A stretch of 52,169 bases of DNA from contig QMZV01000002.1 in assembly GCA_003663355.1 (NCBI GenBank), forward strand, positions 1 to 52,169, given 5' to 3'. How positions within the stretch are numbered: position 1 is the stretch's first letter; the number at the start of each line of letters is the position of its first letter. Of the stretch, positions 1 through 52,169 are shown piece after piece. This DNA is from Candidatus Aenigmatarchaeota archaeon (GTDB taxonomy: Archaea; Aenigmatarchaeota; Aenigmatarchaeia; QMZS01). Under the pieces are notes generated by a model, which had not been told where the DNA came from, did not search any database, and saw nothing but the letters and a program-made list of their open reading frames with translations. The position numbers and the translations under genes were made by a program.

Positions 1-574
1 AAAAAATATTGAAATTCTCTCCAATTTTTTCTTTAAATTTTTTCGGAATAAAAAATCTGTAAATAGGTTTTCCAATCTTTCTTATTAATTTTTCAGTTTT
101 CAAAACAAAAATTCCAATAAGGAACAAAACAAAGAACAGAATAAATAAATAACCTAAATTAAAAAAATTAGAGAACAAAGTGAATACTCCAAAGATTCCA
201 AAAAGAAAAAGAACAAAAACATCATTAACTCTATCAATAAAAACAGTTAACAAACCCTTTCCAATTTTTGATTTTAAAAATTTTGCCCTAAGAAAATCTC
301 CAACTCGCCCAGGAGTTATCAAGCCAGCGCCAAAACCAGCAATCCAGGCAACAATTGCTCTCCCTAAAGAAATTCTATCTTCTTTTTCAACAATCAAGAG
401 CCATTTTACAGACTTTACAAAAATTGTTGGAATAATAAACAGAAGAGAGATAAAAAAATAAAAAATATTAACTTTTTTAAAACAAGTCAAAAGAATCTTT
501 AAATCAATATTTAAAAGAAGATAAATAAAAATAATAATTCCTATAGAAGCAAACAATTTATAATATCTTTGCAT
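1..574 (-). CDS. Membrane protein, flippase-like / lysyl-PG-synthase TM-region (UPF0104-like) family; 5' part only, continues past window start
   Basis: Own minus-strand translation from ATG 574-572: MQRYYKLFASIGIIIFIYLLLNIDLKILLTCFKKVNIFYFFISLLFIIPTIF...AIVAWIAGFGAGLITPGRVGDFLRAK... It stays open to position 1 and has several hydrophobic helices. It lies head-to-tail with the GT2 gene. It is absent from the ORF track because it has no stop inside the window. Confidence 0.55.
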   Translation of the reverse strand, partial: MQRYYKLFASIGIIIFIYLLLNIDLKILLTCFKKVNIFYFFISLLFIIPTIFVKSVKWLLIVEKEDRISLGRAIVAWIAGFGAGLITPGRVGDFLRAKFLKSKIGKGLLTVFIDRVNDVFVLFLFGIFGVFTLFSNFFNLGYLFILFFVLFLIGIFVLKTEKLIRKIGKPIYRFFIPKKFKEKIGENFNIF

Positions 575-675
575 AAAATAAGTTCAATTATATTTTCTAT
601 TGGCAAAAATCTTCTTTTAGGAATATAGCATGAGAAAGTTCTACAATCTGTTAAAGACCTGTCTGAGATAAAAAA

Positions 676-1326
676 CTATAAATCTAATATTTTTCTTTTT
701 AGCAAATAAATGAAATTCTCTATTCCATTTTTAACTGTAACTCCTTTTATATAAGTTGGAGAATTTATTTTTATTGAAGTATGACTTAAATTGTGTTTTG
801 ATATTTCATAGATAATCTCGCTTTCTATTGCATATTTATCTGCACTTAAATTTATTTTCTTTACAGCCTTTTTTGAAAAACCCTTATATCCGCTTTCAGT
901 ATCTTTCATCTTTGTTCCGCAAATTAAATTTGTCAAAAAATTAAGCCAGAAATTTCCAAATTTTTTAATTAGTGGATAGTTTTTTATATCTCTTTCTCCA
1001 AGAACAAAATCGTATCCTTCTTTTATCTTTTCTACAAATTTTGGAATATCTTCTGGTAAATGCTGTAAATCAGCATCAAGTGTTATGATAACATCTGCAC
1101 CAAGAGAAACAGCTTTTTTTAATCCCTTTCTTCTTGAAAATCCAACACCTTTGTTTTTCTTATTTCTTAAAACAATAGCCCCTTGTTTTTTAGCAAGTTC
1201 AAAAGTTTTGTCTTTTGATCCATCATCTATTATAATAACTTCATCAACAAATTTCTTTGTTCTCTTAATAACCTCAGAAATTGTTTTTTCTTCATTATAA
1301 GCAGGAATAACAGCAACAACTTTCAT
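676..1326 (-). CDS. Family 2 glycosyltransferase (dolichyl-phosphate sugar transferase-like)
   Basis: N-terminus MKVVAVIPAYNEEKTISEVI...VIIIDDGSKDKT and the later TLDADLQH (DxD-type) motif are typical GT2 signatures. Confidence 0.85.
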   Translation of the reverse strand: MKVVAVIPAYNEEKTISEVIKRTKKFVDEVIIIDDGSKDKTFELAKKQGAIVLRNKKNKGVGFSRRKGLKKAVSLGADVIITLDADLQHLPEDIPKFVEKIKEGYDFVLGERDIKNYPLIKKFGNFWLNFLTNLICGTKMKDTESGYKGFSKKAVKKINLSADKYAIESEIIYEISKHNLSHTSIKINSPTYIKGVTVKNGIENFIYLLKRKILDL

Positions 1327-1378
1327 AATATTTTAGAGGAAATTTTCAATTTTTAGAGTATTACACTATAATGAACAA

Positions 1379-1792
1379 CTATTCAGGAATTTTAACTTTA
1401 TTCAGTGCATCAACATATTTCTTCAATCTCAAAATTTCACTTTCAATCTTCTTTGCATCCTTGCCATTTTCTGATTTCAATTCTTCAATTGCAATTTTAA
1501 TTCCTCTATTAATTTTCATCAAAACAACCTTTTTCAGAGCCAACAATAAATCTCCTTCTAATTCAACATAAACCTCCTTGCTTTTATCCTTTCTAAATCT
1601 TCTAACAAGTCCGAGAAGTTCCAGCAAATCTAATGAGAGCGAGATTGATGGCAAAGAGTACTTTGTCTTCTCTGCGAGTTCTTTCAAAGATAATTTTTTG
1701 TGAATGAACAAACTTGCAAGAATTGAAGCATGGACTCTTGAATAACCTAAAGTAGAGACCAAATTTCCAAAAATTTCATAAACTTTCTCCAT
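1379..1792 (-). CDS. Winged-helix transcriptional regulator (MarR/GbsR-like)
   Basis: 137 aa. The segment LSLKELAEKTKYSLPSISLSLDLLELLGLVRR looks like an HTH plus wing. It is divergent from the radical SAM gene, with only 27 bp between the two starts. Confidence 0.6.
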   Translation of the reverse strand: MEKVYEIFGNLVSTLGYSRVHASILASLFIHKKLSLKELAEKTKYSLPSISLSLDLLELLGLVRRFRKDKSKEVYVELEGDLLLALKKVVLMKINRGIKIAIEELKSENGKDAKKIESEILRLKKYVDALNKVKIPE

Positions 1793-1819
1793 TTATATAT
1801 TTTTAAAAGATATAAAATA

Positions 1820-3415
1820 ATGTATAAGCAAAAATTGCCGAAGAAGACAAGTTCTTTATGTCCAGTATGTGCTAAAAAGATTCCTGCGAGAGTATTTGAG
1901 AAAGGAGGAAAAGTATGGATCGAGAAAACCTGCCCAAAACACGGAAAATTCAAAGAAGTTTATTTTGAAGATTTTGAGATGTATGAGAAATTCAGAAAAT
2001 TCGGTTATAATGGAAGGGGTGTTTCAAATCCGAATACTAAAAGCACTGGAAATTGCCCTTTTGATTGCGGTTTGTGTAGTAATCATAAATCCCATACTTG
2101 TTTAGCGAATATTAGTGTTACCAATAGATGTGACCTCCGGTGTTGGTATTGTTTTTATTTTGCCAAAGAAGGAGGAAATGTTTATGAACCAAGTTTGAAA
2201 CAAATCAGGGAAATGCTGAGGGTTGGAAGAGAAGAAAAACCAGTCCCGCCAACAGCAATCCAGTTAACTGGAGGGAATCCTGAATTAAGACCTGATTTAA
2301 TAGAAATTATAAAAATCTGCAAAGAAGAAGGTTATGACCATGTTCAATTGAATACTCAAGGAACTTATAGGTTATATAAAGACCTAAAATTTGCAAAGGA
2401 AGTGAAAAAAGCTGGAGTTAATACCATATACTTAAGTTTTGATGGTGTGTCAAAGAGAGCAAATCCAAAAAACCACTGGGAAGTTCCTTATATTTTCAAT
2501 AATCTAAGAAAAGCAAATCTTGGATGTGTTTTAGTTCCAACAGTGATTAGAGGAATAAATGACCTTGAATTGGGTTCAATTGTAAACTTTGCCCTAAACA
2601 ATTTAGATATTGTAAGAGGAGTAAATTTTCAACCTGTTTCCTTGGTTGGCAGGATGCCTAGAGATGAAAGAGAAAAACAGAGAATTACAATCCCAGGAGT
2701 GATTAAAAATTTAGAAGAACAAACAAAAGGAATAATATCAAAAGAAGATTTCTATCCAGTTCCTGTTGTTAGACCAATAACAAGATTTGTTGAAGCGATA
2801 ACAGGGAAACCGCAATATTCTCTAAGTTGCCATTTTGCATGCGGAGCAGCGACTTATTTATTCCTTGATGGGGATAAAGTGATTCCAATAACAAGATTTG
2901 TTGATGTTGAAGGCTTTCTTGAATATTTAGACAAAAAAGCAGAAGAGATTGAAAATAAAAAAAATAAATACATTGTTGCCTTAAAAATTCTCTTTAATCT
3001 GAAAAAGTTCATTGACAAAAAGAAAGAACCAAAAAATCTGAATTTCTATAAATTGCTTTTTAATGCTCTAATAAAACACAATTATAAAGCTTTGGGAGAA
3101 ATCCATCACAGAAGTTTGTTTATTGGAATGATGCATTTTCAGGATTTGTATAATTACGATGTTGAAAGAGTTGAAAGATGTGTAATTCATTATCTAATGC
3201 CAAACAAAAAAATAATTCCCTTCTGCACTTTCAATGTTCTGCCAGAATTTTACAGGGATAAAGTACAAGAAGAGTTCAGCATAAAGACAGAAGAATGGGA
3301 AAAGAAAAATAAAAGAAAACTGAAAGATGACATATATCACAGAGATATTAAAAAATTAGAATCTGGAAAAATTTACAAAAAAACTTATTTTAACTTAAAG
3401 AATTTTTTTGCATAA
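1820..3415 (+). CDS. Radical SAM enzyme with N-terminal Zn-ribbon and an extra Cys cluster (tetraether lipid synthase Tes / GDGT-MAS-like architecture)
   Basis: CPVC...CPKHG ribbon, CPFDCGLCSNHKSHTC cluster and the canonical CDLRCWYC (CxxxCxxC) radical SAM motif; 531 aa. Assignment to the Tes family is from remembered architecture, not from a search. Confidence 0.75.
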   Translation: MYKQKLPKKTSSLCPVCAKKIPARVFEKGGKVWIEKTCPKHGKFKEVYFEDFEMYEKFRKFGYNGRGVSNPNTKSTGNCPFDCGLCSNHKSHTCLANISVTNRCDLRCWYCFYFAKEGGNVYEPSLKQIREMLRVGREEKPVPPTAIQLTGGNPELRPDLIEIIKICKEEGYDHVQLNTQGTYRLYKDLKFAKEVKKAGVNTIYLSFDGVSKRANPKNHWEVPYIFNNLRKANLGCVLVPTVIRGINDLELGSIVNFALNNLDIVRGVNFQPVSLVGRMPRDEREKQRITIPGVIKNLEEQTKGIISKEDFYPVPVVRPITRFVEAITGKPQYSLSCHFACGAATYLFLDGDKVIPITRFVDVEGFLEYLDKKAEEIENKKNKYIVALKILFNLKKFIDKKKEPKNLNFYKLLFNALIKHNYKALGEIHHRSLFIGMMHFQDLYNYDVERVERCVIHYLMPNKKIIPFCTFNVLPEFYRDKVQEEFSIKTEEWEKKNKRKLKDDIYHRDIKKLESGKIYKKTYFNLKNFFA

Positions 3416-3418
3416 AAA

Positions 3419-4339
3419 ATGTTTTTGGGAATTGATGGAGGAGCAACAAAAAGCACTTTGGTTTTAATTGATTTAAAAGGAAAAAAGATTTTTGAAACAA
3501 GTGGTAAAAGTTTAAATTACAGAAATTTGGATAGAGAAAAATTTATTCAAAATTTGAATGAACTAATTATTAAAGCAAAAAAGAAAGGGAAAATTTTATT
3601 TTCCTGTCTTTCCCTTGCAGGCATAGATACCGAGACTGACAAAAAAAGAGTTATAAATATTATAGAAAAAAGCAGAGTAAACAAAATTCTAAAATCTAAT
3701 TTTATTGTTAAAAATGATATAGAAGTTTTATTGCCAACTGCCAATATTGAAGATGGAGCAGCAATAATTGCAGGAACAGGTTCAAACTTTTTTGCAAAGA
3801 ATAAAAATAAAATAGCAAGAGCTGGAGGCTTAGATTATATTTTAAGCGATGAGGGGAGTGCTTTTGATATTGGACAAAAAGTTTTAAGAGCATCTGTCAG
3901 ATCAAAAGATGGTAGAGGTGAAAAAACAATTCTGGAAAAAATGGTTTTAAAAAAAGTTGGAATTAAAAATATAAGAGATTTGGTAAATTTAATTTATGGA
4001 GAAAATTTAAAACAAAAAGTTGGCGAATTTGCTCCTTTGGCTGAGATTGCTTTAAAAAAGAAGGATAAAGTTGCAAAAAAGATTCTTTTGTCTTCTATTG
4101 ATGAACTTGAAAACGGAATTATAACTGTAACAAGAAAGGTAAAGTTAAAAGGAGAATTCAAAATCTGTCTTGTCGGAAGCGTTTTCAAAAACAAATATAT
4201 ACTAAACAAATTAGAAATTAAACTTAAAAAGAGATTTAAAAATGCAAAGATAATAATAATAAAAAATCCTGCAATTGGTGCTGCTAAATTGGCAAAGAAA
4301 GAATTTGAAAAATTATCCAAAGCAAAATTTCAGAGTTAG
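3419..4339 (+). CDS. BadF/BadG/BcrA/BcrD-type ATPase (N-acetylglucosamine kinase-like)
   Basis: MFLGIDGGATKSTLVL phosphate-1 motif, AIIAGTGSN and LSDEGSAFDIG motifs of the ASKHA sugar kinase fold. Confidence 0.7.
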   Translation: MFLGIDGGATKSTLVLIDLKGKKIFETSGKSLNYRNLDREKFIQNLNELIIKAKKKGKILFSCLSLAGIDTETDKKRVINIIEKSRVNKILKSNFIVKNDIEVLLPTANIEDGAAIIAGTGSNFFAKNKNKIARAGGLDYILSDEGSAFDIGQKVLRASVRSKDGRGEKTILEKMVLKKVGIKNIRDLVNLIYGENLKQKVGEFAPLAEIALKKKDKVAKKILLSSIDELENGIITVTRKVKLKGEFKICLVGSVFKNKYILNKLEIKLKKRFKNAKIIIIKNPAIGAAKLAKKEFEKLSKAKFQS

Positions 4340-4488
4340 TTTGTTTGTTTCTTCTTTGGAATAAAATAAATAAACCATACAAACCAGACAATCCATAATG
4401 CTTGTAGATAGTCTCCATTAATAATTCCATAAATTCCTTGGAATCCCATAAATCCCAGAAAACCCAACATCCAAGCTTTTTGCACCAT
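4336..4488 (-). CDS. Possible 50-aa small membrane protein
   Basis: Own translation: MVQKAWMLGFLGFMGFQGIYGIINGDYLQALWIVWFVWFIYFIPKKKQTN. It has two hydrophobic segments and a basic tail. It falls below the ORF-track size cutoff and has no other support. Confidence 0.3.
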   Translation of the reverse strand: MVQKAWMLGFLGFMGFQGIYGIINGDYLQALWIVWFVWFIYFIPKKKQTN

Positions 4489-4534
4489 AATATCGTTGTT
4501 TATTTTTATTAAGTATATGACAATGAAATTTTTT

Positions 4535-4611
4535 AGCTCAAGTTTAACACAAACCTTATAAATCCATTAGGAAGTTAAAAATTTTGGTCTACAAAATTTA
4601 TATCAACATTT
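4535..4611 (+). repeat. Interspersed repeat, copy L1 (about 80 bp)
   Basis: agCTCAAGTTTAACACaaaCCTTAtAAATCC...GTTAAAAATTTTGGtCTACAAAATTTAT..ATCAACATTT aligns by eye at roughly 85 percent identity with 30993-31076. Confidence 0.8.
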
Positions 4612-4623
4612 ATAATCTAAAAA

Positions 4624-5175
4624 TTAAATAGTAAATCTCTCTTTTAACTCTCTTGATGTGAGTTCCATAGCATTTTCGTATGCTTTGCCAAGTGCATGCC
4701 TAAAAGGATTTTTTAGCGCATCATCAATTTTTTCCTCAAATTCTTCTAATGATGAAGAATACTTTTTATATTTTCTAATTTCACCAAGAATATTGCTTCT
4801 CAAATCTGATAGATCTTCAACTTTTTTAACTTTTTCCTTTACTATATCATCTATTTTTCTCCTTTTTTCAGTTTCAGAATAATCAGGATATTTTTCATAC
4901 ACAAATCTTTCTACAGCTTCTCTGGAACAATTCATTGCATAAATTTCAGCCAATTTTTTTATATCCAAATCTTCACAATATTCTTTAAGTAATTTCTCGA
5001 GTTCTGATTTTCTTGTATTTTGGTCTTCAATTTTGTTTATTTCTTCAAATCTATCTTTGTATTTTTCCAGTTTTAATTCAGCCTCTTTAAAATTAAAGTG
5101 ATATATTTCTGCTCCACATTCTTCTTTATCTTCTTCAGTAATTCCCATTTCTTTAAGATTTTCTACAAGTTTCAT
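4624..5175 (-). CDS. Hypothetical acidic, helical protein
   Basis: 183-aa ORF with non-repetitive, Glu/Lys-rich composition. No recognisable motif. Confidence 0.55.
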   Translation of the reverse strand: MKLVENLKEMGITEEDKEECGAEIYHFNFKEAELKLEKYKDRFEEINKIEDQNTRKSELEKLLKEYCEDLDIKKLAEIYAMNCSREAVERFVYEKYPDYSETEKRRKIDDIVKEKVKKVEDLSDLRSNILGEIRKYKKYSSSLEEFEEKIDDALKNPFRHALGKAYENAMELTSRELKERFTI

Positions 5176-5423
5176 TAATTAAATAAGAAACTTTAAATAA
5201 TTTTGTTAATTTGTAATTGTTCTGTAATGTGTGTGATTAATATTTTATAGTGTAGAGATTTTAAACTCGTCTTTGACAAGAAAGCCTTAATTGTTTCAAT
5301 TTATAATAATTTTGTTGACATTATTGTTAATACAAAAATCCTGATTAATTTTTGAGTTTACAAAAGTGTCAAACTTAGGCTCTAAACTTTTTAAGTTATA
5401 TAAGAAAACCTTTGATAGTATTT

Positions 5424-6764
5424 ATGGAAATAGACGAGAGCATTTTTCGGGCCTATGATATTAGAGGAATTTATCCGAGACAAATAAATGAAGAACTCGC
5501 ATACAAACTTGGAAGAAGTTTTGCAACATTCAATAAAGGCAAAATAGTTGTTGGAAGGGATGCTCGTATAGGAGGAGAAGTTTTAAAAGAAAATTTAATC
5601 AAGGGTTTGATTGAAAGCGGGGCAGAAGTAATTGATATCGGAATTGTTCCCACTCCCTTGATAATATTCTCAATTAAGTATTATAATTTTGATGGAGGAA
5701 TTTGCATAACTGCCAGCCACAATCCAAAAGAATATCAAGGTTTCTTGTTTTACAACAAAGAAGGAATAGGAATTGGTTTAGAAAACGGTTTGGAGGAAAT
5801 TAAAGAAAATGTTCGTTCTGAAAAGTTTACAGAAGGCAAAGGTATTCTCCTGAGAAAAAACATTTTGCAAGATTATATTAATTTTATATCCGATAAGATA
5901 AATATTAAAGATGCGAAAATGAAGGTGGTTATTGACTGCGGAAACGGTGTTGCTTCTGTTGTTTTGCCAAAACTTCTGAACAGATTTGGAATAGAATATT
6001 TTCCATTATTTTGTTCTCTGGATGGAAATTTTCCAAACAGGGACCCTGAACCAAGAATGGATAATTTAAAAGCTCTGCAAGAAAAAGTTGTTGAATTAAA
6101 AGCAGATTGCGGATTTGCTTATGATGGAGATGCTGATAGAGTTGTTGGTGTGGATGAAAAAGGAAATGTTCTCACTCCGAATCAGTTTTTTTGCGTATTA
6201 ATCAAAAGTTATTTAGAAAACAAAAAAGAAAAGGTTGTGCACGATTCTTTAAGTTCTCTCACAATAGACGAACTGGTTAAATATTATAAAGGATTTCCAA
6301 TTGGGTGCAGAGTTGGGCACGTTTTTATTCAAAAAAAACTTCTAGAGGAAAATGCAGCAATAGGCGGAGAGATATCCGGACATTATTTTTTCAATGAACT
6401 TTTCGGGGCAGATGATGCTTCATTTGCAACTTTAAAAGTTTTGGAATATTTGAATAAGAAAAAAATAAAATTGTCAGAGGTTTACAAAGAACTGCCCAGT
6501 TATTATTTTGATTCTATAAGAGTCAAGACAAAAGAAGAAGAGAAATTTAAATTCATAGAAAATCTGAAAACAGAGTTCAAAGAAAAAAATTATAAAATTG
6601 ATTGCTCCGATGGTGTCAAAATAATTTTTGATGATTCCTGGATTTTATTAAGAGCCTCCAATACGGAGCCAAAAATTTCAATAGCATACGAATCAAAAAC
6701 AGAAGAGGGATTTGAAAAACTAAAAAAGTTTGTAAATGAAATTGTAAAAAAAATTCCAAAATAA
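5424..6764 (+). CDS. Phosphohexomutase (phosphoglucosamine / phosphoglucomutase / phosphomannomutase family)
   Basis: Active-site TASHNP (CITASHNPKEYQG), metal loop YDGDADR, sugar loop GGEISGH. ATG at 5424 is preferred over the TTG at 5412 used by the track. Confidence 0.9.
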   Translation: MEIDESIFRAYDIRGIYPRQINEELAYKLGRSFATFNKGKIVVGRDARIGGEVLKENLIKGLIESGAEVIDIGIVPTPLIIFSIKYYNFDGGICITASHNPKEYQGFLFYNKEGIGIGLENGLEEIKENVRSEKFTEGKGILLRKNILQDYINFISDKINIKDAKMKVVIDCGNGVASVVLPKLLNRFGIEYFPLFCSLDGNFPNRDPEPRMDNLKALQEKVVELKADCGFAYDGDADRVVGVDEKGNVLTPNQFFCVLIKSYLENKKEKVVHDSLSSLTIDELVKYYKGFPIGCRVGHVFIQKKLLEENAAIGGEISGHYFFNELFGADDASFATLKVLEYLNKKKIKLSEVYKELPSYYFDSIRVKTKEEEKFKFIENLKTEFKEKNYKIDCSDGVKIIFDDSWILLRASNTEPKISIAYESKTEEGFEKLKKFVNEIVKKIPK

Positions 6765-6765
6765 T

Positions 6766-7932
6766 ATGCAGGCGGTGATACTGGCAGCTGGAAAAGGAAC
6801 AAGAATGTTGCCTTTAACAGAGACCAAACCAAAACCTTTGTTAAAAGTCGCTAACAAAACAATTTTGGAGCATAACTTGGAACAGTTGAGAGAAATCGCA
6901 GAGGAGGTTATTATTGTTACTGGATACAAAAATGAATTAATTGAAAATTTTTTCGGAAATAAATTCAAAGACATTGAAATAAAATATGTTAAACAAAAAG
7001 AGATGTTAGGAACTGGAGATGCTCTAAAAACGGCATCAAATTTATTAAAAGATAAATTTCTGGTGTTGAACGGAGATGACTTGTATTTCAAAGAGGATAT
7101 AAAAAAAGTTTTGAAGCAAGAGCCTTGCATATTGCTGAAAGAAAGCGAAAATCCGGAGAATTTTGGTGTTGTAATGATTGAAAATAATGAAGTTGTTGAG
7201 ATTGAAGAAAAACCAGAGGTCCCAAAGGGAAATCTTGTAAATACCGGGCTTTATTTTTTAAATAAAAGTATTTTTGATTTCAAGATAGAAAAAAGCAGTA
7301 GGGGAGAATACGAGTTAACAGATTATGTAAAGAAAATTTCAGGACTGAAGTTTGCAATTGCAGAAAACTGGTTCTCCTTGACTTATCCTTGGGATTTACT
7401 TGATGCTAATGAATTTCTTTTAAAGAATATTGAGAAAAAAATAAAAGGCAAAATTGAAAATTGTTATATTGGTGAAAATGTGCAAATAGGGGAGGGAACT
7501 GTAATAAAAAGCGGCAGTTACATAGAAAGCAATGTCATTATTGGAAAAAATTGCAAAATAGGTCCGAACTGTTATATAAGAGGAAGCACTGCAATAGGAG
7601 ACAATTGTCATATTGGAAATGGAAGTGAAATAAAGAATTCTATTCTCTTTGAAAATTCAAATTGTCCTCACTTAAATTATGTTGGCGATTCAATAATAGG
7701 CAGCAATTCTAATCTTGGCGCAGGAACTATTATCGCAAATTTAAGACATGATGAAAAAGATATAAAGGTAATGGTAAAAGGAAAATTAATAAGTACAGGA
7801 AGAAGAAAATTTGGAAGTATTATTGGAGACAATGTAAAAACGGGGATTGGAACTTTAATATATCCTGGAAGAAAAATAGGTTCAAATAAAACAACAAAAC
7901 CTGGAGAAATTTTAAAAAACAATCTTGTTTAA
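6766..7932 (+). CDS. Sugar-1-phosphate nucleotidylyltransferase fused to a left-handed beta-helix acyltransferase (archaeal GlmU-type)
   Basis: MQAVILAAGKGTRMLPLTETKPKPLL nucleotidyltransferase signature, with C-terminal hexapeptide repeats (IGENVQIGEGTVI..., IGDNCHIGNGSEI...). It starts 2 nt after the mutase stop. Confidence 0.85.
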   Translation: MQAVILAAGKGTRMLPLTETKPKPLLKVANKTILEHNLEQLREIAEEVIIVTGYKNELIENFFGNKFKDIEIKYVKQKEMLGTGDALKTASNLLKDKFLVLNGDDLYFKEDIKKVLKQEPCILLKESENPENFGVVMIENNEVVEIEEKPEVPKGNLVNTGLYFLNKSIFDFKIEKSSRGEYELTDYVKKISGLKFAIAENWFSLTYPWDLLDANEFLLKNIEKKIKGKIENCYIGENVQIGEGTVIKSGSYIESNVIIGKNCKIGPNCYIRGSTAIGDNCHIGNGSEIKNSILFENSNCPHLNYVGDSIIGSNSNLGAGTIIANLRHDEKDIKVMVKGKLISTGRRKFGSIIGDNVKTGIGTLIYPGRKIGSNKTTKPGEILKNNLV

Positions 7933-7953
7933 AAATTTTCTTTAATTTAATTA

Positions 7954-8481
7954 ATGGAAAAAATAATTAAAATTCCAGAGGGTGTTGAAGTTTGGGTAGA
8001 AAACTTTAAAGTAAGAGTTAAAGGAAAATTAGGAGAGTTAGAGAGAAATTTTTATAATAGAGGAACAGCAAATATATTAAAAATTGAAAAATTAGGTAAC
8101 GAAATAAAAGTTGGGGTTGAAAACAAAAAGGGAAAAGCATTGTTAGGAACAATAACAGCACATATTCGTAATTTGTTTAAAGGAGTTACTTCTGGATATA
8201 GTTATAAATTAAAACTAACATACACGCACTTTCCAATCTCAATAGAAGAAAAAGGAGATGAAATTGTTGTCTCAAATTTCCTTGGACAAAAAGAAAATAA
8301 AAAAATGAAAATTCCTAATAATGTAAAAATAGAAATAAAAAAAGATGATATAACTGTTTCTGGAATAGATAAAGAACTTGTTGGACAAACAGCAGCTAAT
8401 TTAGAAAAATTGACAAAACTTAGCAAAAGAGATAGAAGAAGATTTCAAGATGGTATTTTCATTGTTGAGAAACCAAGTTAA
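7954..8481 (+). CDS. rpl6: Ribosomal protein uL6 (L6P)
   Basis: IPEGVEVWVENFKVRVKGKLGELERNF, a duplicated L6 fold pattern and the C-terminal RRRFQDGIFI. Confidence 0.9.
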   Translation: MEKIIKIPEGVEVWVENFKVRVKGKLGELERNFYNRGTANILKIEKLGNEIKVGVENKKGKALLGTITAHIRNLFKGVTSGYSYKLKLTYTHFPISIEEKGDEIVVSNFLGQKENKKMKIPNNVKIEIKKDDITVSGIDKELVGQTAANLEKLTKLSKRDRRRFQDGIFIVEKPS

Positions 8482-8494
8482 TATTTTAAAAATA

Positions 8495-8974
8495 ATGAAC
8501 TTAACCCTAAAAAAGGAATGCAGAGAAAAATTGAGAAAACCAATTGGAAAGCTGATTAAAAAGGAATTGCTTAGAGAATTAAAAAATAAAGAAATAATAA
8601 CTGTTGGGGATAAAACTACGCAGACAATTCTTGGTCTTGGTTTAAAACCGAAATTGGCAATAGTTGATTATAGAATTGAGAGAAAGAATATAGAATTTAA
8701 TTACAGAAATTTCTCAAAAAAATTGAAAGCAAAAAATAAGCCGGGGCAGATTTCTATTGAATCTGTAGAAAAAATAAAAGAATCAAAAAAATATAAAAAC
8801 TGTCTTTTGGAAATTGATGGAGAAGAAGATTTGCTTGTTTTACCTTCTGTCCTTGAATTAGAAAAAGGAATTGTGTGCTATGGGCAACCAAATGAAGGAA
8901 TTGTTGTTATTAAAATTAACAATAAAAGTAAGGAAAAGGTAAAAAATTTATTTAAGGAGTGTTTTCAAGTGTGA
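8495..8974 (+). CDS. GTP-dependent dephospho-CoA kinase (DUF359 / COG1909 family)
   Basis: ITVGDKTTQTILGLGLKPKLAIVDYRIERK and EIDGEEDLLVLP match the archaeal DUF359 pattern. ATG at 8495 is preferred over the upstream alternative start that overlaps uL6. Confidence 0.7.
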   Translation: MNLTLKKECREKLRKPIGKLIKKELLRELKNKEIITVGDKTTQTILGLGLKPKLAIVDYRIERKNIEFNYRNFSKKLKAKNKPGQISIESVEKIKESKKYKNCLLEIDGEEDLLVLPSVLELEKGIVCYGQPNEGIVVIKINNKSKEKVKNLFKECFQV

Positions 8975-9017
8975 AAATTAATCAAAACTTATTATTTTAA
9001 ATTATTCTCTAATTTTT

Positions 9018-10796
9018 ATGAAGTTAAGATTTTTGTTGATTCTATCTATTGTTATATTCAGTTTAAGCCCTATTTTAGCATTAAAAGAGACAACAATATA
9101 TTTGCCTGCTGTTCAGGAGACGGAATACGGATATGAAGGTGCTCTTGCAACTTTAACAGTAAATATAAAAGAAGGAGAGGGACATGTTTATGTTGATACC
9201 TGGCCCCTAACGAAAATAGACACACAAGCCTCTGCAAGAATGGCAAAACAGGTTGCTTGCGATATTTTGAATTTAGACTGCTCAAATTATGATTTTTTTT
9301 ATATAATAAGGTCTGAAGCGCAGATTGTTGGAGGACCAAGCGGAGGAGCGGCTATGACAATTGCAACTTTAGCTTCTCTTCTCAATACCACAATAAATAA
9401 CAATGTTCTAATAACAGGAACAATAAATTTAGATGGTTCAATAGGTCCAGTGTCTGGAATTATGGAAAAAGCAGAAGCTGTTTCAAAAAAAGGAAATACT
9501 TTTTTAATACCTTATGGCCAATCTGTTATTAGTGTTGAGGAAACAAAAAAAGAAAAAATTGGTCCTTTAGTTATCCAGCAGAGTGCTCCAAAAAAATTAG
9601 ATATAATAAAATATGCAAAAGAGAATTTAAATTTAACAGTCAAAGAAGTTAAAACTGTTCAGGAGGCATTTAAATATTTCACAAATTATGAACTCAAAGT
9701 AAAAGAGGTGGAATTTAAAAGAACAGAAGAATATCAAAAGGTTATGAAAAAGTTGGCAGATGATTTGCTTAATCAATCAAATAAACTAAAAAAAGAATGC
9801 GAGGAAAAACTTAGTAATTCAAAAATAAGTTATGATTATGAAAAACAAGTTTCAAAACTTTGCAGTTTATCCCTAGATAAAGCAAGAGAAAATTATAATA
9901 AAGAAAATTATTATTCTGCTGCTTCTCTAGCCTTTTCAAATCTAATCTCTTATAGATACGGATTAAATTTAATAGATTTGTTAGAAAGCAAAAATAAGAA
10001 ATATTTTCTTAAAAATTATTTAAGAAATATAGAAAGCAGAATTTTTGATGTAAATACTTCAAACATAGAATTATATGCAATAATAGAAGAAAGAATCTCT
10101 GAAGTCCGTGAAAATCTTGAACTTGGCTGGAAAAATTATTATAATGAAAATTACATTCAAGGGATTTATTATGGTTCCTTTGCAGATTCCAGATTATATA
10201 CAGCAAACTTATGGAAGGAATATGCAGAAGAATTTCCAGTTTATATAGAAACAAAAGCAGACTTAAAAGAAATTTCAAATGATGTAATTTCAAAAGTTTC
10301 TTCTATTTTGACCTATATTTCATTCACAACATCAAATAAATTCTTGGATAAAGCTAATGATTTGCTAAATAAAGCAAAAGACAATTATAATTCTAAAAAC
10401 TATTATTCAGCAATCATACTTGGATTGAAGAGTGAAGCAAATGCAGAATTATCAGCAGAAGTTTTGCAAAAAGATAAAGATTATTTAATAGAGTTGCACA
10501 GAAAAAGGGCACTAATTTCACTAAACAAAACAAACTCTGTGATTGGTCAAAGCTATTTTGAATATGCAGAAACTTTAAAAAAAGATAACAAAGATGCTTC
10601 TTTAACCTATTATACTTATGCAGAAAAACTTTCAAGACTGAATAAACTATTAAATAAAGAGATTACATCTGAGAAAATAGAGCCAAAAGAATATTTATCT
10701 CCTGTTTCTTGCAATTATGAGAAAGCAATTCCTTTCTTTTTGATTTCTATTATTCTTTGTTTTATTGCTGGAATAATTGTAGGAAGATTTATATGA
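9018..10796 (+). CDS. Exported, C-terminally membrane-anchored S16 (Lon-type proteolytic domain) serine peptidase with a helical repeat region
   Basis: Signal-like N-terminus MKLRFLLILSIVIFSLSPILA; Lon catalytic Ser context GGPSGGAAMTIATL and Lys context SGIMEKAEA; three YNxxNYYSA-type repeats; C-terminal TM segment FFLISIILCFIAGIIVG. Confidence 0.65.
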   Translation: MKLRFLLILSIVIFSLSPILALKETTIYLPAVQETEYGYEGALATLTVNIKEGEGHVYVDTWPLTKIDTQASARMAKQVACDILNLDCSNYDFFYIIRSEAQIVGGPSGGAAMTIATLASLLNTTINNNVLITGTINLDGSIGPVSGIMEKAEAVSKKGNTFLIPYGQSVISVEETKKEKIGPLVIQQSAPKKLDIIKYAKENLNLTVKEVKTVQEAFKYFTNYELKVKEVEFKRTEEYQKVMKKLADDLLNQSNKLKKECEEKLSNSKISYDYEKQVSKLCSLSLDKARENYNKENYYSAASLAFSNLISYRYGLNLIDLLESKNKKYFLKNYLRNIESRIFDVNTSNIELYAIIEERISEVRENLELGWKNYYNENYIQGIYYGSFADSRLYTANLWKEYAEEFPVYIETKADLKEISNDVISKVSSILTYISFTTSNKFLDKANDLLNKAKDNYNSKNYYSAIILGLKSEANAELSAEVLQKDKDYLIELHRKRALISLNKTNSVIGQSYFEYAETLKKDNKDASLTYYTYAEKLSRLNKLLNKEITSEKIEPKEYLSPVSCNYEKAIPFFLISIILCFIAGIIVGRFI

Positions 10797-10879
10797 AACT
10801 GATAAGATTTGAAGGGAATCCGATTTTGAAGCTAATGAACTGCTGCTTCTATGAATTTTTACAATTATCTGAGTATTAA
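10793..10879 (+). pseudogene. 28-codon remnant resembling a GH130 N-terminus
   Basis: Own translation MKLIRFEGNPILKLMNCCFYEFLQLSEY. The start overlaps the protease stop (ATATGA). The NPIL motif matches the N-terminus of the convergent GH130 gene (KNPILTP). Confidence 0.25.
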
Positions 10880-10884
10880 AGAAT

Positions 10885-11829
10885 TTATTGTATTTTTATT
10901 TCAGCAACACCTATACTTTTATCTGCACCTCCATAATACAAAAGCCATTTCTTCTTAAAGTATACAAGACCTGTAGCGAAAATAACATTATTTACTTTCC
11001 CATATTTTTCCCAGTATTCTGTTGGTTTCAAAATTGGTTTTTCTGACCTAAAAAGAAGTTTTGTAGGATTATTTTTATCAAAAATAGCAAATCCAGGAGA
11101 ATAAGAAAGCCACTTTCTAATTCCTTCATAAGTTATCCTTGTTTTACGACTATTATAAATCATTAAAATTCCTTTTTCTGTTACAATTGGAGGCGGACCT
11201 CCTTCCACTAAAGAATCATCAAAATACCATTTTCTTGGTTTTAGAACAGGTTTTTCTATTATTTCCCAGTTTTTCAAATTTCTGGATAAAGCCATTTTAA
11301 TTACACCTTCGCCAAAATACATCACATATTTTCCTTTGTATTTGTAATCTTGAACTATTGCTCCTGCTTTCGCATTTGTATCAGGACCGGACATCTTTTT
11401 GGAAATCAAAGTTCCTGTTTTCTTCCAGTGAATAAGGTCTTTTGAGAATGCACCACAAAGACTTACGGGCCCATCTTTTGGAATGGCAGTATATGTTAAG
11501 AAAAACATGTTATTTATTCTAATAATCCTTGGATCTTCACTACCTCTTTTTTCTGTCTTTGTAAGTTTTTTTCCTTTATTTATAACAGGATTATTTTTGT
11601 AGCGTTTAAATCTGAAACCATCCTCACTCCAGGCAAGACCAATACGGGAAATATAATTATTATAATATAAATCCTCCGCCCTATAAAGCAAAAATACTTT
11701 TTTATCTTTTACTATTGCCGCTGGATTGAACACACAAGCGGTTTCAAAACTTTTCTCTTTTAAAACAGGTGTTAATATTGGATTTTTTGAATATTTTTTT
11801 GCTTCTACACTTACTCTGATTTTTGTCAT
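10885..11829 (-). CDS. GH130 family glycoside phosphorylase/hydrolase (DUF377-type beta-propeller)
   Basis: NPILTP..., CVFNPAAI, EDPRI, YGGADKSIGVA pattern typical of GH130 mannoside phosphorylases. Confidence 0.7.
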   Translation of the reverse strand: MTKIRVSVEAKKYSKNPILTPVLKEKSFETACVFNPAAIVKDKKVFLLYRAEDLYYNNYISRIGLAWSEDGFRFKRYKNNPVINKGKKLTKTEKRGSEDPRIIRINNMFFLTYTAIPKDGPVSLCGAFSKDLIHWKKTGTLISKKMSGPDTNAKAGAIVQDYKYKGKYVMYFGEGVIKMALSRNLKNWEIIEKPVLKPRKWYFDDSLVEGGPPPIVTEKGILMIYNSRKTRITYEGIRKWLSYSPGFAIFDKNNPTKLLFRSEKPILKPTEYWEKYGKVNNVIFATGLVYFKKKWLLYYGGADKSIGVAEIKIQ

Positions 11830-11879
11830 AATTAAATAAAAAATTATATCGGTAGTTTGTGTCGCTACAGCAGATATTT

Positions 11880-12863
11880 CTAAGCTGTTGCCATGAGTTT
11901 TTTAAATTTTTCAATAATCTCTACTTTGTTTGGATCTATCTTGTATTCTAAAGCTAAATAATAGGAAATCCAATCAGATAGAAGAATTGTATTAAAAATT
12001 CTTGTTAAAATATCTCCTTCAGGTATATCTATTATCAAAACTTCTATTTTTTTTGATTTTAGTAATTTGGCAGTAATTTCAATTCTCTTTAGCATTCTCG
12101 GATGATCTTCTAAATCACGCAGAATTATAATGAAAAAGTTAAAAAGAGGATTCTTCCATCCGTTCATCTCATTATGATTAAGTTCTGAAAAATAATTTGT
12201 GAAAGCTGGAACTTTTGAATTTTCATTGAATTTTATTTTCCAGATATAACCAAGAGATTTAAATTTGTCTGGAGTGTAAATAATCGGAATCTTCTTGAAT
12301 AATCTTTTTGCTATCTTCTTTCCTTTATTTTCCAAACTTTTTGGTTTTAATTTTTTTTCCAAACCCAATATTTCTAAAATTTGTTTTTTCTTTATTAAAC
12401 CAATCTTAAATAGAATTCCTGCCAATGCAGAGAAAATGTAACCAGTTGCCATTCTTGGCTGCAAACCAGATGGAATGAGAATTAGAGGGGTTTTGTTTTT
12501 TTCGGAGAGTTCCTTCAATTTTCCTCCAGAAGTTATTGCTATTGAGAATAACTTTCTTTCAATCGCCTCTTCATAAGAATAAATTGGTTCTTCGGTATTT
12601 CCAGAATAAGAAGAGAAAATTAACAATGTTTTTTTATTTGTTTGAGGTGGAAGATTGTAAGTTCTGTTTATATATACAGGGATTTTTAGATTAAGCCAAG
12701 TAGTTAAAATATCGGTTGGCCATGCGCTTCCTCCCATCCCAGAAACAACAATATTTTCAAACTTTTTTTTTATTTTAATATTCTTGGCAGCTTCCAGTCC
12801 GACTTTAAACTGTTTTGGGAAATTTAAAATATCCTCTCGCATAGATTTATCTATTCTCTCCAT
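11880..12863 (-). CDS. Bifunctional phosphoglucose/phosphomannose isomerase (archaeal PGI/PMI, SIS domain)
   Basis: VVSGMGGSAWPTDIL and FSSYSGNTEE SIS motifs; C-terminal ELNHNEMNGW matches the PGI/PMI family. Confidence 0.8.
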   Translation of the reverse strand: MERIDKSMREDILNFPKQFKVGLEAAKNIKIKKKFENIVVSGMGGSAWPTDILTTWLNLKIPVYINRTYNLPPQTNKKTLLIFSSYSGNTEEPIYSYEEAIERKLFSIAITSGGKLKELSEKNKTPLILIPSGLQPRMATGYIFSALAGILFKIGLIKKKQILEILGLEKKLKPKSLENKGKKIAKRLFKKIPIIYTPDKFKSLGYIWKIKFNENSKVPAFTNYFSELNHNEMNGWKNPLFNFFIIILRDLEDHPRMLKRIEITAKLLKSKKIEVLIIDIPEGDILTRIFNTILLSDWISYYLALEYKIDPNKVEIIEKFKKLMATA

Positions 12864-13077
12864 AACAAGATATTTAAATTTCTTTTAATTCTGCTGAGTA
12901 ACAGAAAAAATTAGTCATTCTCTTTTATAAAATTTCAATTTTTTTATTTTATTTTCTGACAACTCCAACCAAACATTCACATAAGAACCGAATCCCGCAT
13001 TTATGCAAGTTGTTTCTCCAATTTTGCATTTCCCAAAATTTTCGTGTATGTTCCATACGATTCAGAAAAACAATCTT

Positions 13078-14271
13078 TTATACACATTTTGATCTGTAAA
13101 CCTGCTTGAGGGTTTGTCTTTTTTTACTTAATCTATAATTATTATTTTCTTTTATAATTATTGGCGGTAATAAATCACCATAATTTGCTGACCATGACCA
13201 AGTATATGCTCCTGTATTTCTTACTAAAACAATATCTCCTTCTTTTAATTTTGGGAACTTAACCCTTTTTTGAATAATATCTGCACTATAACTAATACGC
13301 CCACCAAAATTATATACTTCGGTTTTTACAGATTTATCAACTGGTTCAACTTTATATTTTGCTGTATTTAGTGGAACAAGATAATTAGCACTTATATCTA
13401 ACAACACCCATTTATCATTTTGTTCTTTTATTGAAATCACCTTGCTTATAACATAACAAGCATCTTCAACAATATAACGACCTGGTTCAAAAATTAATGT
13501 CTGATTTGAATTGTTTTGTTTCATAATTTTGTGAATCTCATTTGCGAAATCTGTTATTGACAACCCGTTTTCATTTAAAGTTGTCTCTGAAGCATAACCA
13601 CCACCCAAATCAATATATTTTATATTGATGTTCAAATCATTTTTTAATTCTCTTGAAAAGTTCAAAAGATATTGTAATGCCTGTGCATGTGCCTTTATAT
13701 CTATTATCTGTGTTCCAATATTAACATGTAATGCTTTTAGATTAATGTGCTTATAGTTCCTAAGGTTTTCAATTAATTTTTTGGCATATTTTTTCTTTAT
13801 TCCAAGTTTTGTATTCCCTATAAAAGTGCTTTTAAAATCTATTTTTGGATTTATTCTTATACCAATATCAACCTTTTTATCAAGTTTAAGGGCTATTTTT
13901 TCAATTTTATCCAATTCTGTTTCTGAATCAACTATGATTAAAAAAGCATTATTTTTAATAGCTTTTTCTAATTCTTCTTCTGTTTTAGCAGGACCATTAA
14001 ATATAACCTTGCTTAAATCACCACCGCTTCTTTTTGAAAACTCATAATCAATATCACATATTACTTCTGGATAAACCTTCTGTTCAAATAATTTTTTCAA
14101 TATTTCAGAATAATAATTTGTTTTTACCGAATATCCTATTATTATATTTTGTTCTTTTTTGAAAGCATTTCTAAATCTCTGTAAATTTTCTATAATTTTA
14201 TTCAAGTCTATAAGAAAAATTGGAGTTCCATATTTTTTGGCTAAATAGAGTATATCAGATTTATCTTCCAT
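13078..14271 (-). CDS. PLP-dependent Orn/DAP/Arg decarboxylase family enzyme (alanine-racemase fold)
   Basis: GYSVKTNY (PLP lysine), IDLGGGYAS and FEPGRYIV motifs; 397 aa. Substrate cannot be assigned from sequence alone. Confidence 0.8.
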   Translation of the reverse strand: MEDKSDILYLAKKYGTPIFLIDLNKIIENLQRFRNAFKKEQNIIIGYSVKTNYYSEILKKLFEQKVYPEVICDIDYEFSKRSGGDLSKVIFNGPAKTEEELEKAIKNNAFLIIVDSETELDKIEKIALKLDKKVDIGIRINPKIDFKSTFIGNTKLGIKKKYAKKLIENLRNYKHINLKALHVNIGTQIIDIKAHAQALQYLLNFSRELKNDLNINIKYIDLGGGYASETTLNENGLSITDFANEIHKIMKQNNSNQTLIFEPGRYIVEDACYVISKVISIKEQNDKWVLLDISANYLVPLNTAKYKVEPVDKSVKTEVYNFGGRISYSADIIQKRVKFPKLKEGDIVLVRNTGAYTWSWSANYGDLLPPIIIKENNNYRLSKKRQTLKQVYRSKCV

Positions 14272-14298
14272 GTTATAAATAAGCAGTTTAACTTATTT

Positions 14299-15012
14299 AT
14301 GGAACACCTTGGTGAATATCGCCATAGAATTGACAAAAAAACAAAGAAAATCTTTATAAAATATTTTAAACAAGCTCTCTCTAAAGTTGATGTAAGTAAG
14401 TTTGGATTTGTTGGTATTTTGGGTTCGGTAAAAGAAAAATATTCACATGATATTGATGTCTTGATTTTTCCTTCTAAAGATGCAAAGATAGGAGAATCTA
14501 TTAAAGAAATGGCTAAACTTTATAAAAAAGTTGATGAATTATTAAAAGCTCATCATGAAAGATATTATGTCGTTTGGTGTCCAAAAAAAGTCATACAAGA
14601 AATGATGTATTACTTATCTAGTCTTGAAGAAGGAGGTGCTGGATTAATTCCCGTACATTCTCTGTTTTTTACAGATTATGTCTCATTTAAAAAATTCAAC
14701 CCAAAATCCTTTGAAAAAGAGATTAAGAAAAATATGATTACTCTATATGGTAGGTTTGAAATAATTAAAGAATTAAAAGTTTATCCTTCTGAAAAAATTG
14801 AACCTTATTTCTTTATTCTTGAATACGCAATGTGTTCAAAAATCAAAACATTTCCAAGACATCTTATACGTTCTAGTACAGAATCCTTGCTCACCTATCT
14901 TAAAGACAAATACAAATTGCCAATCAAAAAAACAAAAATTCATAATGTCGCCGAAATTGAACCTGAGCTTGCTAAATGTGTGAAAATGCTTGATGATAAA
15001 TTGTATAAATAA
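14299..15012 (+). CDS. Pol-beta-superfamily nucleotidyltransferase-domain protein
   Basis: GILGSVKEKYSHDIDVLIF fits the hG[GS]x9-13DhD minimal nucleotidyltransferase motif. The rest is unassigned. Confidence 0.45.
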   Translation: MEHLGEYRHRIDKKTKKIFIKYFKQALSKVDVSKFGFVGILGSVKEKYSHDIDVLIFPSKDAKIGESIKEMAKLYKKVDELLKAHHERYYVVWCPKKVIQEMMYYLSSLEEGGAGLIPVHSLFFTDYVSFKKFNPKSFEKEIKKNMITLYGRFEIIKELKVYPSEKIEPYFFILEYAMCSKIKTFPRHLIRSSTESLLTYLKDKYKLPIKKTKIHNVAEIEPELAKCVKMLDDKLYK

Positions 15013-15033
15013 TAATTATTTCAAGGGTATTAT

Positions 15034-15858
15034 ATGGAAATAGGTTTTTTTACTTTGCCTGAAAAAATTTGGAATGAGAAGAAAGGAAAGTTTGTGAATA
15101 ACAAATTATATTCTTGGGATGAATTAGAAGAATTTAGAGAGAAGAACAAATTTAATTACATAGAATTTATGATTGAACATATGTACTACTACAATACTCT
15201 GAACCAAAAACCAAAATCCTGTAAGATATGCCATTTATCTTTACTTGACACACCTTTATTGCATAAAGAGAATTTTGAGTTTGTGTGCAAGTTTTACAAA
15301 ATGCAGATTTTAAAATATAAAAAATGGTTTAAAATTTTTGATATACATTTACCATATAGATGGCTTTTTGTTCCGAAAAAAGTCTATTTAGAAAGAATTG
15401 AAAATTTTGCCAAATTTTTGGAAAAACTTGCAAAAGAGAAAAAAGTAGAAATTCTATTAGAAAATGAATTGCATTCTTATGAAGAGTTCTTAGTTCTAAC
15501 TGAAAGAGATTATAAAAATTTGGGCATTACTTTTGATTTGGGTCATGCTTATATGTCTTATGTAACAAAGAGATGCAAAATACATCCATTTAAATTCTTT
15601 AATAAAATTTTTGATAAAGTAGAGAACATTCACTTAATGGATTCGCACAGAAACTGGAAAATTCACCATGAACATTTATCTCTTGGTAAGGGTTCTTTAC
15701 CAATTAAAAAATTTTTAAGTATTCTTGACCATAAAGGATATGATAAAATGCTTACTTTAGAAATGTTAAAAATTAATGATATTAAAGAAAGTAGAAAATA
15801 CATTCAACATAGCTTTAACCACTTTAAACCACTTATCTATGGAACAAATGCAACATAA
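15034..15858 (+). CDS. Xylose-isomerase-like TIM-barrel protein (sugar phosphate isomerase/epimerase / AP endonuclease 2 fold)
   Basis: ILLENELHS, ITFDLGHAY, NIHLMDSH and MLTLEM metal-ligand-like motifs in the order typical for this fold. Confidence 0.6.
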   Translation: MEIGFFTLPEKIWNEKKGKFVNNKLYSWDELEEFREKNKFNYIEFMIEHMYYYNTLNQKPKSCKICHLSLLDTPLLHKENFEFVCKFYKMQILKYKKWFKIFDIHLPYRWLFVPKKVYLERIENFAKFLEKLAKEKKVEILLENELHSYEEFLVLTERDYKNLGITFDLGHAYMSYVTKRCKIHPFKFFNKIFDKVENIHLMDSHRNWKIHHEHLSLGKGSLPIKKFLSILDHKGYDKMLTLEMLKINDIKESRKYIQHSFNHFKPLIYGTNAT

Positions 15859-16227
15859 AAAAAGGATGAAAAAACATATTTTTGACGAGCCAAGATTAGA
15901 AGCAATTTTTAGGTTGGCACAAGAAAGAGATATCTTTAAAGATGTTAAAAAAGACTGGTAATTAAAATTGTATCTTGCTTAAAAATGGATTTCTTAATAG
16001 GAGCAGAGTTTTTAGAGAAAGGTTTAAGAGTTGTGGTAAGAAGAAATAAGAATTTTATAAATACTTCAAAGTATATATATAGAAGAAAAAGTCAAGTTTG
16101 AGGATTTTCCAAAATTCAGGGAGCCTGAACTGGAAAAATTATGGAGAGAAGTTGCTAAAAGGGATATATTCAGACATTTAAAAGATTGGAAAGACTAATT
16201 TTCACTAAATTAATTCTTTTGTATGCC

Positions 16228-16500
16228 TTATTTTAATTTATATTGTTCTTCTATTTTCTTATTGTGTAATAATTCATTATCCAATGTTACTAAAGTCGCC
16301 TTATCTTCAATAGCACTTGCAAGAATTAACGCATCAGTTTCTTTTACCCTTTCGTCAATTTTTGTTAACAGGTAAACTTAAATCTTTAAGAGATTTTTAT
16401 ATTCTGCAAATTCAAAAACCCATCTGAAAAATAATTCTCTTTCTGTTTCCTCTTTTATAGAGTGTAATTATCCTTTTTTTAAAATTGTGTTTACAAGCTA
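16228..16500 (-). pseudogene. Decayed PIN-domain (VapC-like) toxin gene with in-frame stops and no start
   Basis: Own minus-strand translation in one frame: LVNTILKKG*LHSIKEETERELFFRWVFEFAEYKNLLKI*VYLLTKIDERVKETDALILASAIEDKATLVTLDNELLHNKKIEEQYKLK*. The DALILASAIE....LVTLD segment is a typical PIN C-terminal half. The reading frame ends at the left direct repeat. Confidence 0.5.
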
Positions 16501-16508
16501 ATAGATTT

Positions 16509-16572
16509 GTCTCTTTGTGGTCGAAAAACCGACTAAATTCTTGTAAAAATGGTCGGAAATTCGACTAAAATT
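16509..16572 (+). repeat. Direct repeat, left copy (64 bp) with twin GTCG-N6-CGAC dyads
   Basis: gtctctTtgtGGTCGAAAAACCGACTAAAttcttgtaaaaatGGTCGGAAATTCGACTAAAatt. It is identical to 17768-17831 except for 2 mismatches, at an offset of exactly 1259 bp. Confidence 0.9.
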
Positions 16573-16592
16573 ATATAAAAACTAATAATATA

Positions 16593-17795
16593 ATGGTGAA
16601 TGTAAATGAGATGAGAAAGATAGCGATAAGATTGGGAGAGAATGTAAAAAGTTTTACTCCAAGATTTGTTTTTCAGGAGATTAAGAAAAGGTTAAAAAAA
16701 GAGCCGAGGATAAAATTAATAAGAGGATTTAGAGGTTCTGGAAAAACAACTTTGCTTTTGCAAATCTTCAATGAGTACAGAAATGAAGCTTTTTATCTTT
16801 CAGCCGATAATCCACTAATAGCAAAAGAAAATCTATATTCTGTGATGAAAGATATTATTTCCTCTGGAAGCAGAATTTTGCTTATAGATGAAATTCATAA
16901 ATATCCGGAATGGAGGAGAGATGTAAAAGCTGTCTATGATGAATATCCTGAAGTTGTAATTATTTGCTCTGGGAGCGCCCCTCTTGCGTTTATACCTGAA
17001 AGAAGGGAAGAAGTTATAGAAGTTGAACCAATGAGTTTTGATGAATTTCTAAAATTAAAGTACGGAATAACCATAAGAACAAAGAATGAGTGGAGAAGCG
17101 AGGAAAAAAGCATGGAACTTATTGCTAAATACTCACCAAAAATAGAGGCATATTTCAGAGAATATATAGAAACAGGAGGTTTTCCAATTTCAATTAGTTA
17201 TGATGAAACAAGTGCGAAAAAAGCAATATTTTATTCTATAAAGAAATCTGTTTACGAGGATTCAATCTCATTGCTTAAAATGTCGCAAGAAAAGGTTTTT
17301 GCAATGAACAAGATTCTTGTGTTTCTATCTTCTTCTGAGCCAGGAGAGTTAAGCATAAACAATATCTGCTCATTCACAGAGATATCTAAATCTTCTGTTT
17401 ATGAAATTCTTGATGCTCTTGAAAAAATGAGAATTATAAGAATACTCCAACCCTATGCTAAGGGGGGGAAGCTTATAAGGGGTTCTCCAAAAATGCTGTT
17501 TTATCATCCTAACTTAAGAGTTAGTATATGTAGTGAAATTGGAATAGAACCTTCTATAGGCTCCATAAGGGAAGAACTTGTTGTTTTTCTCTTTTCCTTA
17601 AAGGGAGCAAAGGTTTTTACCATAAAAGAAAGGAAAAAGTCCCCAGATTACTATATTTCAAAGCCTATAGACATTTTTGTTGAAATAGGAGGGAAAGGAA
17701 AGAGTAAAGAGCAGTTAAAAGGATTTAGAAAATCTCTTGTATTGAAGCCAGATCAGCTCATTGCTCTGTCTCTCTGTGGTCGAAAAACCGACTAA
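16593..17795 (+). CDS. AAA+ ATPase of the AAA_14/DUF4143 type with C-terminal wHTH-like region
   Basis: Walker A GFRGSGKTTLL, Walker B LLIDEIHKY, then ETGGFP and a wHTH-like ISKSSVYEILDALEKMRII. The last 9 codons and the stop lie inside the right direct repeat. Confidence 0.8.
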   Translation: MVNVNEMRKIAIRLGENVKSFTPRFVFQEIKKRLKKEPRIKLIRGFRGSGKTTLLLQIFNEYRNEAFYLSADNPLIAKENLYSVMKDIISSGSRILLIDEIHKYPEWRRDVKAVYDEYPEVVIICSGSAPLAFIPERREEVIEVEPMSFDEFLKLKYGITIRTKNEWRSEEKSMELIAKYSPKIEAYFREYIETGGFPISISYDETSAKKAIFYSIKKSVYEDSISLLKMSQEKVFAMNKILVFLSSSEPGELSINNICSFTEISKSSVYEILDALEKMRIIRILQPYAKGGKLIRGSPKMLFYHPNLRVSICSEIGIEPSIGSIREELVVFLFSLKGAKVFTIKERKKSPDYYISKPIDIFVEIGGKGKSKEQLKGFRKSLVLKPDQLIALSLCGRKTD

Positions 17796-17831
17796 ATTCT
17801 TGTAAAAATGGTCGGAAATTCGACTAAACTT
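17768..17831 (+). repeat. Direct repeat, right copy (64 bp)
   Basis: See 16509-16572. This copy encodes the ATPase C-terminus LSLCGRKTD* plus 36 bp downstream. Confidence 0.9.
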
Positions 17832-18006
17832 TCTATAATTAACTCAAAACTTTTATTTATCACAATTGCAAAATTTCGCTTAATTTTGGATTTTTTATTC
17901 TTCAAGGTCTGAATTTATCAGGGTAAAACTCAGGGAAATTCTGGAAAAAGATTATTGATTCTCTATTGTTTAGAAATTTCTTATATTTATTTGTTCTCTG
18001 TAATTT

Positions 18007-18294
18007 ATGAAAATCTTTATTAAAAAACCAACGGGTTACAATCATTATTGTGATGGAAAATTTGATGAGTATTTGGAAAAACTTCTAATATCTTTCGGTT
18101 TTGGAAAAGATGAATATAAAATTGGAGTTCCACATAATTTAACTCTTTATGGTGGTCTTGTGGAGGGAAATACTTGTATTTTGATTTTGGATGAAAGGGA
18201 AAGAGAAGGAAAAAATATTAAAGGTTTGTTAGAAGAGATTTTAAAGTATAAAAAAATATTTCAATGGGAGATAAAGAGATGGTATGAGGTGTAG
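18007..18294 (+). CDS. Hypothetical protein (95 aa)
   Basis: Intergenic-sized ORF with balanced composition and no motif recognised. Confidence 0.45.
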   Translation: MKIFIKKPTGYNHYCDGKFDEYLEKLLISFGFGKDEYKIGVPHNLTLYGGLVEGNTCILILDEREREGKNIKGLLEEILKYKKIFQWEIKRWYEV

Positions 18295-18307
18295 TAAAAT
18301 GTATCAA

Positions 18308-19117
18308 TTAAGATTTAGTCAGTTTGTTTAAAATTTTCTTCATTTCCAAACTATCTTGCTCCAAAACAGGACTCTCGGAGATAATTCTTATATCTCTCTT
18401 CTTTGTTCCAAAACCTCTGTTAATCAATTCTTTTGCCAATTCCTTGAAGTCCGGTTGATTAGAGGAAATCGGAATGTGTTTTTTTTCTCCTTTTTCTGTG
18501 AATTCAATTCCAGAAAAGTGGGTGTGCAATTCTTTAAATTTTCTGACTTTGTCAAGAATTTCAGAATAATCAATTTTTCCTCCCTGCCTTGCAAAGATGT
18601 GGGCGAAGTCAATTATTGGAGCGCATCCTTTTACTTCTTTGCAAATTTTCAGAATTTCGTCAAGAGTTCCAAATTGCGATTTTTTTCCGGTTGTTTCAAG
18701 ACCGAGAACAACATCAAACTTGTTTTTATCTATTTCTTTTCTCAATTCTACGCAACTTTTTTTTACAAGTTCATAATTTTGTTCGGCGGATAATTTTCCA
18801 TAAAAACCCGGATGAAAAACGATGTATTTTGCCCCCAAATAATGCCCAATTTCGCATGAATCAAGAATTCTTTTTTCGCTCGCCTTAACTTTTTCCGGAT
18901 TGCACAAGTTTATAAAATAAGATGCGTGTATGGATAATTTAACTCTCAAATCCTTTGCAACCCTGCCAATTTCAACCGCTTCTTCTTTTTTCAGATAAAT
19001 GCCTCTGACAAATTCAAGTTCCATCGCATTCAATCCCAATTTTTTTACATCTTTAATTCCTTGTAGTGTATCTCCTTTTGTAATTGTTGGTATCCCGGCC
19101 GGACCTAAATAGATCAT
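18308..19117 (-). CDS. Endonuclease IV-like TIM-barrel protein (AP endonuclease family 2)
   Basis: LSIHASYFINL, IVFHPGFY, LGLETTGKKSQFG, IIDFAHIFA and HTHFSGIE follow the order of the endonuclease IV metal-binding motifs. Confidence 0.65.
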   Translation of the reverse strand: MIYLGPAGIPTITKGDTLQGIKDVKKLGLNAMELEFVRGIYLKKEEAVEIGRVAKDLRVKLSIHASYFINLCNPEKVKASEKRILDSCEIGHYLGAKYIVFHPGFYGKLSAEQNYELVKKSCVELRKEIDKNKFDVVLGLETTGKKSQFGTLDEILKICKEVKGCAPIIDFAHIFARQGGKIDYSEILDKVRKFKELHTHFSGIEFTEKGEKKHIPISSNQPDFKELAKELINRGFGTKKRDIRIISESPVLEQDSLEMKKILNKLTKS

Positions 19118-19326
19118 TCTAAAACTTTTGGTTCCATAAAAATATTTCTGCTCTTATAATTCAAAGTAAATTCTGGGACTTCTTTTAAATTCTGAAAAGT
19201 ATATCTTTTTGGTGAAATTGAAAGTGATGAATATTTTTGATCAAAACTTGTACTCATAATATTTGATTTTTCATCTTTATTTATAATACAAATCATTCTT
19301 TGAAATATTTCTTCTGAAATCCTCAT
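19114..19326 (-). CDS. Possible small protein (70 aa) translationally coupled to the endonuclease IV-like gene
   Basis: Its stop overlaps the downstream start as ATGA (19117-19114). No motif was recognised. Confidence 0.35.
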   Translation of the reverse strand: MRISEEIFQRMICIINKDEKSNIMSTSFDQKYSSLSISPKRYTFQNLKEVPEFTLNYKSRNIFMEPKVLE

Positions 19327-19525
19327 AAATTTATTATAACAAGGCCTTTTTTATAGAAAGGAAGATTCTAAAAAATCAGAAGGGAATTCTGATTGAAAAA
19401 AGATTCCATTCTTTGTTTTTAAATCATACACACTAAATTTTTATATTGTCATTATAAAGAAAATAAAAAAATTGAAATAAATTTTTAAACATTTTAAGGT
19501 ATTTGTTAAAAAATAAAAACATATT

Positions 19526-20173
19526 ATGATTAAAATTAAATGGAGTAAAAAAATTGTTGATTTTGTAAGGAAGATTAAAGAAGATAGGAGACTTCTCTCA
19601 ATAATTGTTGTTGCAATAATTTTGATTTTTGTTGGAATTGGTTCAATTGCAGGATATTTTGTACTGCCTTCCTCAAGCATAGAAAATGAATTGGCTTTGT
19701 CTCAAGCTGAGTTAAAAACTTGCCAAAAAAATCTTGGAGAATGTAATAATACTACAGCAAGTCTTTCAACTAAAATCTCTGAATTAGAGAAAAACATTTC
19801 AAAATTAACATCAAACTTGAGCAATTGTAAATTGGAAAAAGAAAATTACAAATCTTCTTTAGAGAATTGCACAAAAATGAAAAATAAAATCTCTGATGAA
19901 CTTAAAAGTTGTAAAAAAGATTTGATAACTGCTTTAAACAATTTGGAGGAACAAAAGAAAAAATATAAAAAACTCAATAAAAGTTATGAAGAGATAAAAA
20001 CAAATTTTGCAAAGAACAAATGTTGTCCTCTTCAGAAATTGGTTCCTGATTATAAATATTATGCTGTTAGTGAGAATGATGTTCTTTGCTGTAGAAAAGA
20101 AGATAAAAATTACTTGTGCGGTCCTGATGAAGAAAAAACTTCTGAAGAGGAAGTAAAACAATTAATTTGTTGA
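19526..20173 (+). CDS. N-terminally anchored coiled-coil protein with Cys-rich C-terminus
   Basis: TM helix LLSIIVVAIILIFVGIGSIAGYFVL, followed by heptad-like LxxC repeats (LKTCQKNLGEC, LSNCKLEKE, LENCTKMK, LKSCKKDL), then CCPL...LCCRK...LCG. Confidence 0.6.
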   Translation: MIKIKWSKKIVDFVRKIKEDRRLLSIIVVAIILIFVGIGSIAGYFVLPSSSIENELALSQAELKTCQKNLGECNNTTASLSTKISELEKNISKLTSNLSNCKLEKENYKSSLENCTKMKNKISDELKSCKKDLITALNNLEEQKKKYKKLNKSYEEIKTNFAKNKCCPLQKLVPDYKYYAVSENDVLCCRKEDKNYLCGPDEEKTSEEEVKQLIC

Positions 20174-20212
20174 TTTTTTAAAATTCTTATCAATAAGGGG
20201 TGTAGTTTGTAA

Positions 20213-20231
20213 ATTATTACACTGTTATAAT
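20213..20231 (+). promoter_or_regulatory. 19-bp near-palindromic box ATTATTACACTGTTATAAT
   Basis: Exact consensus copy, ending 38 bp upstream of the 20269 start and preceded by GTTTGTAA. Confidence 0.7.
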
Positions 20232-20268
20232 TTTCATAAAATTATGTTTTTTGTAGAGTTAAAAGATT

Positions 20269-21666
20269 ATGAAAAAATTAATTTTGTTATTTTTTCTAAT
20301 TTTTGTTTTTCCTGCAAATGCAGAAGTAATTCACAATATTTCTTTAGAAGGAGACTGGGCTGTAATAAACTCAACTTTGATTCTAAAATCAGATGAAAAA
20401 ATAGATTACTGGAATTTAAAAATAATGTTGCCAGAAAATGCAGAGATTGTAGAACTAAAAGATGAAATTTCAAAAATAAATTACAATTTTTCAAAATCGG
20501 AATTAGTATTCAGAACAAACAAAAAGAAAGCAAATACAAGAATTGTAAACTTAATTTTCAAAAAGAAAATTGAAGAAAAATACGGACTTAAAATTGCTGA
20601 TTTGGATTTGTTTGGTTTTGAAAATGAGACAACAATAATTGCAGCAAAAAATGTTCATTATTTTTTTGTTCCTATGGCGCAGATAGAATATGGTAAGGAG
20701 ATAAAAGCAAAGAAAAAAGGAGGTTGTAATTTAAGAATAATCTATGGTGGAAAAAAAGAGAGCGAACATTATTTTACAAATTCTAATTTTAATTTAAGTT
20801 TGGTTGAGAGATATTATTTTGTTCCTGAAAGAATTACTGGATTAAAAATTCCTGTAAAGTTTCCGGTTGTTGTTTTACCTGATGAAAAATATAATAAGGA
20901 ATTAGAGAATTTTAGTTCTGGGACTTTTAGTAGAGGGATAATTTTTGTAAGAGAAAATTTGAGTGAAAAGGAAAAAATAGCAACAATTTTGCATGAGACA
21001 ACTCATGGTTTTAATTCTTTTGTTTTAGATTTTGATAAAACAAATATTTCTTGGTTTGATGAAGGGGTTGCATGTTATGTAACTTCTGTTATATTTAGAA
21101 TATTGAATGAAACAAAACCGCAGATTTTTGGAGAAGAAATTAGATGGAGAAATGGAACAACAATATATTCCCTTAAACCAAAATTAAAACCAGAGGATTT
21201 ATTTGAATATTATAAAAAAGGAGATAACTGGATGTTGGATTGGAATCCTAAAAAATATAGAGATGAATATAAAAGAGAATTTGGATATAGTTATTCAGAA
21301 TTGTTTATTAGAGAATATTTGTTTGAAAATGGAAGTTTGCATAAAATCTATAAAAGATTATTAGAGATTAATAAAAGTGTTGAGAATAAAGATGAAAGAA
21401 ACAAAATAATTTTGGATATTTTTGAAAAAGAATTCAAACCTTGCTACTCACTAAATTTAGAGGAAATAAGAAATTGCACAAGAAAATTAAATATGATGAG
21501 TTTTGAAATTCCGGCAACAGAAGGAAAAGAAATTACTTATAAAGTTGAAATTCCCAAAATTCATATTGAAGAAAATAATTCTTTGTTTTCTGATTTTGAA
21601 AATTTCTTTAATAAAATCTGCGAGATTCTTAATTCTTTTATTGAAAAGATTTTGGAATTAGCATGA
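20269..21666 (+). CDS. Secreted putative zinc metallopeptidase (HExxH...E, peptidase MA-like)
   Basis: Signal-like MKKLILLFFLIFVFPANA; ILHETTHGF (HExxH) followed 20 residues later by WFDEGVACY (third-ligand Glu context). Confidence 0.55.
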   Translation: MKKLILLFFLIFVFPANAEVIHNISLEGDWAVINSTLILKSDEKIDYWNLKIMLPENAEIVELKDEISKINYNFSKSELVFRTNKKKANTRIVNLIFKKKIEEKYGLKIADLDLFGFENETTIIAAKNVHYFFVPMAQIEYGKEIKAKKKGGCNLRIIYGGKKESEHYFTNSNFNLSLVERYYFVPERITGLKIPVKFPVVVLPDEKYNKELENFSSGTFSRGIIFVRENLSEKEKIATILHETTHGFNSFVLDFDKTNISWFDEGVACYVTSVIFRILNETKPQIFGEEIRWRNGTTIYSLKPKLKPEDLFEYYKKGDNWMLDWNPKKYRDEYKREFGYSYSELFIREYLFENGSLHKIYKRLLEINKSVENKDERNKIILDIFEKEFKPCYSLNLEEIRNCTRKLNMMSFEIPATEGKEITYKVEIPKIHIEENNSLFSDFENFFNKICEILNSFIEKILELA

Positions 21667-22286
21667 AAAAAATACCGATTCATTTGTTGAATTCGCAAAC
21701 TTATTGTGAGTATCAAATATATTTGGAATATGTAAAAGGTATAAAGGTTAAACCGACTTTAGAAATGAATAAAGGCAGAGAAATACATAATGCTTTGGAG
21801 AAAGAACATAAAAAGAAAGCAAAGTTCAAGTTAAGTGTAATGGATGCAATTAAAAAATCTCAAAAGGAAAAAATAACTCTCGTTGGTAGAGAAATTCCTG
21901 TTACTGGCAATTATTTGTATGGATTTATTGATGAGATACATCTCATGCCTGATCAGATTGTAATAATTGATGACAAACCAAACAGTTATCCATTCTTCGC
22001 AAATAAAAAACAAGTTTTTGGTTATTGCTTGGCATTTGAAGAACAATTTAAAACAAATTTTCCATTGATTGCTTGCATCAGGAATAGAGATAGTAAAAAG
22101 ATTGTCTGGAAAGAAACTTTTTCTGAGAATCATAAGGATATTGTTTTTGAATCTGTAAAAAGAATTTTGAGAATCATAAATCAGAATAAAAAGGCTGAAC
22201 CAACAAATAAAATCAACAAGTGTAAAAGTTGCAGGTTTAGAAATGTTTGTGATATCTACAAAATTAGATTTTCTAAGAGAGATTAA
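21663..22286 (+). CDS. Stand-alone Cas4-family PD-(D/E)xK nuclease with 4-Cys cluster
   Basis: N-terminal YCEYQIYLEY Cys; nuclease core IDEIHLMPDQIVIIDDKPN; QVFGY (QxxxY); C-terminal CKSCRFRNVC (Cx2Cx5C). Its start overlaps the upstream stop (ATGA at 21663-21666). Confidence 0.7.
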   Translation: MKKIPIHLLNSQTYCEYQIYLEYVKGIKVKPTLEMNKGREIHNALEKEHKKKAKFKLSVMDAIKKSQKEKITLVGREIPVTGNYLYGFIDEIHLMPDQIVIIDDKPNSYPFFANKKQVFGYCLAFEEQFKTNFPLIACIRNRDSKKIVWKETFSENHKDIVFESVKRILRIINQNKKAEPTNKINKCKSCRFRNVCDIYKIRFSKRD

Positions 22287-22789
22287 TTTTTAATCAAACA
22301 ACAAACCATTTTCACAATTTGTTCAACATTGAATTTCTCTGTATCAATAATCAAATCATAATTTTCAAGTTTGTATATGTCTACAGAGTAAAGTCTCTTG
22401 TATCTTTCTCTTTCTTCTTTTTCTCTTTCTCTTATTTTCTTTTCAACATCTTTTAAATTCAAATTGTCTCTTTTTGCAACTCTTTTCACTCTAACTTTCA
22501 AAGGAGCCTTCAGCCAGATTTTTAACTCCGGATTTGCAAAATAAAAACCCATCCTTGAATCTAATACGCAATTCTGTTCTATTTGTTTTTGTTTTTCATC
22601 TATTTCTTTATCAATTTCTAAATTTTTCTCTGCATATTTTAAAAATTCTGTTAATTCCATCTTCTTTTCTTTTGCTAATTTCTTGAAAATTTCTCCTGCC
22701 GAGATATATTTATAATTTAATTTTTTTGCTAATTCTTTTCCAATTACTGATTTTCCTGCCCCTATCTGGCCAGAGATTGTGATTATCAT
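22283..22789 (-). CDS. cmk: Cytidylate kinase, archaeal type
   Basis: MIITISGQIGAGKSVIGKELAKKLNYKYISAGEIFKKLAKE P-loop, then KIWLKAPLKVRVKRVAKRD, typical of archaeal CMP kinases. Confidence 0.85.
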   Translation of the reverse strand: MIITISGQIGAGKSVIGKELAKKLNYKYISAGEIFKKLAKEKKMELTEFLKYAEKNLEIDKEIDEKQKQIEQNCVLDSRMGFYFANPELKIWLKAPLKVRVKRVAKRDNLNLKDVEKKIREREKEERERYKRLYSVDIYKLENYDLIIDTEKFNVEQIVKMVCCLIKN

Positions 22790-23004
22790 AATTATAGGTT
22801 AGAGTAATTATACTTAGCACTTCATAAGATACATTTCTATCATTAGCATTTAAAGAATATCTCAGTGATCTCGGTGGATGGAAGATATTTGATAAAATAA
22901 TGGAAAAAGCAATTGTAGTGAGATTTGGGGGAGAATAACTTTGATTTAATTTTTTGTTATTTTAAGTAACAAAAAGTATTTAAAGTTTTTTGTGGAGTTT
23001 ATTT

Positions 23005-23268
23005 ATGGATAAAATAGGTACAATTTGTTTTACTACAACTATAGGGGCTATGATAGCGGAATTTCTACAAGGACGTCCAGAGGTGGCTTTGTCTATTCCT
23101 CTCGCTGCTGCACCAATATATATGATGGGTGGTGAAATTGCTGCATATCTCAAAAGCAGGAGAGAAATAAAAAAATTAGATCCCTATGAAGCAGAATTAA
23201 TTGGACATTGTGAAGTAGGAATAGATCATAAAGGGAGACCAACCTATAGGTATAGGTATTGGGAATAA
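23005..23268 (+). CDS. Hypothetical small protein with one or two hydrophobic segments
   Basis: ATG at 23005 (MDKIGTICFTTTIGAMIAEF...). No motif recognised. Confidence 0.4.
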   Translation: MDKIGTICFTTTIGAMIAEFLQGRPEVALSIPLAAAPIYMMGGEIAAYLKSRREIKKLDPYEAELIGHCEVGIDHKGRPTYRYRYWE

Positions 23269-23304
23269 AATTTTACTGATAAATTGATTATTTAAATTTT
23301 CAGT

Positions 23305-23535
23305 ATGGCAGAAGATGTTGTAAAATTGATAATGAATAGAGAAAACATTAGAAATATTGGTATAGTCGCTCTATCAATCATAGAAAAACGACTATGACAG
23401 ACAGGTTCTTTGCAGGGGGCAGGAATGCTTTCTGAAGAGTTGGCAGGAAAATCTTTAGAAGTCTGGAAGAAAAAAGAAATATTGAAAAAGGCAAGGGTAA
23501 AACCTCTTTCTTTATTTGACTCTTTAAAAAATTAA
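23305..23535 (+). pseudogene. Frameshifted N-terminal fragment of elongation factor 2 (aEF-2)
   Basis: Own translation MAEDVVKLIMNRENIRNIGIVALSIIEKRL*. A different reading frame then gives ...GAGMLSEELAGKSLEVW... The pattern IRNIGI(A)AHIDHGKTT..D.LLAGAGMISEELAG of aEF-2 is recognisable, but the G1 motif is destroyed and only about 75 codons are present. Confidence 0.55.
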
Positions 23536-25538
23536 ACCTTTTTCAAATACCCGCTCTTTGGTTCATAAAGCAAGCCTTCCCTTTTCAATTTTTCAATTAG
23601 TTCCCTCCAATCTGAAATTCCCTCTTCCTCTGCCTGAGCTCCGACATCCTCTACTGACACCTCTTTCATTTCTTTTTCTAATTTATCAACAATATCCAAT
23701 AAAACTCTGATTTTTGATCTCTGCGTTCCTGCAACAGAAGTTTCCATTCTGTCTATATCCAATTTATCTGTTTCAACATCAAAACCTAATTGTTTAAGAC
23801 TTGTCCGCATAAGTCTTATTGCTCTCTTAGCATCCTGTTTTATTGTTGTATCTCTTAAATTTATTTTTGCAGAGGCTTGAGCTAATCTTATTAATGCCTC
23901 AAATTGCCTGAATGTTATTGGCACAATCCTGTCCTCTTCTGAATACTTGCTTCTCGTTTCTATAAAAAATTTCTTAAATTCTTCCAAGGTTTCATCGCTC
24001 AATTTTACTTGTTTTATGTTTTGTTTTGAATAAGCAATGTATTTTCTCAATAATGAATGTTTTATCTCTGGCTCTGTTGTTTTTAAATCTTTTCTTGACA
24101 ACAGAACATGGTCAACAAGTTTTCTGTCCTCTTCTATATTCGGAACATCTCTTAAAGCAAATTTTAAATCAAATCTTGATAATAATGTTGGTGGTATATT
24201 TATCTGGTCTGCAATTGGTGTATAAATATCAAATCTACCGAGTTTTGGATTTGCTCCTGCTAAAACAGAAGTTTGAGCTGGGAGAGTAGCGACAATGCTT
24301 GCCTTTGCTATTGAAACTGAACCCTGTTCAAGTGCTTCGTGCATAGCTACCTGATCTTCTTTATTCATTTTTTCAAATTCATCTATAGCAAGCAATCCTT
24401 TGTTGCAAAGAACAAGAGCTCCGGCTTCCAGAACCCAACCTCCTGTGAACTCGTCCTTTCTAACTGTTGAGATTAACCCTGCTCCAGTTATCCCCTTTCC
24501 GGAAACATATTTTGAACGAGGGATTAATTTTGAAACCAATTTAAGTAATTGTGATTTTGCTGTGGCAGGGTCCCCTACAAGAAGAATATGTATATCTCCT
24601 CTTATCCTGGTTCCATCTGGCATCTCTGCAGGAGTTCCTCCAAAAAGTTGCAATAATATTGCTTCTTTCACTTCTCTGTTTCCATAAATTGATGGTGCAA
24701 GAGAATTCACAAGTTTTTCATAAATGTCCGGTCTTTTTGCTAATTCTAAAATTTCTTTTTCATCTTCCTTGCTGATTTCTATTTCCTCTAATTCTTTTTC
24801 AGCAAGCTCAATGTAATTTGCCTCAATATAAATGTCTGATTGCGTTGCTTCTCTTCCTCTAATGTTTCTTGGAAGTTCTTTTAATATTCCATTAACAAGA
24901 ATTCTGCTTCCTGGGTCTGTTTTTCTTTGCATTTCTGGAGTTGTTAGTTCTTTTTTTAAAAAAACCTTTACCTCCCCCGGTTTTTCACCTGATGTAATTT
25001 CAAATGGCTCTTGTAGAACAATCCATCTTGAATCATACATTTTTTTTTCAAGGAATTTAAAACCACCTCTTTTTTTACAGAGTGGGCAGACAAAAGGTTT
25101 TATAATTGTTGGGCCTCTTTGTTCTAAAGAAAATTTTTCTCCACATTCTTGGCATTCATATACTGTCTCGTAAATTCTTGGTTTTATCTCAGAGGCAATC
25201 TTCACAATCCCTTCCACATTTATAAACTTGTTAATATGTTCTACTCTTAAATTTCTGATTCTTATACTCTGCGTTTTTGGCAAATTCTTAAACTCTATTT
25301 CTACTTTATTTTCCAAATCAAAATCCTGAATTTTTTCCCTAAAAAAAGCTAGAGTTTCTTCTGGATTCTCCAACAAGTATTCCGCTAAGTCTGGATTAAA
25401 CTTGTCCAAATCAAAATAATCCAAAATTAAAGGTTTTTCATTTGTAGAAGCAAAAACTAACTCTTCTTCTTTTGTCTTTAGAAAGTCATAAACTTGTTCT
25501 TTCAGATTTTGTTGATTGCTCATTATAAAACTTCTCAT
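23532..25538 (-). CDS. mcm: MCM replicative helicase
   Basis: Zn finger CQECGEKF...CPLCKKRG, Walker A ILLVGDPATAKSQLLK, Walker B LLAIDEFEKM, arginine finger SRFDL, C-terminal wHTH. An alternative ATG at 25523 is equally possible. Confidence 0.95.
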   Translation of the reverse strand: MRSFIMSNQQNLKEQVYDFLKTKEEELVFASTNEKPLILDYFDLDKFNPDLAEYLLENPEETLAFFREKIQDFDLENKVEIEFKNLPKTQSIRIRNLRVEHINKFINVEGIVKIASEIKPRIYETVYECQECGEKFSLEQRGPTIIKPFVCPLCKKRGGFKFLEKKMYDSRWIVLQEPFEITSGEKPGEVKVFLKKELTTPEMQRKTDPGSRILVNGILKELPRNIRGREATQSDIYIEANYIELAEKELEEIEISKEDEKEILELAKRPDIYEKLVNSLAPSIYGNREVKEAILLQLFGGTPAEMPDGTRIRGDIHILLVGDPATAKSQLLKLVSKLIPRSKYVSGKGITGAGLISTVRKDEFTGGWVLEAGALVLCNKGLLAIDEFEKMNKEDQVAMHEALEQGSVSIAKASIVATLPAQTSVLAGANPKLGRFDIYTPIADQINIPPTLLSRFDLKFALRDVPNIEEDRKLVDHVLLSRKDLKTTEPEIKHSLLRKYIAYSKQNIKQVKLSDETLEEFKKFFIETRSKYSEEDRIVPITFRQFEALIRLAQASAKINLRDTTIKQDAKRAIRLMRTSLKQLGFDVETDKLDIDRMETSVAGTQRSKIRVLLDIVDKLEKEMKEVSVEDVGAQAEEEGISDWRELIEKLKREGLLYEPKSGYLKKV

Positions 25539-25558
25539 TAAATTTAGATAAGGGTTTT

Positions 25559-25577
25559 GTTATTACGGTGTTATATG
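25559..25577 (+). promoter_or_regulatory. Near-palindromic box variant GTTATTACGGTGTTATATG
   Basis: Lies 21-39 bp upstream of the mcm ATG at 25538 and is fused on its left to GGGTTTTGT (25552-25560). Confidence 0.6.
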
Positions 25578-25606
25578 CTTTATTTAATTCCTCTAATGTA
25601 CAATTT

Positions 25607-26158
25607 TTACTCGCAATCTTCGCAAACCCACAATCCTTTTGAAAATCTTAAATTATTTGTGAATTTTCCGCAAACTTCGCAAACCCCTTTAACTCTTTTT
25701 GAACTTTTTGCCCCTCCTCCTGGATGGACTCTTAACCATTCTATTTTGTCAAGCAAGAAACTTGGAAGGACTCTCAAAATATCTTTCATTGTTACAATTC
25801 CAACAACTTCTTTTTTTTCTAAATTAACAACAGGCAACCTTGTTATATTATTCATTAACATTTTATCAGAAATATGCATTATTTCATCATCAGGAGAAAC
25901 AAATATTACAGGATTTGCCATTATCTCTTTTACTTTTGTTTTTGGAGATTTGTTTTTTGCAACTGCTTTCCTTACAATATCCATTTCTGTAACGATTCCG
26001 ACTAATTTCCCATCTTCAACAACAAGGACATTTCCTACTCTGTATTCTTTCATTTTCTTTGCAGCCTGTTGAAGAGTTGTGTTTGGTGTCACTTTTGCTA
26101 AATCTGTTGTCATCACATCTCTTACCTTCAATCTCTTTCTAAAAAATGGAACTTTCAT
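25607..26158 (-). CDS. CBS-pair domain protein with C-terminal Zn-ribbon
   Basis: Two CBS repeats (VRDVMTTDLAKVTP..., IKEIMANPVIFVSP...) and a terminal CEVCGK...CEDCE. Confidence 0.8.
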   Translation of the reverse strand: MKVPFFRKRLKVRDVMTTDLAKVTPNTTLQQAAKKMKEYRVGNVLVVEDGKLVGIVTEMDIVRKAVAKNKSPKTKVKEIMANPVIFVSPDDEIMHISDKMLMNNITRLPVVNLEKKEVVGIVTMKDILRVLPSFLLDKIEWLRVHPGGGAKSSKRVKGVCEVCGKFTNNLRFSKGLWVCEDCE

Positions 26159-26338
26159 AAGATTATAAAGAAATTATTTATAATAGATTGGTTTAACAAA
26201 GCAATTGCCGAAGGCGAGTTGTTTGTTTGGTGTTAAATTCTTAGAAGGCCTGAATTTCAATGCAACATTCCATGGAAAATAAAAAGTTTTTGTTGGCGAG
26301 CAAGCATGAAATTATAAATTTATCATATTACTGAACTT

Positions 26339-26797
26339 ATGGGAAACAAAAATGAATTTGAAATATATGCAAAACAACTTGATATAGAAATTGGCAAATT
26401 ACCAACATTAAAAGAATGGGTAGACTATTGTGAAAGATGGCCACGACCTTCTGGTGAAGATGATCCAAAATATTTTCGCGGTTTTGTTATGACACTGAAG
26501 AAGATTCTTGAAATTTTGGGTGCTGGAGAGATAGAAGAATATCGCTGGCATGAACATATTTTTCCTGTAAGATTTAAACCAGTTTATAGTCCTTACTTTA
26601 GGTTAGGTAAATTTGGAATTTTAAATAACGTACCAGTTACCAAAAATTTGGAAGGTATTATAGCTATTGGTTTTGACGAAGATTTGGATTATCCAGATGA
26701 ACACAAACCAGAACTTGTTGTGTTTTACGAAAACGAAGATAATGACTTCTACACATATATTGATTTATATAAGCCAGAAATTGGAGAGATGCTGTAA
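26339..26797 (+). CDS. Hypothetical protein (152 aa)
   Basis: Well-composed ORF with no recognisable motif. Confidence 0.5.
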   Translation: MGNKNEFEIYAKQLDIEIGKLPTLKEWVDYCERWPRPSGEDDPKYFRGFVMTLKKILEILGAGEIEEYRWHEHIFPVRFKPVYSPYFRLGKFGILNNVPVTKNLEGIIAIGFDEDLDYPDEHKPELVVFYENEDNDFYTYIDLYKPEIGEML

Positions 26798-26976
26798 ATG
26801 AATTCTTTGAAGTTGAGCGAGCCCACCAATTGCAATTAACGGATTTCTGATAAAAGAAGTTGAAGGCTTTTCGGAGAAATGAAATGGAAGATAGTTAAAA
26901 TCATCATCTCCCCGTTAGATATAAGTTACTGCCAAATTAAATTGGTAATATTATTTATATTGAAAAAGAAGGAAAT

Positions 26977-27270
26977 ATGGAAGTGCAAAAAACTAAGGAG
27001 GGGATTAGGTTTAAGGTGAAAGTGCAGCCTAAATCTTCAAGGAATGAATTTGCTGGTTTGTACCACGATGCATTAAAGATAAAACTAACCGCTCAGCCAT
27101 TGGAGGGAAAAGCAAATAAAGCCTTGATAGATTTCTTAGCTGATTGGTTTGGAGTAAAAAAATCTCAGGTAGAAATCGTCAGTGGACAGCTAAGCAATAT
27201 CAAAATTATTAAAGTGATAGGAGATGGTAGTAATTTAATGAAGAGGATAAGAGAATTGACCTCTTCTTAA
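26977..27270 (+). CDS. DUF167 / YggU-family protein (UPF0235)
   Basis: VKVQPKSSRNEF......LKIKLTAQPLEGKANKALIDFLADWFGVKKSQVEIVSGQLSNIKIIKV matches the DUF167 signature. Confidence 0.75.
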   Translation: MEVQKTKEGIRFKVKVQPKSSRNEFAGLYHDALKIKLTAQPLEGKANKALIDFLADWFGVKKSQVEIVSGQLSNIKIIKVIGDGSNLMKRIRELTSS

Positions 27271-27400
27271 TTTTTGCCTTTTGTAAATCTTTACAACTAT
27301 AATCAAACAGCTCAAATAAGATTCATTAGTTCACTTCTACTCAATTATTATAATCTACCTAGATTCAAAGAATTAGTTTTCTTTGTTTCTTCAACAAAAA

Positions 27401-28984
27401 CTAATCCACCTTTATTTCTTCTATCTTTATATCCATTGGTTCAAGAGGTTTATCAACATTAATTCCTTTTTTAATTGCCCATTTTCTTATACTTCGCACA
27501 ACTAATCTTGAACCTAATTTTGCAATAGGTGCAAAAATCAAAAAGTTTGGCTTCTTTCTAGTTACTCTTTTTAAGCCATGATCTACTTCCCATGCAAGAT
27601 GCTTCCAGGCATGATAAATATGCAGAATCCTTCCTTTTGTAAGATTCTCTTCAATATTAAAGAATTCGTTCTTTTTCAAACTGGCCATTGGAACAAAACT
27701 TAATGGAGTAACAGAGAAATGCGCTTTCTCACCAAGTTTTTCATGTAATTTTTTCTCCATCGTGATTATCAATCTTGCAGTATCAATTTCATCCTCATCA
27801 GTTTCCTGAGGCAGGCCAACTATGGTTGTATATGCCGGAAACCAGTAAAATTTGTTGAATGCATAGGTTCCGTTTAACAAAACCCAAGGCCATTCACTTG
27901 CGCTAAAAGGTTTCATCTTGTTGTTCGCAATCTTTTTTATTAATTCTGGAGAAGCTGTTTCAAATCCAACTTGGATGCCTATCCATTTATTCAAGTTTGC
28001 ATGATTTAATTCGGCAACTCTTTTTAATATTCTTGGCGCAGCAAGAGCTCCAGCTGCAGTTCCATGAGTCGGATTTGCAAAATCAACTTTATTCAAAACA
28101 TGTTCAAATAAATCAATTACTGCATCCTCATTTGGATAAAAATTTTTTCTATCTTCTACCATGTAATTAAATATATCCTCGCTGTGCAACCATGCTTTTC
28201 TTTGCCCAACACTTAGATTTATATCAACTTCTTTCAGTATTTTTTCTATTGGATTAAATCTCGCCATTCTTAAATTTGGGGAACAAAATCTGCATCCTCT
28301 TCCGCAACCTCTCATAACTTCCACCATTCCCTTGTAAGTAGGATTTACAATTGTTGGTATTTCTTCAACCTTCGGCCAGGTATTGATCTTTATAAACTTG
28401 TCCTCCCCTCCTGTTTCTATATTTCTGAAAATATTTCCTATGACATGCTCAACTTCTCCAGATATCACATGGTCTATTTCCAATTCTTCTGTTAAATCTT
28501 GTTTTAATTCTAATTGCCATGCTCCTTGGCTCCCGACAACAATCTTGAATTTATATCCCTTTCTCTTTCTAAAATCCCTCAGCCTTTTTATAAGAGAAGT
28601 AAAGAGATATTTTGAATAAGAGGTTTTCTTTCCTCCTTCTGTGAACATTAAAGTTACTGGCCCTAAACCATAAGGATCCATTGTATTTACTCCAACTATT
28701 GTTGTTTTCTCGTCTATGAATTTCTCAATCTTTTTTGGATGGGCAACAACAACCTCTTCTCTTTTAAAACCGTCTTTGAGAAGCGCGGCTTCTATCTTTC
28801 TTATTGCATAGGGAGCCTTGATTAGTTTTCCATTTTCTTCCGGAAGCTGGGTGTCCAAAATTCTGTAAACAAACTTTGGCACATTTTCAACAGGTGCGCA
28901 CGGTAAAAAATCAAGTAAAGGTATCTCTCTGAAGGTAGATGTTAAACTCTGGTCTGAAGTTAAAACTATTCTCATTTTGATCAC
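27401..28984 (-). CDS. Radical SAM protein with N-terminal B12-binding-like domain
   Basis: MRGCGRGCRFCSP (CxxxCxxC); a Rossmann-like N-terminal region of about 190 aa; 527 aa. It overlaps the PadR gene by 4 nt. Confidence 0.8.
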   Translation of the reverse strand: MIKMRIVLTSDQSLTSTFREIPLLDFLPCAPVENVPKFVYRILDTQLPEENGKLIKAPYAIRKIEAALLKDGFKREEVVVAHPKKIEKFIDEKTTIVGVNTMDPYGLGPVTLMFTEGGKKTSYSKYLFTSLIKRLRDFRKRKGYKFKIVVGSQGAWQLELKQDLTEELEIDHVISGEVEHVIGNIFRNIETGGEDKFIKINTWPKVEEIPTIVNPTYKGMVEVMRGCGRGCRFCSPNLRMARFNPIEKILKEVDINLSVGQRKAWLHSEDIFNYMVEDRKNFYPNEDAVIDLFEHVLNKVDFANPTHGTAAGALAAPRILKRVAELNHANLNKWIGIQVGFETASPELIKKIANNKMKPFSASEWPWVLLNGTYAFNKFYWFPAYTTIVGLPQETDEDEIDTARLIITMEKKLHEKLGEKAHFSVTPLSFVPMASLKKNEFFNIEENLTKGRILHIYHAWKHLAWEVDHGLKRVTRKKPNFLIFAPIAKLGSRLVVRSIRKWAIKKGINVDKPLEPMDIKIEEIKVD

Positions 28985-29484
28985 CTCTTTCTCTCATTAT
29001 CCTTTTTATAATTCTGAATCTGTATTTTATCAACAAGTTTTTTCAGTTTAAGATTCGCATTATTTATTATCTTTATAGCTTTTTGCTCTTTTTCTGATTT
29101 ATCCAGAATCTCGGAAACAAGTTTTAAAGTTTCGCTAAGGCATGGAAATACCATAGAGGTTGTTGTTTTATTTAAAATTTCCAGAAGCTTATTTTTTAAT
29201 TCTGTCTCTATCATTTTTGCTTCTTTAGAAATTTTTAATCCTTTTCTCGTCAATTTGTATTTTTTTCTTCTGCCTTCTCTTATCTCTTTTATAAATCCTC
29301 TCTCCAATAAAGAATGCAAAGTTGGATAAATCGTGCCAGAAGAAGGTTTCCAAAAACCGGTCTTTTCCTTTATTTTTTCCACCAATTTATATCCGTGTAT
29401 TGGCTCTTCTTTTAAAATTGAAAGGATAAAGGATTCTAAAAATCCTGTTGGAACAAATTTTTCCATTTTATATCGAACCGACAT
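28981..29484 (-). CDS. PadR-family transcriptional regulator
   Basis: ILSILKEEPIHGYKLVEKIKEKTGFWKPSSGTIYPTLHSLLERGFI is the PadR wHTH signature. Confidence 0.8.
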   Translation of the reverse strand: MSVRYKMEKFVPTGFLESFILSILKEEPIHGYKLVEKIKEKTGFWKPSSGTIYPTLHSLLERGFIKEIREGRRKKYKLTRKGLKISKEAKMIETELKNKLLEILNKTTTSMVFPCLSETLKLVSEILDKSEKEQKAIKIINNANLKLKKLVDKIQIQNYKKDNERKR

Positions 29485-29522
29485 AATGTTATTAATTTAA
29501 ATTTAATAAAAATATAATGTAT

Positions 29523-30416
29523 CTATTTTGGACCTTTATATTTAAATAAATAAATAAAATCCCTTTTTTCTTCTGGAAGAATGTTTTCTATTTGTTTTTT
29601 TACTTCTTCCTTTGTTTTTCCTGAAGCAATGACAACATCTTCAAAAATTGCAAGATATAGTTTTGATGCAACCCCTAACTTGGAAAGTTTTTTGCTTATT
29701 CTCCTTGTGTTTGACTTGCCAATTTCCTGATAGTAGATTTTAAGCAATGAAGGGTTGTCTCTTAAAATCTGATTTATTTCATCAGCATATTCTATCCTGT
29801 TGTTTTCATTCCTGAGATAATATTTTAGCAACTCTTCTTTTCCTTTTTCTATTATTGGCGAATCTAAAGAGAGAATAATCCCATATTTAACTTTTGCTTC
29901 CTGATAATCTCTTTTAATCTCTCTTAAAATATTCCACCCAAAACAAACATTATAAAAATTAAAGACCCCACAGTAAACTATTTTTCCCTTGAAAGGTAAC
30001 AAAACAGTTTTTACAAGCACAGGCAAATCATTGCCTACAACATTTTCAATTTCATCACAAAGTCCAACAACACCGTAAACTTTTGGCTCATCTTTGTAGG
30101 CCTCAAAGAATACTGAATATTCTTTTAAGTGAGACATTATAAAAAATTCGCCTTTTATAAATTTTCTCCAGCCCTTGAGTACATTAAGTTCTTCCTGATT
30201 AAATTTAAACGGGTTCTCAGCAATAAAAGAATCAATTAATTCAGGATGATCATAAAGTTTTTTGTTGAGTTCTGCTATTTTTTCTGGAGGGTATCCCTTA
30301 TCTTTTAAAACAGGAGAGTTAAATCCTTTTATAACAGGGTATTTCTGGTTTGTATAAAACAGAAGAGAATCATTTAATTTGTAAAATAAGTTTACCTCCT
30401 CCTTTGACAATTTCAT
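29523..30416 (-). CDS. Hypothetical protein (297 aa), partner of the MM3350-like gene
   Basis: The start MKLSKEEV at 30416 overlaps the upstream stop as ATGA. No motif recognised. Confidence 0.6.
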   Translation of the reverse strand: MKLSKEEVNLFYKLNDSLLFYTNQKYPVIKGFNSPVLKDKGYPPEKIAELNKKLYDHPELIDSFIAENPFKFNQEELNVLKGWRKFIKGEFFIMSHLKEYSVFFEAYKDEPKVYGVVGLCDEIENVVGNDLPVLVKTVLLPFKGKIVYCGVFNFYNVCFGWNILREIKRDYQEAKVKYGIILSLDSPIIEKGKEELLKYYLRNENNRIEYADEINQILRDNPSLLKIYYQEIGKSNTRRISKKLSKLGVASKLYLAIFEDVVIASGKTKEEVKKQIENILPEEKRDFIYLFKYKGPK

Positions 30417-30964
30417 ATTCTCACCATCCACAAAAGTAATTTATTAACTTCTTCTAAATTAAATTCCTCGGGGTCAAACTCTCCGCCAATCCACTCTAGC
30501 ATACTTTCATGCTCTTCATGTTTAGGGTCTTTTATAGCTTCTAAAAATTCTTCATAACCATAAACTCCTCCGCAGTCTTCTGGAGGGCAAGCCCTTTTTC
30601 CAGCAATGCAGACCGGATATTTTTTTGAATTGTCTTTTTCAAGGATTTTTTCAACTGTGATTGTGTGTTCCCATCTGTCACCGAAATCATATATATAATA
30701 AAACATTTGTTTTTCTGCTTTTAAAAATTCTGAAAGTTTAACCTCTTTAGAATTTACTACTTCAAACCCTAACTCCTCGTCCGGTTCGCTTATTCTCAAA
30801 CCATATAGTTTAAACTCATACATATGATAATTCTCCCAACCCATTACATTCTGAATAATTTCATGAAGCTCTTCAAAAGTGATGGAATCTTCTACCAAAA
30901 ATCTTCTCCATATTGGTGGTCTTATACCATTCAGTCTGATTTTTAATTGTAATATTTTTGTCAT
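30413..30964 (-). CDS. MM3350-like / plasmid pRiA4b ORF-3-like domain protein
   Basis: LQLKIRLNGIRPPIWRRFLVEDSITFEELHEIIQNVMGWENYHMYEF and C-terminal CPPEDCGG match the PRiA4_ORF3 family pattern. ATG at 30964 (MTKILQLK) is preferred over the GTG at 31009, which lies inside repeat X. Confidence 0.7.
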   Translation of the reverse strand: MTKILQLKIRLNGIRPPIWRRFLVEDSITFEELHEIIQNVMGWENYHMYEFKLYGLRISEPDEELGFEVVNSKEVKLSEFLKAEKQMFYYIYDFGDRWEHTITVEKILEKDNSKKYPVCIAGKRACPPEDCGGVYGYEEFLEAIKDPKHEEHESMLEWIGGEFDPEEFNLEEVNKLLLWMVRI

Positions 30965-30992
30965 AAATATATCTATAAAAAGCATTTGTTTA

Positions 30993-31076
30993 AAACTCAA
31001 GTTTGACACCCCCCTTACAAATCCGCCTGAAAGTTAAAAATTTTGGACTCTACAAAATTTATGTATCAACATTTTA
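30993..31076 (+). repeat. Interspersed repeat, copy X
   Basis: aaCTCAAGTTTGACACcccCCTTAcAAATCC...GTTAAAAATTTTGGaCTCTACAAAATTTATgtATCACATTT-type sequence. See copies at 4535-4611 and 34533-34630. Confidence 0.8.
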
Positions 31077-31262
31077 AGCTTTTTTCAATCCCTTTATTGA
31101 AGAAACTTTGTCGGTATCTCAATCCCCAACTCTTGAAGCATAGTCACTTTTTCCTCTATACGTCTTAATTCCACACACTTTATCTTTTTCAGTTCTCTTT
31201 TCTTCCAATTTTTCTTTCCATTTGAATTCTAAACCAACAAATATAACTTCTCTAACATTAAA

Positions 31263-32033
31263 CTATTTTTGATTCTTTTCTTTTAGGGCTTTCTTTATAA
31301 CATTCAGAACTTCTTCAAATTTAGGGACTTCTCTTACCAATTGTTTTAACTCAATTTCCCAGATTTTCTCTTTTTCAAGAAGTTTTTTCAAGAATTTTGT
31401 TTTATTCCATTCTTCGTTATAATATTTTAGTTTTTCTTTAATTAAGTTCAAATCAAATTCAACACCTTTTCTTAGAAGAAACCACAAATCATAAACATCC
31501 CTCGCTTTGTCTCTTGTTAGAATTGCTCTTACCTTCTCTGCTAAAATTTCTTTTTCATTCATTATTAAAAGGGATATTTTTGGTATCTCTGAATAAATGG
31601 AAATATACTCAGCAATTAATGGTTCTAAATTTATTGAAGATTTTGTATTTATATCCATTCTTATTTGAGATAATGTTTGATTCGTCCCTTTATATAAAGG
31701 TCCTTTAGTTCTTATAATAACAGAATAACTGTTAAAAAATTTTTTCTTGCTTAATATTTTTGCATCCACACCAAAAAGTTCTAAATCAGAAATTATTTTT
31801 TTAATCAAATTATTTATATCCAATTTTTTTCTAAGTGTAAAATCTATATCTTCGCTAAATCTGTCTAATTTGTAAAATTTATATAAACAAGTTCCTCCCT
31901 TAAATACAAGTTCATCTCCAGTCCTTCTTGATATGGACAGTAAGCATAAATCAATCAAATAATCTTTTTCAGTATAACCCAATCTCAATCCTTTTATTCT
32001 TGCTATTTTTCTTAATTCTTCTTCACTTATCAT
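31263..32033 (-). CDS. abiEii: AbiEii/AbiGii-family nucleotidyltransferase toxin (type IV TA, DUF1814)
   Basis: LVFKGGTCLYKFYKLDRFSEDIDFT nucleotidyltransferase core and C-terminal RDVYDLWFL are typical of AbiEii. Confidence 0.8.
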   Translation of the reverse strand: MISEEELRKIARIKGLRLGYTEKDYLIDLCLLSISRRTGDELVFKGGTCLYKFYKLDRFSEDIDFTLRKKLDINNLIKKIISDLELFGVDAKILSKKKFFNSYSVIIRTKGPLYKGTNQTLSQIRMDINTKSSINLEPLIAEYISIYSEIPKISLLIMNEKEILAEKVRAILTRDKARDVYDLWFLLRKGVEFDLNLIKEKLKYYNEEWNKTKFLKKLLEKEKIWEIELKQLVREVPKFEEVLNVIKKALKEKNQK

Positions 32034-32722
32034 ATTGACCTATTCACAATAATTTTCCACTCATTATTTTTCTCTCCTTTTTCTTTAAACATTGGATCCA
32101 GTAAAATATAGTTATAATCTATATATTTTTTTAGTACTTCGCATTTATAACCTTCTCTCTCAAGTAAGAACCCCAATCTCTTTATTAATGCTTTATTTTT
32201 TGTTTTTATAGCATATTTTATAAGTTTATTGTTATCTATTATCCTGCTCTTTATAGCTTTTATAATCTCATCCAGAGGAACATTTTTTATTAGTAAACTA
32301 TCTATTATTGCCTTTTCCTTATCAGCAATAAAAATATAAAATTCTCCATATCTTTCTTTTCTATAACCAAAAAAAGTCTTCATTTTTATAAATTTTATTT
32401 TATTTCCCAGAAAATTTATCTCATCTCTTGCTTTCTTTGTAGCTATTGTTATTTCATTTGGCAATTGCTCAGTAAAATTATAAAATCTTAAAGCAGTCCA
32501 AAAACTTATGTAAGAAGGTAATTGAATATAAGAAGCAAATATTAAAGGGTCTTCATGTAAAGTATACTTGCCTTTTTCTATTTTATAAATTATATTCTCT
32601 TTTCTTAATCTATAAAGTAATGTCCTTGCATATTCTCTTCTTTTTTTTGTAATTCTTATAAAGTCATTAAAGGTGAATAATGGATAAATTTTCAATTTAT
32701 CTATTAATTGAATTTTGTTCAT
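32030..32722 (-). CDS. abiEi: AbiEi-family antitoxin / wHTH transcriptional regulator
   Basis: N-terminal wHTH (FTFNDFIRITKKRREYARTLLYRLRKENIIYKIEKGKY) followed by ISFWTALRFY. It overlaps abiEii by 4 nt, the canonical operon order. Confidence 0.7.
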   Translation of the reverse strand: MNKIQLIDKLKIYPLFTFNDFIRITKKRREYARTLLYRLRKENIIYKIEKGKYTLHEDPLIFASYIQLPSYISFWTALRFYNFTEQLPNEITIATKKARDEINFLGNKIKFIKMKTFFGYRKERYGEFYIFIADKEKAIIDSLLIKNVPLDEIIKAIKSRIIDNNKLIKYAIKTKNKALIKRLGFLLEREGYKCEVLKKYIDYNYILLDPMFKEKGEKNNEWKIIVNRSI

Positions 32723-32804
32723 AATTAATATTTTGTTTATTTATAATAATCAAATTTGATTATTTTAGTAGATTGGAATATGAATTTCTCAAAGTTACCT
32801 GCAT

Positions 32805-32981
32805 TTAAATTTTCTTTTTATAAAGACCAGATTCAATATCTTTTTCTCCCAAAACCCAACCCAAAGCATCCATAACTCCCTTATAATATACACTAGCTCG
32901 CATATCTAATTTATTCTGGGCTTTCTCTCGCTCTTCCCTTGCATATTCTATAAATTTTCTAATTTCTTCTTCACTTCTCAT
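32805..32981 (-). CDS. Possible 58-aa protein
   Basis: Own translation MRSEEEIRKFIEYAREEREKAQNKLDMRASVYYKGVMDALGWVLGEKDIESGLYKKKI. It lies upstream of abiEi on the same strand and is below the track cutoff. Confidence 0.3.
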   Translation of the reverse strand: MRSEEEIRKFIEYAREEREKAQNKLDMRASVYYKGVMDALGWVLGEKDIESGLYKKKI

Positions 32982-32989
32982 AATCTTAT

Positions 32990-33091
32990 TTAAAATAGAT
33001 AATTTTTAATCTCTTCTTCGCTCCAGCCTTTCTCTTTTAATTCTTCTTCAATATTTTCTCTAACTTGACACCGATACTCTAATTCCATCAT
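32990..33091 (-). CDS. Possible 33-aa peptide
   Basis: Own translation MMELEYRCQVRENIEEELKEKGWSEEEIKNYLF. It ends 8 nt before the next small ORF and shares SEEEI(K/R) with it. Confidence 0.2.
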   Translation of the reverse strand: MMELEYRCQVRENIEEELKEKGWSEEEIKNYLF

Positions 33092-33292
33092 CCCCCAAAC
33101 AAAAAATAATTCGCACATAATTATATAAGTAGGCAAGAATTTTTATGCAATTATTTCATGAATTTTCATATTGGTCTTAAACAATATTTATTGCCACTAC
33201 GAAAAATTTCAATCCAACATTAGTCCACTTATAACTTGTAATATAGAAGTTTACTTTCATTATTTTTTTAGTAGAGAGTAAATATAAGTAAG

Positions 33293-33333
33293 TTGTCAGT
33301 TTATTGACAAAATATATTTAAATAATTGTCAGT
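33293..33333 (+). promoter_or_regulatory. Operator-like dyad TTGTCA-N6-TGACAA plus a second TTGTCAGT half-site flanking a TATA-like stretch
   Basis: TTGTCAGTTTATTGACAA at 33293-33310, ATATATTTAAATAA, then TTGTCAGT at 33326-33333, 5 bp before the ATPase ATG (33339). Confidence 0.4.
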
Positions 33334-33338
33334 ATATT

Positions 33339-34559
33339 ATGGAATATCTTTTTTTTAAACATAATCCTTGGTGGGAATACAAAAATTGGGAAAGTAAAGA
33401 CAAAAATATTAGAGATTTTAATTCAATGGATATAAAATGGATTCCTTCATGGATTGATGAAATCTCCTTAAAACCTTTTTCTCTGAATTTTATTATTGGT
33501 CCAAGACAAGTTGGTAAAACAACAGGCATCAAATTATTAATTAAAAATCTGCTAAAAAAGGTAAACAATCCTTACAGCATATTCTATTTTAATTGTGACT
33601 TTCTTTCCGATATAAAAGATTTAATTAATTTGATTGAAAATTATTTAAAGATAAAAGAATCCGAGAAAATAAAAACTTCTTTTATCTTTTTGGATGAAAT
33701 TACATCTTTAGAATATTGGTGGAAGCCAATAAAGGGATTTATAGATGTGGGAATTTTTGATAAAGATATATTAGTAATTTCAGGTTCTTCAAGCATAAGA
33801 ACAAAAAAGTATTCTGAATCTTTTCCTGGCAGAAGAGGTAGAGGAAAAAATATCACTGTTTTACCTCTTTCTTTTTTTGAATATTTAAAAGTTCATAATA
33901 CAGATATAAAGAAAAGTAATGAATTTCAAATTAGAGGATTATTCAAAAAATATTTAAGTACGGGTGGTTTTCCAAAGAGTATAAATAAAGTTGAATTTGA
34001 AGAAGAATTGGTAAAAAGCATAGAAAGAGAAATTTTTAATGTTGGTAAAGATGTAGAGTTATTTAGAAAAATAATTCTGAAAATTATAGAAAAATTACCT
34101 TCTTCTTTTTCTTATAATATTATCTCCTCTAATTTAGGAATTTCTCACAATACTGTAAGAGATTATATGCAAACTATGGAAGATTTGTTTATTTTAAAAA
34201 TAATTTACTGGAAATATGGAAAAGAAATAGAGTTTAGAAAAGATAAAAAAATATGTTTTAGAGATCCGTATCTAGTAAAAGCATTTTGTAATGTGTACGG
34301 TTGTTCTTTAAGGGAGGATTTTTTATATGAAAATATAGTTCAGGAGCATTTATTTAGAAAATTTGGAGAGATTTACTACTTTAAGAATAAGTTTGAGATT
34401 GATTGTATTGCTAAGAATTTAAAGATAGAAGTGAAAGCAGGTAAACCGCATAGAAAATATCCTAAAGGTGTTTTAATTTTAGATAAAGAAAGAATTCCCA
34501 GATTTTTAGTAGATATCTATTCGGAGAAGCAGAATTCAAACTCAACTTTGACACTTTGA
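33339..34559 (+). CDS. AAA+ ATPase of the AAA_14/DUF4143 type (second copy in window)
   Basis: Walker A GPRQVGKTTG, Walker B IFLDEITSL, STGGFP and a later wHTH-like SHNTVRDYMQTMEDLFIL. Same architecture as 16593-17795. Confidence 0.8.
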   Translation: MEYLFFKHNPWWEYKNWESKDKNIRDFNSMDIKWIPSWIDEISLKPFSLNFIIGPRQVGKTTGIKLLIKNLLKKVNNPYSIFYFNCDFLSDIKDLINLIENYLKIKESEKIKTSFIFLDEITSLEYWWKPIKGFIDVGIFDKDILVISGSSSIRTKKYSESFPGRRGRGKNITVLPLSFFEYLKVHNTDIKKSNEFQIRGLFKKYLSTGGFPKSINKVEFEEELVKSIEREIFNVGKDVELFRKIILKIIEKLPSSFSYNIISSNLGISHNTVRDYMQTMEDLFILKIIYWKYGKEIEFRKDKKICFRDPYLVKAFCNVYGCSLREDFLYENIVQEHLFRKFGEIYYFKNKFEIDCIAKNLKIEVKAGKPHRKYPKGVLILDKERIPRFLVDIYSEKQNSNSTLTL

Positions 34560-34700
34560 GTCTAAAACCCCCTTAAATCTCCAAATTCTTAAAAATGTAA
34601 GGACGAAAATTTTGCCTATAAAAAAATCTGGGTTTAAACAAGGGTTTTGTTGAGTTTTATTAGGGTTTAGAGAGATGGGTTTAAAAGTGTCAAACTTGGG
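34533..34700 (+). repeat. Interspersed repeat copy Y, with a 14-bp inverted-repeat pair delimiting a MITE-sized 160-bp segment
   Basis: CTCAACTTTGACAC (34541-34554) and its inverted partner GTGTCAAACTTGGG (34687-34700). The interior contains CCCCCTTAAATCTCC, GAAAATTTTGCC and GGGTTTTGTTGAGTTTTAT (34642-34660). The left end overlaps the ATPase stop. Confidence 0.7.
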
Positions 34701-34836
34701 ATAAAACATCTAGTTTCTTTATTAGTTCTATTGTTTTCATAATATTCTTAATTTATATATTTAAAATTATCAAAATTGATAATTATGTATTTGTTTTATA
34801 AGAATTAGAACATTGCTTGTGGGTTATCCATTAAAG

Positions 34837-34899
34837 ATTATTACGGTGTTATAATTTAATAAAAAAGAGTTGGTTTGTGAATTATTACACTGTTATAAT
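34837..34899 (+). promoter_or_regulatory. Paired near-palindromic boxes (ATTATTACGGTGTTATAAT, 25-bp spacer, ATTATTACACTGTTATAAT)
   Basis: Boxes at 34837-34855 and 34881-34899. The whole 63-bp module is nearly identical to 49961-50025. Confidence 0.75.
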
Positions 34900-34915
34900 T
34901 TTAATGTCAATAAAA

Positions 34916-43893: not shown

Positions 43894-45396
43894 ATGGAGA
43901 ACTACTTAAAAAGAATTGCCTCTGGAGTATTTTTTGTTTTTTTGTTTGGTATTTTAACTTCTTTTGTTGGTTATTTGTTGAGGCTTGTTTTGACAGCGAA
44001 TTTAACTCCCGCAGAATATGGTCTTTATTACTCATGTCTGTCTTTAATCGGTCTGTTTTCTTTGTTTAAGGATTTTGGTTTAAACGGGAGTTTGATATAT
44101 CATATTTCAAAATTCAAAGCAGAAAAGAAATTTAAAAAATTGAATGCCTCTGTTTTTACTGTTCTCTTTATTCAGATTATTCCTGCTTTAATAATTGCAA
44201 CAATTATTTTCTTCTCATCTGATTTTATTGCTGTAAATTATTTGCATCTCTCTAAAAATTTGGTTTTTGGGGTTCTTGTTATAAAAGTTTTAGCAATTGT
44301 TTATTTTATTCAGATATTTTATAGCGTTGTTTTATCAATTTTGCAGGGTTTTCAGCTTATGAATTTTTTTGCAATAGTTGATTTTTGCAGGATGCTATTT
44401 TATTTTATACTTACTTTTATATTTATTTCATTGAGCTTTTCTGTTCTCTCTCCTGCTTTAGGTTTCTTGATCTCTTATATTTTTGTAATTTTAATATTCT
44501 CTCCTTTTGCTTTGAAATTAATTCCTAATTTTAAAAAATTACATCTTGAAATATTTGATAAAAAATTGGCAAAGAAATTGTTTTTTTATGGTTTTCCAAT
44601 AATGCTTTCTAGTGCTGCTGGATTAATAATTGGTTATACTGATACAATTTTAATCACTATTTTTAAGAGTTTGGAAGAGGTTGGAATTTACCAGACTGCT
44701 CAACCAACCGCTCGCTTATTGTGGTTTTTTGCAGGGTCTTTTACAACAGTTTTATTTCCTTTAGTTACAGAACTAAAAACAAAAAAGATAAAAGGTCTTG
44801 AAAAGGGTGTTTCCTTGATTTACAGATATATTTGGGTTATAATAATTCCTTTTGCTCTAATGAGTTTTTCTTTTTCAAGAGAGATTTTGAATTTATTCTT
44901 TGGTTCTTTTTATTCTTCTGGTTCTAATGTTTTAAAAATCTTGTCTATTGGAGCAATATTTTTCTCCATTGTTCAGGTAAATGGGTGTGTTTTGAATGGA
45001 CTTGGAAAACCGAAAAACTATACAAAAATTGTTTATATTGGTGCAGCAATTAATTTAATTTTAAATTTGGTCTTAATTCCGATAATTGGGATTACTGGAG
45101 CAGCAACATCAACTCTTTTAACTTACATTGTAATGTTTTTGTTTTCTTTTGCTGAGTTAAAAAAATTTGTTAAAATAAAAATTCCTGTCATAACTTGGCT
45201 CAAAACTTTAATCATAGGGCTTATCTCGCTTTCATCTATTTACATTCTCAAAAATTTGCTTTTTGTAAACATATTCCTTGAAGTTTTTGTTTGTTTCTGC
45301 GTTTCCATTTTTATATTTATTGTTTTATTATTGTTGTTTAAAGTTGTAGAATTAGATGAAACTTTAAATTTGGTTAGAAAAATAATTAAGAAGTAA
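43894..45396 (+). CDS. Wzx/MOP-superfamily oligosaccharide flippase (polysaccharide biosynthesis protein)
   Basis: 500 aa with about 12-14 TM helices and an N-terminal pattern typical of the Polysacc_synt family. Confidence 0.8.
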   Translation: MENYLKRIASGVFFVFLFGILTSFVGYLLRLVLTANLTPAEYGLYYSCLSLIGLFSLFKDFGLNGSLIYHISKFKAEKKFKKLNASVFTVLFIQIIPALIIATIIFFSSDFIAVNYLHLSKNLVFGVLVIKVLAIVYFIQIFYSVVLSILQGFQLMNFFAIVDFCRMLFYFILTFIFISLSFSVLSPALGFLISYIFVILIFSPFALKLIPNFKKLHLEIFDKKLAKKLFFYGFPIMLSSAAGLIIGYTDTILITIFKSLEEVGIYQTAQPTARLLWFFAGSFTTVLFPLVTELKTKKIKGLEKGVSLIYRYIWVIIIPFALMSFSFSREILNLFFGSFYSSGSNVLKILSIGAIFFSIVQVNGCVLNGLGKPKNYTKIVYIGAAINLILNLVLIPIIGITGAATSTLLTYIVMFLFSFAELKKFVKIKIPVITWLKTLIIGLISLSSIYILKNLLFVNIFLEVFVCFCVSIFIFIVLLLLFKVVELDETLNLVRKIIKK

Positions 45397-45412
45397 ACAA
45401 ATTTATAAAAAA

Positions 45413-45868
45413 TTAAAGAAGTTTGTATTTTTTCTTCTTTGCTTCTTCTTTCTTTGGCAATCTTATTGTTAGAACTCCGTCTGAGAAATCTAACTTTGCT
45501 TTATCTGGTTTTGTTTTAGCAGGTAAACTTAAAACTCTTCTAACTTCACCTGCACTTCTTTCTCTTCTGTAAAAGTTTTCACCTTTCTGAATTTTTTCTC
45601 TTTTTCTTCTTGCGGAAATCAAAACTCTATCTTCTGTTGCTTCAACATCTATTTCATCTTTTCTGAATCCTGGCAAGTCTGCTTTAATAATAACCTCAGT
45701 ATCTGTCTCTGCTAAGTCAACAGGAAAACTTATTATTGTTGGTTGGAAAAATCTGCTGAATTGTTTTTGCAAATCTCTTTGGAAATTTTTTATTGGCTCA
45801 AAAGGTTCAAACCAGAATCTCATTGGCTCTGTGTCTTCTTCCCAAATCCATTTATCTTTTTTTGCCAT
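45413..45868 (-). CDS. hsp20: Small heat-shock protein, Hsp20/alpha-crystallin family
   Basis: ETDTEVIIKADLPGFRKDEIDVEATEDRVLISA...GEVRRVLSLP....AKLDFSDGVLTIRLPK is the alpha-crystallin domain. Confidence 0.9.
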   Translation of the reverse strand: MAKKDKWIWEEDTEPMRFWFEPFEPIKNFQRDLQKQFSRFFQPTIISFPVDLAETDTEVIIKADLPGFRKDEIDVEATEDRVLISARRKREKIQKGENFYRRERSAGEVRRVLSLPAKTKPDKAKLDFSDGVLTIRLPKKEEAKKKKYKLL

Positions 45869-45904
45869 AAGTATTTTTATTATTTTAAATACTTTATTTA
45901 AAAT

Positions 45905-46453
45905 ATGGAATCAATAAAGATCCAGAATGTTGTCTTGTCTACGCATGTTGATGTTGTTTTTCCACTCACAAAAATTGCAGAAAGTTATGAAGAGGCTGAA
46001 TATGAACCAGAGGCATTCCCTGGACTTGTGATTAGATTAAAGGATCCAAACATAACAGCTCTTGTTTTTAGGTCAGGTACAATTGTTTGCGTTGGTTCAA
46101 AAACTAAAAAAGAAGCTGAACTAGGGATTGCAAAAATTATGAAAATGATAAAAAAGCTTGGAGTAAAAGTTCCTGAGAAATATGAGACAAAAATAGAAAA
46201 CATTGTCGCTGTCGGAAATTTAGGTTATGATTTGAATCTGGAAAAACTTGCTTTTAGTATGGAGGACTCAGAATATGAGCCAGAAAATTTTCCTGGTTTA
46301 ATTTGCAAGTTAAGTGATCCAAAGGTTTCCTTTCTAATTTTTTCAAGTGGCAGTATTGTGTGTGTTGGTGGAAAAAAAATTAGCGATGCAAAAGATGGAT
46401 TGGTCTTGATAGAAAAGAAGCTTAAGAAATATGCTGATAAAAAAAGAAAATAA
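45905..46453 (+). CDS. tbp: TATA-box binding protein
   Basis: Two direct repeats: IQNVVLST...YEPEAFPGLVIRLKDPNITALVFRSGTIVCVG and IENIVAVG...YEPENFPGLICKLSDPKVSFLIFSSGSIVCVG. Confidence 0.95.
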   Translation: MESIKIQNVVLSTHVDVVFPLTKIAESYEEAEYEPEAFPGLVIRLKDPNITALVFRSGTIVCVGSKTKKEAELGIAKIMKMIKKLGVKVPEKYETKIENIVAVGNLGYDLNLEKLAFSMEDSEYEPENFPGLICKLSDPKVSFLIFSSGSIVCVGGKKISDAKDGLVLIEKKLKKYADKKRK

Positions 46454-46483
46454 TTTATCTTTTGTTTTTATTTTTTGTTAATA

Positions 46484-47107
46484 ATGTTTAAGGTTGTTGT
46501 TTTTGATATGGATGGAACTTTAATAGATTCTATAAGTGTTTGGCTGTCTTTGTTTAAGAAAATTCTTAAAAAATATGGAATTGATGTTGATGAAAGATAT
46601 ATCAAAAATCAGTTTGGTAAACAAGATAAAGAGATTATTTCTTCTGTCACAAAAAAAGAAGAGGTGTTTGATTTTTTTGAGAAAGAGAAAAATAATAAAA
46701 TATTTTTAGATAAGTTCAAAATCTTTCCTTTTGTTAGAGATACTCTTTGCCAAATAAAAAGAAAAGGGATTAAAATTGCTATTGTTACTGGAAATAACAA
46801 AAAGATGCTAAAGTTTCTGTTAAAGAAATTTCATTTAAATGAATTGGTGGATTATTCTGTCTGTGCAGAGGATGTGGATAAAGGAAAACCAAATCCAGAA
46901 ATGCTTTTGAAAGTTTTGGAAGTTTATAGGGTGAATAAAGAAGATGTGATATATGTTGGAGATGCTCCTTATGATGTTGAAATGGCAAAAAATGCTGGAG
47001 TTAAAATTATGGTTGTTTTAACAGGTGTTTTGAACAGAAAATTGGCAGAAAAATTAAAACCTGATTTTATTTTTGAAGATGTAAGAGGGGTTTTAAAATT
47101 ATTGTAA
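46484..47107 (+). CDS. HAD-superfamily hydrolase (phosphatase, subfamily IA-like)
   Basis: Motif I VVFDMDGTLIDS, motif II IVTGN, motif III/IV KGKPNP...YVGDAPYDVEMAKNAG. ATG at 46484 is preferred over the TTG at 46475. Confidence 0.85.
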   Translation: MFKVVVFDMDGTLIDSISVWLSLFKKILKKYGIDVDERYIKNQFGKQDKEIISSVTKKEEVFDFFEKEKNNKIFLDKFKIFPFVRDTLCQIKRKGIKIAIVTGNNKKMLKFLLKKFHLNELVDYSVCAEDVDKGKPNPEMLLKVLEVYRVNKEDVIYVGDAPYDVEMAKNAGVKIMVVLTGVLNRKLAEKLKPDFIFEDVRGVLKLL

Positions 47108-47497
47108 AATTATTTTTACTTCATTTTTGCTTATTTTTTTAAATTCTAAGTTTGTTTTTCCTGGTCCTATTTCTATCTTGTTAAATTTTATTTTTTCAAA
47201 TGTTTTGTTGTAGGTTTTATATTCTGTTGAAAAAGAGATTGAATTATTTGAGAATTTTAGAATTCCTGTTTTAAATTCTATTTGTATTTTTCTTGAGGAA
47301 TTTATTGGTTCTGAGATTAAATCTGAGATTGTGATTGAAAGGAAATTCACAACATTCTTTCCGTGTTCGAATTCCAACTCTGCTTTTTTTTCTTCTATTA
47401 AAGGAAGCCCAAACAGCAAAATCGTCCCAATAATGGATATTGAAAATGCAATTATTAAAACAGATGAGACAACTACATTCATAATATTATTTTGCAA
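47099..47497 (-). CDS. Hypothetical protein with N-terminal hydrophobic helix (archaeal pilin-like class III signal possible)
   Basis: MQNNIMNVVVSSVLIIAFSISIIGTILLFGLPLIEE then a beta-rich region. The pilin-like call is weak. Confidence 0.4.
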   Translation of the reverse strand: MQNNIMNVVVSSVLIIAFSISIIGTILLFGLPLIEEKKAELEFEHGKNVVNFLSITISDLISEPINSSRKIQIEFKTGILKFSNNSISFSTEYKTYNKTFEKIKFNKIEIGPGKTNLEFKKISKNEVKIILQ

Positions 47498-47976
47498 AAT
47501 CCTGCTTCATATAATATCTTTGTAAAATCTGGTTCAAGTTCTGTTTCTTCTCCTTTTTTAAAAGAATAAACTCTCCCTGATGGAGATAAAATCTCTGGTA
47601 TGTCTTTTAAAAAAACAACCTTTACTTTTGTATTTTTTCTTTCTTTTGTTTCTTTATTAATATAATTCTGTTCAAAAGAATGATCATATTTTCTTATAAT
47701 TTTAATCAACTCTAAATATAATTCTTTCTCTAAATCTTCTTAATTTTTAGGAAGGTTGTTTGTTTTGTAAAATAAAAAGGCAAGATTTAAGATTTTCTTT
47801 TTTCTTAATTCAAAAATAGAATAAACAAGGTTTTTTGCGCTTTTTTCTTCTATTGTTCCTTTTTTTAGTTTAATGTAGTTAAATGCATTTTCATAAAAAT
47901 TTGGTGGTAGTTGTTGCAATTTTTCTCCTTTCTCTTTTTGCTTGATTTCCCGAATTTTCTCATATGTTAATATCAT
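47479..47976 (-). pseudogene. GINS subunit (Gins51/COG1711-like) with a single in-frame TAA at 47742-47740
   Basis: The two track ORFs (47740-47976 and 47479-47709) are in the same frame. Joined they read ...LTYEKIREIKQKEKGEKLQQLPPNFYENAFNYI...NNLPKN*EDLEKELYLELIKIIRKY...KVKVVFLKDIPEILSPSGRVYSFKKGEETELEPDFTKILYEAGFCKII. That is a GINS A-domain followed by a B-domain. The start overlaps the orc1/cdc6 stop by 4 nt. Confidence 0.65.
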
Positions 47977-49169
47977 GTTTCAAACATGTTAGAAAAAGTT
48001 GATTTTAAAATGTCAAAAGATTTTTTTGCAATTGCCAACCTGATTTCTCTTGTTCTTCCATATCTTCCTTTTGAAACAACTTTTGTTGAAATCAGTCCAA
48101 GCATATCTAATTCCGAAATTAAATCAGAAATTCTCCTTTGAGTTAGAGTTTTATATCCATTTCTCTTACATAGAGAAAGATAAACTTCATAAACATCTCC
48201 TGTCAGGATTTGGTCTTTGCCTTTTTCAAAAAGTTTTAAAATTGAGTAAAGAGTTAGTTGAGAATGTCTTGGTTGTGTTTTTGCTAATTCCGTAACTCTA
48301 TCTAATTCTAATTTTTGCTCTGCAAGGTCAACGTGTTTTTCTGTAATTTTTTTGTCTTCATTTCTTTCAGCAAGTTCTGCTGCCACTCTTAATAAATCCA
48401 AAGCCCTTCTTGCATCACCCTGTTCTTGAGCAGCTATTGCAGCACATTTTTCTATAACTCCTTCTGAACAAACTCCTGGTTTTAATGCAATTTTTGCTCT
48501 TTGTTGCAAAATATCTTTTAGTTGTAAGGCATTGTAAGGCGGAAAAATAATTTCTTCTTCTGATAAAGAACTTCTCACTCTCGGGTCTAAATCATCTGTA
48601 AAAGAAAGGTCGTTAGAAATCCCTATTATGCTAATTTTCGCATTTTTTAGTTCTGTGTTTATTCTTGTTAAATTGTATATAAGGCCGTCTCCAATTTTTT
48701 TAACTAATGCGTCTAATTCATCCAAAGCAAGCAAAATAATTTGCTCTTTTTCATCTATCAATTCAAATAATTTGTTGTATAATGATTCTGTAGGCAATCC
48801 TGTTTCAGGAACTGGGAAATTTAATTCTCTAAGGATATAAGCCAACATTCTGTACTCTGTATCTGCAGTTTTTTTTAATTTGCAGTTTATATAAACTGGT
48901 TTTAAATTTGTTGTGTTTGTTGATTTAAGTTCGCTAAAAATGTGTTTTATTACAACAGATTTTCCTGTTCCTGTAGTTCCGTATATGAAAAGATTGGATG
49001 GTTGCTCTAATTTTAAGGCAGGGGCTAAAACTTTTGCAATACTCATTATTTGCTCATCTCTATGCAAAATCTTATCTGGAATATAATTATGGGTTAATAA
49101 TTTTTTATCAAGAAAAAAACTTTCTTTGTTTATATAACTAGAAAAAAACTTCTTAAGTTTCTCTTGCAT
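47973..49169 (-). CDS. cdc6: Orc1/Cdc6 replication initiator
   Basis: LHRDEQIMSIAKVLAP, Walker A YGTTGTGKS, Walker B LALDELD, sensor motifs (GISND, GDARRALDLL) and a C-terminal wHTH. Confidence 0.95.
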   Translation of the reverse strand: MQEKLKKFFSSYINKESFFLDKKLLTHNYIPDKILHRDEQIMSIAKVLAPALKLEQPSNLFIYGTTGTGKSVVIKHIFSELKSTNTTNLKPVYINCKLKKTADTEYRMLAYILRELNFPVPETGLPTESLYNKLFELIDEKEQIILLALDELDALVKKIGDGLIYNLTRINTELKNAKISIIGISNDLSFTDDLDPRVRSSLSEEEIIFPPYNALQLKDILQQRAKIALKPGVCSEGVIEKCAAIAAQEQGDARRALDLLRVAAELAERNEDKKITEKHVDLAEQKLELDRVTELAKTQPRHSQLTLYSILKLFEKGKDQILTGDVYEVYLSLCKRNGYKTLTQRRISDLISELDMLGLISTKVVSKGRYGRTREIRLAIAKKSFDILKSTFSNMFET

Positions 49170-49302
49170 AACCTATATTTCAAGTAGAAATATTTATAGA
49201 TTTCTGTTGTTTACAATATTTTTATAAAAATAGAGTTTTGAATATCGTAGCCTGACTCCTATATTTCTTGTGGAAATAATAAAAATAATTAGAGAAGGAA
49301 AA

Positions 49303-49321
49303 ATTATTACAGTGTTATAAA
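49303..49321 (+). promoter_or_regulatory. Near-palindromic box ATTATTACAGTGTTATAAA
   Basis: Lies in the 198-bp intergenic region upstream of orc1/cdc6. Confidence 0.7.
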
Positions 49322-49367
49322 ATAGTCTTATTTAGGTAATGGGTAATGCTTTAATAAATCATTCGAA

Positions 49368-49865
49368 TCATTCGCTTTTATGTTTATATTTATAAAAAGC
49401 CATTCCTAATCTCAATCTTGCCCACGTACATAAACTTGGCGCTTCAAGAATATCCTCTTCATAAGGCATCAATCTTTCCAAAGAAGTATCTCTTGTTTCA
49501 ACTTCTTTTCCATTAGGATAGCTTTTATTAGTATGCACTAAGCAGTTCCCATTATTATCTATAGAATAAATATCTACTTGTTTTTCTTCAGGAGAAATTT
49601 CAAGCATTCTTACAATAGTCGGAAAAATCTTTGTGATACCAACATTTCTTAAATGATGAATATCAATATAGATTTTACGCCCATCTTCCAATTGCTTCTC
49701 CAATTCGCAAATATAGTGGTGAGCAAGATTTGGATTTAGTGCTTTTGCTTCTAATTTATCCATATCAAAAAAATCTACCCCTTCTACCAAACCAGATTTT
49801 TCAGGAGCTTTTGCAATTTCACCAAAAGCTTGTATTGTTTGTTTATAATGAGTGCTTTTTCTCAT
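49368..49865 (-). CDS. Hypothetical protein (165 aa)
   Basis: Well-composed ORF with no motif recognised. Confidence 0.5.
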   Translation of the reverse strand: MRKSTHYKQTIQAFGEIAKAPEKSGLVEGVDFFDMDKLEAKALNPNLAHHYICELEKQLEDGRKIYIDIHHLRNVGITKIFPTIVRMLEISPEEKQVDIYSIDNNGNCLVHTNKSYPNGKEVETRDTSLERLMPYEEDILEAPSLCTWARLRLGMAFYKYKHKSE

Positions 49866-49960
49866 AATAGATAGTATAAATTAAAAATATAAATTTATGC
49901 ATTGCTAAACTCTTCACTAAAATTTCAATTTATCAATTAGTTGTTTAGATGGGATATAAA

Positions 49961-50025
49961 ATTATTACAGTGTTATAATTTAATAAAAAAAGGTTTGGTT
50001 TTGTGAATTATTACACTGTTATAAT
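49961..50025 (+). promoter_or_regulatory. Paired near-palindromic boxes (ATTATTACAGTGTTATAAT, 27-bp spacer, ATTATTACACTGTTATAAT)
   Basis: Boxes at 49961-49979 and 50007-50025. The module is near-identical to 34837-34899. Confidence 0.75.
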
Positions 50026-50093
50026 TTCAATTTTGTATGGGGCATAATTTTTGATTTAAAAAATTTTAGGTTTAGGCTGGGTTTTGTTGAGTT

Positions 50094-50741
50094 TTATGAG
50101 GGTTTGAGGGAAAATTTCTTCAATTTCTTTAGAACTTTCTTTAAGGCACTTTGTAGGTTAGATTCTTGCTTTTCTTCCTCTTTTATTTTTTGCCTTATTT
50201 CTTCTATTTGTGCAATACTATTCCCTATTGAAATCGGTGTTGTACCTATTTTACTTGAGATCTCTTCTAGAGATAATTCATCCTTTTTTTCTGCTAAATA
50301 AATACAAGCACCTGCTATAGGACGAAAAGCGAAAGCGTATTCTTCAATATCTTTTTCAACAGAGTCATATAAAGATATGGCATTTTTTGTTTCTTCTTCA
50401 TCTAGTTCTAATTTTGGACCGTATACACTTATAAGTTTCTTTATAAATGCACTTCTGGGTATAATAGGTGGTTTTTCTCCATATTCTCTAGAAATCTTTG
50501 TAGATATTTTTGCAATATATCGAGGGTCTTCTCCAAGAGACTCTGCAATTTCCTCATATATTACTTGTTCACCTCTTTTTATAAGTTCTATATAGGCTAA
50601 AGCACCTGCTAATGCTGTTCTCCTTGGAATTCTCTTTTTTTCCTTTCTTTTTTCTTCTGTATAAGTTTCATATCTTTTCAGCATATTGTCTGCTACTTCT
50701 TTTCCATAATCCACTTGTATTATCTTGTATATTTGATCCAT
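50094..50741 (-). CDS. TFB-like protein with the two cyclin-fold repeats only (no Zn-ribbon or B-reader)
   Basis: RRTALAGALAYIELIKRGEQVIYEEIAESLGEDPRYIAKIS... and FRPIAGACIYLAEKKDELSLEEISSKIGTTPISIGNSI parallel the two cyclin repeats of the bona fide TFB at 36871. Start MDQIYKII at 50741 is preferred, because the upstream extension is hydrophobic and looks non-coding. Confidence 0.6.
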   Translation of the reverse strand: MDQIYKIIQVDYGKEVADNMLKRYETYTEEKRKEKKRIPRRTALAGALAYIELIKRGEQVIYEEIAESLGEDPRYIAKISTKISREYGEKPPIIPRSAFIKKLISVYGPKLELDEEETKNAISLYDSVEKDIEEYAFAFRPIAGACIYLAEKKDELSLEEISSKIGTTPISIGNSIAQIEEIRQKIKEEEKQESNLQSALKKVLKKLKKFSLKPS

Positions 50742-50932
50742 ATTTAATGCTGATCTCATAAAAATAAAATGTAAAAAAACTTTAAATACCCAATTATTAA
50801 TAAGTAAATACATTTGATTTTACAGATATAAATTGAATAAGAGAGAAAAAGATAATGTTTATAGTTTAATAGAAGAGACACAATTCACATTGGTTTATTG
50901 CCTTCCACTTGAAATAAAAGGGTCATAGTCTA

Positions 50933-50951
50933 ATTATTACACTGTTATAAT
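50933..50951 (+). promoter_or_regulatory. Near-palindromic box ATTATTACACTGTTATAAT
   Basis: Exact consensus copy between the AAA+/wHTH gene end (50979) and the TFB-like gene start. Confidence 0.7.
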
Positions 50952-50978
50952 TTTTCTCTTCACCAAGAATTGAAAGTG

Positions 50979-52037
50979 CTAATATCTTACCAACATTGTT
51001 CTTGTAGAAGGGCTCAATTTGTAATAATAGGTTTTTCCTGTTTTTTCTCTTTCAACATATCCTTCTTCCAAAAGTCTTTTTAACAAATTATTTATTGCTC
51101 TTAAAGCATGTTTATCAGAAGGATAATCAGGAAGATATTTTATAATTTCATTAGGAGTTATTGGTTCATGTTCTACAAGAATATCAATAATTTTTCTCTG
51201 CTTCCCAGACAAATCTTTTAATTTTTCAAGATTTATCTTCTTTTCCTCTTTTCCCGTTTTTTTATCTATAAGATTAATATCAATAATTTCAGAATCATGT
51301 TCGGCACCAAGATTTAATAAATCATTGCATAATAGAATAACATCTCTTGGAAAACCCCCTGTTCTGGAATAAATATATTCAATTACATTATAAGTAAAAG
51401 GTTTTATATCAGTTCCTCCAACATTTTCTATTCTTCTTCTTATTAATTCTTCTGTTTCTTCTTTTGTTAGGGCGTTTAATTCAATTCTTTCCACAATTCT
51501 TTTTTTAAGAGTCTCTAGATTTTTTGTTAGTATATCATCAAATACAGGCAAAGCAGAAAAAACAATGGTCAGATTTTGCACTTGATCGGAAATTACTCTA
51601 AACCACTCTAAAACTTCAATACTTGCCTCATGTGCTTCATCAACAAACAAAACTTTTGGTTTTTTTATTATTTTATTCAGAAAAAAAGGCAAATATTCTA
51701 TTTTTTTTGGTTTTCTTATAAAAATTTTCTTAAAAAAAGGCAAATCTCTAATAAAAAAATCTGAAATACTGAGCAAACCTGAAATTTCTCTCGGAGGTTT
51801 GTTTAATACAATAAAATTGTTGTTTTTTTTAGAAACATACGAAATTATGCTTGTTTTTCCAGATCCTGTTGGTCCTGTAAGCAAAATAATCTTTTGTTGC
51901 TGCTCTATATTCTTTAGCAATTTTGTTATTTGCTGATTGTATCCAACAACCAAAAAAGGATTTATCTCTAAAGTAAATGGATTTCTTCTCAGGTTTTGTT
52001 TTCTTAACCAATCTTTATATTTTTCTAATCCATCCAT
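50979..52037 (-). CDS. AAA+ ATPase (ExeA/AAA_22, ORC-related type) fused to a C-terminal winged helix
   Basis: RRNPFTLEINPF..., Walker A LTGPTGSGKTS, Walker B LFVDEAHEA, LTKEETEELIRRRIE...TGGFPRDVILLCN, then wHTH LSGKQRKIIDILVEHEPITPNEIIKYL...LLEEGYVEREKTGKTYYYKL. Confidence 0.75.
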   Translation of the reverse strand: MDGLEKYKDWLRKQNLRRNPFTLEINPFLVVGYNQQITKLLKNIEQQQKIILLTGPTGSGKTSIISYVSKKNNNFIVLNKPPREISGLLSISDFFIRDLPFFKKIFIRKPKKIEYLPFFLNKIIKKPKVLFVDEAHEASIEVLEWFRVISDQVQNLTIVFSALPVFDDILTKNLETLKKRIVERIELNALTKEETEELIRRRIENVGGTDIKPFTYNVIEYIYSRTGGFPRDVILLCNDLLNLGAEHDSEIIDINLIDKKTGKEEKKINLEKLKDLSGKQRKIIDILVEHEPITPNEIIKYLPDYPSDKHALRAINNLLKRLLEEGYVEREKTGKTYYYKLSPSTRTMLVRY

Positions 52038-52048
52038 ACTTTTACCAA

Positions 52049-52169
52049 GTTCACGTGAAGTTCACGCCAAGTTCACGTTGTTCACGTGAACTTCTTATTT
52101 TGGCGTTTATCCTTAAAATTTTGGACTTTACGTTCACGTGAAGTTCACGTTATGTTCACGCAAGTTCAC
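52049..52169 (+). repeat. Iteron-like array: 8 copies of GTTCACG in two phased clusters, truncated by the window end
   Basis: Copies start at 52049, 52060, 52071, 52080 and at 52132, 52143, 52154, 52164. GTTCACGTGAAC at 52080-52091 is a perfect palindrome. Confidence 0.9.

Follow-up and report, generated by a model that had tools for sequence, protein, structure and literature searches.

A 19-bp dyad conserved at the origin and at replication genes of a Candidatus Aenigmarchaeota lineage

A 19-bp near-palindrome recurs in the intergenic DNA around the replication genes of a Candidatus Aenigmarchaeota (DPANN) archaeon, and this raises the question of what the box is for: a form of the recognition box of Orc1/Cdc6, the site of another protein, or a dispersed repeat that happens to lie near these genes. 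We analysed the window, a stretch of 52,169 nucleotides, together with the corresponding regions of related strains and lineages.

The M box and its copies

The box, which we call M, reads ATTATTACASTGTTATAAT and is found exactly or with one mismatch at seven places on the plus strand of the window (20213, 34837, 34881, 49303, 49961, 50007 and 50933), compared with 0.06 expected from shuffled sequences even when up to three mismatches are allowed. A PWM scan of 59 kb returned 12 sites against 0.9 expected, all of them between 20.2 and 53.5 kb. Three further M sites lie just past the right end of the window, and the copies apparently number tens per genome, not hundreds. The extended consensus is A-ATTATWAC-ASt-GTWATAAT-T, and among 56 non-redundant copies the flanks are nearly free of information except for A at -1 and TT at +1/+2. 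One helical turn, about 10 bp, separates the centres of the half-sites (ATTATWAC). The M hairpin is weak (-0.6 to -1.6 kcal/mol) and shows no improvement over shuffled sequence, which argues for a duplex site rather than a structure. M is a real, conserved box, as its pattern, conservation, spacing and gene neighbours all attest.

The first-pass annotation had listed eight strong copies. All eight are intergenic, and its description of the dyad, with a single T/T mismatch and a central base divided equally between C and G (four copies each), is correct. Seven are indeed strong; the one at 25559 is weaker (15.6 bits), and the list omitted a symmetric variant, TATATAACAGTGTTATAAA (42442–42460, 19.1 bits), within the 5' end of the conserved ORF99. 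The leader GGTTT(T)GTGA, said to precede most copies, is present at 34881 and 50007 and, loosely, at 20213. The common plus-strand orientation (TTAC...GTTA) is real within the window but is not conserved, being flipped at the orc1 and wHTH orthologues of sister lineages; the orientation of the box has no fixed relation to genes.

The origin and its Orc1 boxes

The orc1/cdc6 gene (47973–49169, minus strand, 398 aa), with GINS following it, is preceded by canonical ORBs of the pattern TTCCAnnnGAAAT-A-tAGGgg. One of them, TTCTACTTGAAATATAGGTT (49170–49189, minus strand), abuts the orc1 start codon, and a second, TTCCACAAGAAATATAGGAGT, complete with its G-string (49255–49275, minus strand), begins 106 nt upstream of the orc1 ATG. 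A further ORB with G-string, TTCCACTTGAAATAAAAGGGTC (50903–50924, plus strand), is inverted with respect to both. The AT-rich stretch flanked by these inverted ORBs contains the origin M box (49303–49321, plus strand), whose distance is 27 nt to the outer ORB and 133 nt to the orc1 ATG. The order M, 27–28 nt, ORB (from -106), ORB (-20) and ATG is common to the window and to L125, L128, L173 and L235, with M at 133–134 bp from the orc1 ATG; in the distant genome CP070662.1, of 44% GC, the gap from M to ORB is 24 nt. From centre to centre M and ORB are about 43 bp apart and so would present themselves on the same face of the DNA. A tandem M pair (49961–50025, plus strand; copies at 49961–49979 and 50007–50025) also lies between the inverted ORBs, upstream of the strain-specific ORF165. 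The copy at 50933–50951 (plus strand) follows the G-string of the 50903 ORB after 9 nt and lies downstream of the AAA+352 gene, 27 nt from its stop codon; this pairing of ORB and M is kept in L143/L173 and L125. A different array, made up of GTTCAC(G) iterons with a period of 9–11 bp, begins inside the window (52049–52169, plus strand) and runs past its end; the iterons lie between the AAA+352 gene and the gene of a 98-aa wHTH protein, which sits just past the right end of the window, between the array and alba.

Could M itself be an AT-shifted ORB or mini-ORB to which the canonical Orc1/Cdc6 binds, as had been suggested? Its dyad symmetry, its part in the origin and its clustering beside orc1 (four of the listed copies, not five as claimed, fall in the 1.7 kb there) resemble such boxes, and G-rich runs are found 8–14 nt off one side of some copies. 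However, the same region holds canonical ORBs with G-strings that adjoin the M box at fixed spacing and are kept in every relative, so Orc1 already has its own sites. The G-run by 50933 is the G-string of the 50903 ORB, M and the canonical ORBs have no sequence in common, and copies of M are scattered across more than 30 kb, some of them tens of kilobases away, and are present on other contigs. We consider an ORB identity for M highly improbable. Judged by its order and spacing, the M box is a fixed part of the origin that is separate from the Orc1 recognition box.

An origin motif that is not an ORB and that has many sites elsewhere is already known: the ucm motif of Sulfolobus oriC, the target of UBP (PMC12141716, Dhanaraju et al. 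2025). Like M, ucm is an element within an AT-rich stretch between inverted ORBs, it recurs at many other, mainly intergenic, sites, and it is bound as double-stranded DNA, as we propose for M. The differences are that ucm comprises 11 bp and binds a monomer of a 111-aa beta-hairpin protein, whereas M is a dyad of 19–21 bp that implies a dimer, and that M also holds set positions in front of mcm, alba and the wHTH gene. An abundant, sequence-specific nucleoid-associated protein (UBP/ucm-like, or Fis/IHF-like) that the origin requires and that binds M with no gene-specific regulation would account for copies both between the origin ORBs and at dispersed intergenic sites in all classes of gene orientation; UBP itself has 329 further peaks, enriched in intergenic DNA (PMC12141716). 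This is nonetheless improbable, as the core loci of M are few, specific and conserved, unbiased stretches of 10–20 kb are devoid of an M site, and a monomer site such as ucm is no match for a 19-bp dyad.

Conserved loci and strain-variable copies

The weak copy at 25559–25577 (plus strand), GTTATTACGGTGTTATATG, stands 20 nt upstream of the annotated ATG of mcm (23532–25538, minus strand, 668 aa); counted from the ATG that lines up with the start codons of relatives, the distance is 35 nt. It is kept in five lineages, matches better in the sister strains and is found in relatives at -20 to -35. Further M copies are located upstream of alba at -92 to -105 in relatives and upstream of the 98-aa wHTH gene at -153 to -180 in six lineages. 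In these intergenic alignments the M columns are 71–86% identical between pairs, compared with 39–56% for the rest. Comparison of orthologous intergenic regions in relatives thus finds the box kept at orc1, mcm, alba and the wHTH gene, and the set distances at orc1-gins, mcm, alba and the wHTH gene in four to six lineages give comparative support to the earlier idea of an operator of a replication regulon; the TFB-like gene (36871–37842), which had been counted among the members, has no M box. As defined by these alignments, the conserved core set is the origin with orc1, mcm, alba and the 98-aa wHTH gene of the origin cluster, and the M box is by the same comparative evidence a separate element retained by selection. 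On unrelated metagenome contigs M boxes adjoin dnaG, uvrD, PolD-DP1, nurA, scpA, nreA and CMP kinase, as well as a KaiC/RadB-like gene.

In bacteria, DnaA boxes, and the CtrA sites of Cori and of cell-cycle promoters in Caulobacter, are put to dual use. M resembles these as one motif for the origin and for replication or cell-cycle promoters, its regulation being putative; it differs in that the proteins and motifs are unrelated and archaea use Orc1 and MCM.

Not every copy is conserved in this way. M copies differ among strains that are 95–98% identical: L141 has an extra copy that is absent from the window, and at a site where L187 has a single copy, L164/L209 have two. The exact copy at 20213–20231 (plus strand), 37 nt upstream of ORF465, belongs to a module of about 70 nt that is missing from L141. 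(ORF465 encodes a signal-peptide, HExxH-like protein, and a Cas4-like nuclease gene follows.) The tandem pair at 34837–34899 (34837–34855 and 34881–34899, plus strand, with a 25-nt spacer) borders a strain-variable island; an AAA_14 ATPase gene and XPD flank the pair, each with its 3' end towards it. At 1358–1376 (plus strand), where a degenerate copy had been reported, there is a remnant that retains the left half-site only; strain L182 has the full box here, then a MITE, and the two sequences part at the box centre. Several copies sit in convergent spacers (past XPD, nurA, an HD-domain gene and others), where a promoter would not be expected, or at the 3' ends of genes, which limits the support for an operator, and some overlap stop codons. 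Modules of spacer plus box are common to unrelated loci, and two families of longer M-bearing modules are TTTAATTCTCAA...GTTTGTRA-M and M-CTAAATnnTTTGTTAGAG. The strain-variable, tandem and convergent-spacer copies argue that part of the M family spreads as repeat modules; the extra copies may have arisen via duplication or loss of modules of 45–70 nt. On the pattern of presence and absence, the tandem pairs, the 20213 module and the 3'-end copies are lineage-specific additions.

Taken to its end, this behaviour would make M a dispersed repeat, selfish or neutral, of the same kind as REP/BIME elements or mini-MITEs, which duplication, gene conversion or transposition has carried from one intergenic region to another and whose proximity to replication genes is incidental. 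The likeness extends to the imperfect palindrome, the intergenic placement, the tandem clusters with conserved spacers, the strain-level gain and loss, and the breakpoint at the box centre, and a true MITE family adjoins some M copies. Yet four loci keep the M distance across four to six lineages with proteins only 60–84% identical, and the orc1 copy is present even in the 44%-GC genome; in keeping its position at specific loci over such evolutionary distance M differs from REP/BIME and MITE elements. The instability of the hairpin and the low copy number do not fit either, and a search for terminal inverted repeats, target duplications and a parent IS with matching ends found none. We regard a repeat origin for the whole family as unlikely, with the proviso that a repeat family evolving in concert could produce some of the same signal of conservation.

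Candidate binders of the M box

The reading that we prefer, with a probability of roughly 0.55, is that in this Aenigmarchaeota lineage a dimeric winged-helix protein binds M as double-stranded DNA, and that M would act as both an accessory origin element and an operator. At the origin, the protein on M could influence the Orc1-dependent loading of MCM or the transcription of orc1, and elsewhere M may be an operator-like site at DNA-metabolism genes. The mcm box overlaps the expected TATA/BRE position, which suggests repression by occlusion; the alba and dnaG boxes lie just 5' of a TATA-like box. That a protein binds M, which protein it is and in which direction it regulates we infer from sequence.

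The most likely candidate is AAA+352, encoded within the cluster itself (50979–52037, minus strand), an AAA_22 ATPase with a C-terminal winged helix of the MecI/BlaI/CopY type, followed by the 98-aa wHTH protein. AAA+352 matches PF03965 above Pfam's cut-off, its family profile finds the MecI and BlaI DNA-binding domains, and R313, N316 and N317 of the winged helix are invariant among 46 homologs. In its predicted AF2 model (pLDDT 90) the nearest structures are Cdc6/Orc1. The winged-helix family of MecI, BlaI and CopY (Penicillinase_R) binds KACAnnTGTM palindromes, with operators TACAnnTGTA and RNYKACANNTGTMRNY (PMC7253601), and these share with M the inverted (T/A)ACA...TGT(T/A) half-sites, the AT-rich flanks and the frequent occurrence in pairs. 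Against this candidate, the centre of M is 1 nt and that of the CopY/BlaI operators 2 nt, and the AAA+ homolog gene of two distant genomes has no adjacent M box. The winged helix is here fused to a Cdc6-like AAA+ module instead of the CopY/BlaI/MecI dimerisation and sensor domain, in an archaeal setting with no link to copper or beta-lactams.

The 98-aa wHTH protein is an equally local candidate. M might be the operator through which it regulates its own gene and a replication/chromatin regulon, in which case AAA+352 would bind the GTTCAC iterons. Besides the M box upstream of its gene in six lineages, the core promoter contains a second conserved palindrome, P2 (TTGnACAC(T/C)GTnCAA), with the ACAsTGT centre of M and symmetric covariation; the protein does not vary among strains (100% identity) and is 47–70% identical across lineages, and a 9-1-9 palindrome fits a small dimeric wHTH protein. 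However, P2 is consistently unlike M at +/-5 and +/-6 (G/C versus T/A) and occurs nowhere else in 690 kb, which points to another specificity. The half-site of P2, GTTCA, is moreover iteron-like and not M-like, and the family assignment of the 98-aa protein is weak. We judge this assignment possible but doubtful. It shares with our preferred reading the kind of element that M would be, and only the binder differs.

Occurrence of the M box in the window and on related contigs

The M box, a 19-bp near-palindrome, matches ATTATTACASTGTTATAAT with at most one mismatch at seven places in the window (20213, 34837, 34881, 49303, 49961, 50007 and 50933); shuffled sequences gave 0.06 matches even with up to three mismatches allowed. 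Each of the seven reads TTAC...GTTA on the plus strand. The first-pass annotation had listed eight strong copies, of which the one at 25559 proved to be a weaker version, GTTATTACGGTGTTATATG. The listed copies are indeed all intergenic. Four of them, not five, lie beside orc1, and the GGTTTGTGA flank that was said usually to precede the box is true of only two or three copies. The degenerate copy reported at 1358 is a half-site, and the window and strain L182 (L-numbers designate related contigs or strains) part ways at its box centre. When a 21-nt position weight matrix was built from the M copies of the window and its relatives, the window and its 7 kb continuation together held 12 sites with scores of 10 bits or more, versus 0.9 in Markov controls. 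All 12 fall between 20.2 and 53.5 kb, and they include a symmetric site at 42442-42460 that had been overlooked. The dyad, ATTATWAC-nnn-GTWATAAT, keeps its arms, with half-sites one helical turn apart, and varies at the three central positions (ACT, AGT, GGT, ACC, ATT); it has the 9-1-9 symmetry of an operator for a dimeric HTH protein.

The Orc1 and MCM homologs bear Candidatus Aenigmarchaeota names, an 85-kb ENA contig (L119) is 99.95% identical to the window, and hydrothermal metagenomes contain sister strains. An exact-match scan of metagenome contigs returned 96 stretches; among these, low-GC contigs account for about 56 non-redundant copies, most of which come from the same vent samples and nearly all of which are intergenic. 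On these contigs M lies 46 nt from the starts of a DnaG-like Toprim gene and of uvrD, 49 nt from that of CMP kinase and 73 nt from that of a KaiC/RadB-like gene. It also follows the stops of the PolD small subunit gene (20 nt), nurA (9 nt) and scpA (16 nt), and lies near the stop of nreA. Unrelated genes adjoin it as well (PP-loop ATPase, FKBP, an MtrA-like gene, an epimerase, an integrase). By a rough count, a DNA-metabolism gene adjoins M in about 8 out of the 18 site families that are new, probably far above the fraction that these genes make up of a small genome. A scan of genome contigs with 16 specified bases gave three useful archaeal loci (L012, L080 and L108) among the matches listed, the other matches listed being chance singletons in AT-rich bacteria.

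Five contigs of 27-29% GC without similarity to the window (L163, L167, L188, L200 and L208) carry the exact 19-mer in the 74 bp of promoter DNA shared by divergent znuC-like and znuA genes. There a TGTTATA-A-TATAACA dyad overlaps it, and we rejected this site as a true M box; it is probably a Zur-type box that matches by coincidence. The same vent sample yielded a predicted viral contig (IMG/VR UViG_3300021507_000132, 59-62 kb, 34% GC; L130/L132, equal to L193/L204) that holds three M boxes, one in the both-arms-T form ATTATTACAGTGTAATAAT and two inside ORFs.

Origin recognition boxes and the conserved placement of M

Alignment of the orc1 upstream regions from several lineages located canonical Orc1/Cdc6 recognition boxes (ORBs) in the window. 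Two lie on the minus strand ahead of orc1/cdc6 (47973-49169, minus strand, followed by GINS): TTCTACTTGAAATATAGGTT at 49170-49189, which abuts the orc1 ATG, and TTCCACAAGAAATATAGGAGT at 49255-49275, which carries a G-string and begins 106 nt ahead of the ATG. The third, TTCCACTTGAAATAAAAGGGTC at 50903-50924 on the plus strand, also has a G-string and is inverted relative to the two beside orc1; the G-rich run next to the M copy at 50933 is the G-string of this adjacent ORB. Orthologous places in relatives likewise hold ORB-type elements, one of them, CTCCATAGGAAATTAGGGGGG, in the classical archaeal form. Against this background the suggestion that M is an AT-shifted ORB is rejected. The TTCCA/GGAAA core of the ORB consensus (a TTCCA-n3-GGAAA(t/c) dyad) is absent from M, and the inverted elements that flank the AT-rich unwinding region by orc1 are the ORBs and not the M copies. 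The latter sit between or beside ORBs, and their common plus-strand orientation, noted earlier, holds in the window and is flipped in sister lineages. Orc1 thus has canonical ORBs of its own, and M is a different element.

The spacing of M relative to the ORBs is preserved. The order M, 27-28 nt, ORB, ORB, ATG recurs with identical spacing in the window, L125, L128, L173 and L235, and the end of M is 133-134 nt from the orc1 ATG in all five. In the complete genome CP070662.1 (L234, 44% GC), with an AAA+ homolog of only 40% identity, a gap of 24 nt separates TTATATAACAGTGTTATACTT from CTCCAGTGGAAATAAAGGGG; on the opposite side of M come a stretch rich in AT and a further ORB-like element, so that the order is ORB-like element, AT-rich stretch, M, ORB. 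In strains L121-L123, which are missing two strain-specific ORFs, 304 nt separate the inverted ORBs, a stretch with 76% AT and three M boxes, and the 246-nt inter-ORB stretch of L235 holds one M. In L121, L235 and L234, M is placed in the AT-rich region between inverted ORBs. The ORFs that separate the ORBs in the window strain are ORF165 (49368-49865) and ORF239 (50094-50813); L121-L123 lack both, and L206 retains a 64-aa remnant of ORF165. Codon 79 of the window's GINS gene (47479-47976, minus strand) is an in-frame TAA (47740-47742) where L119 has TTA (Leu), the sign of either a pseudogene in the window strain or an assembly error.

Comparison of orthologous intergenic regions, as the first-pass annotation had proposed, found M kept in place at three further genes: 20-35 nt upstream of mcm (23532-25538, minus strand) in five lineages, 92-105 nt upstream of alba in five, and 153-180 nt upstream of a 98-aa wHTH gene in six, the last gene being followed by alba just past the window end. 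In these intergenic alignments pairwise identity is 71-86% in the M columns versus 39-56% in the remaining columns, a phylogenetic footprint that 4-6 lineages share at orc1, mcm, alba and the wHTH gene. These comparisons support the earlier reading of M as the operator of a replication regulon. They argue that the M box is real and under selection, and that it is both an origin component and, at a conserved handful of replication and chromatin genes, an operator-like site. The mcm gene itself is without an intein in the window, and strains L137 and L207 each have an mcm intein of about 1.6 kb; the RtcB gene (39291-42182) contains an intein with a LAGLIDADG domain.

None of the papers covered by our literature search contains the M sequence. 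The closest precedent is ucm of Sulfolobus oriC1, a non-ORB element between ORB2 and ORB3 that is essential for firing, whose binding protein UBP also occupies 329 sites, mostly intergenic (PMC12141716). Like ucm, M combines placement in the origin with dispersed copies, at many other, mainly intergenic sites. Unlike ucm, an 11-bp site bound by a monomer, M is a 19-21-bp dyad, is fixed ahead of mcm, alba and orc1, and belongs to a DPANN lineage.

Repeat-like copies and other element types

Part of the M family behaves as a mobile repeat would. Its orientation has no fixed relation to gene direction, convergent-gene spacers hold at least six site families, and some boxes overlap stop codons. 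Tandem boxes are spaced by 28, 44-46, 53-57 or 74 nt, and the spacer of about 37 nt is a repeat common to unrelated loci. One strain has a single M where two others have two; strain L141 is without the 20213 module and has an M upstream of CMP kinase that is absent from the window. This insertion/deletion polymorphism and the shared modules are features of REP and MITE families, and they argue that part of the M family turns over as repeat modules. The window strain has gained extra M copies carried by repeats. The other marks of a transposon, namely terminal inverted repeats, target-site duplication and a parent IS with the same ends, were not found for M, and the indel at 20213 has no target duplication. 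Nor is M a pair of abutted IS or MITE ends: no element with TGTWATAAT...ATTATWACA ends was found, and the IS beside M in L126 has unrelated ends.

Several other identities were rejected. As a stem-loop M has a folding energy of -0.6 to -1.6 kcal/mol (z-score -0.4 to -1.6), no better than shuffles, which speaks against a hairpin or terminator. The "spacers" between tandem boxes resemble one another when the flanks are read, unlike those of a CRISPR-like mini-array, and the D box of a C/D-box sRNA is absent from the flanks. Polarity set by replication direction fails since L125 and L173 have the orthologous copies in flipped orientation and orientations on L226 are mixed; in the window sequence M orientation flips at the iteron field. 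A plain TATA box is ruled out for the copies 45-200 nt from start codons and is possible at mcm and ORF465.

Other mobile sequences share the neighborhood. Members of a MITE family about 170 nt long, whose terminal inverted repeats read CTCAAsTTTGACACTTT and whose interior is rich in GGGTTT, lie at 34541-34706 and about 50026-50200, with related ends at 4530-4603 and 30989-31062; copies adjoin M boxes, and one is at a different locus in strain L182. A strain-variable island at about 29500-34700 encodes an AbiEii toxin, PRiA4_ORF3 and an AAA_14+DUF4143 ATPase, with a PadR gene nearby, and its junctions in L181 and L149 are close to the M pair at 34.8 kb, which lies beside XPD (34916-36736, minus strand). 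Direct repeats of 77 nt (16496-16572 and 17755-17831, 92% identical), with small hairpins, surround an AAA_14 ATPase ORF (16593-17795), an arrangement that may be a mobile cassette. Rfam and ARAGORN runs on the window gave no matches. The ORF-free 742-nt gap at 22790-23531 contains a 148-nt block (23304-23451) that three unrelated contigs (L164, L187 and L209) share at 80% conservation; the block has no Rfam or tRNA match and may be an unannotated RNA.

Candidate binding proteins, P2 and the iteron array

The gene next to the 50933 copy encodes AAA+352, a 352-aa AAA+ protein with a C-terminal winged helix (50979-52037, minus strand). Aenigm- and Nanoarchaeota have at least 344 proteins of its family, each about 350 aa long. 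In AAA+352, residues 277-340 match PF03965 (Penicillinase_R) at 33.5 bits versus a cut-off of 22.6 bits, the family profile matches the DNA-binding domains of MecI (1sd6/1okr) and BlaI (1p6r), and R313, N316 and N317 are invariant in 46 homologs. The nearest structures to its AlphaFold2 model (pLDDT 90) are yeast Cdc6 and archaeal Orc1/Cdc6. BLASTP and phmmer detected no sequence similarity to the neighboring Orc1, so that AAA+352 is not an Orc1 paralog by sequence and only its predicted fold resembles Cdc6/Orc1. The family is kept in two distant complete Aenigmatarchaeota genomes, among DnaG-like Toprim genes and CMP kinase in CP070809.1 (L233) and among RadA, RPA and Hjc, 7.7 kb from orc1, in CP070662.1; it is not always beside orc1.

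AAA+352 thus places a Penicillinase_R-type wHTH protein near the boxes. CopY/BlaI/MecI proteins bind KACAnnTGTM dyads (RNYKACANNTGTMRNY) (PMC7253601). The half-sites of these operators and of M agree and the spacing differs, M and a second palindrome, P2, being WACA-N-TGTW with one central base versus two. The half-site match of M to AAA+352 is accordingly to be taken as a lead suggested by sequence, and not as a test.

The identity of the M binder and the effect of binding are matters of inference. On one reading, with a chance of roughly three in ten, M would be the element for a new DPANN-wide Cdc6/Orc1-like AAA+ protein of about 350 aa with a MecI/BlaI-type winged helix, a second origin factor coupling origin state to transcription. 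The AAA+ protein would occupy M, with a constant distance to ORB-bound Orc1, and the same box would tie origin state to the transcription of orc1-gins, mcm and alba. If true, this would be an archaeal counterpart of DnaA/CtrA logic on an Orc-like scaffold. We know of no DPANN archaeal replication origin that has been dissected so far, and the only archaeal non-ORB origin motif with a known binder is, to our knowledge, Sulfolobus ucm with UBP (2025). The locus provides a testable map of a DPANN origin: canonical ORBs, a conserved palindrome of non-ORB type whose spacing is fixed, and an iteron field apart from these. A further motif of this kind, unrelated to ucm and present at mcm, orc1 and alba too, would point to accessory origin factors being common among archaea and able to link origin activity with expression of the replication machinery; the factor to which the locus points belongs to a widespread, uncharacterised Cdc6-like AAA+/winged-helix family.

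The promoter of the 98-aa wHTH gene contains, in addition to M, the palindrome P2 (TTGnACAC(T/C)GTnCAA), 17-25 nt upstream of the gene; it is conserved across five lineages and covaries symmetrically (L119 6600-6625, past the window end; L125 6381; L173 9357; also L231 and L126). P2 is unique to this promoter in 690 kb, and its arms are closer to the iterons than to M. These iterons, a third repeat family of GTTCAC(G) units with a 9-11 bp period, occupy the DNA from the AAA+352 start to the wHTH stop (52049-52169 in the window, on to about 52236 in L119/L162). The assignment of ORBs to Orc1, M to AAA+352, and P2 with the iterons to the wHTH protein is a tidy but unproven pairing. No iteron array was found beside the AAA+ homolog in the two distant genomes. 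The array resembles either a second origin, of plasmid type, or a regulatory array of large size; it comprises 25-28 copies in L121, L125, L231 and L235, with an AT-rich stretch mid-array in L121.

Follow-up and report, generated by a model that had tools for sequence, protein, structure and literature searches.

An in-frame TAA in the sole GINS gene of an archaeal genome assembly probably reflects a local sequence error

In the archaeal contig analysed here (the window, meaning the whole stretch of 52,169 bp), the genome's only GINS gene is interrupted by a single in-frame TAA, for which a local sequence error is a likelier explanation than a real feature. Were the stop real and the gene functional, this would be an archaeon replicating with a split or read-through GINS, and the case would bear on the degree to which a reduced symbiont can do without parts of its CMG helicase. 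The evidence points the other way, and the practical value lies in curation. The deposited CDS fragments (78 and 76 aa) are best annotated as a single GINS gene that probably contains a sequence error; the AT-rich spot in GINS is a recurrent assembly breakpoint, where public contigs carry adapter sequence.

Organization and identity of the GINS locus

ORF listing and translation showed that positions 47976 to 47479 of the minus strand form a single frame of 165 codons, containing a lone internal TAA at codon 79 (47742-47740, minus strand) and a terminal TGA. The 5' ORF (47976-47740, minus strand, 78 aa) begins with ATG and the 3' ORF (47709-47479, minus strand, 76 aa) with TTG. The coordinates in the first-pass annotation, which had described two ORFs in the same frame with only the TAA and the ten sense codons for EDLEKELYLE between them, were borne out. 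The joined frame spans 165 positions, the length of an intact orthologue. The overlap of 4 nt with the orc1/cdc6 stop was likewise found as described: the orc1/cdc6 TGA (47975-47973) overlaps the GINS ATG (47976-47974) in the sequence ATGA, and a second ATGA joins the GINS TGA to the start codon of the following 127-aa gene. No family match was found for the product of this downstream gene. Gins51 proteins form a tetramer and bind MCM and GAN/RecJ-Cdc45, and an MCM gene is present in the same window. The features of the locus are as follows.

47973-49169, minus strand: orc1/cdc6, 398 aa, directly upstream of GINS (Pfam AAA_22, Cdc6_lid and WHD_Cdc6 on an identical product)
47479-47976, minus strand: single-copy GINS gene (Gins51 or AB-type), 165 codons including one internal TAA, stop TGA (Pfam Sld5 match, sole genome locus, AlphaFold2 model, 3anw_A)
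47647-47976, minus strand: A domain (helical bundle), residues 1-110 (PF05916 at residues 3-100; DSSP on the model)
47488-47625, minus strand: B domain (small, beta-rich), residues 118-163 (model; Foldseek 5ghr_B/D)
47748, minus strand: second private difference, GAA>AAA (E77K), 7 nt upstream of the TAA difference in gene sense (contig comparison)
47740-47742, minus strand: in-frame TAA, codon 79; TTA (Leu) in all other assemblies (contig comparison)
47550-47727, no strand: AT-rich stretch, break site of four other public assemblies (contig ends; GC 16-18% at 47600-47749)
47099-47482, minus strand: 127-aa gene downstream of GINS, with a hydrophobic N-terminus (ORF listing)

The joined translation matched the Pfam Sld5/GINS helical-bundle profile PF05916 with 33.7 bits (E 4.3e-8), above the curated gathering cut-off of 22.3 bits. 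Protein residues 3-100 aligned with profile positions 2-100 of 102, and the alignment ran across the stop. The proposal that the joined 165-residue protein is a GINS, for which a profile check had been suggested, is thereby upheld. In a PF05916 search of the whole genome the GINS locus scored 34.6 bits. The NCBIfam model for Gins23 (NF053565, BA-type) gave 36.2 bits against a cut-off of 120, and aligned weakly, solely over the A-domain part (model positions 61-156).

An AlphaFold2 model of the intact conspecific protein (from contig L027), built on an alignment of 21 natural homologues, had a mean pLDDT of 88. According to DSSP, the model contains helices at residues 5-15, 27-37, 42-69 and 81-110 and strands within 118-163, and a short low-confidence linker joins the helical A domain to the beta-rich B domain. 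A Foldseek search against the PDB gave Thermococcus kodakarensis Gins51 (3anw_A, E 8.8e-7) as the top match. Eukaryotic GINS/CMG entries came next: their chains A and D, which we take to be the AB-type subunits Psf1 and Sld5, matched over the full length, whereas chains B and C aligned over the A domain only. The C-terminus of the protein resembles the C-terminal domain of Gins51 (5ghr_B/D, TM 0.71-0.72 on the target), so that the first-pass assignment of Gins51-like A and B domains agrees with the best structural matches. The domain order in the model, A then B, is that of Gins51 and not of Gins23, Gins51 being defined by an AB-type architecture with the helical A domain N-terminal and the beta-rich B domain C-terminal (PMC3114041). 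The locus is a real Gins51-type (AB) GINS gene.

One point of the first-pass annotation needs correction. The N- and C-terminal parts of the joined protein had been likened to the A and B domains, but the stop does not separate these two domains: in the model the TAA site falls within the A domain, where residues 70-80 form a loop that connects helix 42-69 to helix 81-110. Truncation at this site would be predicted to remove A-domain helix 4 and the entire B domain.

The source genome (752 kb, 86% complete, 30% GC) was searched for a further GINS. Profile and family searches of the whole 752 kb, as had been suggested for a GINS paralog, revealed no second copy; the interrupted gene is the sole GINS. 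GINS is a core component of the replicative helicase, and in Thermoplasma it is a Gins51 homotetramer (PMC3114041). Because no second GINS occurs in the genome, the present organism presumably uses a Gins51 homotetramer as well, by analogy with Thermoplasma.

Comparison with other assemblies and related genomes

An identical Orc1/Cdc6 protein is encoded by ten independent metagenome contigs (ENA, JGI). In nine of them an uninterrupted GINS gene of 165 or 168 aa lies directly 3' of orc1/cdc6, and the tenth (L031) stops 13 nt beyond codon 79. Codon 79 is TTA in all ten. The cluster of GINS products at 90% identity, drawn from a collection of about 15 billion protein sequences, gave the same picture: the 12 products encoded on other contigs all have full length, at 165-170 aa, and carry Leu79, and the sole fragments, of 78, 76 and 76 aa, belong to the 52,169-bp contig of the window itself in its NCBI and JGI/IMG deposits.

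Two contigs were close enough to the window for base-by-base comparison. ENA ERZ650341 NODE_54 (85 kb) shows two mismatches in 7,197 bases, and JGI 3300028891 Ga0309840_100909 two in 4,443 bases. The mismatches are the same in both and lie 7 nt apart, at 47741 (TTA>TAA, L79stop, a middle-base change of T>A in gene sense) and at 47748 (GAA>AAA, E77K). By simple arithmetic, if two differences were placed at random in 7.2 kb, a spacing of 7 nt or less would have a probability of about 0.002. A further 21.8 kb compared with the JGI assembly contained three scattered differences, two synonymous and one Ala/Glu, the pattern of real variation filtered by selection, whereas one missense and one nonsense change make up the GINS pair. 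Judged from these alignments, the window genotype is about 99.98% identical to the NODE_54 and JGI assemblies, its only disruptive differences are the clustered pair in GINS, and the TAA is private to the present assembly. A scan of JGI metagenomes with a pattern permitting either allele at both sites returned one contig (L025), which carries the wild-type allele. An exact look-up of the 78-aa fragment found no copy in other assemblies; the same look-up with a 397-aa protein of the window also found none, and is therefore uninformative.

Conspecific strains do differ in this part of the gene. Their differences in GINS fall mostly within a 15-nt loop segment (window 47740-47755: N/K74, L/I/M75, E/K77, N/K78), and codons 74-79 form a true hot spot at which strains vary. 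The interdomain linker also varies, with a 9-nt indel at about 47640-47650 (KERK vs KLEEERK).

The comparison with related genomes that had been proposed was carried out by profile search. A GINS match was found in 35 of 41 genomes, none with an internal stop. The residue aligned with codon 79 is Leu, Ile or Met in the column of 21 homologues. The gene order orc1-GINS-p127 is kept across the genus and family (L005-L015, L017), and among these relatives Orc1 is 72-83% identical, GINS only 34-59%. The interdomain linker ranges from 0 to about 70 residues across the family.

These comparisons bear on an unlikely but substantial alternative, in which the strain or sub-population dominating one sample truly carries a nonsense mutation (TTA>TAA, linked with E77K) that arose very recently and is private to it. 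The gene would then be at the onset of pseudogenisation, or the mutation would be deleterious and hitch-hiking in a symbiont population of small size; no special mechanism would be called for. Both changes sit in a loop that is truly variable among strains, and both are towards A, as AT-biased mutation in a 30% GC genome predicts. AAA at codon 77 recurs independently in a more distant strain (L036), and at least E77K could therefore be real. The three other plausible natural SNVs relative to the JGI assembly indicate a slightly distinct genotype. Against this reading, the gene is the sole GINS and encodes a core helicase part (PMC3114041), so that a null majority is hard to square with a growing population; the stop would, on the model, delete a helix of the A domain together with the B domain; and the allele is absent from every other assembly. 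It would also have to be extremely young, since the flanking 7 kb show zero divergence from NODE_54.

Decoding of the in-frame TAA

If the TAA were the genuine majority allele of this small DPANN-like archaeon, GINS might remain functional through readthrough, or as two pieces split inside the helical bundle (residues 1-78 and a piece re-initiated from the TTG at codon 90). We regard this as highly improbable. It would fit the presence of a sole GINS in an 86%-complete genome, a downstream frame that is perfectly kept, and a TTG 11 codons after the stop. The preserved frame is explained by the extreme youth of the difference, which amounts to at most a few mutations with the flanking 7 kb unchanged. 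A programmed readthrough or conserved split would be expected to recur, but none of the 12 conspecific products and none of the 35 genomes with a GINS match shares the stop or a split. A TTG-started piece would lack residues 79-89, including, in the model, the first nine residues of helix 81-110, and the predicted break lies inside the helical bundle, where there is no domain boundary. No Shine-Dalgarno-like purine run precedes the TTG.

Searches with ARAGORN and Rfam yielded no credible suppressor tRNA with anticodon UUA, which also speaks against readthrough. When introns were allowed, ARAGORN proposed a 'tRNA-Stop(tta)' within GINS itself, at 47696-47829; this intron-mode call was absent in default mode and was rejected as a false positive. 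No tRNA match was listed in an Rfam scan of 47300-48200 at E<=10. A -1 frameshift was also considered and rejected, as the sequence conserved beyond the TAA continues in the zero frame and there is no in-frame slippery heptamer.

Reassignment of TAA to sense, or its ambiguous decoding, has a negligible probability, and nothing beyond the lone in-frame TAA speaks for it. TAA is the commonest terminator in the genome, ending 338 of the 561 ORFs of at least 150 aa (60%), and 25 of 45 in the window, in accord with the first-pass view that reassignment is unlikely. The orthologous codon is TTA in conspecifics, and the intron-mode call described above is the sole tRNA candidate for TAA.

Two side observations were made on the genome. 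With default settings ARAGORN detected no more than 7 tRNA genes, a number that rose to 13 in intron mode, and many tRNAs are presumably missed owing to unusual introns or divergent structure. The 963-aa RtcB (window 39291-42182) contains an intein with a LAGLIDADG domain, as seen by Pfam on the identical product in L034.

Assembly context of the TAA and comparison with known systems

The TAA lies beside a position where assemblies repeatedly fail. GC content is 16-18% across 47600-47749, and the 100 bases at 47650-47749, with 16% GC, are the most AT-rich in the 3 kb profiled; both changes are at their edge. Four other public assemblies of this organism break inside the 3' half of GINS, 13-190 nt from the TAA; near-identical strains are present in ERZ650341, JGI 3300028891, ERZ27227314 and SRR14699971. 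Contigs end at 47727 (JGI Ga0309840_100909) and at 47673 (ENA ERZ27227314 k141_314272), and two others run into Nextera adapter at 47550 (JGI 3300028891 Ga0309840_100199, L039:1-72; Logan SRR14699971_47672, L040:1-19). The adapter at this junction is the Nextera mosaic end, AGATGTGTATAAGAGACAG, before which the JGI contig adds P7 sequence and an index. The adapter junctions mark a coverage gap. The breaks and adapter run-ins, together with the 16% GC, point to a coverage trough beside the TAA, as occurs in tagmentation libraries.

The two adapter-fused contigs, which join at the identical base within the B-domain region of GINS, constitute adapter contamination in public deposits. A repeat-induced chimera was rejected as the cause of the differences, because no other site in the genome contains the variant 16- to 22-mers. 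Genome-wide, there are 192 pairs of same-frame ORFs split by one stop, a number too noisy to gauge the count of broken genes.

We infer that the TAA and E77K are errors and not a real allele, and assign a probability of roughly 0.65 to a local consensus or assembly error at the coverage trough. The true gene would be an intact, essential, single-copy Gins51-type ORF of 165 codons, with TTA (Leu) at codon 79 and probably translationally coupled to orc1/cdc6. The error would have arisen where the assembly passed through a stretch of extreme AT content, strain variation and thin coverage, perhaps bridged by no more than a handful of tagmentation-library reads of low quality or with PCR errors. 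Where very few reads bridge such a trough, clustered read-end or PCR errors could be retained in the consensus. By comparison, it is biologically unlikely that a population would have a null allele as its consensus for a gene that is both the sole copy and a core helicase component. Two further observations count against an error and for a real recent allele. De Bruijn assemblers output only k-mers occurring in reads, so that some reads must have carried both changes. In addition, the window's own genome contains no adapter sequence.

The first-pass annotation had listed four options: a sequencing or assembly error, recent pseudogenisation, a two-piece GINS and stop-codon readthrough. The present analysis favours the first and, failing that, a recent private nonsense allele; the last two find no support, since no other assembly or relative has a stop or a split at this position and the break falls inside the helical bundle.

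Where coverage is low and strains vary, local consensus or assembly errors in metagenome-assembled genomes likewise appear as private, clustered differences beside positions where assemblers break or meet adapter. In the present case the error is deduced from contig comparison. Programmed readthrough and other recoding share with the present case an in-frame stop in an essential gene and an intact downstream frame. They differ from it in that the stop found here is unconserved in relatives and conspecifics, and is accompanied by no detected recoding signal or suppressor tRNA.

Archaeal Gins51 proteins of known structure (3ANW chain A; the Thermoplasma acidophilum homotetramer) likewise consist of an A domain followed by a C-terminal B domain, with a sequence identity to the present protein of only about 20%. 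Archaea with an alpha4 homotetramer have one GINS gene per genome, as is the case here. The disordered linker of TacGINS (PMC3114041) has its parallel in the linker of variable length among the relatives, whereas the linker of the present species is very short. The present gene further differs from known Gins51 genes in lying directly 3' of orc1/cdc6 with a 4-nt overlap, and from every other copy in carrying an internal TAA.

Follow-up and report, generated by a model that had tools for sequence, protein, structure and literature searches.

A helically phased GTGAAC array in front of an ORC-fold ATPase gene of Aenigmarchaeota as a candidate docking platform

Why should a dense array of short repeats stand directly in front of a single ATPase gene in Aenigmarchaeota? 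The window, that is, the whole 52,169-bp stretch of DNA that was analysed, ends inside such an array, upstream of a minus-strand gene (50979-52037) for a 352-aa AAA+ ATPase with a lid and a C-terminal winged helix, which we characterised with Pfam, NCBIfam, a structure model and Foldseek and propose as the array reader. Since the array recurs in front of this one ORC-shaped ATPase gene across Aenigmarchaeota, it is most likely a docking platform for the ATPase. The preliminary description had read it as a candidate replication origin or initiator operator, an interpretation that, as a whole, is partly supported. Aenigmarchaeota, like other DPANN archaea, are largely uncultivated, and their replication start and chromosome organisation have been little studied.

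The array and its continuation beyond the window

The exact heptamer GTTCACG occurs eight times in 121 bp; all matches in the window fall within 52049-52160 and none lies elsewhere, whereas shuffles of the window contain 0.67 copies on average and three at most. When one mismatch is allowed, 37 matches are found against 37 expected in the window, which is chance level; what stands out is the exact core in clustered form. The plus strand carries seven copies (52049, 52060, 52071, 52080, 52132, 52143 and 52154) and the minus strand a single one (52085-52091), which together with the copy at 52080 forms the perfect 12-bp palindrome GTTCACGTGAAC (52080-52091) that had been noted earlier. The last six bases of the window (GTTCAC, 52164-52169) are a ninth, truncated copy; therefore, the two clusters of four plus-strand copies described before, with spacings of 11/11/9 and 11/11/10 bp, are correct on recount, and the earlier observation of a phased GTTCACG array is confirmed.

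Relative to the ATPase gene, the promoter-proximal cluster (52049-52091, minus strand) consists of the direct half-sites at 52049, 52060, 52071 and 52080 and the inverted copy. Its half-sites read YGTGAAC in the direction of the gene, the closest copy being 11 nt from the ATG, and the cluster is common to all contigs with an identical ATPase. The distal cluster (52132-52169, minus strand) contains the other three full plus-strand copies and the truncated one. The 10-bp core TTCACGTGAA is additionally present at 52050-52059 and 52133-52142. The clusters are 52 bp apart start-to-start, or five helical turns, with a 40-bp spacer between them (52092-52131, minus strand). This spacer is real, but its former label as AT-rich did not hold: its GC content of 27.5% is close to the window average of ~29%. 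Within the spacer, on the minus strand (52106-52124), is a BRE/TATA-like element, CCAAAATTTTAAGGATAAA, which by its sequence is a candidate promoter of the ATPase gene.

The array had been expected to run past the window end, and contigs encoding an identical ATPase contain this continuation. On these contigs, an intergenic array of 195-498 bp with 11-24 half-sites lies between the stop codon of a gene for a 98-aa MarR-like winged-helix (wHTH) protein, which one motif copy overlaps, and the ATG of the ATPase gene. The short forms (L001, L003 and L008) hold 11 half-sites in 195 bp and the longer forms (L009, L004/L005 and L002) 15-24 half-sites in 363-498 bp. The same contigs confirm that the array is not part of a coding sequence starting past the window end, as the ORFs that cross it are all short artefacts of low complexity and its length varies by strain. 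Long-form strains have a duplicated block of 125 nt (L004 1247-1371 = 1529-1653), with an offset of 282 bp, or 27 turns, and the last base of the window falls exactly on the edge of this block. Outside the intergenic region, the 21 kb of L001 contain no further exact copy, and an Rfam search of the long-form array gave a chance-level match only (E = 0.2).

Conservation of the array and the neighbouring genes

The order of small wHTH gene, array and ATPase gene is found in at least 11 Aenigmarchaeota lineages, with ATPase identities of 34-100%: 100% in the window species, 71% in L272, 67% in L011, 66% in L047, 64% in L049 and 58% in L013, and, at remoter array-bearing loci, 45% in L050, 39% in L228, 36% in L259, 35% in L225 and 34% in L216. 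The half-site consensus GTGAA(C) and the palindrome TTCACGTGAA are identical in all array-bearing lineages; the palindrome occurs 2-11 times per array in L011, L013, L047, L049 and L050, and is found too in L228, L259, L225 and L216. The largest arrays contain 20-33 sites over up to 1 kb. Successive sites are spaced by 10 or 11 bp in 52 of 103 cases, and phase is maintained, with a period of 10.35-10.5 bp, over distances of up to 900 bp. At this period the Rayleigh R is 0.81-0.94 in L001, L004, L011, L049 and L050, the 99th percentile of a null of random positions being 0.50-0.81. In L049, eight cluster starts across 660 bp are in phase (R = 0.96), and L013 falls below the null (R 0.63 vs 0.70). 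The helical phasing noted earlier is stronger than the window alone had indicated. The half-site orientation relative to the gene depends on the lineage, with GTGAAC pointing towards the gene in the window clade and mostly TTCAC in L259 and L225.

In an unbiased scan of metagenomes for the DNA pattern, every genuine match among those listed adjoins the ATPase or the small wHTH gene; many matches were unrelated perfect 11-12-bp tandem repeats, for example GTGAACTGACA or GGTGAACCTGGG, and were discarded. A viral scan for pairs of TTCACGTGAA returned at least 120 phage contigs, which have a different palindrome, TGTTTCACGTGAAACA, and, among the matches listed, no relative of either protein, and a viral or plasmid origin was rejected. 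There is likewise no sign of the integrated plasmid or virus module considered before, the ATPase family being conserved and chromosomal in Aenigmarchaeota, on contigs of up to 846 kb. PADLOC found nothing significant and no notable defence-system match. A protein scan of genome contigs with the ATPase alignment was dominated by the P-loop pattern and gave one useful locus, L016.

The preliminary description had named AAA_22, Cdc6_C and ORC as families to look for. In the ATPase, Pfam finds AAA_22 with 40.2 bits (residues 46-170; cut-off 27) and, at the C-terminus, a winged helix that matches Penicillinase_R with 33.5 bits (cut-off 22.6), but neither Cdc6_C nor Cdc6_lid, for which the true orc1 (47973-49169) scores 108.7 and 94.3 bits; TIGR02928 reaches 17 bits with a cut-off of 181. 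TIGR03015 (ExeA-like) matches with E = 2.5e-22 but falls well short of its own cut-off; the ATPase is therefore not that equivalog. The best PHROG match is phrog_296, a MuB-like transposition ATPase (AAA+), at 5e-12. The AlphaFold model (pLDDT 91) has the AAA+, lid and C-terminal winged-helix architecture of the Orc1/Cdc6 family, and its best Foldseek matches are ORC/Cdc6 structures over the full length (7jgr_A, 5v8f_A, 2qby_A and 1fnn_A; E ~1e-10, TM ~0.5), with DNA-bound ORC/Cdc6 (2qby, 2v1u and 7jgr) and the MuB-DNA filament 8xvb among the matches. The ATPase is thus ExeA/MuB-like by sequence and, as modelled, ORC/Cdc6-like by fold. With a fold of this kind and repeats that belong to the ATPase-wHTH gene, "initiator-type protein with its operator" is a fair description.

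The ATPase contains a Walker A (GPTGSGKT), a Walker B (DEAHE) and a sensor-2-like GGFPR motif; both Walker motifs and the arginine of GGFPR are invariant across lineages. The recognition helix of its winged helix, HALRAINNLLKRL in the window, follows the pattern HA(L/V)R(A/S)(I/V)NN(L/I)L and is, together with the wing, near-invariant in all lineages. These observations establish the anatomy of the locus, its conserved layout and its phasing, and the parallel conservation of the motif and the ATPase winged-helix domain.

The small wHTH protein is only 30-38% identical across lineages in which the array motif is invariant. Its recognition helix is variable, and the palindrome in its own promoter changes alongside (GAACAnTGTTC, GGACAAGTGTCC, TTGACCCGGTCAA or ACACGTGT); it is a conserved partner that probably regulates itself through this lineage-specific palindrome. 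Within the array-bearing lineages the helix is fairly similar (S/A-T-V/L-H/A-Y/R-Y); the two array-less lineages examined (L052 and L016) have WTVSRT and a different gene order. Long arrays occur only with the small wHTH gene immediately upstream, and array-less lineages retain the gene pair.

Two synteny types were found, with orc1-GINS or radA-rpa as neighbours. Adjacency to orc1 is confined to one clade (L011, L047, L049 and L272), and in L050, L052, L014 and L016 the ATPase gene is near radA/rpa rather than orc1. The 239-aa gene that had been counted in the unit as TFB-like does not belong to it; this gene has no TFIIB match and is present or absent among strains with identical ATPases. 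It had also been proposed that two initiator/site pairs lie within 3 kb, the second being orc1 with a 19-bp box; this is weak because the box is not orc1-specific but spread over the window in seven copies, in one place between convergent genes at 34.8 kb.

In every lineage, the sites adjoin or fall within the ATPase promoter. The spacer element has conserved counterparts in L180 (AAATTTTAAGGATAA, in the spacer) and L272 (GCCAAAATAAGAAGTTCACGTGAAC), and the last site ends ~8-15 nt before the ATPase start codon in most array-bearing lineages. L014 and L052, which have no long array, contain two TTCAC half-sites 11 bp apart directly before the TATA box. The seeming TTCAC clusters of L014, L016 and L052 proved to be opposite-strand coding sequence (LigT and OB-fold) and were therefore not taken as arrays.

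Possible roles of the array

We consider, with a probability of about one half, that the array is a cooperative, same-face DNA-binding platform of the adjacent ATPase that at least autoregulates the ATPase gene. From conservation patterns only, the reader would be the ATPase rather than the small wHTH protein; the near-invariant recognition helix of the ATPase parallels the invariant motif, which supports this choice. The oligomerisation and regulatory outcome that we infer would proceed as follows. Each ATPase winged-helix domain would read one GTGAA(C) half-site, the TTCACGTGAA palindromes would be anchor sites for two protomers, and direct repeats every 10-11 bp would place successive protomers on one face of the helix, where their AAA+ domains could oligomerise head-to-tail in an ATP-dependent manner into a single large nucleoprotein assembly of 0.2-1 kb. 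As the sites flank and overlap the BRE/TATA-like element and the 5' leader of the ATPase gene, autoregulation would be the minimum consequence. Autoregulation alone would probably miss the main role, since 20-33 sites over up to 1 kb far exceed what it needs. Other observations also run against the platform reading: the small-wHTH helix is similar where arrays occur and different where they do not, which would fit the small protein as the reader, the lineage-dependent half-site orientation is hard to reconcile with a filament of one fixed polarity, and the phasing in L013 does not rise above its null.

It is also possible, though at rather low odds, that the locus is a chromosomal replicator-initiator pair of Aenigmarchaeota that has so far gone unrecognised, or a centromere driven by an AAA+ protein. 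The lineage-specific ORC-fold ATPase would then polymerise on up to ~1 kb of same-face GTGAAC sites and open or organise the DNA, either independently of the canonical Orc1/Cdc6 origin or together with it.

In its specific form as a replication origin, which we regard as unlikely, the array with a very AT-rich insert would be a replicator and the ORC-fold ATPase a dedicated non-Orc1 initiator, which would oligomerise on phased same-orientation sites in the manner of DnaA on oriC, leading to melting of the AT-rich DNA and MCM recruitment; this would be a second replicator-initiator pair beside or apart from the orc1 origin. Archaeal replicator-initiator pairs are recognised by an AT-rich region flanked by repeats and located beside an initiator gene (PMC4010727). 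An arrangement of this kind is seen in long-form relatives, where the 50-bp segment with the least GC of the whole locus (4-16% GC) falls inside the array, flanked by repeats, in L004, L011, L049 and L225. The full-length fold resemblance to Orc1/Cdc6 on origin DNA, the replication and recombination neighbours in both synteny types and a copy number that varies by strain, as is typical of iteron regions, are in line with this reading. However, the ATPase fails the sequence-based Orc1/Cdc6 family tests, and the gene beside the array is neither Orc1/Cdc6 nor WhiP. The AT-rich segment (about 1400-1528 in L004), which lies outside the window itself, is missing from the short-form assemblies, and its sequence is conserved between strains but not from one species to another. 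The motif does not resemble ORBs, with no published match found, and the sites on either side of the AT-rich insert have the same orientation instead of the usual inverted ORB arrangement. The ATPase genes of L014, L016 and L052 are accompanied by no more than two sites, both at the promoter, and in the window clade a canonical orc1 with its own upstream repeats lies 1-3 kb from the array. GC skew gave no signal, GC and AT skew following gene orientation only.

The array might instead be an expanded operator of the 98-aa MarR-like protein, whose dimers would bind GTGAAC sites and repress the downstream ATPase gene with no structural role, which we judge unlikely. The confinement of long arrays to the position directly downstream of its gene, the motif copy at its stop codon and the helix that is alike in array-bearing lineages and different in L052 and L016 point in this direction, but the motif is invariant while the protein is so divergent, and the different, lineage-dependent palindrome in its own promoter looks like its true site. 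In addition, phased TTCAC sites are still present in front of the ATPase gene of L014 and L052, at its promoter, despite a different small-wHTH helix, and a dimeric repressor fits palindromes, not 20-33 phased direct half-sites.

A centromere-like or chromosome-organising site, comparable to parC/ParR of plasmid R1 or ParB at parS, is quite improbable. The array would nucleate a partition or condensation complex that represses the embedded promoter, with the AAA+ protein providing nucleotide-dependent assembly. Its phased direct repeats, in two clusters of 4 + 4 or 6 + 4 copies spaced by 10-11 bp, surround a 40-bp spacer that contains a candidate promoter and recall the layout of R1 parC, the sites occupy one helix face over hundreds of bp, the genes for a small DNA-binding protein and an NTPase are paired, and there is one large array per locus in the sequence examined, close to orc1 in one clade. 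Against this, no ParA/ParM/TubZ-type motor and no RHH- or ParB-like binder is encoded at the locus, the small protein being MarR-like, and the gene pair is kept in array-less lineages; we know of no AAA+ partition ATPases. Finally, a meaningless simple repeat or a contig-end assembly artefact is effectively refuted. In its favour, contig breaks fall within the array in the window, L006, L007 and L010, the short forms may have arisen by assembly collapse, and other metagenomes have unrelated GTGAAC-containing tandem repeats of 11-12 bp (L196, L223, L207 and L249). However, 13 contigs from different samples and assemblers carry the array independently, its motif, phasing and gene context are kept down to 34% protein identity, and its copies are not a uniform tandem repeat. 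The array itself accounts for the repeated assembly breaks of these genomes at the locus.

Comparison with known systems

We found no paper with the motif, and none on Aenigmarchaeota or DPANN origins or initiators that describes this module. A close parallel is the archaeal oriC/ORB with orc1/cdc6, or Sulfolobus oriC3 with whiP, where repeats likewise adjoin a gene for an AAA+ winged-helix protein of the ORC/Cdc6 fold; in the long-form relatives, an AT-rich segment is also flanked by repeats, and the protein gene is linked to its site. In contrast to these pairs, the ATPase is AAA_22-type and ExeA/MuB-like by sequence, the orientation of the sites does not change across the AT-rich segment, and the locus is not always beside orc1. 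ORBs are longer elements, whereas the array is built of 7-bp half-sites at 10-11 bp and 10-12-bp palindromes, with up to 33 sites over ~1 kb. If the array is an origin, it would add a new initiator type to the archaeal Orc1/WhiP repertoire.

In the DnaA regions of E. coli oriC, same-orientation sites with an 11-bp period stand near an AT-rich element, and strong anchors lie beside weaker phased sites. The array spacing would, by analogy, permit head-to-tail AAA+ oligomerisation of this kind, although the protein belongs to another family with a winged helix in place of DnaA domain IV, the host is archaeal and the sites are in the protein's own promoter. Plasmid iterons are ~17-22-bp direct repeats beside a Rep-family rep gene; here each unit measures 10-11 bp and has a core of 7 bp, no Rep-family match was found and the family is chromosomal.

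Type II centromeres (parC/ParR of R1 and pB171) have two clusters of phased short repeats around the operon promoter, and their complex doubles as a repressor. By analogy, the two clusters of the array flank a candidate promoter, and a complex on them would double as a repressor, but there is no ParM or ParA, the NTPase is AAA+ with its own DNA-binding domain, and the system is chromosomal and conserved across a phylum-level lineage. A centromere or chromosome organiser of this type would be the first one based on AAA+.

The closest sequence relatives of the ATPase core, the AAA_22 proteins of the MuB/TnsC/TniB type, polymerise on DNA with ATP, bind it without sequence specificity and work with a transposase. 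The ATPase described here differs from them in that it has no transposase, a C-terminal winged helix predicted to be sequence-specific and a fixed array of cognate sites. A single AAA+ winged-helix protein goes with a single invariant 7-bp half-site, in arrays that are helix-phased over hundreds of bp. In the minimal reading that we propose, the locus would be a defined archaeal example of an ATP-dependent, filament-forming autoregulator.

Strain forms and surroundings of the array

The window contains eight exact copies of the heptamer GTTCACG, seven on the + strand and one inverted, all within 52049-52160, whereas dinucleotide-preserving shuffles contained 0.67 copies on average and never more than 3. 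This confirms the count in the preliminary description, and we found the same spacings (11/11/9 and 11/11/10) and the same perfect palindrome, GTTCACGTGAAC at 52080-52091, which is formed by the inverted copy. The 40-bp spacer between the clusters is also real, but, although described as AT-rich, it hardly differs in composition from the window as a whole (27.5% vs ~29% GC). When one mismatch was allowed, GTTCACG appeared at chance frequency in the window, indicating that what stands out is the exact core, together with the clustering of its copies. The adjoining gene (50979-52037, - strand) encodes the 352-aa ATPase-wHTH protein as described, with a passing Pfam AAA_22 match and a winged helix at the C-terminus.

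The window closes on six bases of a truncated ninth copy, and contigs with an identical ATPase carry further copies, so the array does run past the window end as had been proposed. The identical 352-aa ATPase is encoded on 13 public contigs, where the intergenic region from the 98-aa small wHTH gene (same strand) to the ATPase start codon is wholly filled by the array. The short form (comparison loci L001, L003 and L008; 195 bp) contains one copy on the stop codon of the 98-aa gene, six direct copies, the 40-bp spacer, and the palindrome with three copies. The medium form (L009; 363 bp, 15 half-sites) has six copies, an extremely AT-rich unique segment of ~125 bp and then the proximal block. 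The long form (L004/L005 and L002; 478 and 498 bp, 22-24 half-sites) has extra copies, the AT-rich segment as in the medium form, and an exact duplication of a 125-nt block that comprises four copies, spacer and four copies (L004 1247-1371 = 1529-1653, 282 bp or 27 helical turns apart).

Four contigs, those of the window, L006, L007 and L010, end inside the array, and the window end (52164-52169) is the exact boundary of the 125-nt block duplicated in long-form strains. This is the pattern of a de Bruijn-graph branch; therefore, the contig break is probably an assembly-graph branch and the source genome probably carries the long-form array. In the 195-bp short forms, copies may have been collapsed during assembly. 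We found no plausible ORF across the array, so the repeats do not lie in a coding sequence starting beyond the window, an outcome that had been named as refuting the origin or operator reading, and an Rfam search of the array gave no match above chance level.

The 19-bp near-palindromic box ATTATAACAGTGTAATAAT, previously noted near orc1/cdc6, has seven copies in the window vs 0.03 expected (20213-20231, 34837-34855, 34881-34899, 49303-49321, 49961-49979, 50007-50025 and 50933-50951). All are intergenic, two of them between convergent genes, and this spread identifies a dispersed element and not an orc1-specific ORB. The ATPase-orc1 interval (window 49170-50978; L001 11060-12868) differs among strains with an identical ATPase (compared with L003, L004 and L007), and carries genes for 239 aa + 165 aa, for 174 aa or for 165 aa, or else no gene (487 bp of intergenic DNA); 19-bp boxes delimit this hypervariable islet. 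The 239-aa gene, formerly called TFB-like and tentatively counted in a replicon module, gave no TFIIB signal and is present or absent beside the identical ATPase, which places it outside the module. Strains also differ in RtcB, which contains an intein (Intein_splicing, LAGLIDADG; 957-963 aa) in some and is a 480-aa protein beside a separate 450-aa ORF in others (L001 19857-21059 and L003 11458-13368 compared with L004 10224-12720). About 6-10 kb past the window edge, L001 1-4069 resembles an islet of defence or toxin-antitoxin genes, with a tandem of three AAA_14/DUF4143 ATPase genes and a HEPN/nucleotidyltransferase pair; it adjoins a Rad50-like gene, beside which no Mre11 gene was called.

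Conservation and helical phasing of the sites

The names borne by homologues point to an Aenigmarchaeota archaeon as the source organism. The ATPase family is chromosomal, on contigs of up to 846 kb, and its full-length relatives form roughly fifty 50%-identity clusters; weaker matches are restricted to the ATPase core of bacterial ExeA-like proteins. In the window clade, where the locus lies beside orc1 and GINS, the relatives L272, L011, L047 and L049 (71%, 67%, 66% and 64% ATPase identity) share one layout, in which the small wHTH gene comes first, the ATPase gene last, and an intergenic array of 680-915 bp separates them; the L047 contig breaks off in the array, at 175 bp upstream of the ATPase. 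The more distant L013 (58%) has 11 TTCACGTGAA palindromes in a 1036-bp intergenic region, and L050 (45%) keeps the three-part layout but has radA, rpa and a histone gene as neighbours in place of orc1. A metagenome DNA-pattern scan with three phased GTGAAC copies as the query revealed arrays upstream of ATPases that are 34-39% identical (L228, L259, L225 and L216), with the small wHTH gene again upstream in L225, and the contigs of L180 and L278 end in an array that comes after the small wHTH gene. All genuine arrays among the matches listed are attached to the small wHTH/ATPase gene pair; the remaining dense matches were rejected as unrelated uniform tandem repeats. A 16-bp palindrome, TGTTTCACGTGAAACA, occurs in pairs 20-45 bp apart on at least 120 phage contigs (IMG/VR, L054-L133) and looks like a widespread phage operator; these contigs carry no homologue of the ATPase or the small wHTH, and we rejected it as kin of the archaeal array.

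All lineages share the half-site consensus TTnR-YGTGAAC-TT, in which the invariance of GTGAA is built into the search and the flanking positions are biased as well. In six species, 52 of 103 successive spacings are 10 or 11 bp and the others are mostly near multiples of 10.5 (21, 31, 42, 52, 63, 74, 83, 124-126 and 136). The best period was 10.35-10.5 bp in every species, with Rayleigh R values of 0.81 (L001), 0.87 (L004), 0.89 (L011), 0.94 (L049) and 0.84 (L050) against a 99th percentile of 0.50-0.81 for random positions; L013, at 0.63, was below its null of 0.70. The first sites of eight clusters across 660 bp of L049 are in phase (R = 0.96), as are the sixteen clusters of L011 (R = 0.88). 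This phasing indicates that the sites lie on one face of B-DNA for hundreds of bp, a register that the 27-turn strain-level duplication keeps.

The ATPase promoter and the origin question

In most array-bearing lineages, the last site and the ATPase start codon are about 8-15 nt apart. The spacer in the window species contains a BRE/TATA-like element, CCAAAATTTTAAGGATAAA, which is kept in L180 and partly in L272. Transcription starting ~25 nt downstream of this element would begin in the palindrome, so that the proximal cluster would cover both start site and leader while the distal cluster lay against the BRE. Two loci that have the ATPase without a long array, L014 and L052 (with LigT on one side of the gene and a PRC-barrel gene, the small wHTH, radA and rpa on the other), carry two TTCAC half-sites exactly 11 bp apart, directly upstream of the TATA box TATTTAAATA, and L016 keeps one such half-site at the ATPase promoter. 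From the phased pair, a minimal phased operator at this promoter looks ancestral or general, and the large arrays look like its expansions. We take ATPase autoregulation as the least function of the array. Degenerate (A/G)TGAA repeats, spaced about 8-12 bp, also occur in the first ~15 ATPase codons (L014 6001-6060, L016 5950-6000) and may be an operator relic or an extension into the coding sequence.

Archaeal replicator-initiator pairs have three structural hallmarks: repeats, an AT-rich region that they flank, and a neighbouring gene of initiator type (PMC4010727). Long-form relatives show all of them. In L004, L011, L049 and L225, no 50-bp window of the whole locus is lower in GC than the AT-rich insert, and replication or recombination genes surround the locus in both synteny types. 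We nevertheless consider it unlikely that the array is a replication origin, because sites to the left and right of the insert point the same way, the insert lacks conservation between species and is missing in short-form assemblies, array-less lineages retain the ATPase, orc1 adjacency is confined to one clade, and skew was uninformative. In addition, the ATPase is outside the Orc1/Cdc6 family. The best full-length fold matches of its confident predicted model (pLDDT 91) are ORC/Cdc6 proteins, among them the archaeal complexes with DNA 2qby and 2v1u; RuvB, RFC, archaeal PF01637-type ATPases and MuB filaments come next. By sequence, it is not Orc1/Cdc6 but ExeA/MuB-like, with matches to AAA_22, to a TIGR03015-like family and, at 5e-12, to phrog_296 'DNA transposition protein'. 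The window-clade orc1 also has upstream repeats of its own, two TATTTCYACWWGAAATATAGG copies 86 bp apart. These 21-nt repeats (window 49170-49300, - strand), directly upstream of orc1/cdc6 (47973-49169), enclose an AT-rich sequence immediately before the start codon, each with an inverted-repeat core ATTTC..GAAAT, and may be the true ORB-like elements of the canonical origin.

The proposed reader of the array and known systems

The ATPase has invariant Walker A and Walker B motifs and an invariant arginine in GGFPR. Its winged-helix recognition helix, HA(L/V)R(A/S)(I/V)NN(L/I)L..L, and wing, R.GK.Y.Y.L, hardly change among relatives with 34% to 100% overall identity, which parallels the invariant DNA motif. 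The MarR-like small wHTH is homologous across lineages (30-38% identity), its recognition helix varies between them, and the palindrome in its own promoter differs by lineage: GAACAnTGTTC in the window clade, where it lies at the BRE/TATA of the gene (L001 about 9455-9470), and in L013, GGACAAGTGTCC in L050, TTGACCCGGTCAA in L052 and L016, and ACACGTGT in L278. The 19-bp box is related to GAACAnTGTTC. The simplest reading of this co-conservation is that the small wHTH would regulate itself through its lineage-specific palindrome and the winged helix of the ATPase would read GTGAA. That the small wHTH reads the array instead is improbable, even though its gene accompanies the arrays. A centromere or organiser is more doubtful still; like an origin, it would account for arrays far larger than autoregulation needs, and both readings exceed the evidence.

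We found no paper with the motif, and no description of the module in the literature on Aenigmarchaeota or DPANN origins, Orc1, ORB, Cdc6, winged helix and AAA+. What appears to be newly described here is the ATPase family as putative owner of a promoter-embedded phased array, the 7-bp half-site with a CACGTG-centred palindrome, the size and long-range helical phase-locking of the array, and the conserved pairing with a MarR-like gene. In kind, the array would belong to a known type: a phased set of sites for an oligomerising DNA-binding protein, placed in the promoter of that protein.
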